Part shown: piece by piece, positions 1-64,000 of the stretch | How the letters are laid out: every line of letters begins with the position of its first letter | How positions within the stretch are numbered: the stretch's first letter is position 1 | NCBI GenBank assembly: GCA_964291215.2 | Contig: OZ219791.1 | Coordinates: forward strand, 2,528,001 to 2,592,000 | Reading direction: 5' to 3' | Origin: Alphaproteobacteria bacterium | Lineage (GTDB): Bacteria > Pseudomonadota > Alphaproteobacteria > MPNO01 > UBA830 | Length of the DNA: 64,000 nucleotides | Program-made: the position numbers and the translations under genes | Notes under the pieces: model-generated | What the model was told of the DNA's origin: nothing | Database searches by the model: none | What the model saw: only the letters and a program-made list of their open reading frames with translations

Positions 1-5
1 GGCAG

Positions 6-431
6 ATGTTCCATGTCGGCCCGGCGCGGCGCGAGGAGCTTGCCCATCGCGCCCGTGTCGAGGAGATCATCGACTTTCTGGAGATCGAGGCGATCCGCAA
101 GACCCCGGTGGGGCGCCTGCCCTACGGTCTGCAGAAACGCGTCGAGCTCGGCCGTGCGCTGGCGATGGAACCCGACCTGTTGCTGCTCGATGAGCCGATG
201 GCAGGCATGAACGTCGAGGAGAAGGAGGACATGAGCCGCTTCATCATCGACGTGAACGAACAGTTCGGAACCACGATCGCGCTCATTGAGCATGACATGG
301 GTGTCGTCATGGACCTCTCGGATCGCGTTGTCGTGCTCGATTACGGCCGCAAGATCGCGGACGGAACGCCGGCCGAGATACAGGGGGACCGCAAGGTGAT
401 AGACGCCTATCTCGGCGTGCCGCAGAGCTAG
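6..431 (+). CDS. ABC transporter ATP-binding subunit, LivG-like (5'-partial)
   Basis: LPYGLQKRVELGRAL signature, LLLLDEP Walker B, IEHDM H-loop, C-terminal AYLG; starts before the window edge. Confidence 0.9.
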   Translation: MFHVGPARREELAHRARVEEIIDFLEIEAIRKTPVGRLPYGLQKRVELGRALAMEPDLLLLDEPMAGMNVEEKEDMSRFIIDVNEQFGTTIALIEHDMGVVMDLSDRVVVLDYGRKIADGTPAEIQGDRKVIDAYLGVPQS

Positions 432-435
432 GGAG

Positions 436-1404
436 TTGGACGCGATGGAACTGGTGCAGCAGATCTTCGTGGTGCCGTTCGCCTTCATGGTCGAGGATCC
501 GGCCTTCCTTCTGCAGACACTGTGGGAGGGGCTGGTCTCCGGGGTGCTCTATGCGCTGATTGCGCTCGGATTCGTCCTGATCTTCCGCTCCTCGCAGATC
601 TTCAACTTCGCCCAGGGCATCATGGTGGTATTCGCCGGCCTGTCACTGGTCGGGTTGCACGAGGCCGGGATGCCGGCGTCTGTCGCCTTTGCCGGCACGC
701 TGGTGATCATGTTCGCGCTCGCTGCCGCAATCGAGCGGGTGGTGCTGCGGCCGCTGGTCAACCAGCCGGCGATCATCCTGTTCATGGCCACCTTCGGCCT
801 GACTTTCGTGCTCATCGGCTCGGGGCAGCTCATCTTCGGCGGCGAAAACAAGGTCATGATCACCGAACAGCTCGGCATACCCACCGGCAGCTGGGAGATC
901 GAGCCGTTTGGCGGTTTCGTGCTCATCGAGCAGAAGGATTTCGTGGCCGTGGCCAGCGCCCTGGTCCTTGTCGCCGCGCTCGTCGTCTTTCTCAACCGGA
1001 CCCGCATGGGCCGTGCCATCCGCGCGCTCGGAGACGACCACCAGGCGGCGCTGTCGGTCGGCATCTCGCTGTCGCAGATCTGGGTCATCGTCTGGTTCAT
1101 CGCCGGCATCATCGCCCTCGTGACCGGCATCGTGTGGGGTGCGCGCGCCGGGGTTTCGTTTGCGCTCGAGATCATCGCCTTCAAGGCGTTGCCGGTGCTG
1201 CTCCTCGGCGGGCTCGAATCGGTGACGGGCGCGATCGTCGGCGGCATTGCCATCGGACTCCTCGAGAAGCTGTTCGAGATCTACTGGGGCCAGCCGCTGC
1301 TTGGCGGCTCGACCGAGACGTGGTTCGCCTATGTCTTCGCGCTGATCGTGCTGGTGTTCCGGCCGCAGGGACTGTTCGGCGAGAAGATCATCGAGCGCGT
1401 ATAG
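436..1404 (+). CDS. Branched-chain-amino-acid-type ABC permease, LivH-like
   Basis: YALIALGFVLIF...NFAQG motif, many TM helices, RPQGLFG end; start may be ATG 445. Confidence 0.9.
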   Translation: MDAMELVQQIFVVPFAFMVEDPAFLLQTLWEGLVSGVLYALIALGFVLIFRSSQIFNFAQGIMVVFAGLSLVGLHEAGMPASVAFAGTLVIMFALAAAIERVVLRPLVNQPAIILFMATFGLTFVLIGSGQLIFGGENKVMITEQLGIPTGSWEIEPFGGFVLIEQKDFVAVASALVLVAALVVFLNRTRMGRAIRALGDDHQAALSVGISLSQIWVIVWFIAGIIALVTGIVWGARAGVSFALEIIAFKALPVLLLGGLESVTGAIVGGIAIGLLEKLFEIYWGQPLLGGSTETWFAYVFALIVLVFRPQGLFGEKIIERV

Positions 1405-1416
1405 GAGCCTGGATCC

Positions 1417-2493
1417 GTGTTTTACCGCATAGCCGGCCAGTACAAGACGAGCTACGAGGCCGATCAGTCGCTGTTTCCGCTCCGCCAGGACTTCTATCTG
1501 CTGGCGGTAATCCTGGTCCTTGCCTACGGCGTCCTGCCAGCCGTTGCCGACGAGTTCCTGTTCAACGCGATCCTGATTCCGACCCTGATCTTTTCGCTGG
1601 CGGCGCTCGGGCTCAACCTGCTCACCGGCTATGCCGGGCAGCTGTCGCTCGGCACCGGCGCCTTCATGGGCGTCGGCGCCTATGCCTGCTTCAAGCTGAC
1701 CACGATCTTCCCGGATCTGAATTTCATCGTCGCCGTGCTCGTGTCGGGCCTGTTCTCGGCCGCCATCGGGGTCGTGTTCGGCCTGCCGAGCCTGCGCATC
1801 AAGGGCTTCTATCTGGCCATCGCCACCCTCGCAGCGCAGTTCTTCCTGGTCTGGCTGTTCGAGAAGGTGCCCTGGCTCTACAACGACAACGCCTCGGGCG
1901 CGATCGAGGTGCGCACCATCGCGGTTGCGGGCATCACGGTGACCGGGCCGACCGCGACCGCAATGACCCAGTACTATGTCGTGCTTGTCTTCGTCACGGT
2001 AATGACGTGGCTCGCGCTCAACATCGTGCGTGGCCGCTACGGACGCATGTGGAAGGCGGTCCGCGACATGGACATTGCCGCCGAACTCATGGGTATCCGG
2101 CTGCTGCGTGTGAAGCTGATGGCGTTCGCGGTGTCGTCCTATGTCGTCGGCGTCGCCGGCGCGCTGTTCGTGTTCCTCTGGCGCGGCGCGGCGGAGCCGA
2201 ATCTCTTCGATGTCGAGCTGTCGTTCCGGATCCTGTTCATCGCCATCATCGGCGGGCTGGGGAGCATCCTCGGCAACTTCCTCGGCGCCTCTCTGATCGT
2301 CGCACTACCGGTGCTCATCAACACCGTGCCGGAGCTGTTCGGCATCAAGATCCTGTCGGCGACTGTCGATCAGGTGAACGTGGTGCTGATCGGCGTCCTC
2401 ATTATCTTCTTCCTGATCGTCGAGCCTCTGGGGCTGGCGCGGCTGTGGGCGCTCATCCGCGAGAAGCTGGTGGTGTGGCCGTTCCCTTACTAG
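1417..2493 (+). CDS. ABC permease, LivM-like
   Basis: GLNLLTGYAGQLSLG, LRIKGFYLAIATL, GGLGSILG motifs. Confidence 0.9.
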   Translation: MFYRIAGQYKTSYEADQSLFPLRQDFYLLAVILVLAYGVLPAVADEFLFNAILIPTLIFSLAALGLNLLTGYAGQLSLGTGAFMGVGAYACFKLTTIFPDLNFIVAVLVSGLFSAAIGVVFGLPSLRIKGFYLAIATLAAQFFLVWLFEKVPWLYNDNASGAIEVRTIAVAGITVTGPTATAMTQYYVVLVFVTVMTWLALNIVRGRYGRMWKAVRDMDIAAELMGIRLLRVKLMAFAVSSYVVGVAGALFVFLWRGAAEPNLFDVELSFRILFIAIIGGLGSILGNFLGASLIVALPVLINTVPELFGIKILSATVDQVNVVLIGVLIIFFLIVEPLGLARLWALIREKLVVWPFPY

Positions 2494-2564
2494 CGGGTCC
2501 CGGAGCGCGGTGATATAAGTCTCTCGAGTGCGGGAAAGTAGAAACGAAGAACTGGGAGGGCTAC

Positions 2565-3878
2565 ATGAAGATTCGCAAATCTCTGGTGGCGTTCGGCGCC
2601 GGAATGGCGCTCGGCGCCTTCGTGGCTGGCCCGACGCTGGCGGCGGAGATCTATCTGCCGAACCTGTCTTATCGCACAGGTCCGTTTGCGGCGACCGGTA
2701 TTCCCCTGATGAACGGCCAGCGCGATTACGTGGCGCTGCTCAACGCCCGCGACGGCGGCCTCGGCGGCGGCAAGCTGGTCTATGACGAATGCGAGACCGG
2801 CTACAACACCGCCAAGGGCGTCGAATGCTACGAGCGCACCAAGAAGCGTGCCGTCATCACCCAGCCGTGGTCGACCGGCATTACGCTGCAGGTGCTGCCG
2901 AAGACCAATGTCGACAAGATTCCGCTGCTGGCGCCCGGCTACGGGTTCTCGCCGATGGCTAACGGCGATGTCTTCGCTTGGGCGTTCAATCCGCCAGCGT
3001 CCTACTGGGATGCGGCGTCAATGATTCTCAACTACGTCTCTGGCGGGAATCTCGACAGCCTCAAGGGCAAGAAGATCGCCCACCTCCATCTCGACCATCC
3101 CTACGGCAAGGAACCGCTGCTGCTTCTTGAGACGCTGGCCAAGCGCCACGGCTTCAAGCTCTTGCCGATTCCGGTGGGCATCAAGGAGATGCAGAACCAG
3201 TCGGCGCAGTGGCTGCAGATCCGTCGCGAGAAGCCCGATTGGGTTTTCATGTGGGGCTGGGGCGCGATGAACGCGGGCGCCGTCACCGAGGCGGTCAAGA
3301 CCCGCTATCCCATGGAGAAATTCATCGGCGTCTGGTGGTCTGGCCGCGACGGCGACCTCGCGACCGTTGGCGCGCGCGGCAAGGGGTATAAGACGATCAG
3401 CTGGAACCTCCCCGGAAACTATCCGGTACTTGCCGAGATCCGCAAGCATGTCGTCGACAAGGGGAACTCGCTCATCGACAAGCCAGAGGACATGAACACC
3501 GTCTTCTACCAGCGCGGCGTCGTGATCTCGATGATTCTCACCGAAGCGATCCGCGCCGCCCAGGCGAAGTTCAAGACGGCAGCCGTCACCGCTCCGCAGG
3601 TGCGCTGGGGGCTTGAGAACCTCAACGTCACCGAGGCGCGGCTGAAGGAGCTGGGCATGGCCGGCATGACCGTGCCCGTGCGCACCACCTGCCAGGACCA
3701 TACCGGACATACCGGAGCCTGGATGCTGGAATGGGACGGGGCCAAGTTCGTCAAGGTCTCCGACCTCCTCAAGCCGCAACGCGATGTCATCAAGCCGCTG
3801 GAGGTGGCGAAGTCGGCAGACTACGCCAAGTCGAACGCGCCCTGGCCGGGCCGCGCCGACACACCCTGCGACGGCTGA
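2565..3878 (+). CDS. ABC transporter periplasmic binding protein (LivJ/K-type fold)
   Basis: N-terminal signal peptide, GGGAGG RBS, YRTGPFA...ECETGY...WLQIRR..PDWV..WGWG; operon context. Confidence 0.9.
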   Translation: MKIRKSLVAFGAGMALGAFVAGPTLAAEIYLPNLSYRTGPFAATGIPLMNGQRDYVALLNARDGGLGGGKLVYDECETGYNTAKGVECYERTKKRAVITQPWSTGITLQVLPKTNVDKIPLLAPGYGFSPMANGDVFAWAFNPPASYWDAASMILNYVSGGNLDSLKGKKIAHLHLDHPYGKEPLLLLETLAKRHGFKLLPIPVGIKEMQNQSAQWLQIRREKPDWVFMWGWGAMNAGAVTEAVKTRYPMEKFIGVWWSGRDGDLATVGARGKGYKTISWNLPGNYPVLAEIRKHVVDKGNSLIDKPEDMNTVFYQRGVVISMILTEAIRAAQAKFKTAAVTAPQVRWGLENLNVTEARLKELGMAGMTVPVRTTCQDHTGHTGAWMLEWDGAKFVKVSDLLKPQRDVIKPLEVAKSADYAKSNAPWPGRADTPCDG

Positions 3879-3909
3879 GGGGAGGCGGTTCGTCAATGGC
3901 GGATGGGGG

Positions 3910-3941
3910 CCGGCGGGACCGTGAACGAACGGTCCCGCCGG
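3910..3941. repeat. Intergenic stem-loop after the binding-protein gene
   Basis: Perfect 13-bp stem CCGGCGGGACCGT / ACGGTCCCGCCGG with a 6-nt loop; no U-tract. Confidence 0.6.
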
Positions 3942-3963
3942 AACCCGGCCTGACGGGGAACTC

Positions 3964-4791
3964 ATGACCGGAACGGCCGGCGTGCCGGTCGCGGCCGGGC
4001 CGCGGCTGCTCGACGTCAACAATATCGAGGTCATCTACGACCACGTCATCCTGGTGCTGAAGGGCGTCTCGCTGACGGTGCCGGAGCGCGGCATCGTTGC
4101 GCTGCTCGGGGGCAACGGTGCCGGCAAGACGACGACGCTCAAGGCGATCTCGAATCTCCTGCGCGCTGAGCGCGGCGAGGTCACCAAGGGCACCATCGAA
4201 TATGACGGGACGCGCGTCGATCGGCTGCTGCCCGACGCGCTGGTGAAGCGCGGCGTGATCCAGGTGATGGAAGGCCGGCGCTGCTTTGAGCATCTGACGG
4301 TCGAGGAGAACCTGCTGACCGGCGCCTATACGCGCCGCGACGGCAGCGTGCGCGGCGATCTCGAACTCGTGTACGGCTATTTTCCGCGACTTGCCACCCG
4401 GCGCCGCGCCCAGGCCGGCTATATTTCCGGCGGCGAACAGCAGATGTGCGCCATCGGGCGGGCGCTGATGTCACGGCCGCGGATGATCCTGCTCGACGAG
4501 CCGTCGATGGGCCTTGCGCCGCAGCTGGTCGAGGAGATCTTCGGAATTGTTCGCAGACTCAACGCCGAAGAGGGAGTAACCTTCCTTCTCGCCGAGCAGA
4601 ATACCAACGTGGCCCTTCGCTACGCGACCTATGGCTACATCCTCGAGAACGGTCGCGTCGTCCTCGACGGCGATGCCGCCGCGCTCCGCGACAATGAGGA
4701 CGTCAAGGAATTTTATCTCGGTATTTCGACCGGGGAGCGGCGCAGCTACCGTGCCGTCAAATACTATCGCCGGCGCAAGCGCTGGTTGTGA
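3964..4791 (+). CDS. ABC transporter ATP-binding subunit, LivF-like
   Basis: GGNGAGKT Walker A, ISGGEQQM, LLDEPSMGLAP. Confidence 0.92.
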   Translation: MTGTAGVPVAAGPRLLDVNNIEVIYDHVILVLKGVSLTVPERGIVALLGGNGAGKTTTLKAISNLLRAERGEVTKGTIEYDGTRVDRLLPDALVKRGVIQVMEGRRCFEHLTVEENLLTGAYTRRDGSVRGDLELVYGYFPRLATRRRAQAGYISGGEQQMCAIGRALMSRPRMILLDEPSMGLAPQLVEEIFGIVRRLNAEEGVTFLLAEQNTNVALRYATYGYILENGRVVLDGDAAALRDNEDVKEFYLGISTGERRSYRAVKYYRRRKRWL

Positions 4792-6053
4792 CGACGGGGA
4801 ACCTGCTGATGCCCGGAACCCATTACGAGGATCGCGAGACCCGCGATGCCGGCGCGCGCGCCGCCGACATTGCCGAGCGGCTGCCAGGGCAGATTGCGCA
4901 TGCCCGCGCCACCGCTTCCTACTATGCCGAGGCGCTGGCCGGCACTGATCCCGCGGAGATCGTCGACCGCGCAGCGCTGGCGGGTCTCCCGGTAACGCGC
5001 AAGGCCGACATCCTCGAGCGCCAGCTTGCCGTACCGCCGTTCGGCGGCTTCGTGGCGACGCCGCTCGAAGGACTCGCCAAGGTGTTCACCTCGCCGGGTC
5101 CGGTCTATGAGCCGGAAGCCGAGCGCGGGGATTACTGGCGTTTCGCGCGCGCCCATTATGCCGCGGGAATCCGGCCCGGTGAACTCGTGTTGAACTGCTT
5201 TTCCTACCACCTGACGCCGGCGGGCTCGATGATGGAGGGTGCCTTGCGGGCTATCGGCTGCCCCGTCATTCCGGCCGGCGCCGGCAACAGCGAACAGCAG
5301 GCCCGACTTGTCCACGATCTGCGGCCGGCCGCCTATGTGGGGACTCCTGATTTCCTGAAGATCCTGCTCGACAAGGCCCTGGAGCTCGAGCTCGATGCGT
5401 CGTCGATCACCACCGCGTCGGTCGGCGGCGCGGCACTGCCGCCTTCACTGCGCGCCGAACTCAACGAACGCGGAGTGTTCGTGCTACAGTCCTACGGAAC
5501 CGCCGATCTTGGTTTGATCGCCTATGAGAGTGCGCATGACGGCAAACCCCTGTCGGGCATGGTGGTCGACGAGGACGTTATCGTGGAGATCGTGCGCCCG
5601 GGTACCGGAGACCCGGCGCCGGAAGGCGAGGTTGGCGAAGTTGTGGTCACCACGTTCAATCCGGATCATCCGCTCATTCGCCTGGCGACCGGAGACCTCT
5701 CCGTGGTCCTGGCAGGAGCGAGTCCGTGCGGACGGACCAATATGCGCATCGGCGGCTGGATGGGCCGTGCCGACCAGACCGCGAAGGTCCGCGGCATGTT
5801 CGTGCGCCCCGAGCAGATTCAGGAGTTGGCGCACCGGTTCCCGGAAGTGGTGCGGCTGCGCGCGATGATAGGCCGCGTCGACGAGCGCGACACGCTCACC
5901 CTGCGGGTGGCCGTGGCGGGCGGCGACAACGGGCTTTCGGTGCGCTTGGGCGAGGCGTTGCGCGAGGTAACCAAGCTGCGCGGCGAGATTGAACTGGTCG
6001 CCGAACTGCCCAACGATGGCAAGGTCGTCGACGATACGCGACCGGTTGGGTAG
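4788..6053 (+). CDS. Phenylacetate-CoA ligase-like AMP-forming acyl-CoA synthetase
   Basis: YGTADLG, RLATGDLS, GRADQTAKVRGMFV motifs of the PaaK-like family. Confidence 0.8.
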   Translation: MTTGNLLMPGTHYEDRETRDAGARAADIAERLPGQIAHARATASYYAEALAGTDPAEIVDRAALAGLPVTRKADILERQLAVPPFGGFVATPLEGLAKVFTSPGPVYEPEAERGDYWRFARAHYAAGIRPGELVLNCFSYHLTPAGSMMEGALRAIGCPVIPAGAGNSEQQARLVHDLRPAAYVGTPDFLKILLDKALELELDASSITTASVGGAALPPSLRAELNERGVFVLQSYGTADLGLIAYESAHDGKPLSGMVVDEDVIVEIVRPGTGDPAPEGEVGEVVVTTFNPDHPLIRLATGDLSVVLAGASPCGRTNMRIGGWMGRADQTAKVRGMFVRPEQIQELAHRFPEVVRLRAMIGRVDERDTLTLRVAVAGGDNGLSVRLGEALREVTKLRGEIELVAELPNDGKVVDDTRPVG

Positions 6054-6156
6054 CGTAACCGTCGAACACCGACATCTGCACCCAAGTTGGCATTTTTGCA
6101 GCCTGGAATTTTTATCACGTTGCGCGATTTTTTGTCGGCCGATTTCAACATGGCAC

Positions 6157-9100
6157 GTATCTACTCACCCCTAGTTGGGTTCTGATTGGTCGTAGTGCTC
6201 GTTGATGATGTCTGCGGCTTTTCCGGCGAGTGCGATCTGGGTGGCGACGAGTGGGTTGTAGCCGAGTGCGGCCATGGAGGTGAGGTAGCTTGGCACCATG
6301 CTTTTGCGTGGAGCGGAAGCATCCGGACACCTTGACCTTTGCCACCCTGATCTTCTGTTCTTCGGCATTGTTGGTGAAGCTGACGTCGGGTGCGCCAGGC
6401 AAACTGGTGGAATGTGGCCGGGTGCAAGTCCCGAGAGAGGCTAACCACCACTTTCTCCGTGAACCATGCGTCGCCAGGCGAAGCGTTGGGGAGCGGCAGG
6501 CCAGGCTATTGAGCCACGAGATGCTTTGAAACCGGAGTGCCGAGGTCGTGGCCGAAGGCAACGAGCCGCGTTGGTGAGGGGGGCTCCGCGGGGTCCGAGA
6601 ACCATGGCCGAAGCAGGGACCTGGGAGGTCTTGCCCCTCTGTCGTGGAGGGGCCGCAGAGGAAAGGAACTAATCCGTAAACCGATGATGAACGAGAAGTC
6701 AGATTCGGCCATAGTACCGTTGAAGGCGGCGAACAAGGGTTCTTCGGAGCCTGCGGAGTTGCTGGAGGGAAGGGCAATGCGGTTGGCCCGCGCCGCGCGC
6801 AGAAGCGGGGGTCACAGGCGGCTGAACGCAGGTAGCGAAGAGGAACCCGGAAGAGCGTCTTTACTCCACCACGTGACGGTCGACGCTCTGCACGATGCGT
6901 TCCATTCCTTGAGGAAGGACGCGGCGGCGGGGCGTTGTGTGGCAAGCGTATGCGGAGGGTGTGGAACTGCCTGCACGCCCGTGTGCACAGGGGTGCGTAC
7001 CGGGCGCCTCCGGGGTTTACATACCCAAGGAGGATGGAGGGCAACGACCGCTTGCCTCGGACAAGATTCTTCAGCGGGCGGTGTGATTCTGGTGCCGCGA
7101 GACGGAGTTCCTCGGGTTTAGTTACGGCTTCCGGCCGGGGCGCATCATGCGCTCGATGCCGTCACGGTGGAACGGCGGAAGGTCAACTGGATCGTTGACG
7201 CCGACATCCGTGGGTTCTTCGACAATCTCGACCGCGACCATCTGGTCGCGATGCTCGGGAAACGGATCGGGGGGTCTGATCATCAAGTGACGCCGGCGTC
7301 ATGGAAGGGACCGACTGGCAAGGGAACACCGCAAGGGGCGGCGCCATGCCTTGCGAACGTCTACCTGCACTACGTGCGACTGGTTCCAGAACCACTGGCG
7401 CAAGCGGATGGCTGGAGGCGACACGATCATTATGCGGATGACTTCGTGTGCGGCTTTCAGCATCTGGGCGACGCGCGGCGCTTTCTCCGAGACCTTGGGG
7501 AGAGACTGGCCCACTTGAACTGCACCCGGAAAATCATCGAGTTCGGTCGGTTTGCCAGAGCAAACCGCCGGAAGCAGGGCAAGACGTTCGACTTCCTCGG
7601 CATGACGCACTTCTGCGAACAGACGAGGAAAGGCAGGTTCAGGGTCGGTCGCAAACCATCTCGCAAACGGGCACCCTGCGGCGGATCAAGGAGGCCTTGC
7701 GCAGGCGGTGGCACGATAACCGGCACGAAACGGCCAAGTGGTGAGTTATCAACGGCTGCTACTACGCCGTTCCAGGAAGCAGCCTGCAGAAGTTCATACA
7801 CCAATGCAAACAGCTGCGTGCCCTTCGGCGACGCTCCCAAAAGGACTTCACCGGGGACGTAGACACCCTCACCGCTGCCCACTGAGCCAGCATCCGCCAC
7901 CCGTGGCCAAACCAGCGCCTTGTCGTCAGGGGAGGAGCCGGATGCGAACAGCGCACGTCCGGTTCTGTGCGGGGGGTAACCCGGTTCCCTACCGCGATGG
8001 TCTTCTGTGAAGCGCAGGTTTTCGTGTTTCACGAGACGCAGGTTGTGCGCGTTTGCGATGCGTTTTCCTTTCGGCGGCGGCGGGATGTCGGGCAGTTCCT
8101 TGGCGCCCTGATGGTGCGGTAGCGCTTGCGCACGGTCCGGTTCAGGGTCTTGGATGCGCTCTTGTTGACCTTGTGGCAGACCTCGCGGAGCAGGCTCTTC
8201 ATCAGTCGCGCCCAGCGGTAGCCTCGACGACGAAGGTCAGTTCGCGCAGCAGGTGGCTGCCGCACAGCTGGTGGCTACACTGGCCCATGTACGAGGCCCA
8301 GGACGCGCTTGTAGCATGGGATGATCTCTCGCCTCCCGGCCGCGCTTGCGGTGCGGGAACTTGCACGTCAGGGTTCCGACGACATGGAGCCACTTACTGT
8401 TGATCCGAAATCGTAGACATCGGGCGTTGCAGGAGGTGCGCCACGGCGGCCTCCGACGCGAGCGCATTGTGAAAGCATAGCCGAGGCCTCGGAGAGCTTG
8501 ATGCCGGAGGTCGCCTGCACGAGCGCGACGGCACGGCGCAGGGACAGCATCTGGACGACCAGCAGGTTGATGACGAGGGCCTGGATGCCGATGCCGTACT
8601 GCACGGGATGTTGTCGGGGAACCGGCCCCGGGCTTTGCACTTCGGGCATTCCTTGATCTCGGCGCGGCGCTCGACGACCTCGAACACGATGTCGTGCGGC
8701 GCTCCCGATCGACGGGGTCGACGCCGTCGGCGCCGCAGGCGTCGCAGGCATCGACCGCCTCCTCGACGATGGTCTTGCGCAGGTTGTCGCCCATCTGCCG
8801 GTTCGGCTTCGGGCCGTTGCTTCCGGCACGCTCTTGTCCGTCTGTGACGGCGGCAGACCGGAGTTCCGGCTCGTGCGTAGTCTTCTCCAAAAGGACGACG
8901 ATGAGGATGTCGAGCAGGATGACGAAGATGCGGATCACGGCCTCTTTCGGCACCTTGCCGGCCGCACGCAGCGCCGCGACCTTGGCCGCTTCGAACTCCT
9001 CGCGCGCCGCGTTGACCGTCGCCATCACCCGGCCTCGCCGCGAGCATCGCCTGGCGCTCGCTCGGCGGCATCTTCCGGTACTCCGCCTTGCGCTTCATCA

Positions 9101-9324
9101 GCGCACCGCCTCCGAGATGCGTTTCCACATACAGATCATGCGGGGGCTGGAGCCCCGGAAGCAGCTGGCACAGCCCGCTCGTCGCCTTCGATCCAAAGTA
9201 GCCCACTGGCGGTCCCCGTCGTTCTCGATGACCACCACTAAACGAATCGGGTGTCAAATTTCCACGAAAACCCGTTCGTTGCTCTACCCCGACATCATGC
9301 CGGAACCAGGGGGTGAGCAGTTAC
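6157..9324 (-). mobile_element. IS66-like element copy 1 (degenerate; contains a group II intron)
   Basis: Ends GTATCTACTCACCCC / GGGGTGAGCAGTTAC; 8-bp TSD CATGGCAC (6149-6156, 9325-9332); fragments NSGLPPSQTD, HQLCGSHLLREL, FTNNAEEQKIR.AKVK.SGCFRS. Confidence 0.88.
6390..7998 (+). mobile_element. Group II intron with degenerate reverse transcriptase ORF
   Basis: 5' GTGCG; 3' domain V/VI GAGCCGGATGCG...GCACGTCCGGTTCTGTGCGGGGG...CCCTACCGCGAT; RT remnants DADIRGFFD, GTPQG, LANVYLHY, YADDF; removing it restores the IS66 sequence seen at 33501-33535. Confidence 0.88.
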
Positions 9325-9984
9325 CATGGCACTACATTCCGTTGAATTCTGTCAGCTTGTGAGGCGGCTCCTCGTGCGGCGGGTTCGACACCAGCTGCCG
9401 AGGAGATTTCGGCGACCTCGGCGGTGCGTGCCCTGTCGGTTGACGATCAATGCGCGCAGGCGCGTGGTGACCCTGGTTCCGCATGCTCTCGTGGATTGAT
9501 GTCTAGCACTTGTCGATGCCCCGCGCGGGGATCAGATGCACCGCGGCGAGCACGGCGATCAACAGGTGGGTGGCGATGCGCTGGCCGGGCGCAATCCGGG
9601 CTCGGATTTCAATGAACGGAAGGTGGCCTCGATATCCATGTCCCGAGCATCCATGTTTCCTGGCAAGGTTTTTGCGGGTGTCTGCGGTGATATTTTCTGT
9701 GGTTGTCCACAAGCGGTGTGGGATTTGCCCTGCGAGCGAGGCGACATGAAGCTTGTGGTCCCGGCGGCGGGTTGCCGTCCATTGGTCACGTGAACGCGGC
9801 TACCTTGCCGCCCCCGGGCACGTGACCGTCCGGGTTCCAGGTGTCCCAAGGCGGTTCGATCTCCTCGATGTCGGCCTCGACGATGATCTGCAGACATTCT
9901 CCCCAAGTCGTGTCGGAGACTGTCGAGACAGTCCCGATCGCGCTCTCGGCAGGGCCGTGTCTCCTTCGCTCACTCACCGGTGCT

Positions 9985-10731
9985 TCAGGCAACGCTGCTG
10001 TCGCAGCAAGGTGTTCGCCAGAGCTTGCGCATCACGGCGACAATGGCGACTTTGTGGGCCTTGCCGGCGGTCTTGTGGCGCACCAGATCCGCGTTGAAGC
10101 GTGCTGCCGAGGTCGCGGCCAGGAGATCACGTGGCCTCCGGCGCCCGCCTCGGATATGCCGAGCACCGTGGTGCTGGCCACTGTCGTTGGCCATCGGCGC
10201 CACCCCGATCAAGGCTGCCGACGCTGCCGAGTTCGGGCATCCAACAAAGAAGGGCTGCGGCGGTCACTGGATCGAGGTCAGGGTACCTCTGCTCGGGATC
10301 ACCGGCGATCACCGCTTTGATCGCCGCGCCGGCAATGCGGTCATCGAGATCGGCCGCCGAAGCCCTTGTGACGGTCTCGCCATCCACCTCATCTGCCACT
10401 TGCCTCAACTTGGTCCGCACGTCGACAAGCGCGGCGCCAGGAGATCCCCCAGGCAGTTGAGGAAGGCTTCCTGAGGAGCCACAGGCTCGAGATCGCACCG
10501 TGCCGATCTTGGCGTCAACGCGGTTGGCCCAAAGCCTCGGCGAAGCCCTCAACGGGCAGGACAACCTCGAAGCCCCGGTCATGAAGACACTGGTGAACCT
10601 TGCGGTGATAGCGGCCTGTCGCCCACCACACGGGTTACCTCGAGGCTGCGAAGCCACGTGCCCGTGGCGTCGTTCGTAAAACGACGCCCCAGATGTCCAG
10701 ACTGGCTGACCCCTGCTACTACCTTAACCAT
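9985..10731 (-). pseudogene. IS110-family recombinase pseudogene
   Basis: Fragments MVKVVAGV, NRVDAKI, PVTAAALLCWMPELG, GVAPMANDSG...RHIRGGR, AGKAHKVAIVAVMRKL; multiple frameshifts. Confidence 0.8.
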
Positions 10732-12486
10732 CGTCCCTTGTTCCTCGCCTTATGATGATACGGTTCAAACCCAAGCATCCATTCAGGACGCAAGGGACGC
10801 CAAAGGAGGTTGCCACGCTCGGGAACGGCTCTATAAAGCCAAGGACGGAACGGCAACCTCCGCGGAGATCGTTTGATCCCCGCTCCCCGCTCCCCTGTAC
10901 GTTCTCACACAGGGGAGCGGAATCTCTTTGCAACCATAGCTCTCCCATAGTCGAGGTTATCCACATTTTCCCGCCCCCAACTGCTGTGGATGATTTCATC
11001 ATCAAGGGGACAAAACCTAGTCATATAAGGACGGTCTCGATATCCCGGTCGCTGGTGCGCAGGCGCCCGCGTTGTCTTGTCGTCTGTGGCTGAAGGCCGT
11101 TGCGTTGGCCTTCTCGACGGTGATCTCGTTGTGCCGGGCGACGGTGGATAAGCGCTGCTTGAGACCGCTCTCCAGCACCTTGTCGTGGCGCCGGCCCTTG
11201 GCCGAGAGGTGGAGCTTTGCTGCCTCGAAGCCCTGCGGCCAGGAATGGCGTCCTCGGCCCTCTTCTTGCTCTCGCTGACCACGCAGAGCCTCGCCATCCT
11301 CGCTGGCAAGGCGCCTGCACCTCGTGGTTGGTGCTGATCGATCAGCAGGGCCTCGGTGGCGATGCCGGCGTCCATGACTACCGTCGGCTTTGCCGCCGGG
11401 CCCGCCTCCAGCCTCGACAGCGCATCCGTGCCCGGCCATGTTGCCCCGCAAGACCTCGCAACTGCGCCGAAAGCCCGCGCCGCGCAAGCGTGGGGCAATC
11501 ATTGCGCTTCGAGCGCCCGAAGCGGGGGAGCTTGCCGTCGGCGCGGCCGTGAACATTGGTGAGGTCGCAAAAGGCGATGGTGTCGGGGATGCAGCGCGCG
11601 CTCGCGGTTGAACAGTTCCTTCCGGATGGCGGCCCGGTGGCGCAGGTCGCCGATGCGGTACAGCGTCTTGCGCGCCTTGCGCTCCAGATCCGGAAGCTCC
11701 GCGGTCGTGCTGTCATGGCGCAGCCAGCGCTCGCTGGCCGGATGAATCATCCTGGCGACGATCAGCGCACTCGCGGCCCGTGATGCCGAGATCGTGAAGC
11801 CGAGATCGCGTCTCGGGCACAGGCGCTCGCCCGAGCGCGGGTTCTCGTGCTTGAGGCTGTCGAGGTTGACGGTCGCAGTTTGCGTGCGTCTTCCTCAGGA
11901 GCGTCGGCGCGGAACCTCCGGGGCCCCTGTTGACGATGTCCTCGGCTGCGGCCTGCACGCGGCTTCGAACAGCGGCGGGCGGCCGTGGACGGGTTTGCCC
12001 CCACCTTTGCCCGTCTGCGGTGCTGTGGGTTTTGGTTGCCCTGATGAACATGTTGTCTGGAGCCTTTTGTGTTGACGGGGCTCCGGATATACTGGGTTTG
12101 GCGGCGGGGTCGAGTGAATCGGCAATATTCTGGCACCACAACGGCCATCTTGGACAGGAAGTCACAAATATAGTGGATATGTGCGCATAATACATCAATA
12201 TACAGTATATGAAGCGGGCTACCGCATAAATTTCCCCTTCAACTGACGCAAAAAGTGCCAACTTGGGTGCAGATTCATCGGGCTGATCGTTTGATTTGGG
12301 TAATCGTGGCCGCAAATCTGGAATCGTACTCTCGTCCGACAATAGCGGAATCCAAACGCATCGAGGTTCGTGTTATCTCGGATCGGGCTCCCTGATCGCA
12401 ATTTTCCGCACCAAGCGAGCCTCGACGGCGCTTGCAGCGTGGCAGCAGGTACAAGAAAAATACTACCGATCGTCGTGAAAGCTAAA

Positions 12487-13675
12487 GATGCCCGCCAAAA
12501 TAGATTGATTATTATGTCCGTGGCGCGAGGGTATAGTTCCACTCGCCGTGGAACGGGTCTCTGCGGACGGCGAGGCCATCCATCTGATCGTCGCTGACCT
12601 TGACCCCGAGCGGATAGCTGTTCTCGTCGAGGTGCGAGCATATGGGGAGGCCGGTGGTGGTCGCGGCGATCAGCTTGACGATCACCTGGTAGCTGACGAG
12701 GGGGCGCCAGTTCCGGGTGATATGGCAGAACATCCGGTGCTCGATCTTGTTCCACTTTCCGGGCGGGAAGTGGGCCACCGACACCTTCAACCCGAGTTCG
12801 TCGGCGAGGTGCTGCAGCTTCCACAGCCGGTTGCGGCTGCTGTTGGAGCCGTCGGCGGTGATCAGCAGGCGCCTGGCATCGGGATAAAGCAGCTGGCCCA
12901 TCTGCCGCCACCAGCAGCCTCGACCGCGAATGCCGCCGTGTCGTGCCCGACGCTGACCCGGCCGGCGTTGGCGGTGAGATCGTAGACCCCGCAGGGGATC
13001 CGAGCTCCGGATCGGGGAAGTCATGCACGTTGACGGCCTCAGGGTCGCCCTTGGGGCGCCATTCCCGGCCGCGGTACTGGCCAACGATTTCCTTCTTCTT
13101 GGTGTCACCACAGGCTGGCCTCTGGAACGTGCGCACCCGGCGCGTCGGAACTGCGCATCTCGGGCTGGCGGCCTTCCAGCGTCTTGCGATTGGCCTGAAG
13201 GCTGTACCCCAGGAGCAGCCGGTTCACCGTGCGCTCGCTGACGCGGTGGCCCTCGACCGCAAGACGGTCCGCCAGCCGTGCGGCACTGTGACACCGTAGC
13301 GGACTCTCCGGATCGCCGCGCGTCATCGGTTCAAGCTCGCGCTCCAGCGCCGCCACCAACTCCGGATCCGTCACCCGCTTGCGCCCGCCCCCGGGGCGAA
13401 GCAAACGTCCTCAAGGAACCTCACTCGAAAACTCCGAGACCGCATCAAGCTCCTTCAGCCCGGCGCGAACGGTGCCGCGCGACATCCCCGTCGCCTCGGC
13501 CACTCGCCTCCGCGCCCGATGGCACGGGCCTCCGTCGCCGCCCACAGGCGCCGCACACGTTCGTTCAGAACCGGACGCAACACCACAAACTTGGATCGCA
13601 GCGTATCGACCATCGCTTCCATGACATCATCGATGGCAGATCCACACCAAAAAACAATCTATTTTGGCGAGAATC
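12487..13675 (-). mobile_element. ISAzo13-family element (degenerate transposase)
   Basis: IRs GATGCCCGCCAAAATAGATTG / CAATCTATTTTGGCGAGAATC; motifs RPGGGRK, TRGDPESPL, GYSLQANRKTLEG, DTKKKE, VHDFPDPELG, HFPPG..KWNKIEHRMF. Confidence 0.85.
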
Positions 13676-13995
13676 CTTATCTTCGCAAGGCGCCGGGGCG
13701 GAAGGCTGCAAGGGGCCGATCGGCCGGTGGCCAGCGGGGATCCGTCGGCTGAGCGGTACGGTCGAGTCTCGCTGTCGTGGATGCTGCTTCACTGCTGACG
13801 AGATGGCTAGGCTGCTGCGGTAGCGTTTCGACTGTGTGGTCTGAGCCCGGTGAGGCGTGGATCGGCGGCGGCGGCGTGCGTAATGGTCTCCGGCTTCGTG
13901 GGGAATCGCAGGCCAGAGGAGACTTTCGGCTTTTTGTGCATTGAGTTGGGCGGGAAAGTAACGCCCGGCGACGAACGGCTCACCTGAAGGCCGGC

Positions 13996-14649
13996 TCAGG
14001 CCTGGCTGTCGGAGGGGAAATCCGGCTGTTTCATGGGGTGGGCGTCTGCGAACGCATCGAGCGCCATGCAGGTCTCGAAGATCCGCATAGCGGTCGGGTA
14101 AGGGTCGATCGGGCAGCCGAACATGCGGCTGCCGACAATCTGCGGCACCAGGCAGAGATCGGCGAGGCCCGGCCGATCGTCGTGGCAGAACGTTCCCGTC
14201 CCGGTGCCGGCTGCCAGATGCGCTTCCATCGCGGCGAGACCGGCGCCCATCCATTTGTGGATCCACGCGGCGAGTTGCTCATCCGACAGGTCTAGATCCT
14301 CGGTCAGGTACTTCCGGATCCGCGGCACGATCAGCGGATGCGAGTCCGAACTCGCAATCTGGGCGATCGCGCGCACGCGGGCGCGGCCCTTGGCGTCCGC
14401 GGGAAGCAGTGGTGGTTCGGGGCAGGTCTCGTCGAGATATTCAATGATCGCGAGAGACTGGAAAAAAGCGGTCCCGCCGTCGACCAGCGTGGGTACGACA
14501 GGTTGCGGATTGACTGCCAGATAGGAGCCGTCGAACTGGTCGCCCCTGAGCAGGTCCATCGTTTCGATGTCGCAGGGAATGCCCTTGAGATTGAGCGCGA
14601 TGCGCACGCGAAAGGACGCGAGCGAGCGCCAGTAGCTGAAGAGTTTCAT
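13996..14649 (-). CDS. maiA: Maleylacetoacetate isomerase (GST zeta class)
   Basis: MKLFSYWRSLASFRVRIALNLKG, FQSLAIIEYLDE, ADLCLVPQ, AHPMKQPD; ATG at 14649 with RBS. Confidence 0.88.
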   Translation of the reverse strand: MKLFSYWRSLASFRVRIALNLKGIPCDIETMDLLRGDQFDGSYLAVNPQPVVPTLVDGGTAFFQSLAIIEYLDETCPEPPLLPADAKGRARVRAIAQIASSDSHPLIVPRIRKYLTEDLDLSDEQLAAWIHKWMGAGLAAMEAHLAAGTGTGTFCHDDRPGLADLCLVPQIVGSRMFGCPIDPYPTAMRIFETCMALDAFADAHPMKQPDFPSDSQA

Positions 14650-14822
14650 CGTTTCCTTCCATAGCGTCCCGGTGTCGCGCCGTGCGCGACGCCGAAGCAA
14701 GCCGTCGCGCCAGCCTCTTTTCGCCCGGACGGATCGGCGATGCTGCTCAGGGCCGCCGGGTCGCGGTCGCGCTGATGATCCGGATCAGCGCGGGTGCGGG
14801 CCGGTTGAGGCACGGCCTGCCG

Positions 14823-15698
14823 TCATTCTTGGCAGAAGTCGAAGAGTGTAGAGCCGTTCATCCCCCTGATGCGTCCCGCCGATGCTCCGGGGAAATGGGC
14901 CGGCAGGATGATCGTGTCGGTATCGGCATAACGGTCGACGAAGGCTGTCCGGGTGCGGCGCGACTTCTCCGGATCGGTGCAGTAGACCGTGGAGAGCTGG
15001 GGCTCCGGCACCTGCAGCGGGTGGTGCATGAGGTCGCCGGAGAACACGACCCTGTCGCCGCCGCGGTCGAGGTTGAGGCAGTGATGGCCCGGGGTGTGTC
15101 CCGGCGTGGGCTCGATGGTGAAGCCGGTGTCGATCTCGAAATCCTTGTCGACGAACGTGACCTTGTCGGCCTCAACCACCGGCAGCACACTGTCGAGATA
15201 CATGTCGCGCATGTAGCTGATTTCCTCGTGCGCCGTCTCCCAGTGACGGTACTCCGTCTCGCCGAACAGGTAGGTCGCGTTGGGGAAGGTTGGTACCCAG
15301 CGGCCGTTCTCCAGCTTCGTATTCCAGCCGACGTGATCGATGTGCAGGTGGGTGCAGAACACGAAATCTATGTCTTCCGGCACTGCGCCGGCGGCCTTCA
15401 GATTGGCAAGCCAGGGCCATTTCTTGCGATGCCAGTTGGGAAAGTCGAGGCGCTCCTTGTCCTCGCCCACGCATGCGTCGATCAGGATGGTGTAGCGGCC
15501 GGTCCGGAGCAGATAGCTCTGGAAGGCGAATATCATCTTGCCGGTTTCCGGATCGATGCAGCCGGGTTCGAGCCAGTGGCGGTGCCGGTCGACGATTTCG
15601 GAGGTGGCGTCAGGGTAGACTTCGAGAGGGTCGCAATAGGGCCGTACCGCCTCGCGCACCGCCCAGATGCCGATATCCCCGCAACTCCTTGGTTTCAT
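14823..15698 (-). CDS. Metallo-beta-lactamase-fold hydrolase
   Basis: THLHIDHVG (HxHxDH), PGHTPGH, GDLMH, PAHF; start set to ATG 15698. Confidence 0.88.
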   Translation of the reverse strand: MKPRSCGDIGIWAVREAVRPYCDPLEVYPDATSEIVDRHRHWLEPGCIDPETGKMIFAFQSYLLRTGRYTILIDACVGEDKERLDFPNWHRKKWPWLANLKAAGAVPEDIDFVFCTHLHIDHVGWNTKLENGRWVPTFPNATYLFGETEYRHWETAHEEISYMRDMYLDSVLPVVEADKVTFVDKDFEIDTGFTIEPTPGHTPGHHCLNLDRGGDRVVFSGDLMHHPLQVPEPQLSTVYCTDPEKSRRTRTAFVDRYADTDTIILPAHFPGASAGRIRGMNGSTLFDFCQE

Positions 15699-15831
15699 CG
15701 CCTCGTCCTCTACGACGCTGAAGCTTATTGCGCGGCAACAGCGATCAGTCAAGGGCTTAGCATTGCAGGTCACGATGATACCGCGTTTGGCTTCGGGCGA
15801 CAGTTCGCGATGGCTTTTGCCTGAACCGCGG

Positions 15832-18006
15832 GTGCGCCAGGCTAACTGGCAGAATGCCGCCGGGTGAAAGTCCCGGCAGGAAGAGAGGCTAACCACCACT
15901 TCCTCCGTGAATCATGCGTCGGATGTCGCGAGGCGAGGCGTTGGGGAGCGGCAGGCGTGGGCCGGGCTATTGAGAGCCACGAGATTCAGGTCAAACCGGA
16001 GTGCCGAGGTCGTCCGCCAAGCCGAAGGCAACACCCTGCGAGCCGCGTTGGTGAGGCAAGCAGGGGCTCCGCGGGGTCCGAGAACCATGGCACGCGCCGA
16101 AGCAGGGACCTGGGAGGTCTTTCAATTGCCCCATTGTCGTAGAGGGGCCGCAGAGGAAAGGAACCATTCCGGTAACTGCTCACCCCCTGGTTCCGGCATG
16201 ATGTCGGGGTAGAGCAACGAACGGGGTTTCGTGGAGATTTGACACCCGATTCGTTTAGTGGTGGTCATCGAGAACGACGGGGACCGCCAGTGGGCTACTT
16301 TGGATCGAAGGCGACGAGCGGGCTGTGCCAGCTGCTTCCGGGGCTCCAGCCCCTGCATGATCTGTATGTGGAAACGCATCTCGGAGGCGGTGCGCTGATG
16401 AAGCGCAAGGCCGGGCGGCGGAGTACCGGAAGATGCCGCCGAGCGAGCGCCAGGCGATGCTCGCGGCGACCGTCGAGGCCGGGTGATGGCGACGGTCAAC
16501 GCGGCGCGCGAGGAGTTCGAAGCGGCCAAGGTCGCGGCGCTGCGTGCGGCCGGCAAGGTGCCGAAAGAGGCCGTGATCCGCGTCCTCCTGCTCGACATCC
16601 TCATCGTCGTCCTTTTGGAGAAGACCACGCGCAAAACGAGCCGGAACTCCGGTCTGCCGCCGTCACAGACGGACAAGGACGAGAGCGCGAAGCGTGCCGG
16701 GAGCAACGGCAAAGGCCCGAAGCCAAACCGGCAGATGGGCGACAACCTGCGCAAGACCATCGTCGAGGAGGCGGTCGATGCCTGCGACGCCTGCGGCGCC
16801 GACGGCGTCGACCCCGTCGATCGGGAGCGCCGCGTCCTCTACGACATCGTGTTCGAGGTCGTCGAGCGCCGCGCCGAGATCAAGGAATGCCCGAAGTGCA
16901 AGGCCCGGGGCCGGTTCCCCGACAACATCCCGTGCAGTACGGAATCCAGGCCCTCGTCATCAACCTGCTGGTCGCCCAGATGCTGTCCCTGCGTCGTGCC
17001 GTCGCGCTCGTGCATGCGATCTCCGGCATCAAGCTCTCCGAGGCCTCGGCTATGCTTTCACGATGCGCTCGCGTCGGAGGCCGCCGTGGCGCACCTCCTG
17101 CAACGCCCGATGTCGACGATTTCGGATCAACAGTAAGTGGCTCCATGTCGTCGGAACCCTGACGTGCAAGTTCCCGCACCGCAAGCGCGGCCGGGAGGCA
17201 AGAGATCGGCCCGTGCTACAAGGGCGTCTTGGACTGCTGGGCCTCGTACATGGGCCAGTGTAGCCACCAGTTGTGCGGCAGCCACCTGCTGCGCGAACTG
17301 ACCTTTGTCGTCGAGGCTACCGCGCGACTGATGAAGAGCCTGCTCCGCGAGGTCTGCCACAAGGTCAACAAGAGCGCATCCAAGACCCTGAACGACCGCC
17401 GTGCGCAAGCGCTACCGCACCATCAGGGCGCCAAGGAACTGCCCGACATCCCGCCGCCGCCGAAAGGAAAACGCATCGCAAACGCGCACAACCTGCGTCT
17501 CGTGAAACACGAAAACCTGCGCTTCACAGACGACCCTGATGTCAGCTTCACCAACAATGCCGGAGAACAGAAGATCAGGATGGCAAAGGTCAAGGTGTCC
17601 GGATGCTTCCGCTCCACGCAAAAGCATGGTGCCGGGGCTCAAGCTACCTCACCTCCATGGCCGCACTCGGCTACAACCCACTCGTCGCCACCCAGATCGC
17701 CCTCGACGGAAAAGCCGCAGACATCATCAACGAGCACTACGACCAATCAGAACCCAACTAGGGGTGAGTAGATACCCATTCCGTAACCCGATGATGAACG
17801 AGAAGTCGGATTCGGCCATGGTACCGTCGAAGGCGGCGAACAAGGATTCTTCGGAGCCTGCGGAGTTGCTGGAGGGAAGGGCAATGCGGTTGGCCAAAGC
17901 CCGCGCCGCGTGCAGAAGCGGGGGAGCGGGTCACAGGCGGCCGAACGCATACGACAAGCTGCGAAGAGGAATCCGGAAGAGCATCTTGTGACGTTGCTCC
18001 ACCACG
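15832..18006 (+). mobile_element. Group II intron 5' part (same family as 6390-7998), interrupted by IS66 and truncated at IS256
   Basis: Begins GTGCGCCAGGCTAACTGG; aligns with 6390-6872 across the IS66 insertion; ends in the RT N-terminus (RIRQAAKRNPEE..VTLLHH). Confidence 0.82.
16172..17775 (+). mobile_element. IS66-like element copy 2 (degenerate)
   Basis: Ends GTAACTGCTCACCCC / GGGGTGAGTAGATAC; 8-bp TSD CCATTCCG (16164-16171, 17776-17783). Confidence 0.9.
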
Positions 18007-21000
18007 CGGCGCCATCGTGCTATCCCATGGAGCTGAAAAACACTCATGGAGGAAGCGAATGGACCTGCGACACACTACGACGATCGGGACTGTTTTGGAA
18101 CATCTGATCGCAAACGGAGCAACGGATCTGGGGCGGGTCTTTGGCCAGCTCTTCGAGCTTGCGATGCGCGCGAGCAGTACTTGAAAGCGGGCCACCGGAC
18201 ACCGGAACGACAGGGCTATGCCAACGGCTACAAGCGGATCGACACTCCCGCTGTTACCGTTCAGGTGCCAAAGACGGCCGGTCACGGGGACGACCCGTCC
18301 CCAGTCGCTTGAACGCGGCCAGCGATCTTCTCGCGCCGTCATGCTGGCCGTAGCCGAGATGTACATCAAGGGTGTTTCCACACGGCAAGATGTAATGCGC
18401 GAGTTCGGGAGCCTGTCCTCTTCTCAGGTCAGCCGGGCCACCAGGTTGCTCGACGAAGAACTCACCACCTGGCGCAACCGGTCCCTGATGAAATACCTGA
18501 TCCTGGATGCGCGCTACGAAAAAGCCCGCCATGACGGCGTTGTGCGCGATGTTGCAGTGCTCTCGGCCATCGGAATAGGGGCTGCAGGCACGTTCTGGGG
18601 CTCTCTGTGGCGCTCTACGAGGCCGAGATCCGAGCCTTCCTGGAAAGCTTGCTAGCCCTGCCATGTCATGAAAATTAGGTCTGGACGTGCCACTCGGTCT
18701 GCGCTAGCTTGCCGCCATGATGGCACAATCCAGCATTCTTCACACTCTACGCGAGGACGGGGCCCGGGCGCGCGTTGCTGCCATCCTGTCGCGGGAGCAG
18801 CACTCCGGCCGTCGGGCTGCGAGCCGTATGCGAAGAGTTTTCGTTCCGGGACGCGGCCGGGCGTTGGCAGCTGTCGAGTTGTCTGAAGGCCCTGACCACG
18901 TTGGCATCGTCGTATCCGGAGATCCGGCTTCCGGCACCGCAGGCTGCTGCCAACTCTCCGCGTCTTCTTGACGGAGAAGTGCCGGTCGGGGTGCCGTCCC
19001 GTCTGTCAGGGATGGCGCAGGTGCGGTTGTCGGTGGTGACCGAGGTTTCGGAGCGAACGGTATGGAACACGGCGCGCGAGCATCCTCATGGCATGACGAC
19101 GTTTGCCGGCTGTCAGGTGCGCTATCTTGTGACGTCGGAGCACGGGATCCTGGGTGCGGTCGGGATCTCGGCGGCGGCGTTGACGGGCCCGCGACCGCTG
19201 GATGGCGCCGTCCCGGCGACGGGATCATCGGGTGGTCTGTCTGAGTCGGTTTCTGCTTCGGGTGCGGTGCCGGGAGCCATGTTCTGGGGCGACTTCTCCG
19301 GCGTCTGCCGAGGGATTTCGAGGCCCGGTATGGATTCCGTCCCCTGGTGGTGGAAACCTATGCGGACGAGGGCTATGCTGGGACCTGCCTGCGGGCTGCG
19401 AACTTCGTATGTGCGGGGCGGACGAAGGGTCGTCAGGATCGTCACCATCGCGCTGCCAAGACGGTCAATGGATGCGCGGTCTGGATCGGCGACGCAAGCT
19501 GGGGGTGGGTCCGGTCGCTCCTGCCGGGGCCCGGAGACGGTCTGGATGCTGCGGTGTGGGCGGTGAACGAATTCGGAGGGGCGGGTGACAAGCGACTGTC
19601 GGCACGCCTGGTGAAGAGTGCGGCTCTTCTGGCCTCCTGTCCCGGATTCACGCGAGCACGGATGCCGACAACACGGCGATCAGTGCTTTCTACCGCCTGA
19701 TCGAGAAGCCGGTGGAGAGTGCGGTGGCGAACATTCTTGCTCCGCATCGGGAGCGCACGATCCGGGGCCAAACGACCGTGCTGGCGATTCAGCGACCTCA
19801 ATTTCTCCCGGCGGCCGGGATGCGAAGGTCTTCAGGTCATCGGCAAGAACCAGACCTCCTCGTCGGCCCGGGGTCTGCATGCGACGCTGGCGGAGACGGG
19901 GTTGCCGCTCGGGGTTCTGCGTCTGGGGTTCGATGCGGTGAAGCAGCGCTCCCCGGCGGCCGAGGAGCGGTTGAAGAGCCGGCGCGGAAGGCTTCAAGGA
20001 CATCGACGAAGCGGTCCGCGACGTCGGGAACAAGACGCGCGTGATCTCGGTCTGTGATCGGGAAGCGGACTTCTTCGAGCTGTCATCAACGTCTCAACCC
20101 ACGGGTCGGGCTTCTGCATGACCGGGTTCTCGGCAAGGGGCGCGCTGTTTGCAACCTTGAGCGCAGGCCCGGCGGCATCACCGTCGAGGTCGACGGCGAG
20201 CGTCCGAAGGCGAGCCGAACGAAGGCGCCCGACGCAAACGCGTGGCTCAGTGCGCACTGCGGTTCCGCCGCCTTGCCCTCCACCCTCGAAGGCCGCTCGC
20301 CCTTTCCGGTGTCCACATCATCGAAACCGATCCTCCCGAGAACCCGGTGCAGTGGTTCCTGCTCACCACGCTCAAGGTGCGCAGCGCCGAGGACGCCGCC
20401 AAGATGGTTGGCTTCTACCTCCAGAGGTGGAAGGTCGAAGACTTCTTCCGCGTCCTCAAGTCAGGCTGTCGCACCGAGTTCCTGCTGTTCCGGACCGCAG
20501 AACGACTGCAGCGGGCCATCGCCATCAACGCCGTCATCGCGCATCATGGTCATGACCCTGCGGCAGGTTCCCGACTGTGAGCCCGAGCTGATGTTCACCG
20601 ATCAAGAGCTGAGCTTCCTGCGCGACTACGCCGCCGAGAAGCGCATGACGCCCGCCTCGGGGATGCCGTCCGCCTGGTGGCCCATCTCAGCGGGTACCAG
20701 GATCGCAACCCGAGCCCGGACACCAAGTCATGTGGCACGGCGCGACCCAGCGCCGTTCTTGGCCATCAAGTCGGCTTCCGGGCCGGACAGCGGCAACCCT
20801 TGCAACACATTCAGGCCCTTGACGTCACGTCGTAATTGTCATTACTCGGCAGTGCTAGCCCGTGGCCTGCATGGTACGACCTTCATCGTCTCGGATGACC
20901 ATGCTGGGCTGAAAGCAGCACGACGCGCGGTGCTGGGCGCGGCGATGTGGCAGCGCTGCCAGTTCCACCTGGCGCAAAACGCCGTGCACCGAACAACGAC

Positions 21001-21402
21001 ATCAGGAAACGTATTGGAAAACAGCTCGGAGCCATGCGTCCTCACTCCAAACCGCCGAGGCTGAACTGGGCGCCCTCGTGGCCAGCTATCGCGACAAGCA
21101 TCCAAGCTTCGCAGACTGGCTGGAAAAGAATGCGGGGCTCGCTGTCTTCACCTTGCCTGATGCTCACCGCAAGCGCATGCGAACCTCGAACGGTATCGAG
21201 CGGCCGATCCAGCAAGAGCTCAAGCGGCGCACCTCCAAAGTCAGGGTCTTTCCGAACCCCGCCTCGTTGGAGCGCCTCTCAACCGCGGTCCTCGTCGAGA
21301 TCGACGAAAAATGGGAAACCGAAACCAAGGCATACATCAAATGGGAACAGCTCGATGACTGAGAGCTTCACGACAATTTCCAGACATCAGGTTGCGTAAT
21401 CC
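18006..21402 (+). mobile_element. IS256-family element copy 1 (left end lost; contains an IS4-family insertion)
   Basis: GYANGYK, AVAEMYIKGVSTR, YLILDARYEK, VSDDHAGLKAA, WQRCQFHL, MRTSNGIER; right IR ...TTTCCAGACATCAGGTTGCGTAATCC. Confidence 0.85.
18658..20852 (+). mobile_element. IS4-family (IS50/Tn5-like) element with N-terminal DUF4338-like domain, degenerate
   Basis: IRs CTGCCATGTCATGAAAATTAGG / CGTAATTGTCATTACTCGGCAG; TSD TGCTAGCC(C); WAVNEFGG..GDKRL, WFLLTT, YLQRWKVEDFFRVLKSGC; N-terminal VRYLV..LGAVG, VVCLSRFL, VETY..GTCLRAANF. Confidence 0.8.
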
Positions 21403-21756
21403 TCCCGTCATCACCGCTCGTAAGCCTTTGAAGATTATTCATGATCGACGCCCAGGTGCCGTTCTTGCTCCACCGGTTGAAGCGGTTGAAGCAGGTCGTG
21501 TACGGACCGTAGCGCTCCGGCAGGTCGCGCCACGGCGTACCGGTGCGAAGCACGAAGAATATCCCGTTCATGACCCTCCGGTCATGCACCCGCTCCGGGC
21601 CCTGGTGCTTGTCAGGAAGCACCGAGCGGAGAACCTCCCATTCCGCGTCGCTCATGTCGTGTCGGTCGCCGCTCATCCTTCACTCTCCTTGTGAATCGCT
21701 TTCGACAAGAATAAGGCAGATCATGCAAAATGTCAACATTTGGGTACACAGCCTAG
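21403..21756 (-). pseudogene. IS5-family (IS427-like) OrfA and left end, truncated by IS256
   Basis: DMSDAEWEVL...DRRVMNGIFFVLRTGTPWRDLPERYGPYTTCFNRFNRW; end CTAGGCTGTGTACCCA at 21756. Confidence 0.82.
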
Positions 21757-21818
21757 TATAGTCGCCTTGCATTGAACTGACCATTATTCGAATATGGGCG
21801 CGGGGGGATGCATGAACG

Positions 21819-24800
21819 ATGGTGATTCGAGGAGGGGCGTCAGCCACGGCAGACCGTCCGCAATCCGACCCACTGAATGCCATCGTCGACAACTATGGCG
21901 GTCGCTTCGTCGGCGAATTCCTGCGCGAGCGGGTCGAACCCGGTTCAGACCTGTCGATCGTTTCGGCCTATTTCACGATCTACGCCTACGATGCCTTGCG
22001 CCATGCCCTGGAGAAGGCAGGAAGTACGCGTTTCCTCTACGGCGAGCCGAGCGCGGTTGGCGCGGTGGACCCCGGTGGGGACAATGCCAAATCCTTCCTC
22101 CTTAACGAAGACAGCGGCATGGAGCTAAGGCACGCCTTGGCGCAGAAACCGCTGGCGAGGGCCTGTGCCGAATGGGTCCGGAAGCAGGTCGAGATCAGGA
22201 CCATCGCCCGCGCCAACTTCCTGCATGGCAAGCTCTACCATGTCGGGCAAGAGGAAGGGGCTGCGGCCTTGGTGGGCAGTTCCAACTTCACACGGCGCGG
22301 GCTCGGCTTCGGCGCTGTGCCCAATGTCGAGCTCAATCTGGAGGTCCGCAGCGACGAGGACCGGGCGGAACTCCTCCGCTGGTTCGACGGCCTGTGGAAC
22401 GACAACAGCCTGACCCGCGACGCCAAGGCCGACGTGTTGGCTGCGCTTGAGCGACTGGGCCGGCCCTACGCTCCTGAGTTTGTCTATTACAAGACGCTCT
22501 TCCATGTCTTCGAGAGCTGGCTGGAGCGGCATGTGGAGCGGGACGGCCTGCTCCACGATGTCCACTTTCACAACACTGAAATCTGGAAGGCGCTCTACCC
22601 ATTCCAGCAGGACGGCGCGACCAGCGCGATCAACCGCCTCATGCGCTACAATGGCTGCATCGTCGCCGACAGCGTGGGCCTCGGAAAGACTTGGACGGCG
22701 CTGGCGGTCATCAAGTTCTTCGAGTTGCGTAATGAACGGGTTCTCGTCCTGTGCCCCAAGCGGCTCGAAGACAATTGGGTCCGCTACGCGGCGTGGGCGG
22801 CCTCGCGGAACAATCCCTTCGAGAAGGACCGCCTGAGATACGCGGTGCGGGCGCATACGGACCTGAGCCGCTATGAAGGCCGGGCAGGAAGCGTCGACCT
22901 CGCCCAGTTCAATTGGGGCTCGTTCGATCTGATCGTCATCGACGAGTCCCACAATTTCCGCAACGAGGGCCGGGACCGGTTCGATGAGGACGACAATCTC
23001 GTCAGGCGGAGCCGTTACAACCGCTTGCTGGAGGAGGTGTTGAAGAGCGGCGCGCGGACCAAGGTGCTGATGCTGTCGGCAACCCCGGTCAATACCAGCC
23101 TGCGGGACCTGCGCAACCAGATCTACCTGATGACCGAGAAGCGCGAGGACGCGTTCCGGGACGCGCTCGGCATCGGCAACATCCAGTCCATGTTCGGCGT
23201 GGCCCAGCGCGAGTTTCAGCAGTGGGAAGCGGCCCGGCCCGCCGGGCGACGCCCGGACAAGGCGGCCCTTCTGGAGAGGCTCGGCGTGGATTTCCTGTCG
23301 TTGCTGGACGCGGTCTCGTTAGCACGCTCGCGCGACCATATCCGCCGCTACTATCCTGAGGTGGAGACAGCCATCGGCGGTTTCCCCGACCGGGCGCAAC
23401 CGCTGAACCTGTACCCTCGGACGGACAGCAAGGGCGCGTTTTCCTATGACGACATGCACCGGCGGATCGGGGATTTCCGCCTGGCGGTCTATATGCCGTC
23501 GCAATATCTGAAGGACACATCGAGCCTCGACGAGGAGAAGGCGAAGCTGCGCTTCGACCAGCGCGACCGCGAGCGCTGGCTGATCGGCATGATGCGCGTG
23601 AACCTTCTGAAGCGCCTCGAAAGCTCGGTGCATTCCTTCACGCTCACCATGGCGCGCATCCTCGAAAAGATGGACGCCCTCGACGACCTGATCGGGAGAT
23701 GGCGGGAGCGCGGACCGGTCGAAGAGATAGACGCCCGGCCGGACGACGACGAGGAAGATGAGGAATTCGCCATCGGCAGGGGCCGTCGTTACCGGCTGGA
23801 CGAACTAGATGTCGACCGCTGGCAAGAGGACCTGCGCGAGGACCGGCGGGTCTTCCGGGACCTCTATGAGCGGGCGCAGCGTGTAACCGCCGAACGCGAC
23901 GATAAATTGGCTACCCTGAAACGGGTGCTGCGGGAGAAGGTCGAGGCCGCGCCGAAGGACAAGGACGGGCGGGCGAACCGCAAGGCGCTCGTCTTCACGA
24001 CCTTCGCCGATACCGCGAGCTATCTCTATGACCACCTCAAGGGCTGGGCGCGGAACGGCCTCGGCGTCCATATGGCGTTGGTGACCGGCGGAAATGGCAA
24101 CCGCAGCAGTTCGGGCGAAACCGGCTTCATGGAAATCCTGGCCCGGTTCGCACCGAAGGCGCAGCAGGCCGAAAGCGGTGGCGGCGAGATCGACATCGTG
24201 ATCGCAACCGATTGCCTGTCGGAGGGACAGAACCTCCAGGACTGCGACCTGGTGGTGAACTACGACATCCACTGGAACCCGGTGCGGCTGATGCAGCGTT
24301 TCGGGCGGATCGACCGGCTTGGCAGCCGCAACAGGCGCGTTTCCATGACCAATTTCTGGCCGACTGAGGACCTCGAACGCTATCTGGACCTGAAGAACCG
24401 GGTCGAGGCGCGCATGGCGCTGGCGGATGCGGCGGCAACGGGCCTCGACGACCCGCTCAACCGGGACGACCGGACGGAGGACGAGCACAAGGAGGCGGTC
24501 CAGTTGGAACTCGCCTTCCGCGGCCGGCAGCTGACGCGCATGCGAGAGGAGATTCTCGATGTCGAGGAAGCCGAGGACGGCATTACCCTGAACGACCTCA
24601 CGCTGGACGATTTCATCGCCGACCTCTTGAACTTCATCCAGCAGAACCGGGCCGCCATCGAGGCCGCGCCGCTCGGCATCCACGCAGTCGTGGACAATGG
24701 CGCTCCGGCGGGACAGAACCTTCCGGCCGACCGGATACAGCCCGGCGCGATCTTCTGCCTGCGACGCAACGGAGATGCGGCGGCGCGCACCCCGAACCGC

Positions 24801-25169
24801 CTCTGGCCTTACTTTCTCGTCTATGTCCGGGACGATGGAAGCGTGCATTACACCTTCGGGCAGGCCCAACGGTGCCTCGCTCTATTCCGGGCGCTCGCTG
24901 CCGGCCGATCCGATACCTTGCAGGCGCTGGAGGATGCGTTCGACCGGGAAACGCAGCAGGGCCGGTGCATGAAGAAATACGATGCCCTGCTCGCTGCGGC
25001 GCTGCGCAGTATCGCCGGCACTTTCAGGGATGCGGAACTCGCCGGGCTGGGCCGCGACCGCGGCGCCGTGTTGACGGAGAAGCCGCAAACGCCGGACCCT
25101 GCAAGGGACTTCACCCTGGTGACATGGCTGGTCATCGCGAAGAAAGAGGCGGACAGACGCAATGGCTGA
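21819..25169 (+). CDS. Phospholipase-D-type nuclease fused to an SNF2-family helicase (defence-associated)
   Basis: PLD HxK motif LHGKLY...GSSNFT; Walker A ADSVGLGKT; DESH; LSATP; SEGQNLQD; QRFGRIDR; intact 1116 aa. Confidence 0.9.
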   Translation: MVIRGGASATADRPQSDPLNAIVDNYGGRFVGEFLRERVEPGSDLSIVSAYFTIYAYDALRHALEKAGSTRFLYGEPSAVGAVDPGGDNAKSFLLNEDSGMELRHALAQKPLARACAEWVRKQVEIRTIARANFLHGKLYHVGQEEGAAALVGSSNFTRRGLGFGAVPNVELNLEVRSDEDRAELLRWFDGLWNDNSLTRDAKADVLAALERLGRPYAPEFVYYKTLFHVFESWLERHVERDGLLHDVHFHNTEIWKALYPFQQDGATSAINRLMRYNGCIVADSVGLGKTWTALAVIKFFELRNERVLVLCPKRLEDNWVRYAAWAASRNNPFEKDRLRYAVRAHTDLSRYEGRAGSVDLAQFNWGSFDLIVIDESHNFRNEGRDRFDEDDNLVRRSRYNRLLEEVLKSGARTKVLMLSATPVNTSLRDLRNQIYLMTEKREDAFRDALGIGNIQSMFGVAQREFQQWEAARPAGRRPDKAALLERLGVDFLSLLDAVSLARSRDHIRRYYPEVETAIGGFPDRAQPLNLYPRTDSKGAFSYDDMHRRIGDFRLAVYMPSQYLKDTSSLDEEKAKLRFDQRDRERWLIGMMRVNLLKRLESSVHSFTLTMARILEKMDALDDLIGRWRERGPVEEIDARPDDDEEDEEFAIGRGRRYRLDELDVDRWQEDLREDRRVFRDLYERAQRVTAERDDKLATLKRVLREKVEAAPKDKDGRANRKALVFTTFADTASYLYDHLKGWARNGLGVHMALVTGGNGNRSSSGETGFMEILARFAPKAQQAESGGGEIDIVIATDCLSEGQNLQDCDLVVNYDIHWNPVRLMQRFGRIDRLGSRNRRVSMTNFWPTEDLERYLDLKNRVEARMALADAAATGLDDPLNRDDRTEDEHKEAVQLELAFRGRQLTRMREEILDVEEAEDGITLNDLTLDDFIADLLNFIQQNRAAIEAAPLGIHAVVDNGAPAGQNLPADRIQPGAIFCLRRNGDAAARTPNRLWPYFLVYVRDDGSVHYTFGQAQRCLALFRALAAGRSDTLQALEDAFDRETQQGRCMKKYDALLAAALRSIAGTFRDAELAGLGRDRGAVLTEKPQTPDPARDFTLVTWLVIAKKEADRRNG

Positions 25170-28100
25170 GGATTTGTTGCGGAAGATATCCAAAGCGCTT
25201 GCTGCGCTGGCCGGCGAGTCGCCGCTGCGCGAAGGCGCAAAGGGAGTGTTGAACGCGCTCGGCTACGAAAGCGCACGGACGGCAGAGGCGGGAAGCGTCG
25301 AAGAATTTCTGGACCGCTTCAAGCCCGAAAAGCCGCTGACCGACAAGCAACGCCGCCTGTTCGACGACTGGCGCAATGTCGAAATCGTGTTCCAGGTCAC
25401 CGGCGACGAGATCGAACTCCGGCCGGACCAAACCGGTCTGTTCAACGGTCCCGGTTTCGACCGAGGACGCACCAAGTCTTTCCTGTTCCTCTCTGTGGAT
25501 ATGCAGTCGGCCGACTATCCCCGCACCCATCTGGCGCAGACAACGCGCGCCATCAATCGGCTCTTCAGGATGCCGGTCATCGTCCTGTTCCGACACGGCT
25601 CGGCCCTGACGCTGGCCGCCGTCCACCGGCGCGCCCGCAAGCGGGACGATAATCGGGACGTGCTGGAGAAGGTGACGCTGGTCAAGGATATCCGCCTTCA
25701 GGACCCACACAGGGCGCATGTCGAGATTCTGGCCGATCTGAGCCTGAAAAGCATGATCGGGGCAGGCGTCCGCAGCTTCGACGGTCTGCATGAAAAATGG
25801 GAACATACACTCGACATCGAGGCGTTGAACAAGCGCTTCTACAAGGAACTGTTCCAGTGGTTCGAGCGGGCGGTGGAGGAGTGCAGCTTCCCGGACGACG
25901 GCGCTGGGAAAGACAGCGACCAGCGCCATGTCATCCGGTTGATCACGCGGCTCCTGTTCATCTGGTTCCTGAAGGAGAAGGGGTTGGTCCCGGAGGACTT
26001 GTTCGAGGAACGATTCGCGCGCGAACGACTCAAGGATTATGAGCCCGAGAGCACCGGCTATTACCGGGCCGTGCTCCAGAACCTGTTCTTTGCGACGCTG
26101 AACACCGAGATCGACAGGCGCGCCTTCAGCACTCGGACACCGGAGTCTCGCCGCGATTTCAATAGATACCGCTACCGGGACCTGCTCACGGACCCGGAGG
26201 GTTTTGTCGAAAAGTTGAGACAGGTTCCGTTCGTAAATGGAGGACTGTTCGACTGCCTGGACGACTTCGCGGCGGCAGGCGAGAGTGGGCGGCGCATTGA
26301 TGCCTTCTCCGACTCCGACGATATCGACACCCAAGCCGGCCGGGACCTGCATGTGCCTGCGTGGTTGCTGCTCGGCGAGTCGGACGGCCTGTTCGCCCTG
26401 TTCCGCCATTACAAATTCACGATCGAGGAGAATACGCCGCTCGACACCGAGGTTGCGCTGGACCCGGAACTGCTCGGCCGCGCGTTCGAGAACCTGCTGG
26501 CCGCCTACAACCCGGAGACGCGCGAGACGGCGCGTAATGCCACCGGTTCCTATTACACGCCGCGCCAGGTGGTGGACTACATGGTCCGCGAGGCGCTCAC
26601 CGAGGCGCTGATCTCAAAATCGGAGCCGGCCGACGGCGATACCGACTTCTGGCGCGAGCGTATCGACTATCTGCTGGATCATTCGGCCGCGATGGACGAT
26701 GCGCAGAAACTCTTCTCTGATCCCGAGAAGAGGGCGCTTGTCGACGCCATTGCGGGACTCACGACGCTCGATCCCGCAGTCGGATCCGGCGCCTTCCCGA
26801 TGGGTATCTTGCAAACGCTTACCCTGGCGCTGCGCCGCCTCGACCCGGGGAACGCCCTTTGGGAGACGTTTCAGAGAGAGCGGGCGGCGGCGCGAGCCGA
26901 ACAAGCGTTCGACACCGAGGATCGGCGGCAGCGCGACAACGAACTGACCGAGATCAGCCCTACGTTCGACCGGTATCGGCAGACCGATTTCGGACGCAAG
27001 CTGTACCTGATCCAGAACGGCATATACGGCGTCGATATCCAACCCATCGCCTGCCAGATCGCCAAGCTGCGTTTCTTCCTCTCGCTCGCCATAGAGCAGA
27101 ACCGGAATCCGGCCGAACCAAATCTGGGCATCAAGCCGCTGCCCAATCTGGAAACCCGGTTCGTCGCGGCGGATACGTTGCGCCGGCTCGACCGGCCGGC
27201 GCAGGGGGAGCTCGGTCGCACCGAAAATGTAAGAAGGCTGGAGGCTGAACTGAAGGCCAATCGCGAGCGGTACTTCCATGTGGGCGACCGGCAGGCGAAG
27301 CGGAATTTACGGAAGCGGGACGCCAAACTGCGCCGACAACTGGCCTCGGACCTCCGGCAGGCCGGTTTCCAAGAGAGCGCCGCTGAAAACATAGCCCGGT
27401 GGGACCCTTACGACCAGAACGAGTACGCCGACTGGTTTGACCCGGAGTACATATTCGGCATTTCCAGCGGCTTTGACGTCGTAATCGGCAACCCGCCCTA
27501 CATCCAGTTGCAGAAGAATGGCGGGTTGTTGGGCAAGCGGTACGGGAACGCCGACTATGAAACCTTTGCGCGTACAGGGGATATCTACCAACTTTTCATC
27601 GAGTGCGGTTGCAGGCTTCTCAGTCCCGGTGCGGGCGCGCTGGCTTACATCACGTCCAACAGTTGGCTGAAGGCGGAATACGGACGGCGCCTTCGACAGT
27701 ACCTTGCCAACCGGCACACCCCGCTCATGCTGATCGAGATGGGAAAGGATGTGTTCGACAATGCGATCGTCGATACGGCGGTTCTGATCGTCCGAAACGG
27801 CAAGGCCCGGTCTGTGACCTGTCGGGCGGTGGACATCGACCGGACATCGCACCGTCGATTCCCTCCCCCGCAAGGAGACTGGGGGACGTTGCAGCCGGAA
27901 GGCGAGCGGCCATGGATGGCGCTTTCATCCGTCGAACGCACCGTGATGGAGAAGATGGAAGCGGTCGGGACACCCCTGAAGGATTGGGATATCTCCATTT
28001 ACTATGGAATCAAAACCGGCTTCAACGACGCCTTCATCGTGGACCAGACCACACGGGACGCCCTCGTCGCGGCAGACCCCAGATCGGCGGAGCTTCTGAA

Positions 28101-28782
28101 GCCCATCCTCAGGGGCCGCGATATAGCGCGTTACCGTGCAAATTGGGCCGGGCTTTACCTGATATCAACATTTCCGTCTCTCAATCTAGACATCGATGCA
28201 TATCCAGCCATCAAGCGACATCTTTTGTCTTTTGGAAAAGAACGTCTTGTCCAGGATGGACGCCGTCTGCCGGGAGGAGGTCAATCTAGGAAGAAGACTT
28301 CCAACGCCTGGTACGAGATTCAGGATACTTGCGCTTACCATGAGGAATTTGGAAAAGCGAAACTGTTTTGGATGCACATGACCCCCTATGGGAGGTTCGT
28401 ACTGGCCGATCCAGATGTCGTATGCAATCAAAAGTGCTTCATGGTAACGAGTATGAACCTAGAATACCTATGTGCTGTCCTCAATAGCAAGCTGATTACC
28501 TGGCTTGTAAGACGCACTGCCGTAACAACTGGAATGGGACTTCCCCAGTGGGACAAATTCACCGTTGAACGCGTCCCAGTTGTGCAACCAGATCACCTTG
28601 TCATGGCTGAGATGAAGGTCATCGTGAAATCAATTCTTGCTGCCATAGAGAGCGACGATGTTCACGAAATATCCAAACTCCAGCAGAAACTCAACGATCA
28701 AGTCTTTGAACTTTATCAGCTCACGGAATTTGAGCGTGCGGCTATTTCGCGAGCCATTAATGACTTGTCGCCGACTCTATAA
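25162..28782 (+). CDS. Eco57I/Type IIG-like N6-adenine DNA methyltransferase with C-terminal TaqI-like target recognition domain
   Basis: PFVNGGLF, GSYYTPR, DPAVGSGAF (motif I), GVDI, VIGNPPY (motif IV), YYGIKTG, LRGRDI, LCAVLNS; overlaps the upstream gene by 8 bp. Confidence 0.92.
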   Translation: MAEDLLRKISKALAALAGESPLREGAKGVLNALGYESARTAEAGSVEEFLDRFKPEKPLTDKQRRLFDDWRNVEIVFQVTGDEIELRPDQTGLFNGPGFDRGRTKSFLFLSVDMQSADYPRTHLAQTTRAINRLFRMPVIVLFRHGSALTLAAVHRRARKRDDNRDVLEKVTLVKDIRLQDPHRAHVEILADLSLKSMIGAGVRSFDGLHEKWEHTLDIEALNKRFYKELFQWFERAVEECSFPDDGAGKDSDQRHVIRLITRLLFIWFLKEKGLVPEDLFEERFARERLKDYEPESTGYYRAVLQNLFFATLNTEIDRRAFSTRTPESRRDFNRYRYRDLLTDPEGFVEKLRQVPFVNGGLFDCLDDFAAAGESGRRIDAFSDSDDIDTQAGRDLHVPAWLLLGESDGLFALFRHYKFTIEENTPLDTEVALDPELLGRAFENLLAAYNPETRETARNATGSYYTPRQVVDYMVREALTEALISKSEPADGDTDFWRERIDYLLDHSAAMDDAQKLFSDPEKRALVDAIAGLTTLDPAVGSGAFPMGILQTLTLALRRLDPGNALWETFQRERAAARAEQAFDTEDRRQRDNELTEISPTFDRYRQTDFGRKLYLIQNGIYGVDIQPIACQIAKLRFFLSLAIEQNRNPAEPNLGIKPLPNLETRFVAADTLRRLDRPAQGELGRTENVRRLEAELKANRERYFHVGDRQAKRNLRKRDAKLRRQLASDLRQAGFQESAAENIARWDPYDQNEYADWFDPEYIFGISSGFDVVIGNPPYIQLQKNGGLLGKRYGNADYETFARTGDIYQLFIECGCRLLSPGAGALAYITSNSWLKAEYGRRLRQYLANRHTPLMLIEMGKDVFDNAIVDTAVLIVRNGKARSVTCRAVDIDRTSHRRFPPPQGDWGTLQPEGERPWMALSSVERTVMEKMEAVGTPLKDWDISIYYGIKTGFNDAFIVDQTTRDALVAADPRSAELLKPILRGRDIARYRANWAGLYLISTFPSLNLDIDAYPAIKRHLLSFGKERLVQDGRRLPGGGQSRKKTSNAWYEIQDTCAYHEEFGKAKLFWMHMTPYGRFVLADPDVVCNQKCFMVTSMNLEYLCAVLNSKLITWLVRRTAVTTGMGLPQWDKFTVERVPVVQPDHLVMAEMKVIVKSILAAIESDDVHEISKLQQKLNDQVFELYQLTEFERAAISRAINDLSPTL
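27961..28151 (+). repeat. Outer inverted repeat, left arm (191 bp)
   Basis: Exact reverse complement of 29343-29533; encodes AVGTPLKDWD...RYRANWAG. Confidence 0.95.
28329..28351 (+). repeat. Inner inverted repeat, left arm (23 bp)
   Basis: TTGCGCTTACCATGAGGAATTTG, exact reverse complement of 29170-29192; encodes CAYHEEF. Confidence 0.9.
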
Positions 28783-29169
28783 CTTGTATCTCCTCTGCGG
28801 AGATTCCATAGATCTCATAGACTAACTCATCAATCTGCTTCTCGATTTTGTACGAATGGCTATCAACAGACGAAGTGGCAGAACGAGCTTCCTCGACCAA
28901 TTTACGCAGGCGTATCGCTGTAGACGGGCATGGCTTCGCTACAGGCACTGACTCCATGTATACTTTCTTCCACCGAGATACGCCCATACCCGAAGTGGGC
29001 GCAGTCTTCAGAATGTACCAGTGTGCGAGTCGTGAGTTAAGAATTGCACAGAGGTAGCTCATTTGCTTGCCGGTGATCATGAATGCCGTAGCTTCGATGA
29101 ACATTCTGCTATCGTCGTACGCGAATCTGCCTCGGTCGACCAGTTCTATCCAGATGACCTTCTCGGATG

Positions 29170-29192
29170 CAAATTCCTCATGGTAAGCGCAA
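29170..29192 (-). repeat. Inner inverted repeat, right arm (23 bp)
   Basis: CAAATTCCTCATGGTAAGCGCAA. Confidence 0.9.
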
Positions 29193-29342
29193 TTACGGAG
29201 ATTGTAAGGCGTGATGCCCTGATCTTGGCGATGCTCAAGATGCTCGATGAAACGGTCTAGATGGGCCTTGACCGCTGGATACTCATCAGCATTGATCGGG
29301 GGCACATCAGCATATCCGTTGTGCGTGTCGATCAACCAAAGG

Positions 29343-29533
29343 CCGGCCCAATTTGCACGGTAACGCGCTATATCGCGGCCCCTGAGGATGGGCTTCAGAA
29401 GCTCCGCCGATCTGGGGTCTGCCGCGACGAGGGCGTCCCGTGTGGTCTGGTCCACGATGAAGGCGTCGTTGAAGCCGGTTTTGATTCCATAGTAAATGGA
29501 GATATCCCAATCCTTCAGGGGTGTCCCGACCGC
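29343..29533 (-). repeat. Outer inverted repeat, right arm (191 bp)
   Basis: Exact reverse complement of 27961-28151. Confidence 0.95.
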
Positions 29534-29535
29534 GA

Positions 29536-30498
29536 ATGAGTTATCTAGACAATGCATGGAATACGGGGGATACGTGCTGTGGGGATGTATTGCGGAAGGC
29601 AGCCAAGTCTGAAAATACGCGGGCCGCGTATGAGAAGGGCTGGCGGCGTTTCGCGTCTTGGTGCCAAAGCGTCGATGTGGTGCCCCAAGACGCCACCGCA
29701 GATGACGTGGTCAGGTTTCTCATTGCCATGGCGAGCGGAAGCGGGGGAGGCAGCCGCAAGCCACTCGCGCTGAATACTCTGAGGCTCTACCGCAGCGGGT
29801 TGAACGATTGGTGGTGCGGGAGGGAGATGCCGTCGCCCGCGTCGGCAAATGTCGTGGACGAGGTGCTGCAAGGCCTGGCAAGACTTCGTGGCGAGAAGCC
29901 GCGTCGGGTAAAGGCGCTTCGTGAGCATCATCTGCTTGCGATGTTGGAGTCGTGCGGGAATGGTTTGCACGGACGACGGGATGCGGCAGTCCTGTCCCTG
30001 GGCTTCGCCGCGGCGCTCCGGCGGTCGGAATTATGTCAATTGCGAATGGAGGACCTTGAGCGCAAAAGCGGCGAAGGAATGATGGTTCATTTGCGGCGCT
30101 CAAAAACCGACACCCGGGGTACAGGACAAAAGGTGGCGCTACTCAAGGGGAAGACGATCAAACCTGTCGCGCATGTAGAAGGCTGGCTTCAGGCTTCAGG
30201 CATAAAGAACGGGTTTGTCTTTCAGACGTTGTTGCGCGGCGGTGTCGCGTCAAGGCGCCCGCTCGACCCCGGCGATGTTGCTCGGATCGTAAAGCGACAT
30301 ACCCGAAGGATAGGTCTCGATCCCCGGGAGTATTCCGGGCACTCGCTGCGAGCCGGGTTCGTAACAAGTGCAGCGGTCCACCACGCAAGGATCGACAAGA
30401 TCATGGAGGTGACCCGCCACAGAAGTGCAGAAACGGTACTGAAATACATGCGCGACGAGGAGGCGTTTCTCGATCATGCGGGGGCATCGTTTCTTTGA
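29536..30498 (+). CDS. Tyrosine recombinase (Cre/XerD-like), putative invertase
   Basis: SENTRAAY..W N-domain; catalytic R (ALRRSEL), K (RSKTD), HxxR (HSLRAG), H (TRHRS), Y (LKYMR); ATG 2 bp beyond the outer repeat. Confidence 0.9.
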   Translation: MSYLDNAWNTGDTCCGDVLRKAAKSENTRAAYEKGWRRFASWCQSVDVVPQDATADDVVRFLIAMASGSGGGSRKPLALNTLRLYRSGLNDWWCGREMPSPASANVVDEVLQGLARLRGEKPRRVKALREHHLLAMLESCGNGLHGRRDAAVLSLGFAAALRRSELCQLRMEDLERKSGEGMMVHLRRSKTDTRGTGQKVALLKGKTIKPVAHVEGWLQASGIKNGFVFQTLLRGGVASRRPLDPGDVARIVKRHTRRIGLDPREYSGHSLRAGFVTSAAVHHARIDKIMEVTRHRSAETVLKYMRDEEAFLDHAGASFL

Positions 30499-31643
30499 CG
30501 CTGCTTCTGGAAGTCCGTTGACTAGCCTTCTCCACAGCCACTCGAAGAGCATGAAGACTCGGCAGCGGCGGCTCGTCCGGCTCCGCCGCCAACTCGCCCC
30601 GCTTCCAGCGCCACGCCGCCGTTGCCGGGAATCTCTCCTGCCACCACCGGCGCCACCGCAGGGGGCAGAAGGTACTGTAACTTGATGTCTGGAAATTTGT
30701 CTGAGGTTTGCGCTTTGAGGCGTTTCACTGGGGGGGCTAGCCCCCCAGTGAAGCGCGGCGCCATCGTGCTATCCCATGGAGTTGTAAAACCTTCATGGAG
30801 GAAGCGAATGGACCTGCGACACACTACGACGATCGGGACTGTTTTGGAACATCTGATCGCAAACGGAGCAACGGATCTGGGGCGGGTCTTTGGCCAGCTC
30901 TTCGAGCTTGCGATGCAAATCGAGCGCGAGCAGTACTTGAAAGCGGGCCACCGGACACCGGAGCGACAGGGCTATGCCAACGGCTACAAGCGGATCGACA
31001 CCCCCGCTGTTACCGTTCAGGTGCCAAAGACGGCCGGTCACGGGGACGACCCCCCCCCCAGTCGCTTGAACGCGGCCAGCGATCTTCTCGCGCCGTAGCC
31101 GAGATGTACATCAAGGGTGTTTCCACGCGGCAGGATGTAATGCGCGAGTTCGGGAGCCTGTCCTCTTCTCAGGTCAGCCGGGCCACCAGGTTGCTCGATG
31201 AAGAACTCGCCGCGCAACCGGCCCCTGATGGAATACCTGGATGCGCGCTACGAAAAAGCCCGCCATGACGGCGTTGTGCGCGATGTTGCAGTGCTCTCGG
31301 CCATCGGAATAGGGGCGCTGACGAGCGCAGGCACGTTCTGGGGCTCTCTGTGGCGCTCTCCGAGGCCGAGGTCCGAGCCTTCCTGGAAAGCTTGCTAGCC
31401 CTGCATGGTACGACCTTCATCGTCTCGGATGACCATGCTGGGCTGAAAGCAGCACGACGCGCGGTGCTGGGCGCGGCGATGTGGCAGCGCTGCCAGTTCC
31501 ACCTGGCGCAAAACGCCGTGCAGCACGCACCGAACAACGACATTAGGAAACGTATTGGAAAACAGCTCGGAGCCACGCCTCCTCACTCCAAACCGCCGAG
31601 GCTGAACTGGCCGCCCTCGTGGCCAGCTATCGCGACAAGCACC

Positions 31644-33023
31644 TGTCGCTAACAAGCGATATGTCCGGTGGATGTAACATGCGATCTGTCCGGTTCAGAT
31701 GCTTCATAAATGAGGAAGCCGATGAATCGGACAAGAGTGTTACAGGAATTACGGATTATGAAGTTTGAAGAGTTGTATTCACGAAGGCAGGCGAAGCAGT
31801 TGAGCCAGGAGCAGGCCGCCGAGATTCTTGGTGTATCTGTGCGTTCGGTGCGTCGCTGGGAGGAGCGCTACGAGGCGGAAGGAGCCGAAGGTCTTTATGA
31901 CAAGCGCCTTGGCCGTCTGGCTGGCAACCGCGTTCCGGTCGATACGGTGACGGAGGTTCTTGAGTTGTTCGACACCCGCTACTGGGACTACACGGCCAAG
32001 CATTTCCACGAGAAGCTGGTCAAGGACCACGGGTTCACGCACAGCTACAACTGGGTGCGCCTGACGCTTCAGGCCAACGGCCGGGCGGCCCCGCGCCGCG
32101 GTGCGCATCGCCGCAAGCGTGCTCCGCGGCCGATGGCGGGCATGATGCTGCACCAGGACGGCTCCACTCACGAATGGGTGCCCGGACAGTCGTGGGATCT
32201 GATCGTGACCATGGACGATGCCACCAGCGAGAGCTACTCGGCCTTCTTCGTCCCCGAAGAGGGCACGATGAGCACCTTTCAGGGCATCCAGGAGGTGATC
32301 GAGGCCAAGGGCCTGTTCTGTTCGCTTTACGCCGATCGGGGGTCGCACTACTGGCACACAGCCGGCGGCAAGGTCGACAAGGACAACCTGACCCAGGTGG
32401 GCCGGGCGCTCCAGCAGCTCCGCATCGAACTGATCCCCGCCTATTCGCCTGAGGCGCGCGGCCGCTCGGAGCGCATGTTCGGCACACTGCAGAAGCGTCT
32501 GCCGCAGGAATTGCGTACACAGGGCATCGAGACGATGGACGAAGCCAATCTCTTCCTCAAGGATGTCTTCCTGCCCGATCACAACGCCCGGTTCATGCGC
32601 AAGCCGGAAGATGGGGGATCGGCTTTCATGGACTTCGCCGGCAACGTTGGCGACATCCTGTGCGTGCAGGAAGACCGCGTCGTCGGCAACGACAATACGG
32701 TGCGCTACAAGGGACGCGTGCTGCAGATCGCGAGCCACCGCCACCATTTCGTCAAGGCGCGCGTCAGGGTGCACGAATATCCTGACGCCTCGCTGGCCGT
32801 GTTCCACGGCCCCATGTGCATCGGCCGGTATCAGTCTGACGGCCAACCGGCCGGGAAGGAGAAAACGATCGAGAAGGCTGCGTGAACCGCTTCGGCGCGG
32901 GCCGAACGCAGCCGGTCAAGCCTGCGGTCGCTACCGCTCCCTTCGGCTTGACCGGCTGCGCCACCAACAGAAGCGGACAAACCGCATGGTACCTAGACCG
33001 GACAACTCAGAATGTTGTCGACA
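31644..33023 (+). mobile_element. IS1202-family (IS481-related, formerly ISNCY) element with 17-bp TSD
   Basis: TGTCG...CGACA ends with internally repeated TGTCCG; direct repeat CTATCGCGACAAGCACC at 31627-31643 and 33024-33040. Confidence 0.88.
31710..32885 (+). CDS. IS1202/IS481-like DDE transposase
   Basis: HTH (QAAEILGVSVRSVRRW), MLHQDGS, MDDAT, YADRGSHY, SPEARGRSERMFGTLQ; open 391 aa. Confidence 0.88.
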   Translation: MRKPMNRTRVLQELRIMKFEELYSRRQAKQLSQEQAAEILGVSVRSVRRWEERYEAEGAEGLYDKRLGRLAGNRVPVDTVTEVLELFDTRYWDYTAKHFHEKLVKDHGFTHSYNWVRLTLQANGRAAPRRGAHRRKRAPRPMAGMMLHQDGSTHEWVPGQSWDLIVTMDDATSESYSAFFVPEEGTMSTFQGIQEVIEAKGLFCSLYADRGSHYWHTAGGKVDKDNLTQVGRALQQLRIELIPAYSPEARGRSERMFGTLQKRLPQELRTQGIETMDEANLFLKDVFLPDHNARFMRKPEDGGSAFMDFAGNVGDILCVQEDRVVGNDNTVRYKGRVLQIASHRHHFVKARVRVHEYPDASLAVFHGPMCIGRYQSDGQPAGKEKTIEKAA

Positions 33024-34268
33024 CTATCGCGACAAGCACCCAGGCTTCGCAGACTGGCTGGAAAACAATGCGGGGCTCGCTGTCTTCACCTTGCCCGATG
33101 CTCACCGCAAGCGCATGCGAACCTCGAACGGCATCGAGCTCCAGCAAGAACTCAAGCGGCGCACCTCCAAAGTCAGGGTCTTTCCAAACCTTGCCTCGTT
33201 GGAGCGCCTCTCAACCGCGGTCCTCGTCGAGATCGACGAAAAATGGGAAACCGAAACCAAGGCATACATCAAATGGGGTATCTACTCACCCCTAGTTGGG
33301 TTCTGATTGGTCGTAGTGCTCGTTGATGATGTCTGCGGCTTTTCCGTCGAGGGCGATCTGGGTGGCGACGAGTGGGTTGTAGCCGAGTGCGGCCATGGAG
33401 GTGAGGTAGCTTGAGCCTCGGCACCATGCTTTTGCGTGGAGCGGAAGCATCCGGACACCTTGACCTTTGCCATCCTGATCTTCTGTTCTCCGGCATTGTT
33501 GGTGAAGCTGACGTCGGGGTTGTCTGTGAAGCGCAGGTTTTCGTGTTTCACGAGACGCAGGTTGTGCGCGTTTGCGATGCGTTTTCTTTTCGTCGGCGGC
33601 GGGATGTCGGGCAGTTCCTTGGCGCCCTGATGGTACGGTAGCGCTTGCGCACGGCCCGGCGTCGTTCAGGGTCTTGGATGCGCTCTTGTTGACCTTGTGG
33701 CAGACTTCGCGGAGCAGGCTCTTCATCAGTCGCGCCCAGCGGTAGCCTCGACGACGAAGGTCAGTTCGCGCAGCAGGTGGCTGCCGCACAACTGGTGGCT
33801 ACACTGGCCCATGTACGAGGCCCAGCAGTCCAGGACGCCCTTGTAGCACGGGATGATGCCGATCTCTTGCCTCCCGGCCGCGCTTGCGGTGCGGGAACTT
33901 GCACGTCAGGGTTCCGACGACATGGAGCCACTTACTGTTGGTCCGAAATCGTCGACATGCAGGGCCGGGCGTTGCAGGAGGTGCGCCACGGCGGCCTCCG
34001 ACGCGAGCGCATCGTGAAAGCATAGCCGAGGCAGGTTGCCTCGGAGAGCCTGATGCCGGAGGTCGCCTGCACGAGCGCGACGGCACGACGCAGGGACAGC
34101 ATCTGGGCGACCAGCAGGTTGATGACGAGGGCCTGGATGCCGATGCCGTACTGCACGGGATGTTGTCGGGGAACCGGCCCCGGGCCTTGCACTTCGGGCA
34201 TTCCTTGATCTCGGCGCGGCGCTCGACGACCTCGAACACAATGTCATAGAGGACGCGGCGCTCCCGAT

Positions 34269-35741
34269 CGATTACGCAACCTGATGTCTGGAAATTGTCG
34301 TGAAGCTGATCGAGCTGTTCCCATTTGATGTATGCCTTGGTTTCGGTTTCCCATTTTTCGTCGATCTCGACGAGGACCGCGGTTGAGAGGCGCTCCAACG
34401 AGGCAAGGTTTGGAAAGACCCTGACTTTGGAGGTGCGCCGCTTGAGTTCTTGCTAGAGCTCGATGCCGTTCGAGGTTCGCATGCGCTTGCGGTGAGCATC
34501 GGGCAAGGTGAAGACAGCGAGCCCCGCATTGTTTTCCAGCCAGTCTGCGAAGCTTGGGTGCTTGTCGCGATAGCTGGCCACGAGGGCGCCCAGTTCGGCC
34601 TCGGCGGTTTGGAGTGAGGAGGCGTGGCTCCGAGCTGTTTTCCAATACGTTTCCTGATGTCGTTGTTCGGTGCGTGCTGCACGGCGTTTTGCGCCAGGTG
34701 GAACTGGCAGCGCTGCCACATCGCCGCGCCCAGCACCGCGCGTCGTGCCGCTTTCAACCCGGCATCCGAGACGATGAAGGTCGTACCATGCAGGGCTAGC
34801 AAGCTTTCCAGGAAGGCTCGGACCTCGGCCTCGGAGAGCGCCACAGAGAGCCCCAGAACGTGCCTGCAGCCCCTATTCCGATGGCCGAGAGCGCTGCAAC
34901 ATCGCGCACAACGCCGTCATGGCGGGCTTTTTCGTAGCGCGCATCCAGGATCAGGTATTTCATCAGGGGCCGGTTGCGCCAGGCGGCGAGTTCTTCGTCG
35001 AGCAACCTGGTGGCCCGGCTGACCTGAGAAGAGGACAGGCTCCCGAACTCGCGCATCACATCTTCGGCCAGGGCTCTTCTTTTTCCCGGTTTCGTCCGAC
35101 GAGGGGGCGTTGTAGGCAGATCTGGAGGTCCATTCAGGAGCGGACTTCGTTGTCGATATGCCGGTTTCGATCTTGAGACGGTGCCACCAACTTCAAGAAC
35201 GGCCACTCTGACACGGTTGTCTGCCGCCGACCGCGACAACAGAATGGTCCTGCATCTTCGGCCTGCCGTGTGGAAACACCCTTGATGTACATCTCGGCTA
35301 CGGCCACGGCGCGAGAAGATCGCTGGCCGCGTTCAAGCGACTGGGGATAGAACGGGTCGTCCCCGTGACCGGCCGTCTTTGGCACTTGAACGGTAACAGT
35401 CCCGACGGGGGTGTCGATCCGCTTGTAGCCGTTGGCATAGCCCTGTCGCTCCGGTGTCCGGTGGCCCGCTTTCAAGTGCTGCTCGCGCTCGATTTGCATC
35501 GCAAGCTCGAAGAGCTGGCAAAAAACCCGCCCTAGATCCGTTGCTCCGTTTGCGATCAGATGTTCCAAAACAGTCCCGATCGTCGTAGTGTGTCGCAGGT
35601 CCATTCGCTTCCTCCATGAAGGTTTTACAACTCCATGGGATAGCACGATGGCGCCGCGTTTCACTGGGGGGCTAGCCCCCCAGTGAAACGCCTCAAAGCG
35701 CAAACCTCAGACAAATTTCCAGACATCAAGTTACAGTACCC
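34269..35741 (-). mobile_element. IS256-family element copy 3 (degenerate; contains a MITE)
   Basis: Both IRs present; near-identical to copy 2 in reverse orientation. Confidence 0.87.
35069..35252. mobile_element. 184-bp MITE with CAGG ends and 10-bp TSD
   Basis: Ends CAGGGCTCTTCT / AGAATGGTCCTG; TSD CATCTTCGGC (35059-35068, 35253-35262); absent from the other IS256 copies. Confidence 0.8.
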
Positions 35742-36455
35742 CTATCCCCCTATCCGACGGGGTCGACGCCGTCGGCGCCGCAGGCGTCGCAGGCATCGAC
35801 CGCCTCCTCGACGATGGTCTTGCGCAGGTTGTCGCCCATCTGCTGGTTTGGCTTCGGGCCTTTGCCGTTGCTCCCGGCACGCCTCGCGCTCTTGTCCGTC
35901 TGTGACGGCGGCAGACCGGAGTTCCGGCTCGTTTTGCGCGTGGTCTTCTCCAGAAGGACGACGATGAGGATGTCGAGCAGGAGGACGCGGATCACGGCCT
36001 CTTTCGGCACCTTGCCGGCCGCACGCAGCGCCGCGACCTTGGCCGCTTCGAACTCCTCGCGCGCCGCGTTGACCGTCGCCATCACCCGGCCTCGACGGTC
36101 GCCGCGAGCATCGCCTGGCGCTCGCTCGGCGGCATCTTCCGGTACTCCGCCGCCCGGCCTTGCGCTTCATCAGCGCGCCGCCTCCGAGATGCGTTTCCAG
36201 ATACAGATCATGCGGGGGCTGGAGCCCCGGAAGCAGCTGGCACAGCCCGCTCGTCGCCTTCGATCCAAAGTAGCCCACTGGCGATCCCCGTCGCTCTCGA
36301 TGACCACCACAAAACGAATCGGGTGTCAAATTTCCACGAAAACCCGTTCGTTGCTCTACCCCGACATCAAGCCGGAACCAGGGGGTGAGCAGTTACCAAA
36401 TGGGAACAGCTCGATCAGCTTCACGACAATTTCCAGACATCAGGTTGCGTAATCT

Positions 36456-36698
36456 CACGAGGGAGGACATCACGGCGCTCTGCGCCCTGGCCGCCCATTC
36501 AAGCTTCCCCGGGCACCGCCGGACATGACCATCATGAGTTTCGTCGCGCTCACCGGCGGGCTGCCCGGGACACAGAAGCTATGGGAGGGCGTCAGGTTCC
36601 TGTCTCAGGCCGTCATCGGCATTCGGGCCAAGGAGGGCTGGGACGAGAACCACTCGGAAGGAGATGAAGACACGGAGTTAAGTATGTTAGATTGATAG
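36456..36698 (+). pseudogene. 3' remnant of an IS4 (Tn5-like) transposase with its end
   Basis: LPGTQKLWEG matches MPGTHKLWEG of 49317-51496; terminal ...ATTGATAG resembles ...ATTGAAAG. Confidence 0.6.
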
Positions 36699-37185
36699 GC
36701 CCGAGACCATCGCCTGACACGGCAGCCCCTTGAGCAGTTCAAGGAGTTCGACATGGTCGGAATCGGTGCAGTCGTGGCGGCACCGCCGGCCCGACCGGCG
36801 AGTCGCCTGCAGGTACGGCGGGTCGCTGCAGACCAGTTCCGTGCCCCGGAACGCAAAGCCGGCCAGGAACGCGTGGGCGCAGCCAGTTTCACCGGATAGT
36901 CGCACCCGAACCCGTCCGGCGCTCCCGGTCGAACACGGCGCCGGCGCCTTGTGCTTCATCAGCGCGCCGCCTCCCGGATGCGTTTCCACATACAGATCAT
37001 GCGGGGGCCGAAGCCCCGAAAGCAGCTGACACAGCCCGCTCGTCGCCCTGGATCCAGAGTAGCCCATCGGTGGCCCCCGTCGTTCTCGATGACCGTCACT
37101 GAACGAATCGGGTGTCAAATCTCCACGAAAACCCGTTCGTTGCTCTACCTCGACATCAAGCCGGAACCAGGGGGTGAGCGGTTAC
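36699..37185 (-). mobile_element. Left part of an IS66-like element carrying a Dam-like DNA adenine methyltransferase pseudogene (ATG 37067)
   Basis: Left end GTAACCGCTCACCCC; MGYSGSRATSGL..PPHDLYVETHPGGGA (motifs X/I) and SDPPY (motif IV), DHVELLELLKGLPCQAMVSG. Confidence 0.75.
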
Positions 37186-37474
37186 CCCAGAATAAGGGGT
37201 GAGCAGCTACGAGAGATCTAGCGTATTGCGCGACATTCCGGTCGTGGGGCGCTGGGTCAGAATCCGTATGAGGGGCGAACTCGTGATCCTCGGGAACTCA
37301 CAATAAAGACCGCTGTGTGGTACACACCGTTATCCTCCATATTCTCTTACCGGTCGCACAGACGACGAGTCGCAGTGTCCATTCATCGAACTGTATGCTT
37401 GAGTCCGTATCGGGGTTCCTGACAAAGTGGTCCGGTGCCGTACTGACCTATCGTGATCCAGCGGCCGCCCGGTC

Positions 37475-37870
37475 TCAGCCCGTCGCCGGTTCGGGTATGT
37501 GGCACGCCGCCTGAAGCTTGTTGCCGTCGAGATCGCGAACATATGCGCCGTAGTAATGTTCGTGATACTGCGGGCGCGGGCCGGGTGGTCCCTCGTCCGT
37601 GCCGCCGTTGGCCAGCGCCGCCGCGTGAAACGCGTCGACCTGCGCGCGCGATGGCGCCGCGAAGGCGACATGGACGCCGTTGCCGATGGTGGCCGGATTG
37701 CCGTCGAAGGGCCTGAGGACGAAGAACCAGTCGAGGCCCTCGCCTTGGTAGCCCAGAAGCGCCCCCTCGCGCGTCAGCCTGCGTTCGATCCCGAGCGTGG
37801 CGAGCACGGCGTCGTAGAACTCTGCGGCGCGCTGCAGATCGTTGGAGCCGATAGTGATATGGCTGTACAT
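37475..37870 (-). CDS. VOC/glyoxalase family protein
   Basis: YSHITIGSNDL, GNGVHVAF, YYGAYVRDLDGNKLQA. Confidence 0.88.
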   Translation of the reverse strand: MYSHITIGSNDLQRAAEFYDAVLATLGIERRLTREGALLGYQGEGLDWFFVLRPFDGNPATIGNGVHVAFAAPSRAQVDAFHAAALANGGTDEGPPGPRPQYHEHYYGAYVRDLDGNKLQAACHIPEPATG

Positions 37871-37893
37871 GAGCCTCTCCCGCGCGGCGGCGG

Positions 37894-38661
37894 TCAGTGC
37901 ACGTTGCTCCAGATGCGTCGCTTGGCGACATAGAGGAGGCCGGTCAGGAGCAGCAGGAACAGGATCACCTTGATGCCCATGCGCTTGCGCTCTTCCAGTT
38001 CGGGCTCGGCTGCCCAGGCAAGGAACATCGTGACGTCGCGGGCCTGCTGGGCTACGCTTGCTTTCGTCTTGTCGGCATACTCGACCCCATCTTCGGACAG
38101 CGGCGATGGCATGGCGATCATGTTGCCCGCGAAATGCTTATTGTAGCTCATGCCCTCCGGAACGTCCATCCCGGACGGCGCCTCGGCATATCCCGTCAAC
38201 ACGGCATACACATAGTCGGTCCCACCGAGTGTCGCCTTGGTCATCAGCGACAGGTCCGGCGGCAACGCGCCATTGTTCGCCGCGCGCGCCTCCTCGTCGT
38301 TTGCGAAGGGCGACTTGAATCGGTCGGAGGGTTTTCCGGGCCGCTCGAACATCTCGCCTTCGTCGTTCGGTCCGTCCTCGACATCGACCGTGGCCGCGAT
38401 CGCCTTGACGTCGTCCTCGGAGAAGCCGATTTCGGTCAGGTTGCGATACGCAACCAAGCGCAGTCCGTGGCAGACGGCGCACACCTCCTTGTAGACGACG
38501 AAGCCGCGCTGCAGGGACGGACGGTCGAAGGCACCGAACAGGCCCTGGAACGACCAGTACTGCTTTGGCGCCTCAGGGGCCTCGGCTGCGGATGCGGGTG
38601 TGGTCAGCGAAAGCGCAACGGCGGCTGCGCATGCCGCCAGCGGGGCCTTGAACGCCCTCAT
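37894..38661 (-). CDS. petC: Cytochrome c1
   Basis: Signal peptide, [33 protein letters not shown]-terminal TM; ATG 38661 overlaps the petB stop. Confidence 0.95.
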
Positions 38662-39968
38662 TGCGCCCGCTCCGCGGCGGCGGCCGCGCCTCCTCCGAGC
38701 ACCGGCCCGGAAATGCTGGTGGGCACCGGTCTCGGTTTTTCGAGGATGCCGAGAAGCGGAATGATCACCAGGAAGTAGAGGAAGTAGAACGCCGTCGCGA
38801 TCCGGCCAATGATCACGAAATACCCCTCGGCCGGATTGGCGCCGACCCAGCCCAGCACCGCGCAGTCGATCACGAACAGCCAGAAGAACTGCCGGAACAG
38901 GGGGCGGAAGCGCGACGACCGCACCGGGGAACGGTCGAGCCACGGGAGAAGGAACAGCACGCCGATGGAGCCGAACATCGCCAGCACCCCGGCGAGCTTG
39001 GCGTCGAAGATGACGAACCCCATCCAGTTCGTCACCCAGCCGCCGATGAAGTTATCCGGGACTGCGCGCAGGATCGCATAGAACGGCAGGAAGTACCATT
39101 CCGGCACGATATGCGGCGGCGTCGCGAGCGGGTTGGCCGGCAGGTAGTTGTCGGGTTCGCCGAAGAAGTTGGGCGCGAAGAAAATGAACCCGGCAAACAC
39201 GATGAGGAACACCCCGAGCCCGAACGTGTCCTTGATCGTGTAGTAGGGATGGAACGGGATGACGTCCTGGTCTCCCTTGGTGTCGATGCCGACCGGGTTG
39301 TTGGAACCATGGACATGCAACGCCCAGATGTGGAGGACGACGATGCCGACCAGCACGAACGGCAGGAGATAGTGGAGGCTGTAGAACCGGTTTAGGGTCG
39401 GGTTGTCGACCGCGAAGCCACCCCACAGCAGGGTGACCAACCAGTCACCGATGCCCCACGGTATCGCGGAGAACAGGTTGGTGATGACGGTTGCGCCCCA
39501 GAAGCTCATCTGGCCCCAAGGCAGCACATAGCCCATGAAGGCCGTCGCCATCATGAGCAGCAGGATGACGACGCCGAGTATCCACAGGAGTTCGCGCGGC
39601 GCCTTGTAGGATCCGAAATACAGCCCGCGGAAGATGTGGATGTAGACCACGACGAAGAACGCCGAAGCGCCGTTCATGTGGATGTACCTGATCAGCCACC
39701 CGTAGTTGACGTCACGCATAATGCGTTCGACCGAATCGAACGCGTGGTCCGTGTGCGGAACGTAGTGCATCGCGAGCGTGACCCCGCTCACGATCATGAT
39801 GACGAGGATAGTTCCGGCAAGTGATCCGAAGTTCCACCAGTAGTTCAGGTTCCTGGGCGTCGGATACTCGTAGAGCTCGTGGCTCACGAAGGAAAAAACA
39901 GGAAGCCGGTGATCGACCCACCGGACCAGCGGATTCTCGAGCCACGCGGGTTTGCTGAACTGTGCCAT
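38658..39968 (-). CDS. petB: Cytochrome b
   Basis: [40 protein letters not shown]. Confidence 0.97.
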
Positions 39969-39979
39969 GTCCGTAGTCC

Positions 39980-40546
39980 TCAGCCGATCCGCACGACATT
40001 GTCGTCAAGGAAGGTGTATTGCGGGACTTCTAGATTCTCGGGCGCGGGGCCCTTGCGGATGCGTCCCGACGTGTCGTAGTGGGACCCATGGCAGGGGCAG
40101 AACCAGCCGTTGAAGTCGCCGCGCGTTTCACTCGCGCCGGTGCCGAGCGGTATGCAGCCGAGATGAGTGCAGACGCCGACGAGAATGAGCCACCGAGGCT
40201 TCTGCACGCGGTCCGAATCCCTCTCGGGGTCGATCAGTTCGTCGGCCGGGGCGGCCTCGGCGGCATCGATCTCGGCCTTCGTGCGATGGCGGATGAAGAC
40301 CGGCTTGCCACGCCACTTGACCTTGATCGCCTGTCCTTCCTCGACGGCCGAGAGATCGACCTCGATCGAGGCGAGGGCAAGGGTGTCTGCTGCCGGGTTC
40401 ATCTGGTCGATAAACGGCCAGGCAACGGCTCCGACGCCGACCGCGCCGAACACGCCGGTCGCGATCTGGATGAAATCCCGCCGGCTCTCTCCCTCTTCGG
40501 TTTCCCCGTGGCCGCCGGTCGTTGCCATGCTGTCGGATTCAGCCAT
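39980..40546 (-). CDS. petA: Rieske iron-sulfur subunit of the bc1 complex
   Basis: Tat motif SRRDFI, CTHLGC, CPCHGS. Confidence 0.97.
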
Positions 40547-40806
40547 TCTTCGTGCCTTCTTGCTGTGCCAGTCCCAACTGCGGTTCCGCAGGAGGTGTGG
40601 ATCCCCGAAGATCTGTGTGGAACGTCGACGGCCTGTCCGGACCGACAGCGCCGCAAAACCGGTCAGTCGGCACCGGAGCGCAGGGCGCTCGCCGACCGTC
40701 CATGTTCACCAACACAACGCGCCTGTTCCTGAGGGAGATATAATCCAAATCGGGCCTCCTGCAAAGCCGCCATCGCCGCGCGCGACCGGCCGGCGCATTC
40801 GTCTGT

Positions 40807-41241
40807 TCAGAGCGCTTGCGTCATCCGCACATGCGGAATGCCCGCTTCCTCGAACTCGTCGCCCTCCTGCAGGAACCCCAACTTCTCGTAGAATTTGCTG
40901 GCGTGGGTCTGGGAATCGAGCAGCGCGACGCTGTGCCCGTCCTCGCGTGCGTCGGCGAAGGCGCGGGCCATCAGGGCGCGCCCGATGTCGCGGCCGCGAA
41001 ACGCCTTGAGGACGGCGATTCGCTCGAATTTGACGACGCCGTTTTCCAGAGGACGGGTACGGGCCGTACCGATGACCGTCCCGCCCTGGCGGGCGAGGTA
41101 GTGGCGGCATACGGCATCAAGCCCATCGAACTCGATTTCGCGGCTGACCTTCTGCTCGTCGCAGAACACCGTGATACGAATGCTGTAGCACGCTTCGCGG
41201 TCGTCGTCCGACACCGCTTCCGAAATCACCAGATCAGCCAT
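40807..41241 (-). CDS. GNAT acetyltransferase (ElaA/YjcF-like)
   Basis: IRITVFCDEQKV, RGRDIGRAL, FYEKLGF, FEEAGIPH; start ATG 41241. Confidence 0.85.
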   Translation of the reverse strand: MADLVISEAVSDDDREACYSIRITVFCDEQKVSREIEFDGLDAVCRHYLARQGGTVIGTARTRPLENGVVKFERIAVLKAFRGRDIGRALMARAFADAREDGHSVALLDSQTHASKFYEKLGFLQEGDEFEEAGIPHVRMTQAL

Positions 41242-41323
41242 GGCGTCTTCTATCCCAGCCGGTCCCGGGAGATCAAGACCGGCTGGCGGTTCCCGAGACC
41301 CCGGGAACTGGCCGGTTGCAGGA

Positions 41324-42589
41324 TCAGGCCCGGAGAAGCCCGTCGCGCCGCAAAGCCCGGGCATAGAGCAGGAGCATGCACCCGAGCATCAGCGCGGCGC
41401 TCGCCGCGAGCGACCAGTGGATGCCGATCAGGCCACCCCCGAAACCGACAATGAACCCGGAGAACGTGCGGCAGCCGAGGCTGCCGACATTGAACAGGCC
41501 GACAGCGCGGCCGCGGATCTCGGGCGGCGCATGAAGCTGCGCCAGAGTGCGTGTCATCGAGTTGAACGACAGGTCAAGGAATCCGGCGCACGCCAGCAGC
41601 AAGAGCGAAAGCGCGTAGCTCTCCGACAGCGCGAAACCAAAGATCGCACCGGCCCACAGGAAGCCGAGGATGAACGAGGTGCGCGTCCGCGCCTGCAGCA
41701 GGCTGCCGGCCTCTAGCACCATGCCAGCGGTGAGCGCGCCGGCTGCGTTGGCGGCGAGAAGCAGGCTGTAATGGAGGCTCTCGCCGCCATGGCCGAGGTG
41801 ATGCGCGAAGCCCGGCATCTGCGGCTCGTGCGCATTGCCGACGAAGAAGGCGGCGAGGCCGGCAAGGACGGACATATAGAAGACGACCGGGAGCCCGGAA
41901 ATCTGGCGCACCGTGTCGGCCATGTCGCGGAATCCGCTCATGGGCGCCCCCGGCGCTGCCCGCCCGGTGTGAATCTCGCGCGGGTTGCGGATCAGCCATA
42001 GCGTGAGCGGAAGGTAGATGAGGACGTTGATCAGAATCCCGGCCGTCGGACCGACCGCCAGCAGCAGCCCGCCGCCGACCGCGGGGCCGAGCAGCAGCCC
42101 GAGGGTCCGCGAGGTTGCGAGCAGGCGGATTGCGCTCTGCAGCTGGCGGTCGCCAACGATGTTATGAATCAGCACCTGTCCGGCCGGCGCCCACAGCACG
42201 CCGGCAAGCCCGTGGATGACAAGCAGGATGACGGCATGCCATCTCTCGAGGCTGTCGGTCGCGAACAGGATCCCCCAGGCCAGAGAACCGAGCATGAAAA
42301 GTACCATGGCGGCCTGGATGATACGCCGCGGATCGTAGCGGTCGGCGAGGGCGCCTGCCCACATCGAGCACAGGAGGAACGGCAGCCAGTGCGCGATCAC
42401 TGCGAATCCCGCGAGCAACGGCGACTGGAACCGCTCGAAGATGATCCAGTAGCTGATCACGTGCTCGACGCTGTCCGCCATCATCGCCAGCGCCGCCGCA
42501 AGAAGGTAGGTCCGCGATGCGGGATGGCGGAGCGCGGCGTAGGCACGCCGGTCCGGGCCGGCGGATTGTCGGGAGGACTCTGCGCTCAT
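41324..42589 (-). CDS. MFS transporter
   Basis: AGALADRYDPRR motif A, about 12 TM segments, APPEIRGR; start ATG 42589. Confidence 0.88.
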   Translation of the reverse strand: MSAESSRQSAGPDRRAYAALRHPASRTYLLAAALAMMADSVEHVISYWIIFERFQSPLLAGFAVIAHWLPFLLCSMWAGALADRYDPRRIIQAAMVLFMLGSLAWGILFATDSLERWHAVILLVIHGLAGVLWAPAGQVLIHNIVGDRQLQSAIRLLATSRTLGLLLGPAVGGGLLLAVGPTAGILINVLIYLPLTLWLIRNPREIHTGRAAPGAPMSGFRDMADTVRQISGLPVVFYMSVLAGLAAFFVGNAHEPQMPGFAHHLGHGGESLHYSLLLAANAAGALTAGMVLEAGSLLQARTRTSFILGFLWAGAIFGFALSESYALSLLLLACAGFLDLSFNSMTRTLAQLHAPPEIRGRAVGLFNVGSLGCRTFSGFIVGFGGGLIGIHWSLAASAALMLGCMLLLYARALRRDGLLRA

Positions 42590-42744
42590 CGGATCTCGGC
42601 TGTTCCCGGGCGGACCGGCCGGGCAGGTGGCGGGGTGCGCGGTTCCGCCGCCGCCCTGCGATCGTCGCGCCCGCACCGACGGCCGGAACCGGACCGTACT
42701 ATGTGTGAGACCATGCCCGACATCAACCGCAACCCGTCCCGACC

Positions 42745-42929
42745 CAGGACTTTCCACGCTGCATTCGATCTTGCGACTGCTGATGGAGGGAGGTTGCACA
42801 GCCTGCCGGGTTTTCTGGCCGCGGGCCGTTCACGGGTCGCCGCAGCCGGAAAACAGGCCAGGAATGCGGAAATGTGTGCCCCGCTCAGCGGTCATTCAAG
42901 ACATCAACCACAGCGTGGGGAAGGTCCTG
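42745..42929. mobile_element. ~185-bp MITE-like repeat, copy 1
   Basis: Ends CAGGACTTTCCACGCTG / CAGCGTGGGGAAGGTCCTG; highly similar to 48913-49093. Confidence 0.75.
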
Positions 42930-42930
42930 T

Positions 42931-43803
42931 TCAGGTCGGGGGCGGTTTCCGGTAGCGCCGCGCGCGCTCCAGCAATCGCTCGGCTCGCAGAACGATCGGC
43001 AGTTCGATCATCCGGCCCTCGTGCCGCACCGCGCCCTTCCCGGTCCTCTCGCCTTGCCTGGCAGCGGCAACCAGGCGTTCGGCGGTCGCCAGTTCTTCGT
43101 CGGTTGGCGTGAATACCTTGTTGAGGCGTTCGATCTGGCCCGGATGGGCAGCGAACCCGCCTTCGGACCCCATCTGCCGGCCGCCCAGCGCGGCGGCTTC
43201 GAAGGCATCCATATCGGTGAGATTGGTGAGCGATTCCGGGACGATCAGCGGCGCCACGCCGGCGGCGCGCGCCGCCTCGGCCATCGACAGCGCTGTCATG
43301 GTCAGCAATTCCCTCGACGGCAGCGCCTGCATATCGGTCAGATAGTCGTCGATGCCGAAGCCGACGCCTGCGACCCGGCCCGATGCGCGCAGAATGCTGT
43401 CTGCGTCGCGCACTCCCAGCGCGGTCTCGACGATCGGCACGATCCGGACACTGCCCTTCGGGAGGGATTTTTCCGCTTCCAGTTCGCCGACAATCGCGTC
43501 GATCGCCAGGACCTGCGCCGACGATTCGCAAAGCGGAACGACGATGGCCCTGACGCCTGGCCCGACGGCGTATTCGAGATCGTTCAGCGCGGGGCGCCAG
43601 AGCGCGTTGATCCGGACCAGAACATCCTGCCCCGCAGCATAGAGCCGCTCTATCGCCGACGGCAGCGCGGCCCGCGCCTCGTCCTTCCGGTGGGCGGCGA
43701 TGCTCGCCTCGAGATCAAGCACGATGGCGTCCGCGCCGCGTTCGGCGGCCTTCGCCAGGAAGCGCTCCTCGAGCACCGGCATGAACAGGAGTGAGCGCCA
43801 CAT
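42931..43803 (-). CDS. CitE/HpcH-family CoA-ester lyase
   Basis: WRSLLFMP, GADAIVLDLE, VLVRIN, PIVET, HPGQI. Confidence 0.85.
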   Translation of the reverse strand: MWRSLLFMPVLEERFLAKAAERGADAIVLDLEASIAAHRKDEARAALPSAIERLYAAGQDVLVRINALWRPALNDLEYAVGPGVRAIVVPLCESSAQVLAIDAIVGELEAEKSLPKGSVRIVPIVETALGVRDADSILRASGRVAGVGFGIDDYLTDMQALPSRELLTMTALSMAEAARAAGVAPLIVPESLTNLTDMDAFEAAALGGRQMGSEGGFAAHPGQIERLNKVFTPTDEELATAERLVAAARQGERTGKGAVRHEGRMIELPIVLRAERLLERARRYRKPPPT

Positions 43804-45008
43804 CAGACGATCCCCGCGTCGCGCAGCCGGGCCCGGTCCGCCGCGCTGCGGCCGAGCAGGGCCAGCACCTCGTCGGTATGCTCGCCGAGTTCGGGCGCCG
43901 GCGTGCGGATCGTCCCCGGCGTTTCGCTCAGCCGCGGGAACGGCGTGTGCAGCGGGATCGTGCCGTGATCGGCGTCGGGATAGTCCTCGGCGACGGCGCG
44001 ACCGCGGATATACTCGTGGTCGATCAGGTCCGTCGGATCGCAGATCGGCCCGACGGTGACGCCGGCGGCCCCGAAATGGTCGAGATTTTCCCGCAGCGTC
44101 CTCGCGCTGATGAAGCCGCCGACGATCCCGTCGAGTTCATCCATGTTGTCGACGCGGTCGCGCCCGGAGCGGAAGCGCGAATCCTCGATCAATTCCCGGC
44201 GCCCGATGGCGATGGCCACCTTCTGCCACATGGACTGCATCGAGGCCGACAGGGCGAGATATTTGCCGTCGGCGCACCGGTAGGCGTTGCGCGGCGCGGC
44301 GATCTTGCTTCGGTTGCCTTCGCGGATCGGAATCTTGCCGTTGGCCTTGTAATGCGCCAGCCAGGGGCCGATCACGCTGAACAGGGGCTCGAACAGGGAC
44401 ACGTCGACGACCTGTCCCCGAACCCGGCCGCTGTCGCGCGCAAAGAGGGCGACGACCGACGCGCCGAAGCCGGCGATGCCGGCGATCATGTCGGCGAGCG
44501 CCATCGGTGGCAGGAGGGGCGGCTTGTCCTCGAAGCCCGTCATGGCGGCAAAGCCGGTCAGCGCTTCAACCAGGGTGCCGAAGCCCGGCTTGTCGGCGTA
44601 GGGGCCGGTCTGTCCGTAGCCAGAGACACGGACGATCACGAGGCCGGGCTGCGTCTTCCAGAGTTCCTCGGGGCCGAGGCCCCATTTCTCCAGGGTTCCG
44701 GGCACGAAATTCTCGACCAGCATGTCCGACCGGGCGATCAGATCGTTGAGGAGGGCGGCGCCCTCCTCTTGCCGGAAATCGAGCGTGAAGCTCTTCTTGG
44801 AGCGGGCGTATTCCTTCCACCATACCCGCCCTTCGCCGAAGTCGCGCAGATCGTCCCCGGTGCCGGGGCGTTCGATCTTGATAACCTCCGCCCCGAAATC
44901 GGCGAGCATGCGCGTGACCATGTTTCCGGCCGCCAGCCGGGTCATGTCGACGACGCGGACGCCGGCCAGCGGGCCTTCCGATTCGGGCCAGTATTCGCCG
45001 TTCTGCAT
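43803..45008 (-). CDS. CaiB/BaiF family III CoA-transferase
   Basis: PLAGVRVVD, LADFGAEVIKIE, ENFVPG, VSGYGQTGPY, APELGEHT; start ATG 45008. Confidence 0.9.
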   Translation of the reverse strand: MQNGEYWPESEGPLAGVRVVDMTRLAAGNMVTRMLADFGAEVIKIERPGTGDDLRDFGEGRVWWKEYARSKKSFTLDFRQEEGAALLNDLIARSDMLVENFVPGTLEKWGLGPEELWKTQPGLVIVRVSGYGQTGPYADKPGFGTLVEALTGFAAMTGFEDKPPLLPPMALADMIAGIAGFGASVVALFARDSGRVRGQVVDVSLFEPLFSVIGPWLAHYKANGKIPIREGNRSKIAAPRNAYRCADGKYLALSASMQSMWQKVAIAIGRRELIEDSRFRSGRDRVDNMDELDGIVGGFISARTLRENLDHFGAAGVTVGPICDPTDLIDHEYIRGRAVAEDYPDADHGTIPLHTPFPRLSETPGTIRTPAPELGEHTDEVLALLGRSAADRARLRDAGIV

Positions 45009-45076
45009 TTGCAATGCTCCCGCGGGGCCCGGACCCGCGCCCGTGCGTTTCGTGCCTCCCGCCGAAAACCGGCGCG

Positions 45077-46366
45077 TCACATGAGCGTACCGGGCAGCCA
45101 GGTCGAAAGGAACGGCACATAGGCGACAAGCGCCAGAACGATGAGCTGAATCAGGAAAAACGGCAGGGATTCCCGGATCACCTCGGTCAGCGGCGCGCCG
45201 GACATGTTCGTGACCATGAACAGGATGATGCCTACGGGCGGCGTCAGCAGGGCGATGCCGAGGCACAGGACGAAGACGGGCGCGAAATGCAGCGGGTCGA
45301 TGCCGACCGCTTCGACGGCCGGGAACAGGACCGGCACGAAGATGAAGACCATGCCCAGCGTGTCCAGTCCGCAGCCGATGATGAGCAGGAACGCGATGAC
45401 CAGCAGCATTACCGTTTGGGGATCGGTCGAGATCGCGCCGATCAGGTCGACCAGCTGGTCCCCCATGCCGGTGTTGAGCACGACCCAGCTGAAAAAAGAC
45501 GCCGGTGCCAGCAGGATCAGCAGGTTTCCCGCGCCTTGGCTCGTCTCCACGAAAAACTCCCAAGTGCGCTTCAGGGTCAGTTCCCGGTAGGACAGCGAGA
45601 CCAGCAGGGCGTAGATGCAGGCAAGAACGCCGGTTTCCGTGACCGTCACGACGCCGAACAGGATCCCGCCGACCACGATCGCCGGCATGGCAAGCGCGGA
45701 GAGTCCTGAAACGGTGGCGTTGAGGATTTCCCGACCGGTCGACCGCCGCGGCGCCCGCGGATAATCCCGCGCGATGCTCAGCCACAGCGACAGTCCCATG
45801 AGGCCGATGCCCAGGAGCAGGCCGGGGAGGGCGCCGGCCAGGAACAGCGAGCCGATCGGCACTTCGGCCATGACGCCGATCACGATCATGGCGATGCTGG
45901 GCGGAATGATGTGACCGATCGTGGACGACGCGCCGGTCACCGCAGCCGCGTAGGCCGCGGAATAGCCCTCTTTCTTCATCGCCGGAATGAGGACGCTGCC
46001 GATGGCGGACGTATCCGCGACGCAGGATCCGGAAACACCGGCGAAAAACATGCTGCCGGTCACGTTCACCATGGAAAGGCTGCCCGGCACGCGGCCGATG
46101 AGGACGCGCGAGAAGTGGAGCAGCCGCGCAGTCAGCCCGCCGGACGTCATGATGGCGCCGGCCAGGAAAAACAGGGGAATGGCCATGAGGCCGTAATGCT
46201 CCAGCCCGACGACCATCTGCAGGGGCAGCATGACCAGCATGTCGAGTTGGCCGGTGACCGTCAGGTAGAAGGCCGCCGCCATGCCCATCGAGAAGGTCAC
46301 GGGTACGCCGATCAGCATCAGGAACAGGAGGGACGAGAACAGGATGAAGATATCCATCGGACTCAC
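45077..46366 (-). CDS. dctM: TRAP transporter large permease (DctM family)
   Basis: LMAIPLFFLAG, FAGVSGSCVAD, IIPPSI, LTPPVG. Confidence 0.9.
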   Translation of the reverse strand: MSPMDIFILFSSLLFLMLIGVPVTFSMGMAAAFYLTVTGQLDMLVMLPLQMVVGLEHYGLMAIPLFFLAGAIMTSGGLTARLLHFSRVLIGRVPGSLSMVNVTGSMFFAGVSGSCVADTSAIGSVLIPAMKKEGYSAAYAAAVTGASSTIGHIIPPSIAMIVIGVMAEVPIGSLFLAGALPGLLLGIGLMGLSLWLSIARDYPRAPRRSTGREILNATVSGLSALAMPAIVVGGILFGVVTVTETGVLACIYALLVSLSYRELTLKRTWEFFVETSQGAGNLLILLAPASFFSWVVLNTGMGDQLVDLIGAISTDPQTVMLLVIAFLLIIGCGLDTLGMVFIFVPVLFPAVEAVGIDPLHFAPVFVLCLGIALLTPPVGIILFMVTNMSGAPLTEVIRESLPFFLIQLIVLALVAYVPFLSTWLPGTLM

Positions 46367-46887
46367 CCGTCCTGATCCGGGAAATAATACTGTCCGATCT
46401 GGCGAACGAAGACCCGGATGACTTGCAGAGTCATCACGCTACCGAGTACCGGGACCACCATGAACAAGTAGTCCCGGGTAAAGGGCAGGGTGTCGTAGAT
46501 GGCCGAGCCTTGCAGCTCGATGACCTCGAAACTCTTGTAGATGACGATCAGCAGAAACAGGGCGCACGCTAGGCTGATTCCCGGCATGAGAAGCCGCTGG
46601 ATGTCGTGCGGCAAGTATCTTTCCGCCAGTTCCACGCGGACCTGGGTCTGGTTCCGGATGCCGGCGGCGCCACCGAACCAGATCGCCCAGATGAACAGGA
46701 ACATCGAAAGAGGCGTCGCCCAGACCAGGGGCGCGGCAAGGATGTAGCGAAAGAAGATCTGCAGGCAGAGAACGACGATCATGCCCAGAAATGCCACGAC
46801 GCCGAGATAATCGAACGCCCGGTCGAAGGCATGGACTAAGCGCCGCGCACGATCGCTCGCGTCCAGAATCGTGGCCCGGTCTGTCAT
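46363..46887 (-). CDS. dctQ: TRAP transporter small permease (DctQ family)
   Basis: QIFFRY...PLVW, 4 TM segments; lies between the dctP and dctM homologues; start ATG 46887. Confidence 0.85.
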   Translation of the reverse strand: MTDRATILDASDRARRLVHAFDRAFDYLGVVAFLGMIVVLCLQIFFRYILAAPLVWATPLSMFLFIWAIWFGGAAGIRNQTQVRVELAERYLPHDIQRLLMPGISLACALFLLIVIYKSFEVIELQGSAIYDTLPFTRDYLFMVVPVLGSVMTLQVIRVFVRQIGQYYFPDQDG

Positions 46888-46930
46888 GGCATCCCTCCCG
46901 GTACGCGGGAACCGGGAGGTCTGGGCGGCC

Positions 46931-47932
46931 CTACTGCCGGTATTCGGCGAGCTGCTTCTGGACCCGGTCCATGAAGCCCTTGTCCCACTTGCTGCCGTCC
47001 AGGGACTTCCAGACCGTCCTGGCGACATCGATAAACGGCATTTTGTCGACGTCCAGAACCGTCATGCCCTTTTCCTTGACGCCCTTGAAGGCGGCATCCA
47101 TGGATTTCTTCAGTTCGGCATCGCTGTAGGCGGCGGCGGCTTTCAGGCCTTCGCTGACCGCCTTCTTCAGGCTGTCCGGCCATTTCTGTGCCTTCTTCTC
47201 GCCGATGAAGAGCATCCAGGCGCCGAGCGCATGGTCCGTCTTCGAGAAGTACTTCTGAACCGAGTACAGCCCGCGCGGATAGACGACCTCGATACCGTTA
47301 TCCTGACCTTCCACCAGCCCGGTCCTGGCGGCGGTGAAGAACTCCGAGAACGGCATCGGAGTCGGGACCGCGCCCAGCGCCTTGAAGAAGGCGACGAATG
47401 GCGGCGAGCCGGGAACCCGCATTTTCAGGCCCTTCATGTCCGCCGGGCTCCGCACGGGTGTGTTGGCCGTGGTGATCGCCCGCGGCGACCGGGCACCCAT
47501 ATAGCCGACCAGCTTGACGCCGCCAGCTGCAAACTGCCCGACCATTTCCGCGAACAGGGGGCTATCCAGAAATTTGATGAATTCCGCCTGGCTCTGGAAG
47601 CAATAGGGCGCGGAAATCGCGCCGAAGTTCCGGCCTTCCTTGAAATAGGTCGGCTGGGCGTTCGTGCCCTGGTACAGGTCCAGGGTACCCAGCTTGAGCA
47701 TCTGCATCATCTCCTTGCCGCTGCCGAGCTGCTGGCTGGGAAAGAGCTTGATGGTGTATTCGCCGCCGGTCTTCGTCTTGACGTGTTCGGCCAGCTTTTC
47801 GGCGGCCTTGTAGGCCAGCGACTTGTTGGAAACCAGAAGCCCCATGCGCAATGTCTTGGCGTCCGCTTCCAGCGGAACGAAGGCCGCGACGGCAAAGGCG
47901 GCGGCCACGGCGACGGGCAGCATTTTCTTCAT
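46931..47932 (-). CDS. dctP: TRAP transporter substrate-binding protein (DctP family)
   Basis: Signal peptide, LFPSQQLG, DMKGLKMRV, GAVPTPM, GLVEGQDN; start ATG 47932 with GGAAGG RBS. Confidence 0.9.
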   Translation of the reverse strand: MKKMLPVAVAAAFAVAAFVPLEADAKTLRMGLLVSNKSLAYKAAEKLAEHVKTKTGGEYTIKLFPSQQLGSGKEMMQMLKLGTLDLYQGTNAQPTYFKEGRNFGAISAPYCFQSQAEFIKFLDSPLFAEMVGQFAAGGVKLVGYMGARSPRAITTANTPVRSPADMKGLKMRVPGSPPFVAFFKALGAVPTPMPFSEFFTAARTGLVEGQDNGIEVVYPRGLYSVQKYFSKTDHALGAWMLFIGEKKAQKWPDSLKKAVSEGLKAAAAYSDAELKKSMDAAFKGVKEKGMTVLDVDKMPFIDVARTVWKSLDGSKWDKGFMDRVQKQLAEYRQ

Positions 47933-48698
47933 GCCCTTCCTCCGTTTCGGTTTGAGATCGGGCGCTGGAAATCGCACCCTCAAAGCAAGCTGGCGGCAAC
48001 CGTATTTGGCCGAACGGGGGATGTCAAACCGGCTCCCGCTGCCAGCCGACCGGAGAGTCGCAAAGATAATGACCGAATCCGCGCGAGTGCTTCTTCCAGC
48101 GCTTCCGGCAGCTCGGTATCGAAGCCGGGACCGTGCCCTATCCGGCGCACCGGATCGTCGAAGAGTGCAAAGCGCATCGCGGTGGTGTGCTACGAAGACA
48201 ACAGGAGGTGAAGGTGTAGCCAACTGGAAGTCATGCTGTGCAAGAGATGAGGGTGGGCCCCTTGGAGCCCGCCGTATAGGCGGAGGCTTCAAACCGCCCA
48301 CGGCTGCTGTGCTCAAGAGACACGGTGGTGAGCGCGCTGGGAAAAGGCCGGCCATCAGAGTCGGTCAGGTGAGCAAGTCAGAGCTGAACGCGAGTGAACC
48401 ACTGATAATGCGTCGTCAGGCGTAAGTGGCGTCAAAAGCGGGGAAAGTACCTCGTCCTCGGGACGAGTTCGGGAGGAGCCCGTTTATGGCCCGGACGGCG
48501 CCCGGCATTCAGGTGGCAGGACTTTCTTGCAGGCTCTTGCATGGAACGTGGGAACCTGTCGTTTCGATGCAAAGGGAGACCCGCAACCGGAGGCTCCGGG
48601 AGCGGCAGAGTACCGATGCGGGGCACAAGGACGGAGCGATCCGTAATAGTGACGAAGGATCTGTAATGGGTCTGGAGCGAAGGGGAGGCCTGCCTGAC

Positions 48699-48817
48699 GC
48701 AAGCGTTTGGTCACGCAGTGAGGCATAATGGAGCTGAGCGAATGCGGGCGAGATTCGGGACAGTGCGTAGTTGCCACCGTCATCCCCGTCACCGTCACCC
48801 ATTGACCGAACGCTTAC
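48699..48817. mobile_element. 119-bp MITE with IS66-type ends
   Basis: Ends GCAAGCGTTTGGTCA / TGACCGAACGCTTAC; 8-bp TSD TGCCTGAC (48691-48698, 48818-48825). Confidence 0.8.
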
Positions 48818-48912
48818 TGCCTGACTTGGAGAACCGGAACAACTGGCAACAGGAGGAACCCGATGACACAGGAAAAGCCGTCAGGCCTGGGCAGGAAGAG
48901 CCGTATGACGGG

Positions 48913-49093
48913 CAGGACTTTCCCACGCTGCATTCGATCTTGTCGACTGCTGATGGAGGGAGGTTGCACAGCCTGCCGGGTTTTCTGGCCGCGGGGCCGG
49001 GTCGCCGCAGCCGGAAAACCTGGCAAGAATGCGGAAATTTGTGCCCCGTTCAGCGGTCATTCAATACATCAACCACAGCGTGGGAAAGTCCTG
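48913..49093. mobile_element. 181-bp MITE-like repeat, copy 2
   Basis: Perfect 18-bp TIR CAGGACTTTCCCACGCTG / CAGCGTGGGAAAGTCCTG. Confidence 0.8.
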
Positions 49094-49316
49094 GTTCCGA
49101 CCCACGGCGATCCCATGCTGATTCCGAGACTCGAAATCCAAATGTGTTGGGGCTCGCGTAATCACATATCGCCCCTTGATCGCAATTTTTCGCGCCGAGA
49201 AAGTCTCATTGAGCCTTGGCGGCACGATTGCAGCGCGACGCAGACCGAAAAATCTCGCCGGTCGCCGCTGGATTAGCAGCGTGGGATCGTCGTGGGTTCC
49301 GACCGGTCCCGTATAT

Positions 49317-51496
49317 CTTTCAACTTATCACTGTAGACTCGAAGCAACTGATGCCGTATATACGGTTCCATGAGAATTGGCCTGCGACATTATGGCGGCG
49401 AGACGGTTGACTGGCTGAAGGCACGGCTTGGCGCCGGGGATTGCACGCGGACCTTCCTGGCACGTGAGCTCTGCGAGCGTGAGGACTGGCGGAACGCGAA
49501 GGGAGAACTATGCCTCGCCTCGGCCCGGGCCGCGCTTCCAAAGTTCTCCGCCGCACTCGGTCTGCCTCTGCCGGAGGCTCGTCCGATGGGAGGGGTAACC
49601 CCGGAGTCCCTGGCCCCGTCGCCGGATTATCCCGACAAGCACCTGTCGTGCCATCTCGGCGATCTTGGCGAGGTGGTTCCGGTTGCCGACGAGGACAAGT
49701 CGCTGGCGCGGTCGATGATGGCATCGCACCATCCCGAGGGCGATGCGGCCTGTCCCGGCGGGCGCATCCGCTACTGGATTCTCTCGTCCCTGCACGGCGT
49801 CCTCGGCGGCCTGGCGCTGCGTCCTGGCATCACAAAGCGCGGGACCTTCACATCGGCTGGCGGCGCGGGACGCTAACATCGGGCGGGTTGTCAACAATGA
49901 CAGGTTTCTTCTGCTTCCCGGCGTCCGTGGCGCTGTCGCTGTTCCATGATCGCGTGACTGGGAGGAGCGCTACGGTGTTCGCCTGGCGTACAGCTACGTG
50001 GGTGCGGAGCATACGGGCCAGAGCTACCGTGCGGCGGTGTGCTGCCGGACAAGAGGCCTCGGTTGCGGGTGTACATGAAGCCGCTGTCGGCGGACTGGAG
50101 GGAGTCTCTCGGGCGGGCGCCGGGCCGGGTGATCGGTTCAGGTCCGCCTCTCGCGTCAAGGGAGGATGCGACATGGGCCGAGACGGAGTACGGACGGAGC
50201 GCGCACAGCGACGCACGCAAGCGCCTTGTCACGATGGGCGAGGCCTGGTGCGGTCGTCCGGGTGCACCGCTGCCGATAATCTTTCCCGGCGAGGCGGAGC
50301 AGCAGGCGGCTTACAGGTTCCTGTCGAACCCGAGGATCGGCATGCAAGACATCCTTGAGCCACATCAGGAGGCGATGGTCGAGCGTTGCCAGTCTGTCGT
50401 GCTTGCGGTTCAGGACACAACGATGCTGAACTACAGCGAGGCGACGCAGGGCCTTGTCGACATCGGCGGCGGCGGCTCTGGAAGCAAGGGGATCGCGGCT
50501 CATGTCGGCGTTGCGTTCAGCGAGGGCGGCTGCGCACTGGGGGTATTCAGCCTTGATGCCGGCTTCCGTGCGGAGGACAAGGCAACGGCGGTGGAGGGCG
50601 AGGAAAGCGGACGCTGGACGGACGCCTTCGCCAAGTCCGCCGAGCTGGCCTGTCCGCGAACTCGCCCGTCTGCGACCGTGAGGGCGACATGTGGTCTCTT
50701 CTGTCGGAAGCCTGCGCCTCCGCGCCCAGCGGCTTCTGGTCCGCGCCAGCCGTTCGAGCCGGCGGCGGGCCATCACGGCGGACGGCAAGGTCAGGGACCT
50801 GTTCGCGCACGCGGCCGAATTGGATGTCGTCGCGGAGAAGACGATCGATCTGTGGCGGCCCCCGGACGCGCAAGGGGCGCAAGAACATCAAGCTGGAGCT
50901 GCGGGCTGGTCTCGTCGACCTCGTCCCGCCCTGGGCACGGCCCCACTCACCATGCTCGCAGTGCGCGTCCTGGAGAAGATGCCGCCAACAGGCAGGGACC
51001 GGCTCGACTGGTTGCTCTTGACCACCGAAGGTGAGCCCACGCAGGAGAACGCGATCCGCATCGTCGCCTGGTACGAGAAACGCTGGTTGATCGAAGAGTG
51101 GTTCGCGGCCGTCAAGACCGGAACGCGGATCAAAGACCGCAGGCTCAACGCCGCCGACGACCTGAGGAAGTGCCTCGCCTGCCATTACTGCATGCACCGT
51201 CATGTCCGTCGAGCGCCTCGCGCGGAGCGCATGCCGGCGCGCACGATCGTCCACGAGGACGAGATCCATGTCCTCGCCGTCCACATACCGAACCACCGCA
51301 GGCAACGCGGCCCCCGGATCAGGCGATCGCGGAGTTCGCCGTCAACACCGCGCGCCTCGCCGGATTCATCCCGTCGAAGCGCCAGCCCATGCCGGGCACC
51401 CACAAACTCTGGGAAGGATACCTGATCTTGTTCACTGAAAACTACCGGGCTATGCGCGACTACGCCAACATCGAGTCGACAGTGTACCATTGAAAG
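49317..51496 (+). mobile_element. Second IS4-family (Tn5-like) element with DUF4338-like N-terminus, degenerate
   Basis: IRs CTTTCAACTTATCACT / AGTGTACCATTGAAAG; 9-bp TSD CCCGTATAT; WAETEYG, YRFLSNP, LAVQDTT, WLLLTT, YEKRWLIEEWF..VKTG; RVVNNDRFLLLP. Confidence 0.85.
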
Positions 51497-51561
51497 CCCG
51501 TATATGCCCGCCGCTCGCGGCGTGGTAGAATGCGGACACAACCATCGTGGAGGTATTGGCG

Positions 51562-52800
51562 ATGAGCGACAGGACCGACGGAATCAGGGAGCTTGAGATC
51601 AAGGAATTCGACCGGGCCACCTCGACCGCTAGCGTACTGGCCCGCGCCGAGCGCCAGAAGCGGGAGCGCGGCCTTGATGACGTGCTCGTCATCGATGTGG
51701 ATGCTCACCACTTCGAGAACACCTCGTGGGCCCGCGTGATCGAGTATATCGAGGATCCCGTGATGCGCCATCTGGCGCAGTCCTTCGAGCGCTCCGACGG
51801 CACCAATCCCGGCGGCCTTCTCAATGCCCAGCCGGGTCTTAATTTTCAGAACATTGCCGGAAGAATCCAGCACTCTGGAGGCTTCCGTTACGAAGAGGTC
51901 GACGACAAGACAGTTCATCCCGATATCGTGATGGCGCGGCGCTCTATGGATGCGCTCGGGATCGACTACCAGGTCATGTTCCCGACACCGATGCTTCAGC
52001 TCGGCCTCCATCCCAATCCGCAGATGGAGGTGGAACTCGCGTTCGCTTACAACCGCTGGCTCACCGAGGAAATCCTGACCGGCGACAACAGGGTGACGAC
52101 GATGATCTATCTGCCGTTCTGCGACGCAGATGCATCGCTGAAAACGGTCGAGGAGTTTGCGGACAAGCCCGGCGTTGTCGGCTTCAACATCACCTCGGTC
52201 CGGCACAAGCCGATCCACCACAACCAGTACATGAAGATCTATGCAGCGATCCAGGAGAGCGGGCTGCCGCTCGGCTTCCACGCCGGTCCGACTTGGCACG
52301 ACGAGTGGACGAGCCAGATCGACCGCTTCATCGGCGTGCATGCAATATCGTTCGTCCTCTGCAACATGGTGCATCTGACCAACTGGGTACTGGAGGGCCT
52401 TTGCGAGCGTTTTCCGAACCTGCCGGTGATCTGGATCGAGAGCGGGATCGCGTGGGTGCCGTTCATGATGCAGCGGCTCGACAGCGAGTACTTTATGCGC
52501 TCGTCGGAAGCGCCGCTTCTCAAGCGCCCGCCGAGCGATTACATCCGCGAGATGTATTTCACTTGCCAGCCGATGGAAACCCACGACCAGCGGCTGCTGC
52601 AGGCGACCTTCGAGGCGATCAAAGCGGAGACGCAGCTTCTCTACGCTTCCGACTGGCCGCACTGGGATTTCGATTCGCCGAGCGTGATCTGGGATCTTCC
52701 CTTCCTCGACGATCGGGCCAAGCGGAACATTCTGGGCGGCAATGCCAATCGGCTGTTCGGGCTCGCGCCCGAGGCCGACATCCGCATCGCCGCCGAGTAA
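51562..52800 (+). CDS. Amidohydrolase_2 family protein
   Basis: IDVDAHH, LGFHAG, WIESG.AW, YASDWPHWD, ILGGNA; GGAGG RBS before ATG 51562. Confidence 0.88.
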   Translation: MSDRTDGIRELEIKEFDRATSTASVLARAERQKRERGLDDVLVIDVDAHHFENTSWARVIEYIEDPVMRHLAQSFERSDGTNPGGLLNAQPGLNFQNIAGRIQHSGGFRYEEVDDKTVHPDIVMARRSMDALGIDYQVMFPTPMLQLGLHPNPQMEVELAFAYNRWLTEEILTGDNRVTTMIYLPFCDADASLKTVEEFADKPGVVGFNITSVRHKPIHHNQYMKIYAAIQESGLPLGFHAGPTWHDEWTSQIDRFIGVHAISFVLCNMVHLTNWVLEGLCERFPNLPVIWIESGIAWVPFMMQRLDSEYFMRSSEAPLLKRPPSDYIREMYFTCQPMETHDQRLLQATFEAIKAETQLLYASDWPHWDFDSPSVIWDLPFLDDRAKRNILGGNANRLFGLAPEADIRIAAE

Positions 52801-53013
52801 CCCGCGCGCCGCCGATTCCGGCCCGCTTTCCGTGCGCGGCGCGGACGGTGCGGAACGCAGCGGACGAGCCCGGAGCCGGGCCCGTTCGCCTGCTCCGCCG
52901 CGCGGTTTCCGGATGACCGGGCGGGCACACTGGCAAATACCTGAAACCCATGGCACTGACGACAGACATGGCCGGCCAGCGGCCGCTGGTCTCCCGGCCC
53001 CTCTCCTGATGCG

Positions 53014-55977
53014 ATGACGGCAGCTACCGAAAGCTGGATCGGCGCGCGCTTCCCGCGCAAGGAGGACGCCGCGCTGCTGACTGGCAATGCCCGCTTCATA
53101 GATGACATGGAGCCTGTTCCGGGCATCCGCCATGCCGCGATCCTGCGCTCGAATCACGCGCATGCGCGGATCGTTTCCATCGATGCGACGCGCGCGCTCG
53201 AGCTGCCCGGCATCGCCGGCGTCGTCACCGGCCGGGAGATCGCCGCTGCAATCAATCCGATTCCGAGCGCCGTCCGCGTGCCCATCGAATTCTATCCGGC
53301 GGCGGTCGAAAAGGTCCGCTATGTGGGTGAGCCGGTGGCGGTGATCATCGCTGAGGACCGCTATGTCGCCGAGGATGCGATGGAGCTCGTCGATGTTGTC
53401 TATGAGCCGCTGCCGCCCGCCGTCGATCCGATGTTCGCGCTCGCCGACGGCGCCCCGGTCCTTCACGATGCGGTCGGCTCCAACCTCGTGCATCACCGCA
53501 CTTTCCGATACGGCGATCCCGAGGCGGCCTTCGCCCGCGCCGACAGGGTCGTTAGGCTCGACTGGCGCTTTCCGCGCTATTCGTCGACGCCGATGGAAAC
53601 CTACGGGCTGGTCGCGCATTTCGAGCGGCGGCCGGACCGCTACACGATCTGGTCGAACTTCCAGGGGCCCTTCATCCTGCATGCGCTGATGACGGGCGCG
53701 CTCGGTGTGCCCGGAAACCGCCTCCGCCTGATCACGGCGCCGCATTCGGGTGGCAGTTTCGGGATCAAGCAGGCGGTGTTTCCCTACATGGTGCTCTTCG
53801 CCGCCTGCTCGCGTCTGGCCGAATGCCCGATCAAGTGGATCGAGGACAGGCTCGAGCATTTGGTCGGATCCTCGACCGCGTCGGACCGCGCCGACGCGGT
53901 CGAGGCGGCGTTCGCATCGGATGGCGAACTCCTCGGCCTTCGCTTCAGCAACGTCGTCAATGTCGGCGCCTACGTGCGGGCGCCGGAACCGGCGTCGGTT
54001 TACCGCATGCATGCGGCCTCGAACGGCTGTTATCGCGTGCGCGACATCGCCGTCGAGAACCGGCTCGCAGTGACCAACACGACGCCGATAGGCCTCAACC
54101 GCGGCTATGGCGGTCCGCAGTTCTATTACGCGCTCGAGCGCGTGATGGAGGCCGGCGCCGCCGAGCTCGGGATCGATCCGGCCGAGATCCGGCGCCGCAA
54201 CTTCATCGCGCCTGCGTCCTTTCCCTACGAGGCGCCGGCCGGTGCGGTCTACGATTCCGGCGATTACGAGGCCGGGCTCGACCGGGCGCTGGAGCTTGCC
54301 GGCTACGATGCGCTGAAGGCCGAACGCGGCGCTGCGCGCGCCGAAGGCAAGCTTTTCGGAATCGGAATGGCGGCGGGCGTCGAGCCGTCGGGCTCGAACA
54401 TGGCTTATGTCACCCTCGCCCAGACGCCCGAGGAGCGCGCCCGCGCCGGCGGCCGGTCGGGCGGGCTCGGAACCGCGACCGTGTCCGTCGATCCTTCGGG
54501 CTCGGTGACCGTCAGGACGGTATCGACGCCGGCCGGTCAGGGGCATCAGACGGTGGCGGCGCAGGTGGTCGCCGACGCGCTCGGCCTCCATCCCGACCAG
54601 GTCGATGTCGTCACCGAGGTCGACACGCTGACCAGCGCCTGGTCGCTGGCGTCGGGCAACTACGCCAACCGGTTCTCGTCGGTGGTCATCGACGCGCTGT
54701 CGGAGAGTGCCCTCAGGGTCGCCGAAAAGGTCAGGCGGATCGCCGCCGAGACCCTCGAGGTGGCACCCGAGGATGTCGAGCTGGTTGGCGGCCAGGCGCG
54801 GGTCGTGGGCGTTCCCGAAAAGGCGTTGCCATTCCGCCGCGTCGCCGCCCAGACCCACTGGCACCCCGCCGGGCTCCCGGAAGGTGCGGGGCCCGGCCTG
54901 TTCGAAACCGCGATCATCAACCCGCCGATGCTCGGCGCGCCCGATGACGCCGACCGGGTCGCGAGCGCCGTGACCTTCGGCTACGTGTTCGACCTCGCCG
55001 CGGTCGAGATTGACCCCGCGACCGGCGGAATCGAGATCCGCAAATACGTCACCGTCCACGATGTCGGCAACATCCTCAACGAAATCGTGGTCGACGGCCA
55101 GATCCACGGCGGCTTTGCGCACGGCCTCGGCGGCGCGCTTCTCGAGGAACTGGTCTACGACGCTGCCGGAAATCCGCAGACCGGCACCTTCGCCGATTAT
55201 CTCTGCATCACCGCGCCCGAAATTCCGGAGGTGACGATCGGCCATGTCACGACGCCGTCGCCCCACAACCGCCTCGGGGCCAAGGGGATGGGTGACGGAT
55301 CGTCCATGCTGGCGCCGACCGCGATCGCCAATGCCGCCGCCGACGCGCTCGGGCGTTTCGATGTCGAGATTCCGCTCACCCTGAACCGGCTGTGGGCGCT
55401 GGCCCAGGGCGACAGCCACGGGCGCGGCCCTGCAGAGGCCGCAGCAGCAGATGCCGCGGAGCCCGGCGCGGCCGCCCGGGGGGGGGCGCTCTCCGGCTCC
55501 GGCACGGTCGAGCTCTCCGCGCCACCCGAAACGGTGTGGCGGATGCTCCTCGATCCCGAGACCTTGGCCGCGGTGGTGCCCGGATGCCGCGCGCTCGAGA
55601 AGACGGCTGGGGATGTCTACACGGCCGAGGTCGATATCGGGGTTGCCGGAATCCGCGGCCGCTATGCCGCCTCGATCGAACTCCGCGACCTGCGTGAACC
55701 ACACAGCGCACGACTCGTAGGCACGGCCTCGGGCGCGCTCGGATTCGGTGCCGGGGAGGGTGTCGTCACCCTTGGGCCGGCGGGCAATGGCGGCACGCGC
55801 ATGTCCTACGAGTATCGGGCGGATGTCGGCGGCAAGGTGGCCGCCGTCGGCCAGCGTATGCTCGGCACCGTGACCGGTATCCTGATCCGGCAGTTTTTCC
55901 GTGGATTCGAACGGCGGCTGAAGCCTGCGGAGGGCGGCGGCTGGCTACGCTGGCTGCGCCGGGACAGGTCGCGATGA
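53014..55977 (+). CDS. hmfA: Molybdenum hydroxylase large subunit with C-terminal CoxG/SRPBCC domain; 2-furoyl-CoA dehydrogenase-like
   Basis: RKEDAALL.G, GGSFGIK, NRGYGGPQ, QGQ-type loop AGQGH, SGNY..RF, DGQIHGG, AKGMGDG; CoxG tail; order large-FAD-FeS-ligase-crotonase as in hmfABCDE. Confidence 0.75.
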   Translation: MTAATESWIGARFPRKEDAALLTGNARFIDDMEPVPGIRHAAILRSNHAHARIVSIDATRALELPGIAGVVTGREIAAAINPIPSAVRVPIEFYPAAVEKVRYVGEPVAVIIAEDRYVAEDAMELVDVVYEPLPPAVDPMFALADGAPVLHDAVGSNLVHHRTFRYGDPEAAFARADRVVRLDWRFPRYSSTPMETYGLVAHFERRPDRYTIWSNFQGPFILHALMTGALGVPGNRLRLITAPHSGGSFGIKQAVFPYMVLFAACSRLAECPIKWIEDRLEHLVGSSTASDRADAVEAAFASDGELLGLRFSNVVNVGAYVRAPEPASVYRMHAASNGCYRVRDIAVENRLAVTNTTPIGLNRGYGGPQFYYALERVMEAGAAELGIDPAEIRRRNFIAPASFPYEAPAGAVYDSGDYEAGLDRALELAGYDALKAERGAARAEGKLFGIGMAAGVEPSGSNMAYVTLAQTPEERARAGGRSGGLGTATVSVDPSGSVTVRTVSTPAGQGHQTVAAQVVADALGLHPDQVDVVTEVDTLTSAWSLASGNYANRFSSVVIDALSESALRVAEKVRRIAAETLEVAPEDVELVGGQARVVGVPEKALPFRRVAAQTHWHPAGLPEGAGPGLFETAIINPPMLGAPDDADRVASAVTFGYVFDLAAVEIDPATGGIEIRKYVTVHDVGNILNEIVVDGQIHGGFAHGLGGALLEELVYDAAGNPQTGTFADYLCITAPEIPEVTIGHVTTPSPHNRLGAKGMGDGSSMLAPTAIANAAADALGRFDVEIPLTLNRLWALAQGDSHGRGPAEAAAADAAEPGAAARGGALSGSGTVELSAPPETVWRMLLDPETLAAVVPGCRALEKTAGDVYTAEVDIGVAGIRGRYAASIELRDLREPHSARLVGTASGALGFGAGEGVVTLGPAGNGGTRMSYEYRADVGGKVAAVGQRMLGTVTGILIRQFFRGFERRLKPAEGGGWLRWLRRDRSR

Positions 55978-56855
55978 AACCGGTTGCCTTCGAGTACTGC
56001 CGGCCCGATTCGCTCGACGAGGCGCTCGATCTCCTGTCCGAGTTCGGCACCGACGCGAGCGTGCTCGCCGGCGGCCTGTCGCTTGGCGCGATGCTGAACA
56101 TGCGCCTCGTGCGGCCAGCGGCGGTGATCGATGTCAACCGGCTCGGCGAGCTCGGGACCGTGGAGGCGTCCGGCGGCGTCATCACCACGGGGGCGCTCGT
56201 GCGCCAGGCGGCGGCGATGGCGTCGACGGAGTTCGCCGACGGCCTGCCTCTCGTCGCCGAGGCGCTGCCCCATGTCGGGCACTACCAGACGCGTCCGCGC
56301 GGAACCCTCGGAGGGTCTGTCGCGCATGCCGATCCGAGTGCCGAGATCCCGCTCTGTCTGGTCACGCTCGACGGCACGGTCACGCTGCGGTCGAAGCGGA
56401 AGCGCCGCACTGTCCCCGCGGCCGAGTTTTTCCAGGGCGTGCTGACCACTGACCGGCGGCCCGAGGAGATGGTGATCGCGCTGGGTTGGCCGGAGCGCCG
56501 GACTAGCGGCTGGGGCTACGCTTTCGAGGAGATCGCACAGCGCCGCGGTGATTTTGCGATCGTTGCGGTTGCCGCGGCGGTGCGGCTCGGCGGCGACGGG
56601 CGCATTCGCGACATAACGGTCGGCCTCGGCGGCGTCGAGGACAGGCCGTTCCTCGCCGACACCGACGGCTGCGCCGGTCTGGCGGCCGATGTCGGCACCG
56701 CGCGAGAGATCGCGGAGGCTGCGGCCGCGGCCGCGGCGCCGGTGACCGATCTCCAGGCAACGCCCCGGTACCGTCGCGAGCTGGTGCGGGTGCTCGGAGC
56801 ACGGACGATATCGCGCGCGTTCGATTGCGCTCGCGGCGCGGCGGAGGCGGGATGA
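55974..56855 (+). CDS. hmfB: FAD-binding subunit of the Mo-hydroxylase
   Basis: MKPVAFEY, LAGGLSL, RGTLGGSVAHADP, RRGDFA. Confidence 0.75.
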   Translation: MKPVAFEYCRPDSLDEALDLLSEFGTDASVLAGGLSLGAMLNMRLVRPAAVIDVNRLGELGTVEASGGVITTGALVRQAAAMASTEFADGLPLVAEALPHVGHYQTRPRGTLGGSVAHADPSAEIPLCLVTLDGTVTLRSKRKRRTVPAAEFFQGVLTTDRRPEEMVIALGWPERRTSGWGYAFEEIAQRRGDFAIVAVAAAVRLGGDGRIRDITVGLGGVEDRPFLADTDGCAGLAADVGTAREIAEAAAAAAAPVTDLQATPRYRRELVRVLGARTISRAFDCARGAAEAG

Positions 56856-57346
56856 TGCTGAGAATCGGATCGGACCGGAAGGCGCGCGTCATGGTCACGG
56901 TGAACGGCAGGCAAATGTCGGGACATGCCGCACCGCGGATGCTGCTCGCGGACTTTCTCCGCCACGAGCTCGGGCTCTTCGGGACCCATGTCGGGTGCGA
57001 GCACGGCGTGTGCGGCGCCTGCACGGTGATCGTCGACGGCGCGGTGTCCAGAAGCTGTCTCCGCTATGCGGTGCAGTGCGACAGCAGCGAGATCCGCACG
57101 GTCGAAGGGCTGGCTGGCGATGACGGCGAACTCAACGCCCTGCAGCGGGCCTTCAACCGGCACGGAGCTCTCCAGTGCGGCTTTTGCACCGCCGGCATCC
57201 TGATGTCGGCCACGCGATTCCTGGAGGAAACGCCGGCGCCGACGCGCGAACAGGTTCGGGACATGCTGTCGGGGCATATCTGTCGTTGCACCGGCTACGA
57301 GCAGATCGTGCGCGCCGTCCTTGATGCGGCAGGAGAGAACTCATGA
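56852..57346 (+). CDS. hmfC: 2Fe-2S subunit of the Mo-hydroxylase
   Basis: GCEHGVCGACT, QCGFCT, HICRCTGY. Confidence 0.75.
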   Translation: MMLRIGSDRKARVMVTVNGRQMSGHAAPRMLLADFLRHELGLFGTHVGCEHGVCGACTVIVDGAVSRSCLRYAVQCDSSEIRTVEGLAGDDGELNALQRAFNRHGALQCGFCTAGILMSATRFLEETPAPTREQVRDMLSGHICRCTGYEQIVRAVLDAAGENS

Positions 57347-58881
57347 ATCTCGGCACCCTTTTCCACCGCAGCTGGCTGCGCGAGCCGGACGCGCTGGCTA
57401 TCGTCGACGATTCACGACGGCGCAGTTTCGGCGAGTGGTATCGCGAGATCCGCGCGGTCGCCGGCGGCCTGAGCCAGCGTGGCCTGGGCCGCGGCGACCG
57501 GCTCCTCGTGATTCTGGCAAACCGCTACGAGACGGCGACTCTCTACTGGGCCTGCCAGGTGCTGGGTGTGGTATTCACGCCGTTTAACTGGCGCGCTGGC
57601 GCCGACGAGATCGCCTATGTGATCGGCAATGCCGAGGCGGCCGGCATCGTGTTCGAGGCGCGCTCGCGCGAAGCCGCTGCCGGAGCCGTCGGCAGTCTCG
57701 GTGGCGCAGGGCTGACGACGTTCGATATCGATGACGGAGATTTCGATGCGCTCGCCGCCTCTCCCTCGGTCGACGGGCCGGTCTCCGTCGACGAACGCGA
57801 TACCTGCCTGATGCTCTACACCTCGGGCACCACAGGCCGGCCCAAGGGCGTGCCGCGCTCGCATCGCGCCGAGCGGCTGGCGGCAACCCACTGCATCGCG
57901 CTCCTGCATTACCGTTACGGGGCCTCGACGCTTGGCGCGATGCCGATGTTCCACACCATGGGCGTGCGGTCGATGCTGATGTCGGCCGTGCTTAGTGGCG
58001 CGCTGGTCTGCCTCCCGGCGTGGGATGCGGCGACCGCCATGGAACTTGTCGAGCGGGAAGGGATCGACACCCTGTTCCTCGTGCCGACGATGTTTCACGA
58101 CATGCTCCATCATCCTGATCGCGGCGCCCATGACCTGTCGTCGGTACGCAATCTTGCCTATGCCGGGATGTCGATGACCGCGGCGCTGACCGAGCTCTGC
58201 GCGCGGGAGTTCAGGCCCGATCATTTCACCAACTTCTACGGGTCAAGCGAAATCTTTACCTTCGCCGTCTGCGATCACGTGATCGAGAAGCCGGGCTGCG
58301 CCGGCCGCGCCGGCATCGGTCAGGTCATTCGCGTGGTCGAGCCCGACGGCGGTAGCCGGCCGGATGATGTCGTTGCCGCGGGCGCGTCGGGCGAGATCAT
58401 TGCGCCGATGGACGGGATGGAGGCGTTCGCCGGCTACTGGCGGCGTCCGGATGCCGACGCCAAGGCGATCCGCGATGGCTGGTACTTCACCGGCGATCTT
58501 GGCTATTTTGACGGGGACGGCGAGCTCTATGTCGTCGGCCGCGTCGACGACATGATCAATTCCGGTGGCGAGAACATCTATCCCGAGGAGGTCGAGGACA
58601 TTCTCGCGAAATCGCCGCTGGTCGAACAGGCGGCGGTCATCGGCCTGCCCGACGAGCGCATGGGGGCGCGGGTGGTCGCGTTCGTGGAACCGGCGGCACC
58701 GGAATGCACGGCCGAGGCGCTCGATGCCTGGTGCCTCGACAGCGCGCTCGCCCGCTTCAAGAGGCCGCGCGGCTACGCCTTCGTGAAAAACATACCGCGC
58801 TCCGCTTCGGGAAAGCTCCTGCGGCGTCTGCTGCGCGACGGAAGCTACGAGATGCTCGACGGATTCGAGAGCACGGTCTGA
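57343..58881 (+). CDS. hmfD: Acyl-CoA synthetase, 2-furoate-CoA ligase-like
   Basis: YTSGTTGRPKGV, PMFHTMGVRS, YGSSE, TGDLG, SGKL. Confidence 0.72.
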   Translation: MNLGTLFHRSWLREPDALAIVDDSRRRSFGEWYREIRAVAGGLSQRGLGRGDRLLVILANRYETATLYWACQVLGVVFTPFNWRAGADEIAYVIGNAEAAGIVFEARSREAAAGAVGSLGGAGLTTFDIDDGDFDALAASPSVDGPVSVDERDTCLMLYTSGTTGRPKGVPRSHRAERLAATHCIALLHYRYGASTLGAMPMFHTMGVRSMLMSAVLSGALVCLPAWDAATAMELVEREGIDTLFLVPTMFHDMLHHPDRGAHDLSSVRNLAYAGMSMTAALTELCAREFRPDHFTNFYGSSEIFTFAVCDHVIEKPGCAGRAGIGQVIRVVEPDGGSRPDDVVAAGASGEIIAPMDGMEAFAGYWRRPDADAKAIRDGWYFTGDLGYFDGDGELYVVGRVDDMINSGGENIYPEEVEDILAKSPLVEQAAVIGLPDERMGARVVAFVEPAAPECTAEALDAWCLDSALARFKRPRGYAFVKNIPRSASGKLLRRLLRDGSYEMLDGFESTV

Positions 58882-58967
58882 TCGGGGAACGGCTCTCCGG
58901 GGGGCATCTCAGCGGGACTATTTGATCGGCCGGGACGTCTCCCGGCCTCAATACGGAGAACGGGAAC

Positions 58968-59783
58968 ATGAGTGCAGAAAAATACGCGGCGCAGCGAGCC
59001 TCGGTGCTCGAGAACCTGGACGGCCTCAGCGTCGAGATCGACGCCGGGCGCAGGGTCGGTCATCTGGTGCTCGACCGCCCGCCGCTCAACATCGTCTCCT
59101 ATACGGGCCGGCGCCAGATCCGGGCCATCATCGAGGCGATGGACGAGGACCCGGACGTCGGGGTGATCGTCATACGTGGCGCCAACGGCGTGTTCACGTC
59201 GGGCGGCGACGTCAAGGCCTTTCCCGATATCCCGAAGAACAGAATGTCGGACCTGCACTGGAACATCGGCGCTCCCGAACGTGCCGAAAAGCCGGTGATC
59301 TGCGCGATGCAGAAATACGCGTTCGGGGTCGGCTTCGAGCTCGCGCTCGCCTGCGATTTCCGCTTCTCGACCGCAGATACGCTGGTCGGACTGCCCGAGA
59401 TCTCGCTCGGGCAGATGCCGGGCTCGGGCGGCAGCGTGCGCGTCGCGCGTATTGCCGGGCTCGGGCGCGCCAAGGACATGGTGCTGCTGGGCAAGCGCGT
59501 TCCCGCGCCCCAGGCCCATGAGTGGGGGCTGGTGACGGATGTTGCCGCCGATTCCGATGCACTCGCCGCGCTGGTGGACGACTATGCGGCGAGGCTGAAT
59601 GCCCTGGCGCCGATTGCGCTCGGTTCGTTGAAGAAGGTGCTCAATGCCGCCTACGACGCGCCGCTCAAGACTGCGCTCGAGGTCGAGGGACATTCCTACG
59701 AGAAGCTTCGCTGGACCGACGACTACATGGAGGGCACGCACGCCTTTGCCGAGCGCCGAAAGCCGGAGTTCACGGGCAGCTGA
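58968..59783 (+). CDS. hmfE: Crotonase-family protein, 2-oxoglutaroyl-CoA hydrolase-like
   Basis: LDRPPLNI, SGGDVK, WNIGAP, GVGFELALACDFR, GQMPGSGGS, EGHSYEKLR. Confidence 0.75.
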   Translation: MSAEKYAAQRASVLENLDGLSVEIDAGRRVGHLVLDRPPLNIVSYTGRRQIRAIIEAMDEDPDVGVIVIRGANGVFTSGGDVKAFPDIPKNRMSDLHWNIGAPERAEKPVICAMQKYAFGVGFELALACDFRFSTADTLVGLPEISLGQMPGSGGSVRVARIAGLGRAKDMVLLGKRVPAPQAHEWGLVTDVAADSDALAALVDDYAARLNALAPIALGSLKKVLNAAYDAPLKTALEVEGHSYEKLRWTDDYMEGTHAFAERRKPEFTGS

Positions 59784-59951
59784 GCCGACGCTGCGGGGCG
59801 CGTTGACGCCGCGCTGCCCGCCGGGCGGACGCCGGGTTGTAATTCCGCCCGTCGCCCCGTTACTCTTTGTCCCGGTGATGTTCGGTCCGCGCGGTGTGGC
59901 GCCAGCGGCCGGGTCGGGATCGCGGTGCGGACGCGATGGGGGGGGCGACGG

Positions 59952-60944
59952 ATGACGCGGGGACTCGGGATCCGTTTCGACGGGTTCGACCATGTGTCGG
60001 ACTCGCTCGAGGTCGTGCGCCAGGCAGAGCGAGCGGGTGCGAGCCAGATCTGGATGGCGGAACACATGGGCTATCGGGAGGCCGTTGCCGCCTGCATGGC
60101 CTATGCGCTGTCGACCGAGACCGCAATGGTGGTTCCGACCGCGGTCAGCCCTTATCTCTGGCATCCGACTCCGACCGCGATGTCGCTTGCGACCATGGCC
60201 GACATCGCCCCCGGGCGCGTCGGCGTCGCCATCGGCGTCGGCAATCCGCTGTTCCTGGGCGAATCGGGCATTGAGCCTGTGAAGCCGGTACGGGCGGTGC
60301 GGGAATTCATCGAATGCCTGCGGGCGCTGTGGACCGCGGAGCCCGTTGACTATGACGGCGAATTCTTCCGCCTTGCCGGAGCGCGCATGACGTTCGCCCC
60401 GGCAGAGCCCATACCGATCTATGTCGCGGCAACGCGCGAACAGATGCTGCGGCTGACCGGACGGATCGGCGACGGGGTCGTGCTCTCGGGCGGACTGTCC
60501 GTCGCCCATGTCCGGTACAGCCTTGGACAGATCGCCGACGGCGCGCGGGCGGCGGGACGGGATCCGGCTGCGCTCCGCAACGCCGCATTCCTGTATTTCT
60601 CGGTGTCGGAAGACGGGCGGGAGGCCGTGGACTATCTGCGCGGACGGCTTGCTTTCCTGTTCCGCAACCGCACGATGGCCGACAACATCCGCTCCTCGGG
60701 CCTTCCCATCGATCAGGAGGCCATTATCGACGCCGTCGCCAGGCGCGACATGGAAGCCGCGACGCGGCTGGTCCCCGACGATGCCGTCGATGCCTTTGCT
60801 GTCGGGGGCACGCCGCGGAACTGCCGCGACCGTCTTGAGGCCTATCTCGGCACCGGTGTGACCGAACCGGTCATCGAGATCAGCGGTTCGCCGGAGAGCC
60901 GGGAGCTCGCGCTCGGGATCCTCGGAGAGTTCGCGGCCGCCTGA
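59952..60944 (+). CDS. Luciferase-like (LLM) oxidoreductase, Mer-like
   Basis: IWMAEH, ALATMADIAPGR-like segment, YDGEFF, PIPIYVAA, GRIGDGV; start ATG 59952. Confidence 0.82.
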   Translation: MTRGLGIRFDGFDHVSDSLEVVRQAERAGASQIWMAEHMGYREAVAACMAYALSTETAMVVPTAVSPYLWHPTPTAMSLATMADIAPGRVGVAIGVGNPLFLGESGIEPVKPVRAVREFIECLRALWTAEPVDYDGEFFRLAGARMTFAPAEPIPIYVAATREQMLRLTGRIGDGVVLSGGLSVAHVRYSLGQIADGARAAGRDPAALRNAAFLYFSVSEDGREAVDYLRGRLAFLFRNRTMADNIRSSGLPIDQEAIIDAVARRDMEAATRLVPDDAVDAFAVGGTPRNCRDRLEAYLGTGVTEPVIEISGSPESRELALGILGEFAAA

Positions 60945-60995
60945 CGCGGCGGACCGTTTTCGGGCTCAGGCGGCTGCAGGAGGCATCGGCGCTTC

Positions 60996-62102
60996 ATGGG
61001 AATCCGGACGATAGCGATCATGGGCGCCGGCCATGGCGGCCTTGCCGCCGCCGCCGATCTGGGCGCGGCCGGTTTCGAGGTGCGCCTCCATGCGCGTCGT
61101 GAGGAGACCCTGACGCCGGTTCGCGAGCAGGGCGGCGTCGCGGTGCAGGGCGCGCGGACAGGTCTGGTCAGGGTCCCGGTGCTGACCACCGACGTGGCCG
61201 AGGCGGTCGACGGGGCCGACCTCGTGATGACGGTAGTGCCCTCGGTCGCCCACGGCGACTATGCGGCCGCGCTCGCGCCGCATCTGCGGCCGGATCTGCC
61301 GGTCTTTGTCAATCCGGGGCACACTGGCGGCGCCCTGCATTTCGTTCGCGAGCTGCGTCGCGCGGAGTACCGGGAGCCGGTGCGAACCTGTGAATCGGTT
61401 ACCCTGACCTATATCTGCCGCAAGACGGGGCCGGCAGCGGTCGATATCTTCTCCCATGTCCGCAACCTGAAGTTCGCCGCATTTCCAGGATGCCATGCTG
61501 GCGAGATGTTCTCGCTGATCAAGCCCCTCTATCCGGAGATCGAACTGTGTTCGAGCGTGCTCGAGACGGGGCTGACCAACATCAATGCCGTCTTCCACGC
61601 GCCAGGCATGCTGATGAACGCTGGCTGGATCGAGGATACGGGCGGCGATTTCCTCTTCTACCGGGAGGGCATCACGCCGGCTGTCGGCCGCGTCACCGAA
61701 GAGGTCGACCGTGAGCGCCTTCGCGTGGCGGATGCGCTCGGCGTGCCGTCCGCCTCGTTTCTCGAGAATTTCTGCCAAGCCGGACTGACCACCCGGGAAG
61801 CGGCCGACAGCGGCGACATTTCGCGGGCTTGTATCGAGAGCGAACCCAACAAATCGATCAGGAGTCCGCCGTCGCTTGATCATCGCTACATTCACGAGGA
61901 TGTTGGCTATGGGCTGGTGCCCTTCGCCGCGTTCGGCGATCTTGCGGGCGTGGAGACGCCGACCATTGATGCGATCGTTCATCTCTGCTCGGCGTTGACC
62001 GGCATCCCGTTCTTTGAGACCGGCCTCACTCTCGACAGGATGGGGCTGGGCGGGCTGACGTCTGGCGACCTCGCGCGTTTCGTACACGATGGTGTTGGTT
62101 GA
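60996..62102 (+). CDS. NAD/NADP octopine/nopaline (opine) dehydrogenase family protein
   Basis: GAGHGG Rossmann motif, NPGHTGG, NINAVFH, FLFYREGITP, HRYIHEDVGYGL. Confidence 0.85.
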   Translation: MGIRTIAIMGAGHGGLAAAADLGAAGFEVRLHARREETLTPVREQGGVAVQGARTGLVRVPVLTTDVAEAVDGADLVMTVVPSVAHGDYAAALAPHLRPDLPVFVNPGHTGGALHFVRELRRAEYREPVRTCESVTLTYICRKTGPAAVDIFSHVRNLKFAAFPGCHAGEMFSLIKPLYPEIELCSSVLETGLTNINAVFHAPGMLMNAGWIEDTGGDFLFYREGITPAVGRVTEEVDRERLRVADALGVPSASFLENFCQAGLTTREAADSGDISRACIESEPNKSIRSPPSLDHRYIHEDVGYGLVPFAAFGDLAGVETPTIDAIVHLCSALTGIPFFETGLTLDRMGLGGLTSGDLARFVHDGVG

Positions 62103-62400
62103 AATCTCACGGTGAGGAGGAGTGCGAAACCGCGCCGGAACAATGGTCGTCGGATCGGGAGCGTCCCGGATTTGAGCACGGTTCCGGTGCAAATGCGGTG
62201 AGTTCTGTGATGGTCGGGATGCAGATCCCGGTGACGCGGCTCACCCCTGCTGCGAGGAAGGAGGGCACCGGCGGGTACGAGAGAGAGCCGGGTGTCGTGT
62301 CATGAGCATTTACGCTTGCAAGTCGGCAGAATTCCCCACCCGCAGATGAAAGAGGAAATCAGCACTTCCAAATTTATGTTCGGGTTCAAATCCTCCATCG

Positions 62401-62799
62401 TCAGCTTGCTTCCGCTTCCGTCAACCGGCTTCGGACCGTCCTGCGCAACGCTTCCACCTGTTCGATGGCCAAGGACCGGTCAAGCGGGCAGGCGCCCGGA
62501 TCGACGCTCGCGTAACGCAGACGAACGGCGTAGCGGGTATAGTCGACCAACTTGTCGAAACGGACGACATCCGCTTCCTGGGTGCTTAGCATGTCCAGCA
62601 AGGCCGCCAGATCATGCGACAACGGATAGGTTTCGCCCCGCAAAGCGAGCCAGGCCTTGAACAGCTTCTCTGCTGCTTGCTGGACATGGAAGCCAAAAAT
62701 CTCGTCGGCGAAGACGTTTGCATCGCCCATGCCGTGAAGCGCCGAAAGATCTTTCTCCGCCGCGTTGGTTAATTCCCGCGCCTGCTCAAGGTCTTTCAT
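62401..62799 (-). CDS. HEPN-domain protein
   Basis: FHVQQAAEKLFKAWL, YPLSHDL, YAVRLRY; overlaps the upstream MNT gene. Confidence 0.85.
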   Translation of the reverse strand: MKDLEQARELTNAAEKDLSALHGMGDANVFADEIFGFHVQQAAEKLFKAWLALRGETYPLSHDLAALLDMLSTQEADVVRFDKLVDYTRYAVRLRYASVDPGACPLDRSLAIEQVEALRRTVRSRLTEAEAS

Positions 62800-63121
62800 A
62801 GAGCACTCTGCCCTCGCGCAGCGCACGCGCAAGCACATGATTAAGGGAGCCGCGCCAGCGGGCAGCCTCGTCCGAACTGTATACGAGGATATCCTTCGGA
62901 ACGTGGAAAGTTGCAAGCGCACGCCAAAGGCGCGTCTCTTCGGTGCCGCGGTCCCGACCCGGCCCAAAAGGTTCTGCCTCGACGACCACCAGATCGACAT
63001 CCGAATCCGCGGCGGCGTCACCGCGGGCGCGAGAGCCGAAAAGGATCACCCGCTCGGGATCAGCTACTTCAACGATGGCCGCCGTCATCCGCCGCAGAAG
63101 CGCATCGTCAATCACAGGCAT
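62786..63121 (-). CDS. Minimal nucleotidyltransferase (MNT), partner of the HEPN protein
   Basis: ILFGSRARGDAAADSDVDL (GSx10DxD); C-terminal ALREGRVLYE. Confidence 0.88.
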   Translation of the reverse strand: MPVIDDALLRRMTAAIVEVADPERVILFGSRARGDAAADSDVDLVVVEAEPFGPGRDRGTEETRLWRALATFHVPKDILVYSSDEAARWRGSLNHVLARALREGRVLYERP

Positions 63122-63649
63122 GTTCTTTTCCACCTGTTCGGATGCCTCTATCATCCTGGAAAGCAGTGAAAAGGGTGCCGTTCGCTACCGGCAACTAGTT
63201 CTGCCGCAAGGCTCCCGCACTCCGTCCCGTCCGCAACAATCACGCTGTAGTCGGTCGGCAGACTTATCCGGGTACCTTCAGGGGCGGTGGAGCGGCACCG
63301 TCGAATCGTTTGACCGCATCGCTTCCGGCCCGGGTCAGCTATCGTATGGATTTCGATAGAAATCGACCGGTGAACAAGCTCATATTCTCGTCGATCAACC
63401 CCTTCTTGCCGGTCCACTTTTCCGTTGCATCGTAGTCCTCGATCAACACATGCGGCGGGCAATGAAGGCGAACAGGTTAGCCACCGGAATCAATCCTGCA
63501 TGGTGCGGCCTGATCGAGAATGTCGAGTCCATGATTTGGCCGAGCCGTGTCTACTTCCTCTTCCTGTCGTAGTCGTCCTCAGCCCAAGTTGGTAGTTTCC
63601 TGAGTACATCGCAGAGCTTGCCTACTTTACCCTCGTTGTCATCGAAGAT

Positions 63650-64000
63650 CAAGAGTAACTCAAGGTGATCCCATGCTTGTTGATGTGATGTGATCGGAGT
63701 CCTGATCGCGGCGCGGGTCGACGCGTTCGAGGCTGCGATTTTGAGATTTGCTGACGCGCTGTTGCGGCGCGGGGCGCGACTGGTCGGCGTATCCGGGGCG
63801 AGCGAGAGGCCTTGGTTGCCGGGCTCGAAAGCTTGCAGTTTCTGTCGGGGAGAGAGGCGCGGTCAGCCTGGTCTTGTGATTGCGTGCAGGACCTGCTTGC
63901 GCTTGTCGGCATAGTGGTGGCGGGCGTCGACGAAGCTGTTGAAGGGTTTGGGCAGCTTGTTGTGGATGATGATTGCGAGGGTGAGCGCGTTGTTTGCGGG
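63650..64000 (-). mobile_element. Probable 3' end of another mobile element running off the window
   Basis: Minus-strand ORF tail (...FVDARHHYADKRKQVL...) with distinct composition, ending near CTTGAGTTACTCTTG; family not determined. Confidence 0.3.

Follow-up and report, generated by a model that had tools for sequence, protein, structure and literature searches.

Short, size-restricted deletions shared among repeat copies of an alphaproteobacterial genome likely spread from copy to copy

The loss of junk DNA from bacterial genomes is usually ascribed to a weak deletion bias dominated by 1-bp events, together with selection. Fungi have RIP, a homology-sensing, family-independent ruin of repeated DNA that proceeds by C-to-T changes via a methyltransferase-like enzyme and for which two copies suffice. 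The genome described here arrives at the same outcome by deletions instead, and the effect is weak at two to four copies. To our knowledge, no dedicated gene for deletion-type repeat destruction has been described. A further comparison is deletion-biased nonallelic gene conversion, for which a literature search found no case in bacteria. In the published accounts, deletions move between paralogues faster than they arise, similarity raises the rate (in Drosophila), distance has little effect, and shrinkage is cooperative, all as seen here; the bias there is ~3.4:1. Unlike those cases, the present one concerns a bacterium, families of up to ~190 copies, a sharp 5-7 bp window, a sequence motif, and a loss of ~16% of length, and SNPs 3-10 bp away are not transferred.

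Several bacterial systems share some of these features. Bacterial pseudogenes (PMC6054270) have more deletions than insertions, ~40% of them with microhomology, a 6-bp excess, and frequent absence of Ku/LigD, as here, but deletion lengths there are power-law distributed, with bumps at 3n bp; in the present repeats, 5-bp and 7-bp deletions each outnumber 1-bp ones, 3 bp is rare, and the load varies with copy number. Deletogenic replication slippage in Ca. Sodalis pierantonius likewise affects a GC-rich, IS-rich genome with multi-base deletions, but that work (PMC4948707) describes deletions of 2-100 bp at direct, gapped, and quasi-repeats in single-copy genes, whereas here microhomology is mostly 0-1 bp, there is one size class, and the repeats are hit. 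Many Wolbachia IS copies are also nonfunctional, with conversion reported among them, although the available section of that work (PMC3205602) describes no size-restricted, shared, directional micro-deletions. Large loop repair, as described in PMC2504288, is independent of mismatch repair, acts on loops beyond the reach of MutS, and is stated to occur in bacteria, but it is nick directed with resynthesis, handles loops of 8-216 nt, has no short-allele bias, and is not patch free.

The window, by which we mean the whole stretch of 64,000 nucleotides analyzed, comes from the genome under study (G000, of an uncultured alphaproteobacterium, 99% complete), which was considered within a comparison set of five genomes. 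Its elements are as follows, with deletions and substitutions in the IS66 copies counted against the union sequence of the family.

6157..9324, minus strand: IS66-family copy 1 (single-ORF type), eroded, with a group II intron near its right end; 32 deletions, 29 substitutions
6391..7998, plus strand: eroded group II intron with a broken RT ORF (RVT_1 fragment; Rfam D1-D4-6 at 6425-6603, Intron_gpII at 7933-7998); 59 long copies genome-wide, ~43 deletions each
9643..10760, minus strand: eroded IS110-family remnant (PF02371 and NF033542 on a fragment), ends approximate; 36 full copies, 32 deletions each
11028..11984, no strand given: eroded repeat, IS1634 label unconfirmed (no HMM match), ends approximate; 10 full copies, 18 deletions each
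12006..13620, minus strand: eroded ISAzo13-family remnant (PF07592, NF033519), ends approximate
15829..16171, plus strand: 5' part of a second group II intron (Rfam 15867-16086), interrupted by IS66 copy 2
16172..17775, plus strand: IS66 copy 2, full length, eroded (PF03050 fragment); 33 deletions, 26 substitutions
18004..18690, plus strand: eroded IS256-family remnant (PF00872), another part at ~20860-21400, ends approximate
18699..20364, plus strand: low-copy eroded element with a weak DruA/PF14236 match, ends approximate
30671..31641, plus strand: eroded IS256-family copy; 51 full copies, 13 deletions each
31710..32885, plus strand: intact ISNCY transposase (NF033594 over cut-off), 1-2 copies; an uneroded internal control
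33278..36396, minus strand: IS66 copy 3, eroded, split by an IS256 copy; 8+19 deletions, 17+22 substitutions
34269..35740, minus strand: eroded IS256-family copy inside IS66 copy 3 (PF00872 fragments), ends approximate
36940..37185, minus strand: IS66 left-end fragment
49316..51480, plus strand: eroded IS4-family remnant, 8-20 copies (NF033590, PF14706, PF01609)

A first-pass annotation had described pervasive micro-deletion of this mobile DNA, and the phenomenon is real and bigger than first stated, though not all particulars held. Deletions between IS66 siblings are plain in the alignment, and profile matches and deletion counts bear out the erosion of the IS256, IS4, ISAzo13, IS110, and group II intron remnants; the element at 11.0-12.0 kb is eroded too, but calling it IS1634 lacks HMM support. 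Of 1,071 distinct clean deletions across the repeat families of G000, 658 measure 5-7 bp, with a mode of 6, and 108 are of 1 bp. The flat 2-15 bp range proposed for the deletions gives way to a sharp peak, whose lower edge is already evident before de-duplication (17 of size 4 versus 169 of size 5). IS66, IS256, IS110, ISAzo13, and intron families share this spectrum. The load is ~8-28/kb across families and ~15/kb in IS66, where each copy has ~30 deletions versus 26 substitutions; one 14-copy family has 10 deletions/kb versus 1.6 SNPs/kb. Families reach ~190 copies, and ~16% of element length is gone at 1.5% SNP divergence. Altogether, the 1.38 Mb of repeat sequence surveyed has lost ~125 kb through ~17,000 deletions of 5-14 bp.

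Are these events deletions rather than insertions? Relative to the intact transposase of a comparison genome, G001, the IS66 family union restores homology and most of the reading frame, and the pieces missing in G000 are missing relative to homologues in both G001 and G004, which together show the polarity. Exact tandem copies, for which polarity is ambiguous, account for only 24 of the 658 events of 5-7 bp. Neither coding-strand bias nor an effect of distance between copies was found. In IS66, 81 of 112 copies retain intact target site duplications and have the same deletion load. The ends of IS66 are almost free of deletions, intron ribozyme domains are eroded as well, and one young IS66 subfamily, made up of 12 near-identical intact copies, is free of deletions.

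The load depends on copy number. For pairs at 1-3% SNP divergence, indels of 5-8 bp occur at 0.66, 0.37, 2.55, 5.5, 6.2, and 8.5 per kb in repeats of 2, 3-4, 5-9, 10-29, 30-99, and 100+ copies (5, 14, 33, 19, 53, and 76 sampled pairs), while indels of 1-4 bp are flat over these classes at matched divergence. Some of the low-copy repeats are functional genes, so selection adds to the low end of this curve.

The deletions are also shared in ways that descent does not easily accommodate. In 13 two-cluster tiles, 95 of 205 deletions are present in both SNP clusters, and there are four-gamete failures too. The deleted form is the majority allele at 249 of 484 deletions, about half, versus 14% under a neutral constant-size model. 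A toy simulation reached a majority fraction of ~0.5 only with deletion-biased transfer, though it failed to recover the SNP linkage seen in the data and could not distinguish 30-bp tracts from a zero patch. Size matters for success: lengths of 5-7 bp make up 40% of 173 singletons versus 79% of 177 deletions at a frequency of at least 40%. With identical 5-bp flanks, carriage falls from 0.82 to 0.73, 0.53, and 0.33 as copy divergence rises to 8-12% (above 8% on few cells, 58 and 7), and a flank SNP lowers it further; part of this fall is due to SNPs within the deleted piece, found in 33-57% of noncarriers at 5-12% divergence. The hallmarks of nonallelic conversion are largely present, in that indels are shared against the paralogue phylogeny, the short allele wins, and the rate rises with similarity (partly confounded). 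What is missing is a tract that carries its flanking substitutions. Diagnostic SNPs 3-10 bp from a shared deletion are foreign in 4.4% of 885 carrier cells versus 7.8% of 476 noncarrier cells, and r2 at 5-15 bp is 0.13 for deletion-SNP pairs versus 0.36 for SNP-SNP pairs. The pattern also cautions against using shared indels in bacterial repeats as phylogenetic markers.

We regard deletion-biased, near-zero-patch conversion between ectopic copies as the best reading, with a probability of roughly 0.55. The 5-7 bp deletions, shared among copies, mosaic, and copy-number dependent, likely spread from copy to copy while adjacent substitutions stay. How might this work? Ectopic copies would pair briefly, perhaps by a RecA-type reaction, and a 5-8 nt loop on the longer strand would be excised and the strand resealed with the shorter copy as splint. 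The deletion would thereby spread, and adjacent substitutions would not. MutS binds loops of up to four nucleotides (PMC8235422). MutSL may handle mismatches and loops of ≤4 nt, which would leave SNPs with the recipient and explain the abrupt lower limit of the peak at 5 nt, and larger loops may be removed by some nuclease and NAD ligase. New deletions are probably commoner in repeats, arising at nicks with a D-T-Y start motif resembling RuvC cleavage preferences. Every high-copy family would in this way be destroyed cooperatively and in one direction, whether as a repair by-product or as a defense.

Conversion of this kind has observed support in the size peak, copy-number and identity dependence, majority-allele deletions, lack of strand bias, intact target site duplications, and deletions common to different SNP subfamilies that bring no flanking SNPs with them. 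Against it, zero co-conversion is equally expected from independent precise recurrence, the young 12-copy IS66 subfamily is deletion free, the motif in G000 is weak and a nick 3 nt inside the piece would need extra trimming, and known large-loop repair is nick directed, not deletion directed (PMC2504288). Copy-to-copy spread of deletions would be a mode of repeat destruction not previously described in bacteria. Repeat loss here scales with copy number irrespective of element family; if it is templated, it would directly account for how an IS expansion is brought to a halt and for deletional bias in bacteria, it makes a prediction about size that can be tested (above the MutS limit), and the enzyme would make precise, scarless short excisions on heteroduplex. 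A bolder version, which we consider doubtful, is a bacterial counterpart of RIP in some species of the genus, in which a dedicated homology-sensing nuclease-ligase pathway excises 5-7 nt from paired copies, each excision spreads through the family, and elements are sterilized past ~10 copies. The shared spectrum and copy-number dose do amount to homology-sensing inactivation whatever the element family; no candidate for such an enzyme appeared among the protein families searched.

Which genes could be involved? An inventory found MutS, MutL, RecA, and RuvC present and intact in G000, and no RtcB or TopIB. G000 and G002 are affected while G001 and G004 are not, and no enzyme among the protein families searched separates the two pairs. 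Three candidates were rejected: (i) NHEJ by Ku/LigD, with Ku and ATP-dependent ligase each found in 0 of 5 genomes; (ii) mismatch cleavage by NucS/EndoMS, with no NucS gene found in G000 and no SNP peak within deleted pieces; and (iii) guide-directed defense (CRISPR, Argonaute), with 0 of 111 spacers matching the genome and Piwi in 0 of 5 genomes.

Could each copy instead suffer the same excision independently? A repeat-activated nuclease, acting for instance at recombination intermediates, would make recurrent, untemplated 5-7 bp excisions with boundaries set by local sequence. This would suit the finding that flanking SNPs are not transferred, not even those at 2-5 bp from the junction in one 12%-divergent subfamily, as well as the loss of carriage with flank SNPs and the ratio of distinct deletions to distinct SNPs, ~0.1-0.5 in repeats versus 0.01-0.02 in single-copy DNA. 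It would also suit the start motif. In the sister genome G002, which has the same deletion sizes, (A/T)T(C/T) begins 80 of 128 events versus 19.5 expected, and D-T-Y is weakly enriched in G000 (259 of 658 versus 173, 1.5-fold) and absent from single-copy deletions (20 of 80 versus 22). The G002 motif resembles, as sequence, the RuvC consensus (A/T)TT^(G/C), (G/C)TC^(G/C), RuvC being ordinary in all five genomes; with the offset seen in G000, a RuvC-type nick would fall 3 nt within the deleted piece. We nevertheless judge independent recurrence unlikely. It does not predict a motif as strong in rare as in common deletions (0.48 versus 0.51), nor that one allele usually dominates a site (97 versus 1; 95 versus 1 and 1) despite sizes of 5-7, nor that carriage drops with whole-copy divergence at identical flanks, and it requires gap ligation, yet no Ku, ATP ligase, RtcB, or TopIB was found. 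Overlapping alleles cluster little past chance (73 groups versus 80 +/- 4).

Ordinary decay, in which a genome-wide slippage or end-joining mutator is filtered by MutS, eroded nonautonomous copies are amplified, recombination is unbiased, and selection protects host genes, is improbable and largely contradicted by the single-copy, copy-number, and SNP-transfer results. It draws on an excess of 5-8 bp deletions in single-copy non-coding DNA specific to the G000 lineage (47 versus 5, P=2e-6), matched by in-frame 6-bp losses in 675 kb of coding alignment (32 in G000 versus 2 in G001), so part of the deletion input is genome-wide. It also draws on the nearly deletion-free ends of IS66 and on low IS66 SNP linkage, from which it follows that the copies do recombine. 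Microhomology of at least 3 bp is enriched threefold at the 5-7 bp deletions (149 of 658, 23%, versus ~50, 8%), but the annotation's "often at microhomologies" describes a minority, since 387 (59%) have 0-1 bp; with no Ku or ATP ligase found, slippage or end-joining is unsupported as the main cause. Decay predicts a power law with 1 bp dominant, which holds only in single-copy disrupted genes (32 events of 1 bp versus 11 of 5-8 bp in 63 kb), and equal rates in all neutral DNA, when the observed rates are 0.57/kb in single-copy non-coding DNA and ≤~3/kb in pseudogenes versus 8-28/kb in the families. Purifying selection alone likewise fails, because 0.57/kb is contrasted with ~15/kb in much younger IS66 copies, a ~25-fold greater load. 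Furthermore, neutral models did not produce majority-allele deletions in simulation, descent or tract conversion would bring flanking SNPs along, and eroded ribozyme domains fit continued mobility poorly. Of the annotation's interpretations, a deletion-biased regime does hold, and among its options the data favor the one named last, a repeat-directed process, because load tracks copy number and single-copy pseudogenes look different. Its statement that host genes lack frameshifts fails genome-wide, as a comparison of G000 with G001 shows 48 of the 567 single-copy orthologues of G001 genes to carry a disruption in one genome or the other.

An assembly or polishing artefact, with real deletion alleles shuffled among copies by consensus calling, is very improbable, although the allele evidence consists of contigs and both affected genomes are near-complete assemblies. 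Contigs assembled independently from two public runs (X8, X9) have the long and the short forms, both at high depth, so error is unlikely for the alleles themselves. Private SNPs that majority polishing would erase abound (2,592 of 4,655). In this assembly the 12-copy subfamily is clean, as are all 96 CRISPR repeats; a 31-kb pair alignment of the single-contig G004 contains 3 indels; and the union restores protein homology. Within the window, all nine strings quoted in the annotation were found at IS66 copies. They form long/short pairs at +16463 and -36088 versus -9031, at -8581 and -34133 versus +16938, and at -34026 versus 8481 and 17038, and a three-way set at +16672, -35878, and -8827. 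One quoted 11-mer has an additional match at 41850, inside a host gene.

The deletion erosion of repeats in G000, the source genome, is genuine and surprising. The first-pass annotation had quoted sequence variants that distinguish sibling IS66 copies in the following stretch, and every one was found there.

G000:C2:2528001-2592000, forward strand: the window

Both ends are preserved in 113 IS66 copies of G000, 80 of them with perfect 8-bp target duplications, which are kept intact despite the deletions. For counting, 112 copies longer than 1.3 kb were aligned to a union, a family consensus of segments occurring in at least two copies. Per copy, the means were 25.8 substitutions, 0.5 insertions, and 30.5 deletions, the last removing 297 of 1,823 bp. 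Are the extra pieces of the union ancestral? The union matches an intact transposase of G001, a same-genus comparator, in four frame segments, and the extra pieces are therefore ancestral. The other families show the same polarity, judged from homologues in G001 and G004.

G000 comprises 6.15 Mb in two contigs (64% GC, 99% complete), with a single 16S gene that is ~89% identical to plasmid-borne copies of rhizobia, and its RuvC has 61 to 66% identity to those of Nisaea and Oceanibaculum; on these grounds it counts as an unclassified alphaproteobacterium. Small shares of its words occur in sponge, coral, and marine metagenomes. Repeats make up ~37% of the genome, and families with at least 50 copies make up 13%. 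The four same-genus comparators, used as sampled portions rather than whole sequences, have host DNA that is 93% (G001) or 78 to 82% (G002 to G004) identical to that of G000.

The deletions have a characteristic size. All G000 repeats at 4-fold coverage or more were divided into 137 segments (tiles), 130 of which were analyzed, and a deletion was kept only if no other change lay within 8 bp. The 1,071 distinct deletions included 152 of 5 bp, 318 of 6 bp, and 188 of 7 bp, compared with 108 of 1 bp and 78 of 2 to 4 bp, a departure from the power law of bacterial pseudogene deletion sizes described in PMC6054270. The 5- to 7-bp peak recurs in the group II intron, where it extends to the ribozyme domains, and in IS110, IS256, ISAzo13, and two unnamed families; for another two elements of the window, full copies were too few for scoring. 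This class makes up 79% of common deletions versus 40% of singletons. Microhomology of at least 3 bp was found at 149 of the 658 deletions of 5 to 7 bp (~50 expected), and 387 had 0 to 1 bp. The deleted pieces favor a D-T-Y start on either strand (259/658 versus 173), while single-copy G000 deletions are without it (20/80 versus 22). There is no coding-strand bias, and codon phase is unbiased in sets of 22, 39, and 26 events, so codon-phased deletion under protein selection was rejected. An RNA-templated or transcription-linked process was likewise discarded, the motif being equal on both strands (73 versus 46 and 86 versus 55.5). Hairpin-loop excision, seen by eye, was gone once microhomology was matched (pairing across deletions, 4.04 versus 3.99).

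How does the process depend on copy number? At 1 to 3% substitution divergence, with at most 120 pairs sampled per class, indels of 5 to 8 bp numbered 0.66 per kb in two-copy and 0.37 in three- to four-copy families and then 2.55, 5.5, 6.2, and, at 100 or more copies, 8.5; indels of 1 to 4 bp showed no such rise. One 14-copy family had 10 deletions per kb versus 1.6 SNPs, in mosaic patterns. Single-copy DNA was compared between G000 and G001 over 757 kb aligned, out of 1.17 Mb sampled from the 5 Mb of G001. In its 82 kb of noncoding sequence, events of 5 to 8 bp numbered 47 in G000 versus 5 in G001, a lineage-specific but small excess (P=2e-6). Forty-eight disrupted single-copy genes decayed chiefly by 1-bp events (32, versus 11 of 5 to 8 bp), and the comparison of pseudogenes with multicopy elements that the first-pass annotation had proposed separates the two spectra (1-bp events versus 5 to 7 bp). 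In 675 kb of coding sequence, two-residue stretches were lost from G000 host proteins 32 times, by in-frame 6-bp losses, versus 2 in G001.

The process is repeat dependent, family independent, and directional; it acts at the DNA level, has a lower edge of 5 nt, and transfers no flanking sequence. We put the probability that it is, as a whole, loop-excision conversion between ectopic copies at about 0.55. Ectopic copies would pair, and small loops and mismatches would be dealt with by MutS, which binds loops of up to four nucleotides (PMC8235422). Loops of 5 to 8 nt would be excised from the longer strand, which would then be resealed with the shorter copy as a splint, so no end-joining genes would be needed, and the joint between copies would afterwards be undone. 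New deletion alleles probably arise faster in repeats, with distinct deletions per distinct SNP numbering 0.1 to 0.5 there versus 0.01 to 0.02 in single-copy DNA; they perhaps start at resolvase nicks. A toy simulation backs the deletion direction and does not fix patch length.

The distribution of the deletions runs counter to the phylogeny of the copies, and the deleted alleles prevail. Thirteen tiles separate into two SNP clusters; of their 205 deletions, 95 were present in both clusters, and diagnostic SNPs 3 to 10 bp from a deletion kept to their own cluster (foreign in 4.4% of carriers versus 7.8% of noncarriers). Carriage of the core's common deletions drops with distance from the family core, even with identical flanks (0.82, 0.73, 0.53, and 0.33), although copies far from the core hold 3 to 4 deletions per kb of their own. 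In tiles with at least 25 copies the deletion was the majority allele in 249/484 cases (neutral expectation, 14%) and 2,592/4,655 SNPs were singletons; r2 at 5 to 15 bp was 0.36 between SNPs versus 0.13 between deletions and SNPs. Genomic distance between copies had no effect (a proximity effect was rejected). Could the same deletions instead recur precisely and independently in each copy? We consider this unlikely. Ordinary decay plus amplification of eroded copies is less probable still. An assembly artefact is very improbable. Long and short alleles both occur at high depth in contigs of two sequencing runs, one of which (X9) represents a second strain whose host DNA diverges by about 1%; the combination of alleles within each copy is that of the assembly.

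Loop-excision conversion has also to be viewed against gene content. MutS, MutL, RecA, RuvC, TopA, ExoVII, and PolA are intact in 5/5 genomes, so none separates affected (G000 and G002) from unaffected (G001 and G004) genomes. The first-pass annotation had proposed an inventory of mutS/mutL, Ku/LigD, and recombination genes; Ku and ATP ligase turned up in 0/5 genomes, as did TopIB, Y1 transposase, Piwi, EndoV, and RtcB. Covalent nicking-closing enzymes and end-joining were rejected on the zero counts for TopIB, Y1 transposase, ATP ligase, RtcB, and Ku. Mismatch-centered cleavage by NucS was dismissed, with the SNP peak absent and the gene absent in G000; two NucS_C-like matches (L043 and L044) occur among the five genomes in G002 only. 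CRISPR self-targeting was excluded, as 0/111 spacers match the G000 genome. Two arrays, at G000:C1:574247-581180 and C2:2068487-2069543, consist of 36-bp repeats, 96 in the first and 17 in the second, and are accompanied by Cas1 genes.

For G002 (800 kb of 6.1 Mb), pairwise indels, unpolarized and with some duplicates, were adopted because the tile-based analysis yielded only 34 events. In its repeats, 128/180 pairwise indels are 5 to 7 bp, and 80 of those 128 begin with (A/T)T(C/T) versus 19.5 expected. A 200-kb sample of G004, where copy numbers are low, gave 3 indels in 31 kb of repeat-pair alignment; the G003 (200 kb) and G001 samples held too few repeats for spectrum scoring. The start motif is similar to published RuvC preferences, (A/T)TT^(G/C) for Escherichia coli (PMC10956419) and (G/C)TC^(G/C) for Deinococcus (PMC9601230). 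This amounts to no more than a lead, because none of the five genomes has an unusual RuvC.

In its outcome, the repeat erosion of G000 resembles fungal RIP, and there is a fair chance that it is a new defence pathway. A search of the open-access literature yielded no account of such a pattern in bacteria. In its working, the process is like the deletion-biased nonallelic gene conversion of flies and primates (PMC3280953), though it does not pass the tract test, is much more intense, and has a size window and a motif besides. Sodalis slippage (PMC4948707) and Wolbachia IS decay (PMC3205602) are unlike it.

Several G000 loci lack the deletions. At L181 (G000:C1:139001-145000), a young IS66 subfamily of 12 near-identical copies has long open frames and zero deletions; old, 12%-divergent eroded relatives adjoin it, and one copy adjoins an ORF that, by eye, is like a DNA methyltransferase. 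An integrative-element-like gene block at L180 (G000:C1:466000-472800), in five copies, has mosaic SNPs and zero deletions, and a family of large, by eye surface-type repeat-domain proteins at 6 to 8 loci, L182 (G000:C1:1115001-1124000), recombines without them. In the window, an intact ISNCY transposase of one to two copies (31710-32885) is surrounded by eroded elements. The stretch 21819-30498 carries a PLD/SNF2 helicase and a type IIG restriction-modification gene; a second, inverted IIG C-terminal segment comes after them (28757-29557), along with a tyrosine recombinase, and inverted arms of 203 nt at 27961-28163 and 29331-29533 are 98% identical. This locus is likely an invertible specificity switch. 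The 5' region of a single-copy group II intron of another subclass (D1-D4-2) lies at 48249-48900, apparently truncated before the IS4 remnant, and at the end of the window a HEPN-domain ORF (62401-63021) adjoins a repeat present in 50 copies.

Follow-up and report, generated by a model that had tools for sequence, protein, structure and literature searches.

How could a methyltransferase (MTase) that carries its specificity domain (TRD) in the same chain change the motif it modifies, when a silent, inverted copy of its 3' end lies beside it and a recombinase gene follows? The question is raised by a locus at positions 21,819 to 30,498 of the window, the whole stretch of 64,000 nucleotides that we analyzed (contig OZ219791.1), in a 6.15-Mb alphaproteobacterial genome. 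Judging from sequence, we consider it probable (roughly 0.7) that the locus is a two-gene, restriction-modification-like defence system in which a Cre-like recombinase reshuffles the specificity of the MTase at predicted short lox-like sites lying within the coding sequence.

Anatomy of the locus and its support in other data

The features of the locus are:
21819..25169, + strand: PLD(HKD)-nuclease/SNF2 helicase fusion, 1116 aa (Pfam PLDc_2, SNF2-rel_dom, Helicase_C)
25162..28782, + strand: single-chain N6-adenine MTase with TaqI-like TRD, expressed allele, 1206 aa (Eco57I and TaqI_C)
27961..28151, + strand: left arm of an exact 191-bp inverted repeat
27981..28010, + strand: predicted outer site 1A, spacer CTCCAT at 27993-27998
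28113..28142, + strand: predicted middle site 3A, spacer AGCGCG at 28125-28130
28152..28328, + strand: variable module V1, T-type (ends QDT), with equivalents of CamA R425, Q438 and W439
28317..28346, + strand: predicted inner site 2A, spacer TTGCGC at 28329-28334, which opens the 23-bp repeat 28329-28351
28352..28782, + strand: variable module V2-a, expressed allele, with equivalents of CamA Y455, S472, A473, S514, I517 and Y521
28757..29533, - strand: silent inverted TRD cassette with an open frame (TaqI_C, E 3e-15), made up of V2-b (28757-29169), an N-type V1 (29193-29342) and the right arm (29343-29533)
29175..29204, - strand: predicted inner site 2B, spacer 29187-29192, near-perfect dyad GTAA/TTAC
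29352..29381, - strand: predicted middle site 3B, spacer 29364-29369
29484..29513, - strand: predicted outer site 1B, spacer 29496-29501
29536..30498, + strand: Cre-like tyrosine recombinase (Phage_integrase), 320 aa, catalytic residues R163, K190, H269, R272, H295 and Y304

As the preliminary description had stated, 27961-28151 and 29343-29533 are exactly complementary over 191 bp and separated by 1191 bp; the repeat is found nowhere else in the genome, and its arm lies in frame at MTase aa 934-997. Up to its right end, the segment holds an expressed tail of 631 nt (28152-28782) and a silent tail of 586 nt (28757-29342), placed tail to tail with a 26-nt overlap of their 3' ends. Both carry TaqI_C and they share 67 identical residues of 210/195, in agreement with their description as divergent TaqI-like tails, and both keep the frame, so that inversion turns the 1206-aa protein into one of 1191 aa, again as claimed. 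Recombinase-driven inversion is supported as a reading, but the two-state switch proposed at first was incomplete: it missed a second exact inverted repeat of 23 bp nested within the first (28329-28351/29170-29192). Outer and inner flips together yield four in-frame alleles of 1206, 1200, 1191 and 1197 aa, and the switch is probably four-state.

The three intact genes recognized earlier sit between IS arrays, in multicopy IS-type DNA: many 500-bp tiles there match the genome 100-290 times, against 1-2 times for tiles of the locus. No further long ORF was found within the locus, and scans for promoters (4 promoter-like matches vs 2.8 +/- 1.6 in shuffles) and terminators (6 terminator-like matches vs 8.1 +/- 2.7) were uninformative. 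The same genome holds a second PLD-SNF2/Eco57I locus, without a cassette-type repeat.

Because the surroundings are repeat-rich and the support comes from contigs, an assembly artefact or a decaying duplication was considered, but we find it very improbable. Contigs from run X1, which may be the source sample, are identical to the locus (0 differences) and end exactly 30 bases inside each of the two arms, the behaviour expected at a real repeat of more than 31 bases; a contig of depth 3 from run X3 spans the junction of the right arm and the recombinase (29436-29586) with 0 differences. The tails are divergent and in frame, and a search of genomes for the same architecture, as had been suggested, returned the same layout in 12 other genomes from six phyla. 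Run X5 yielded short pieces that fitted only in part. In run X4 (labelled sponge metagenome) the SNF2-MTase part has a relative ~94% identical to it, and the cassette and the recombinase are covered by no long piece.

The methyltransferase and its PLD-SNF2 partner

The MTase carries the motifs DPAVGSG537 and NPPY777, and aa 746-1200 match the folds of CamA and M.BseCI (E 1e-24, TM 0.70). PADLOC models of Type IIG systems match its C-terminal half (best E 2.6e-132, aa 607-1199), and the C-terminal profile is found at E <= 1e-60 in 50 of 201 genomes of the order to which a Bacteroidales record (L051) belongs. An active Type IIG enzyme was rejected, as the gamma-class m6A MTase and its TRD share one chain but the N-terminal domain has no conserved PD-(D/E)xK: among 23 aligned MTase N-termini we found no conserved (E/D)xK strand, the window having LFLSVDM at aa 108-114. 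The N-terminal fold is weakly like those of DrdV (Z 5.4, rmsd 3.9, 121 aligned) and BpuSI (Z 4.5, rmsd 4.3, 125 aligned); with the N-terminal model as query, neither Foldseek (E <= 0.001) nor VIA-align (Z >= 8) returned a match.

The nuclease and restriction effector of the pair is likely the PLD part of the upstream protein, which matches the PADLOC HKD+Snf2 model (E 7e-107). In the proposed mechanism an asymmetric motif of ~6 bp would receive m6A from the MTase, and DNA without this mark would be cut by the co-translated PLD-SNF2 protein using ATP. The MTase might instead be an epigenetic regulator or an orphan, with a PLD-SNF2 protein that is no site-directed nuclease. CamA, its nearest solved relative, is itself an orphan MTase according to parts of PMC8187626, the literature searched contained no experimental paper on such a pair and no biochemical characterization of it, and 12 of 52 related loci (several of them short contigs) have no SNF2 match within the DNA examined. 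We nevertheless regard this alternative as unlikely: an SNF2 gene lies near the MTase in the other 40 loci, 36 of the 38 aligned copies (the window's included) retain the PLD residues H136-x-K, GSSN153 and N-x-E169, the PLD-SNF2 stop codon overlaps the MTase start, and the system is distributed as defence genes are, patchily (1/40 related genomes) and independently of host phylogeny.

Known defence systems were also compared with the locus. Class 1 DISARM, which calls for drmA, drmB, drmC, drmD and drmMI together, was rejected (DrmD 151 bits vs a cut-off of 610, with IS DNA in the flanks, locus and flanks being examined), as were BREX type 1 (PglX 72 bits vs 500, no brxC/pglZ neighbours) and the PLD-helicase system NF042964, related to Type-2 BREX and described as anti-phage in parts of PMC12839542 (135 bits vs 1100, no DUF499 partner in the locus). 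A Type I hsdS shufflon was discarded for want of separate HsdR, HsdM and HsdS.

Predicted sites and the state of the proposed switch

The recombinase is intact, as described before, but its start is more likely ATG 29536 (320 aa), where relatives start, than GTG 29521. Its catalytic residues are invariant in 8/8 aligned sequences, and its 17 best matches among solved structures are all Cre or Tre (E 1e-14). Of 52 related loci, 12 gave a recombinase match, each adjoining an inverted cassette; 0/39 cassette-less loci did. Searching with the recombinase only returned 10 loci, one of which duplicates L026; of the remaining 9, 7 have a cassette upstream. A first scan of metagenomes, with a single recombinase as query, gave no matches. 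A single origin of the cassette-bearing MTase cores was rejected: on a tree of 32 rows, from which 20 MTase loci were omitted as short, split or distant, 7 changes were counted, and well-supported branches force at least 5 of them.

Cre cleaves after base 1 and base 7 of its 8-bp spacer, leaving a 6-bp overlap, as given in parts of PMC6007267. In our model each site consists of two dyad elements flanking a 6-bp spacer (about RTAH-N6-TWAYYRNG). We compared 13 recombinase-bearing loci, the window's and 12 more from six phyla. At the outer and inner sites the two arms have the same spacer in 13/13 loci, and the outer spacer differs from the inner one in all 13, with 7 different outer spacers seen. 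Codons are fixed at the sites: Ala at the inner site is GCT in 26/26 arms vs 4/16 cassette-less homologues, and Ile at the outer site is ATT in 22/22 in-frame arms vs 2/18, the modal use of other degenerate codons being mostly 25-70%; these site and codon counts are non-independent, since arms share ancestry. Read in reverse complement, right elements are similar to left ones, and this holds at the non-coding outer site too (score -3.5 vs -18.2 +/- 2.2, reached by 0/5000 draws). Out of sample, with sites placed by protein motif, right elements fit at 10/11 inner and 9/9 outer sites, and spacer pairs are identical in 5/6. The pattern has 17 matches in the genome, 6 of them in this switch, including the middle pair, which played no part in its derivation. 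That pair has the same codons in 12/12 arms of the window's recombinase clade (clade 1, L002 included) and is variable in clade 2, so we rejected it as a family-wide feature; it is silent here because the arms are identical around it.

The model has exceptions. The inner spacers of L104 differ at 2 positions, L101 carries GCC, and a TAT codon goes with the T-type V1 in L022, L099 and L100; L098 and L099 (98.8% alike) share a V2 start behind different V1 types, and 2 bases just right of the spacer differ. At the silent outer site the left elements are variable and partly a remnant of coding sequence, and in Chloroflexota loci they are one base out of register.

The recombinase would bind the dyad elements and exchange strands across the 6-bp spacer. 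As the three spacers differ, outer, middle and inner sites would each pair with their own partner only, which would avoid frame-breaking cross-reactions. An outer flip would swap the whole TRD and an inner flip (~850 bp) V2 only, so that V1 (T or N) and V2 (a or b) would combine into four enzymes. We took the base-contact residues of CamA from parts of PMC8187626 and mapped them by profile alignment (E 8e-46, ~18% identity), a sequence-based mapping rather than a superposition, in which the inner site falls between equivalents of residues that read different parts of the motif. On this alignment the motif bases next to the target adenine would be read by V2, and the more distant ones by V1 together with the residues that directly follow site 1; four motifs would therefore be expected. 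The expressed V1 is T-type in 3 of the 13 loci and N-type in 10.

Orientations bear on whether the switch has more than two states. One X1 contig (28122-29372) passes both inner sites unbroken in a single inner orientation, that of the window; contigs of this kind miss rare variants, and the 191-bp repeat is beyond their resolution. A contig from run X2 goes from V1-T (+) into V2-b (-) exactly via the 23-bp repeat (joint 28328/29192); its source is a relative, with 21 differences over 299 nt of V1 and 4 over 654 nt elsewhere. The same V2 pair lies behind opposite V1 types in four pairs of sister loci: L005/L010 (85-90% identical), L025/L026, L001/L017 and window/L022.

It is improbable, in our view, that the 1191-bp segment simply flips between two states through its 191-bp repeats, by the recombinase or RecA, the 23-bp repeat being merely a conserved protein motif. 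The perfect repeat is long enough for homologous recombination, CAYH is kept in some cassette-less homologues as well, and X1 has no branch at the inner site; yet synonymous codons are fixed there only in recombinase-bearing loci, and the inner-flipped X2 contig and the sister pairs argue against it. Since long repeats are only 70-94% identical in 10/12 relatives and the short spacers invariant, what the recombinase recognizes is probably not the 191-bp repeat; silent-arm homology starts 1-6 nt ahead of the outer core in 11/12 other loci. The long repeat would have arisen secondarily, as homogenisation spread from the outer site, and in this strain it would have overwritten the recombinase leader, and switching here may therefore be slow or off.

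This leads to a more serious alternative, possible though still the less favoured: that the family switches but this copy is locked, its ribosome-binding leader lost on arm extension, and changes only by rare homologous recombination or gene conversion. In place of the leader of relatives, MTase-derived sequence of the repeat arm reaches the ATG, and the hairpin/GGGGA leader of the clade-mates L001, L017 and L096 is absent. The single inner orientation in X1 fits a locked copy, as do the abundant IS copies in the genome and decay among relatives (L002 has lost its recombinase and has a repeat of 1693 bp; arms are frameshifted in L001, L025 and L036; L035 has an insertion). Against it, the recombinase and both tails are intact and all six sites are kept. 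The leader that is missing formed a hairpin across the ribosome-binding site, so expression is not necessarily lower without it. Invertases require little protein. Locking would in any case change the rate in this strain and leave the proposed Cre-like mechanism as it is.

Relation to described systems and implications

The preliminary description's central proposal is supported by the sequence comparisons above: a one-chain adenine MTase with an invertible specificity domain, a recombinase dedicated to it and, as the likely nuclease, a PLD-SNF2 protein encoded separately. The combination is, however, not undescribed. In the parts of Milman et al. 2023 (PMC9881135) considered, Table 3 places PLD and SNF CDS immediately upstream of an inverted Type II RM gene in B. 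ovatus CP083813.1, with inversions confirmed by long reads; this Cj0031-like locus and that of S. mutans CP044495.1 share with ours the PLD-SNF neighbour, a long MTase gene and an inverted, 5'-truncated copy of the gene's 3' end with inverted repeats. The same parts name no sites, Cre-like invertase or TRD module split for these loci, where >2 variants are possible. The corresponding parts of van Mastrigt 2018 (PMC6098607) describe the L. lactis pLd8 orf33-orf34 pair from sequence, a PLD-SNF2-helicase, with PLD proposed as nuclease, beside a IIG-type MTase that has TaqI_C but lacks a restriction domain, and do not mention inversion. The architecture, whose gene pair was described in 2018 and whose inversions were described in 2023, is not new; what we add is the predicted sites and the probable four-way shuffle, of which literature searches (subscription journals largely outside their scope) gave no description in this class. 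Among our loci the PLD-SNF gene is downstream instead of upstream in L025, L026 and L036, and these sites are missing from distant loci of the same layout, where the enzyme is a serine invertase of Mpi type (L062, L063) or a resolvase (L095).

The pneumococcal SpnD39III/cod (ivr) locus with PsrA/CreX (PMC7096588, PMC7672463) likewise has a tyrosine recombinase acting on several nested inverted-repeat pairs, long repeats that rely on internal short IR1-like sequences, and combinatorial specificities, as proposed here; it is however a three-subunit Type I system that shuffles two whole HsdS TRDs with HsdR as partner, whereas shuffling here would occur inside a single TRD of a monomeric gamma-class MTase with a PLD-SNF2 partner. 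Cre/loxP shares the R-K-H-R-H-Y set, the best structure match and the predicted 6-bp overlap between dyad elements, but is distant (E 1e-14) and serves plasmid resolution rather than inversion, and the dyads here are imperfect and codon-embedded, with three different spacers in this one locus. CamA, M.BseCI and M.TaqI share the catalytic domain and TRD fold (TM 0.70), but their specificity is fixed and the 740-residue N-terminal part is missing from them.

We lean slightly towards a broader view of the family as a natural heterospecific-lox shufflon, in which one Cre-like recombinase acts on up to three mutually exclusive, codon-embedded pairs with 6-bp spacers and shuffles sub-domain modules inside a single TaqI-like domain, giving four motifs here and up to eight in loci with different first modules, spread in at least six phyla of uncultured bacteria. 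In its parts considered, the 2023 catalogue of Type II MTase inversions gives no sites, enzyme mechanism or motifs for this class; with sites named, the switch becomes testable on 30-bp substrates. As its spacers are predicted to be orthogonal, the recombinase is also a candidate for a new tool of the Cre type. V1/V2 swaps that split the base-reading residues of one TRD would offer a natural training set for the TaqI/Eco57I-type recognition code (about 20 loci, two V1 classes and several V2 classes), and the PLD-SNF2 and MTase pair is a candidate defence system.

Locus anatomy and protein functions

Recomputing the locus bore out every coordinate in the preliminary description: an exact 191-bp inverted repeat (27961-28151 / 29343-29533) encloses a 1191-bp insert, the two orientations encode alleles of 1206 and 1191 aa, and PLD-SNF2, Eco57I/TaqI_C and integrase domains are found in the products of the three genes. 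The two TRD tails have 67 residues in common, and their GC content (0.47 and 0.49) is below that of the gene core (0.62). The genome spans 6.15 Mb at 64% GC and has a two-piece tmRNA, a profile that points to an alphaproteobacterium. Contigs from sequencing run X1, which may be the source sample, match the locus without a single difference and end 30 bases inside each arm (the expressed and silent inverted copies of the MTase 3' end); they confirm the 191-bp repeat and are blind to its orientation.

Multicopy IS arrays flank the locus on both sides. Such arrays are dense and fragmented at 6000-14000, 15500-21700 and 30500-37400 (up to 290 genome matches per tile), and an intact, apparently low-copy IS481-like transposase lies at 31710-32885. 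Elsewhere in the window we noted a gene for cytochrome c1 preceded by two ORFs, the three probably being petABC (37894-40546), and, at 53014-56855, a 987-aa fusion of a molybdopterin dehydrogenase large subunit with a CoxG domain, the FAD subunit being encoded next. The same genome holds a second defence-like locus (L061:7722-15240; G000:C2, about 2,392,700-2,400,200) encoding an Eco57I-type MTase (1092 aa), a 299-aa ORF with no Pfam match and a PLD-SNF2 protein (1112 aa) 28% identical to that of the window; the inverted cassette is absent there.

In the window's PLD-SNF2 protein the SNF2 motifs are intact and the PLD motifs H136-x-K, GSSN and N-x-E are present, these three PLD motifs being kept in 36/38 copies. 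The MTase carries motif I and NPPY, and the predicted model of its C-terminal part matches CamA and M.BseCI (TM 0.70). Since its N-terminal domain has no conserved nuclease motif across 23 sequences and only weakly resembles the nuclease domains of DrdV (Z 5.4) and BpuSI (Z 4.5), the PLD is the likely nuclease of the system. The recombinase keeps R163, K190, H269, R272, H295 and Y304, and its nearest solved structure is Cre. A hairpin leader of about 55 nt with a GGGGA ribosome site is conserved 5' of this gene in three related loci (L001, L017 and L096); in the window an extended repeat arm stands in its place (29502-29535), leaving 2 nt in front of the recombinase's ATG, and because of this displacement the window's copy may switch rarely.

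Predicted lox-like sites

We put at roughly 0.72 the probability that the Cre-like recombinase reshuffles MTase specificity at predicted lox-like sites. Exact matches between the arms cluster at two points, an outer one, which lies at the extreme edge of the silent cassette in 11/12 relatives, and an inner one:

28329-28351 / 29170-29192, inverted pair, inner point: exact 23-bp repeat in the window, encoding CAYH

Both points fit a left element, a 6-bp spacer and a right element TWAYYRNG; Cre likewise has a 6-bp overlap (PMC6007267). The arms share ancestry, so the following counts overstate independence: the inner-site Ala is GCT in 26/26 arms versus 4/16 cassette-less homologues, and the outer-site Ile is ATT in 22/22 in-frame arms (four frameshifted arms being unaligned at that column) versus 2/18 comparison homologues without a cassette. 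Spacers are identical between arms in 13/13 loci at both sites, with seven different outer spacers among these loci and outer equal to inner in none. When reverse-complemented, the left element scores like a right element in each of the four classes, the non-coding outer site among them (0/5000 random draws), a likeness that is partly a remnant of coding sequence. In an out-of-sample set of seven further loci, found by the recombinase alone and with sites read by protein motif, the right element fits at 10/11 inner and 9/9 outer sites, and 5/6 spacer pairs are identical. The full site pattern has 17 matches in the genome, six of them within the window's switch; four of these six helped define the pattern, and the remaining two form a third, middle pair within the long repeat. 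This pair is fixed in 12/12 arms of the window's recombinase clade and not fixed in the other clade.

The long repeat itself is unlikely to be what the recombinase needs, because it is merely 70-94% identical in 10/12 relatives; short sites inside long repeats, as predicted here, are also found at the pneumococcal PsrA locus (PMC7096588, PMC7672463). Inner spacers are mismatched in L104, L101 has GCC instead of GCT, and L098 and L099 have the start of V2 (the second variable TRD module) in common yet differ by two bases right of the spacer; given these exceptions, the crossover limits are uncertain and gene conversion acts too. A distant locus (L095:4630-7061) with a resolvase-type gene has a 142-bp outer repeat and, directly after the CAY motif, an exact 25-bp inner repeat; the inner junction is the same, the recombinase family a different one.

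Predicted module shuffling and specificities

Flips at the outer and inner sites were computed to yield alleles of 1206, 1200, 1191 and 1197 aa, each of them in frame. One T-type and one N-type V1 module are present in every recombinase-bearing locus; the expressed V1 is T-type in 3/13 loci and N-type in 10/13, and in four sister pairs the two loci share their V2 modules and have opposite V1 types in front of them. X1 contigs represent a single inner state. A 953-nt contig from run X2 crosses from V1-T to V2-b (the V2 type silent in the window) exactly through the 23-bp repeat; this hybrid comes from a relative (21 differences in 299 nt, 4 in 654 nt). Other contigs from X2 and from a further run, X3, start or stop at 28329 and 28351, a pattern expected of mixed states or mixed strains.

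In CamA (PMC8187626), base pairs 1-3 are read by Q346/I349, R425, Q438, W439 and R441. A second group, Y455, S472, A473, S514, I517 and Y521, makes contact with base pairs 4-5 and with the rearranged pair next to the target. By profile alignment, the equivalents of Q346/I349 are Y948 and K951, directly after the outer spacer; those of R425, Q438 and W439 fall within V1, that of R441 in invariant spacer codons and the others in V2. From this division of base-reading residues, the four alleles are predicted to recognise four different motifs.

Relatives and known systems

Among 52 genome loci with an MTase relative, 40 have a nearby SNF2 gene and 12 have both the cassette and the Cre-like recombinase (records of Pseudomonadota, Latescibacterota, Chloroflexota, Nitrospinota, Verrucomicrobiota and Binatota); one, L002, has a cassette without a recombinase, and no recombinase was found in the cassette-less loci (0/39). 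On the MTase tree the cassette loci are dispersed, with 7 changes of which at least 5 are forced, and such MTases occur in only 1/40 related genomes. Decay is seen in several relatives (L001, L002, L025, L035 and L036). The recombinase-less locus (L002:8555-12776) has a perfect 1693-bp repeat, with the window's V2-a (expressed) and V2-b types in opposite order, and in L035:9835-13368 a 3.5-kb insertion splits the expressed MTase arm between the outer and middle sites. At L012:2627-14117, one SNF2 gene precedes three tandem MTase copies, two with a distant TRD match, possibly a direct-repeat variant. Repeats of ~37 nt with a 51-nt period lie upstream of the SNF2 gene in L018 (1673-2837 and 6836-6863), with inverted copies nearby.

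The locus is genuine and probably a defence system with invertible specificity, a type that was reported in 2023. Its combination of genes had seemed uncharacterised in the preliminary description; the architecture is in fact already known from two papers and from two Lactococcus plasmids. Milman et al. (2023; PMC9881135) report long-read-confirmed inversions in Cj0031-like Type II RM genes beside a PLD + SNF CDS, directly upstream in B. ovatus and downstream in S. mutans, and van Mastrigt (2018; PMC6098607) describes the same gene pair on a lactococcal plasmid, with the PLD proposed as nuclease. In the literature searched we found no description, for this class of locus, of the predicted orthogonal lox-like sites, the Cre-like invertase or the split of one TRD into swappable modules. 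The two Lactococcus plasmids (L062:2414-10784 and L063:1737-10230) carry the gene pair, namely helicase and N6-MTase, with an inverted TaqI_C cassette and a Mpi-type serine invertase, and express opposite arms; they offer a culturable model for such inverting MTase loci.

Follow-up and report, generated by a model that had tools for sequence, protein, structure and literature searches.

The window, by which we mean the whole stretch of 64,000 nt that was analysed, contains a methyltransferase gene, a silent inverted copy of its variable end, a gene upstream of the methyltransferase that encodes a PLD nuclease, and a tyrosine recombinase gene. The features of the locus, including its target recognition domain (TRD) modules, are as follows.

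21819..25169, + strand: PLD(HKD)-SNF2 helicase-nuclease gene, 1116 aa (Pfam PLDc_2, SNF2-rel_dom, ResIII and Helicase_C)
25162..28782, + strand: methyltransferase, expressed allele A1A2, 1206 aa, from the ORF and its translation (Pfam Eco57I 5e-33, TaqI_C 1e-11)
27961..28163, + strand: outer inverted repeat, left arm (free of mismatches over 27961-28151; encodes VGTPLKDW...RYRANWAGL)
28164..28328, + strand: module A1, 165 nt, the variable stretch with which the TRD tail opens; the basic loop SRKKTSNAWYEIQDT lies in it
28329..28351, + strand: inner inverted repeat, left arm (perfect 23-mer over the CAYHEEF codons)
28352..28782, + strand: module A2, up to the stop codon (TRD beta-strand core and C-terminal helices)
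28757..29169, - strand: module B2, silent copy
29170..29192, - strand: inner inverted repeat, right arm (perfect 23-mer)
29193..29330, - strand: module B1, 138 nt, silent copy (DTHNGYADVPP...ITPYNLRN)
29331..29533, - strand: outer inverted repeat, right arm
29536..30498, + strand: tyrosine recombinase, 320 aa if started at ATG 29536 (Pfam Phage_integrase 7.6e-15)

The best PADLOC model for the 1206-aa product is REase_MTase_IIG (2.6e-132), and its Eco57I/N6_Mtase catalytic domain is followed by a TaqI_C-type TRD of shared fold. Judged by these family matches, the protein is an Eco57I-type gamma-class N6-adenine methyltransferase with a TaqI_C target recognition domain, Type IIG-like. Its start overlaps the PLD-SNF2 gene by 8 nt; the latter matches the PADLOC model 'HKD+Snf2' (E 7e-107) and is presumed to be the restriction or motor partner of the methyltransferase. 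Identification with BREX type 1 PglX was rejected, the BREX_1_MTaseX score being 72 bits against an NCBIfam cut-off of 500, and no BREX family match was found in the 12 neighbouring ORFs scanned. DISARM class 1 was likewise rejected (DrmD 151 bits for the PLD-SNF2 product against an NCBIfam cut-off of 610; DrmMI a weak PADLOC match, 2e-20). The cassettes have a G+C content of about 46-50%, compared with about 62% in their surroundings. Transposase fragments surround the locus.

A full-length gene is accompanied by a 5'-truncated inverted copy of its variable end, and this convergent silent copy (266 aa) has only the TRD part in common with the 1206-aa ORF. A search for sigma-70-like promoters of the silent copy or the recombinase found none, with 1.2 expected. 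The recombinase gene begins 3 nt past the right outer arm, placing a site-specific recombinase directly beside the repeats. Two distinct inverted repeat pairs lie in the TRD-coding region. The outer pair (27961-28163 and 29331-29533) is 203 nt long, of which 191 nt are exact because the four mismatches fall at 28152 and 28157-28159; GCGTTACCGTG lies within its left arm, at 28128-28138. Nested inside it is a 23-bp pair, and as an earlier note on this DNA had claimed, TTGCGCTTACCATGAGGAATTTG (28329-28351) agrees with the reverse complement of 29170-29192 at every position. The codon phase of the 23-mer is identical in both tails (T, then TGC GCT TAC CAT GAG GAA TTT, then G), giving C-A-Y-H-E-E-F. 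The repeats flank the variable segments in one reading phase and every inversion product is open. Recomputing the modules returned the sizes previously given (177/150 and 454/436 nt), and the four alleles that had been proposed as frame-compatible are all open, encoding 1206 (A1A2), 1200 (A1B2), 1197 (B1A2) and 1191 aa (B1B2). The 3' ends of A2 and B2 overlap by 26 nt.

Beyond the outer repeat, 67/189 aligned residues (35%) and 275/567 codon-aligned bases (48.5%) are identical between the two tails. Their longest exact run, of 22-23 nt, is at CAYHEEF, and the next are of 8, 6 and 6 nt; outside CAYHEEF the same codon is used at 21 of the 53 identical residues other than M and W. The shared peptide motifs YLCA.LNS and GMG, said in the earlier note to differ at the DNA level, do show synonymous-site differences between the tails. 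When synonymous codons were resampled in 5000 trials with both protein sequences held fixed, an exact run of at least 22 nt arose 35 times (P about 0.007). A run of this length exceeds chance, though it is not overwhelming alone, and part of the identity is to be expected because no motif of the family is better conserved than CAYHEEF (Y in 120 and F in 121 of the 121 sequences compared).

A control at the DNA level covered 84 loci, of which 30 lacked an inverted copy while their motif could be recognised. Equal conservation of the 23-mer at such non-invertible loci, named in the earlier note as a refutation, was not observed, TGCGCTTACCAT being present in 0/30, and the synonymous sites of the motif vary freely at loci without an inverted copy. 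TRD matches occurred in 5/401 genomes of a phylum sample, G000 included; the other four are single-copy, and a pattern search in these four did not detect the motif.

Evidence of rearrangement was available from the assembled contigs, rather than reads, of three runs of one study (X1, X2 and X3). The hybrid junction that the earlier note had suggested searching for was found in X2, from a related strain, where A1 is joined at the 23-mer to the inverted inner segment. The contig (record 10; 953 nt, depth 17.6) follows 28030-28328 on the + strand, after which it continues on the other strand from 29192 down to 28539. Its joint, 28328/29192 on opposite strands (both 23, side 255), has 23 letters that fit either side, and because the second part passes through B2 and on into the 3' portion of A2 in reverse complement, the contig represents inversion of the inner segment. 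Contigs break at the 23-mer in two samples: X2 record 12 begins at 28329, and X3 record 17 terminates at 28351 while X3 record 18 covers 28322-29192. X1 (0.96 of words), which may be the window's own sample, has a single unbroken contig over 28122-29372 in the reference form and no hybrid among its contigs, which is weak evidence since contigs drop rare variants. The genotypes seen among contigs are A1A2/B1B2 (the window) and A1-B2 (X2), and the contigs gave no case of both forms together in one clone. No B1-A2 joint was present among the contig joints listed for X1-X3, and no outer-inverted form was found in these contigs, the 191-nt repeat exceeding the assembler's words. X2 also holds a joint 28163/29209 on opposite strands (side 31); short 'skips' joints occur among the contigs too.

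Scanning genome contigs for the recombinase gave four loci, and the two-repeat-pair layout of the window is shared by two related loci, G002 and L020. The recombinase gene abuts the repeats at all three. In G002, from the same genus (recombinase 74% identical to that of the window), a 171-nt exact outer repeat encloses a nested 17-nt exact repeat, TAATTGCGCTTACCATG, placed on the same codons; both module-1 copies are frameshifted, so this locus may be decaying. In L020, from a Nitrospinaceae MAG (recombinase 76% identical), all genes are intact and the copies have diverged to about 78%, with exact islands of 29 nt at RYRANW, 15 nt at CAYH, and 13 nt. The modules are paired as B1+C2 and A1+D2 in G002 and in the swapped combination, B1+D2 and A1+C2, in L020; module-2 core identity is 0.76 and 0.62 for the cross pairs between these loci, compared with 0.36-0.54 for all other pairs. 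Full-length natural homologues resemble both hybrid combinations, B1+A2 in P0007 (0.78/0.75) and P0011 (0.78/0.71), and A1+B2 in P0012 (0.83/0.65) and P0029 (0.69/0.61). An exact repeat of at least 11 nt was not found in L021 (recombinase 49% identical), nor were TRD repeats in L022 (31% identical). The cassettes of G662 (recombinase 69% identical) are unreadable because the contig ends inside the TRD repeat.

An exact k-mer scan of the inner site against the outer repeat recovered only the 8-mer AATTTGCA, at chance level. A degenerate core, TTACCRTG, noticed post hoc and by eye, is present in both repeat pairs. It occurs seven times in the window, five of them within 28131-29363, against 1.22 expected, and 0/100 shuffles reach seven. 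A search for TTACC[AG]TG in 83 copies of RGRDI.RY found none.

We consider that the 23-bp CAYHEEF repeat is most likely a second crossover site nested in the outer repeat of a TRD inverton, giving four alleles, and place the probability of this reading at about 0.65. Flipping the inner 818-bp segment (28352-29169) would produce A1-B2 and B1-A2 joints, and the four in-frame alleles would follow once the outer inversion (28164-29330) is added. The adjacent tyrosine recombinase probably catalyses both inversions, possibly via the TTACCRTG core common to both pairs, and the switch would run within clonal populations. The four alleles are predicted, by homology to CamA and MmeI, to methylate four different motifs and to steer restriction to them. 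The four-state switch proposed in the earlier note is supported by the four open frames, the X2 hybrid contig, the contig breaks at the 23-mer, the nested repeats and swapped modules of the related loci and the hybrid homologues.

Two other explanations have to be set against this reading. Strains could now and then recombine homologously, or exchange cassettes horizontally, with the 23-mer as the breakpoint; the result would be an evolutionary mosaic rather than a programmed switch driven by the recombinase, and any one clone would have a two-state outer inverton. The X2 strain that carries the hybrid differs from the window at 21/299 letters (7%) in the A1 part, so the hybrid may be a fixed strain difference and not active switching, and the X1 contigs lack it. 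Module combinations that vary among distant taxa need rare events only, the low G+C of the cassettes and the nearby transposase fragments are as for exchanged DNA, and a match of 23 bp is close to the shortest that RecA-dependent exchange can use. We nevertheless regard exchange as unlikely. L020 keeps exact identity at the same two places despite copies of about 78% identity, which argues for selection on the sites themselves; in two samples there are contig ends precisely at the repeat, as coexistence of the two junctions would predict; and the recombinase gene abuts the repeats at three loci. There is also a published precedent, a Type IIG locus that makes four genotypes from two repeat pairs.

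Considerably less probable, in our judgement, is that the 23-nt identity only mirrors, in the DNA, a strongly conserved peptide and plays no part in rearrangement, local gene conversion possibly contributing, and that the hybrid contig is a chimera made during assembly or in the library. CAYHEEF is the best conserved tail motif among the 121 sequences, the chance of 7/7 identical codons (about 0.002-0.007) is not negligible genome-wide, and the evidence from the runs consists of contigs only. Against this, the words of the index, at 31 letters, and those of the assembler are longer than the 23-nt repeat, so a contig crosses it only on words holding both flanks. The depth of the hybrid contig (17.6) is close to that of a neighbouring contig of the same strain (15.7), the synonymous sites of the motif vary freely where no inverted copy exists, and the nested repeat was found again in two other loci.

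Programmed inversion of this kind is known elsewhere, and literature on sub-TRD shuffling in single-TRD enzymes yielded nothing more specific than PMC9881135 and PMC13064476. In the Bacteroides fragilis Type IIG restriction-modification loci PVR2 and PVR3 the TRD-coding sequence is reported to invert, and PVR3 has two inverted repeat pairs that give four genotypes (PMC13064476, 2025). As described there, PVR3 resembles the present locus in being a single-polypeptide methyltransferase-TRD enzyme with TRD-coding inversion and two inverted repeat pairs; the Bacteroides loci belong to another phylum, and at the locus described here the partner is a PLD-SNF2 gene and the probable invertase a tyrosine recombinase. 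Since a four-genotype Type IIG switch has already been reported in Bacteroides, the window locus adds one more example to a known kind. Milman et al. (2023; PMC9881135) describe programmed inversions in Type II restriction-modification genes homologous to Campylobacter jejuni Cj0031, with coexisting variants confirmed by long reads; the loci given include those of B. ovatus (CP083813.1) and S. mutans (CP044495.1), with PLD and SNF helicase coding sequences adjacent or upstream. The likeness to the window, by gene architecture, is that of a PLD-SNF2 gene beside a large Eco57I-type methyltransferase whose C-terminus is the target of inversion.

The Type I hsdS shufflon SpnD39III of S. pneumoniae has six phases (PMC4190663, PMC4948785). 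Such shufflons share with the window multiple or nested inverted repeats of very unequal length in specificity genes, a neighbouring recombinase and half-specificities that combine. As described, they exchange whole TRDs of a two-TRD subunit, whereas here the division runs through a single TRD, separating two parts of it, and methyltransferase and specificity module form one fused protein. Nested inversions in a large gamma-class methyltransferase of a defence system are also described for the BREX type 1 PglX of L. rhamnosus, in which two inversions are needed to swap the middle part and one-inversion forms are without the C-terminus (PMC9881135). In contrast, the frame at the present locus is complete in every state, and the methyltransferase scores below the PglX NCBIfam cut-off.

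In enzymes with one recognition domain for methylation and restriction, specificity can change without death of the host, and recombining the two halves of one TRD doubles the repertoire obtained from two cassettes. The phenomenon being already documented in Bacteroides, this locus is of value as a well-resolved example that has comparative support and leads to a testable structural prediction. Annotators who meet short exact repeats placed on conserved codons within silent cassettes should score them as potential additional crossover sites.

The structural prediction concerns what the two modules read. The AF2 model has a pLDDT of 86 and is least confident in loops (block 151-160, pLDDT 62). 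The folds nearest to it are those of CamA (Foldseek E 3e-12; VIA Z 19.5), M.BseCI, PglX/BrxX and MmeI, the last with Foldseek 2.4e-7 and VIA Z 11.6. A phmmer search of tail A against PDB sequences gave no match at E up to 1, and a profile search of the PDB matched CamA (E 8e-27). Using the base-contact residues reported for CamA (PMC8187626), the profile alignment puts Gln438/Trp439/Arg441 on Q1054/D1055/A1058, Arg425 in the A1 loop, and Ser472/Ala473 and Ile517/Tyr521 in module 2, the mapping running through loops where the AF2 model is least confident. In MmeI, TRD-N is reported to read base pairs 1-2 and TRD-C pairs 3-6 (PMC4833311). The TRD shares its fold with MmeI and CamA and, as reported for them, would use separate loops or subdomains for the outer and inner base pairs of an asymmetric site; those enzymes are fixed and switchless, and the residue correspondence to MmeI is an estimate based on spacing and on the ranges that align.

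By homology to CamA and MmeI, modules 1 and 2 would hold different base-contact loops, those of module 1 reading the base pairs farthest from the target adenine and those of module 2 the pairs adjoining it. More tentatively than the second crossover site itself, we suggest that the inner site may split one TRD at the equivalent of the MmeI TRD-N/TRD-C boundary, just after a base-contacting loop, that the four alleles read four motifs from two outer-pair and two inner-pair modules, and that both crossover sites lie in x-Tyr-His/Arg codons around TTACCRTG. If true, the locus would be a natural experiment indicating that gamma-class methyltransferase TRDs are modular below the domain level. Matched natural chimeras could show which loops read which base pairs in domains of the CamA/MmeI/PglX type, an assignment that is a goal of specificity engineering. 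A further contact loop, GIKTGFNDAF, is predicted in the constant region.

The nested inverted repeat is confirmed as exact: its two 23-nt arms match letter for letter and both encode C-A-Y-H-E-E-F in identical codon phase, one in the expressed methylase tail (modules A1 and A2) and one in a silent inverted copy (modules B1 and B2). The features of the locus are as follows, in window coordinates.

21819-25169: PLD(HKD)-SNF2 helicase, 1116 aa (Pfam; PADLOC 'HKD+Snf2', 7e-107)
25162-28782: methylase, 1206 aa, with an Eco57I-type N6-adenine methylase domain and a TaqI_C specificity domain
27961-28163 and 29331-29533: outer inverted repeat, 203 nt (191 nt exact), enclosing the inner repeat
28329-28351, + strand: inner repeat, left arm, TTGCGCTTACCATGAGGAATTTG, exact 23 nt
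29170-29192, - strand: inner repeat, right arm, exact reverse complement of TTGCGCTTACCATGAGGAATTTG
28757-29557: TaqI_C copy without a methylase domain, 266 aa, convergent ORF
29536-30498: tyrosine recombinase ORF

The helicase gene and the methylase ORF overlap by 8 nt, and the best PADLOC model for the methylase is REase_MTase_IIG (2.6e-132). The methylase scores below the curated cut-off for BREX PglX (72 bits against 500), and its partner gene below that for DISARM DrmD (151 bits against 610). The two tails in the 28152-29342 region are the only TRD copies in the genome.

The outer repeat carries four mismatches, at 28152 and 28157-28159. Past it, the tails are identical at 67 of 189 aligned residues and 275 of 567 codon-aligned bases, and their longest exact run, of 22-23 nt at the CAYHEEF motif, is followed by runs of 8, 6, and 6. 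When synonymous codons were resampled with both protein sequences fixed, a run of at least 22 arose in 35 of 5000 trials. As the earlier note had observed, the other shared peptide motifs, YLCA.LNS and GMG, are encoded with synonymous differences; outside the CAYHEEF motif the same codon is used at 21 of 53 identical residues. The module sizes given there were reproduced, and its four tail combinations proved frame-compatible: in silico inversion of the outer segment, the inner segment, or both yields open frames of 1191 (B1B2), 1200 (A1B2), and 1197 aa (B1A2), beside the 1206 aa of the reference form.

A hybrid junction at the 23-mer, which the earlier note had proposed to look for, is present in public data. 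Three sequencing runs of one study contain the stretch (X1, 0.96 of words; X2, 0.38; X3, 0.20), and their Logan contigs were compared with window positions 27400-30000. Record 10 of X2 (953 nt, depth 17.6) follows 28030-28328 on the + strand with 21 differing letters, then runs on the opposite strand from 29192 down to 28539 with 4 differing letters; at the joint, 28328|29192 on opposite strands, 23 letters fit either side and the shorter side has at least 255 letters. Because its second part continues beyond B2 into the 3' part of A2, read as reverse complement, this contig holds the window's own inner segment, inverted and joined to A1 at the 23-mer. The rearranged form thus exists in nature, known from one contig of a strain about 7% different in A1, and may reflect either a fixed difference between strains or switching within a clone. 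Other contigs end on the repeat: in X2, record 12 (A2-like, depth 259) starts at 28329 and record 13 (B1-like) ends at 29172; in X3, record 17 (A1-like) ends at 28351 and record 18 spans 28322-29192. Contigs would end in this way if the repeat had more than one neighbouring sequence context in these two runs. No hybrid was found in X1, where a single unbroken contig covers 28122-29372, contigs being unable to reveal rare variants.

The same nested layout recurs in relatives. The orthologous locus of a same-genus genome, G002 (L013, G002:C1:5864000-5880000), has an outer repeat of 171 nt exact and a nested exact repeat of 17 nt, TAATTGCGCTTACCATG, on the CAYHEEF codons as in the window. Its module-1 copies (8800-9000 and 9800-9980) are both frameshifted with the repeats intact, which points either to a decaying system or to indels erroneously introduced in a single-contig assembly. 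A recombinase search recovered two further loci, L020 from a Nitrospinaceae MAG (recombinase identity 76%) and L021 from a Chloroflexota MAG (49%); in L021 no exact repeat of at least 11 nt was found. L020 is intact, comprising a PLD-SNF2 gene, a methylase of 1240 aa, a silent copy of 264 aa, and a recombinase. Its copies are about 78% alike across the 'outer repeat', with exact-identity islands of 29 nt (RYRANW codons), 15 nt (CTGTGCTTACCATGA, CAYH), and 13 nt. Module 1 falls into two types common to the window, G002, and L020, with DNA identities of 0.67-0.80 within type against 0.47-0.56 between types. In G002, B1 and A1 are each joined to a different module-2 type, and in L020 these partners are exchanged: the cross pairs have module-2 core identities of 0.76 and 0.62, every other pair 0.36-0.54. 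This swapped pairing is the relation that an inner inversion would create. A short contig of another genome (L106/L112, G662:C192:1-2074; recombinase 69% identical) starts inside the conserved TRD repeat, a start that suggests the assembly of this third alphaproteobacterial genome broke at an invertible locus.

The wider family numbers 5281 proteins at E <=1e-10 among 7716 candidates, and CAYHEEF lies within its best conserved tail motif (Y in 120, F in 121, A in 114, H in 106, and C in 80 of the 121 sequences compared). Full-length homologues occur with B1-like plus A2-like tails (P0007, 0.78/0.75; P0011, 0.78/0.71) and with A1-like plus B2-like tails (P0012, 0.83/0.65; P0029, 0.69/0.61), so hybrid tails are compatible with complete natural genes. 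Of 80 metagenome loci encoding a related TRD, 79 lacked an inverted copy in the DNA examined around them. The motif pattern was recognised in 30 of 84 scanned loci, and the 23-mer was not equally conserved there: TGCGCTTACCAT occurred in none of the 30, and synonymous sites vary among them, CAYH loci reading, for example, TGCGCCTATCAC and TGTGCCTATCAT. This control is fair, not ideal, since these loci (29-51% identical) are more distant than L020.

The four open frames, the X2 hybrid contig, the G002/L020 layout, and the natural hybrids support the four-state interpretation in its essentials. We infer, with a confidence of about 0.65, a mechanism in which the adjacent tyrosine recombinase would invert the inner segment at the 23-mer and join A1 to B2, which together with outer inversion would generate four alleles with four specificities. 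The main rival, rare homologous exchange at the 23-mer site, appears to us unlikely. For recombinase-driven inversion, there is a candidate recognition sequence, TTACCRTG, noticed post hoc. It is contained both in the inner site of the window, G002, and L020, [T/C]TG[C/T]GCTTACCATG, and in the inner end of their outer repeats, GCGTTACC[G/A]TGCAAA[T/C]TGGGC, and occurs in none of 83 RGRDI.RY motif copies of other loci. The window has seven occurrences, five of them within 28131-29363 (expected 1.22; none of 100 shuffles reached seven). A fifth copy of TTACCATG, on the minus strand at 28440-28447, falls within module A2 roughly 100 nt away from the left arm of the inner repeat.

In an AlphaFold2 model covering residues 905-1206 (71 homologues; mean pLDDT 86, pTM 0.69), CAYHEEF (model residues 153-159) takes the form of a short helix. 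It is preceded by a long loop, 126-155, where confidence is lowest, and followed by the strands of module 2; three long helices close that module. Among solved structures, the closest fold is CamA (Foldseek E 3e-12; VIA Z 19.5, model 1-283 on chain 302-577), followed by M.BseCI (Z 18.5), PglX/BrxX (13-15), BpuSI (12.3), MmeI (11.6, model 1-295 on 605-892), Type I HsdS (~10), and M.TaqI (~8.5-8.9). The family profile aligns with CamA across the whole TRD (E 8e-27). Base contacts described for CamA include Arg425 (G1), Trp439 (C1/A2), Arg441 (A2), Gln438 (T2/T3), Asn346 (A3), Ser472/Ala473 (T4), and Ile517/Tyr521 (A4 region) (PMC8187626). In the profile alignment, Arg425 corresponds to the GGGQSRKK loop of A1; Gln438, Trp439, and Arg441 to Q1054, D1055, and A1058 at the end of module 1 and start of the motif; and Ser472/Ala473 and Ile517/Tyr521 to module 2 (VVCNQKC and GMGL..W.K). 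Ile349 falls on GIKTGFNDAF in the constant outer repeat, and Asn346 should lie beside it, its exact place not being fixed by residue count. MmeI is described as reading base pairs 1-2 with TRD-N (621-745) and pairs 3-6 with TRD-C (746-825) (PMC4833311). Given the aligned ranges and equal contact spacing (CamA 425, 439; MmeI 723, 737), the end of CAYHEEF should fall near MmeI 745/746, an estimate rather than a residue-level alignment. By this analogy, exchange of A1 and B1 would alter how the base pairs distant from the target adenine are read, and exchange of A2 and B2 how the nearby ones are, so the four alleles should have four motifs.

Multi-repeat hsdS shufflons are classical, and for a B. 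fragilis Type IIG TRD two inverted-repeat pairs yielding four genotypes have been published (PMC13064476), so a four-state design is already in print. Milman et al. (2023; PMC9881135) used long reads to demonstrate programmed inversions in Cj0031 homologues, Type II RM genes with a PLD + SNF helicase gene adjacent (B. ovatus, S. mutans), and likewise in DISARM-like and BREX PglX genes, some loci having more than two variants. The PLD-SNF2 partner is adjacent to the methylase here too. The present locus contributes an example from a further phylum, in which the recombinase is of the tyrosine type, comparative evidence that both repeat sites are retained, a hybrid form in public data, and a structure-based prediction of the base pairs read by each module. 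The Lactococcus plasmids pJM1F (L103, NZ_CP016750.2) and pUCCL629A (L104, NZ_PP589677.1) have another design: each encodes a DEAD/DEAH helicase and an N-6 methylase beside an inverted TaqI_C cassette, and the two share their Mpi-family serine invertase. Exact repeat islands in pJM1F measure 23, 22, 20, and 11 nt, and the swapped segment by which the plasmids differ lies between the 20-mer, on PILRGK codons, and the 11-mer, on GRF codons. In a metagenome locus (L042, 5390-6382), a methylase of 1163 aa is followed by an inverted 109-aa cassette, which spans just the latter part of module 2, and then by a serine recombinase; no repeat stood out clearly there.

The G+C content of the variable cassettes (28100-29300) is 46-50%, against about 60-65% in the remaining methylase gene and neighbours, which suggests that the cassettes have been exchanged horizontally. 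The locus sits in an IS-rich island, flanked by three Mutator-family transposase gene fragments (20054-21064, 32563-33306, and 35134-35703) and an HTH-rich ORF (31710-32885). A palindrome with G/C runs, CACTGGGGGG(G)CTAGCCCCCCAGTG, is present at both 30726-30750 and 35662-35685 (0 expected from 100 shuffles), with a weaker copy near 31038-31062; it may represent the end of an IS or a palindromic repeat element.
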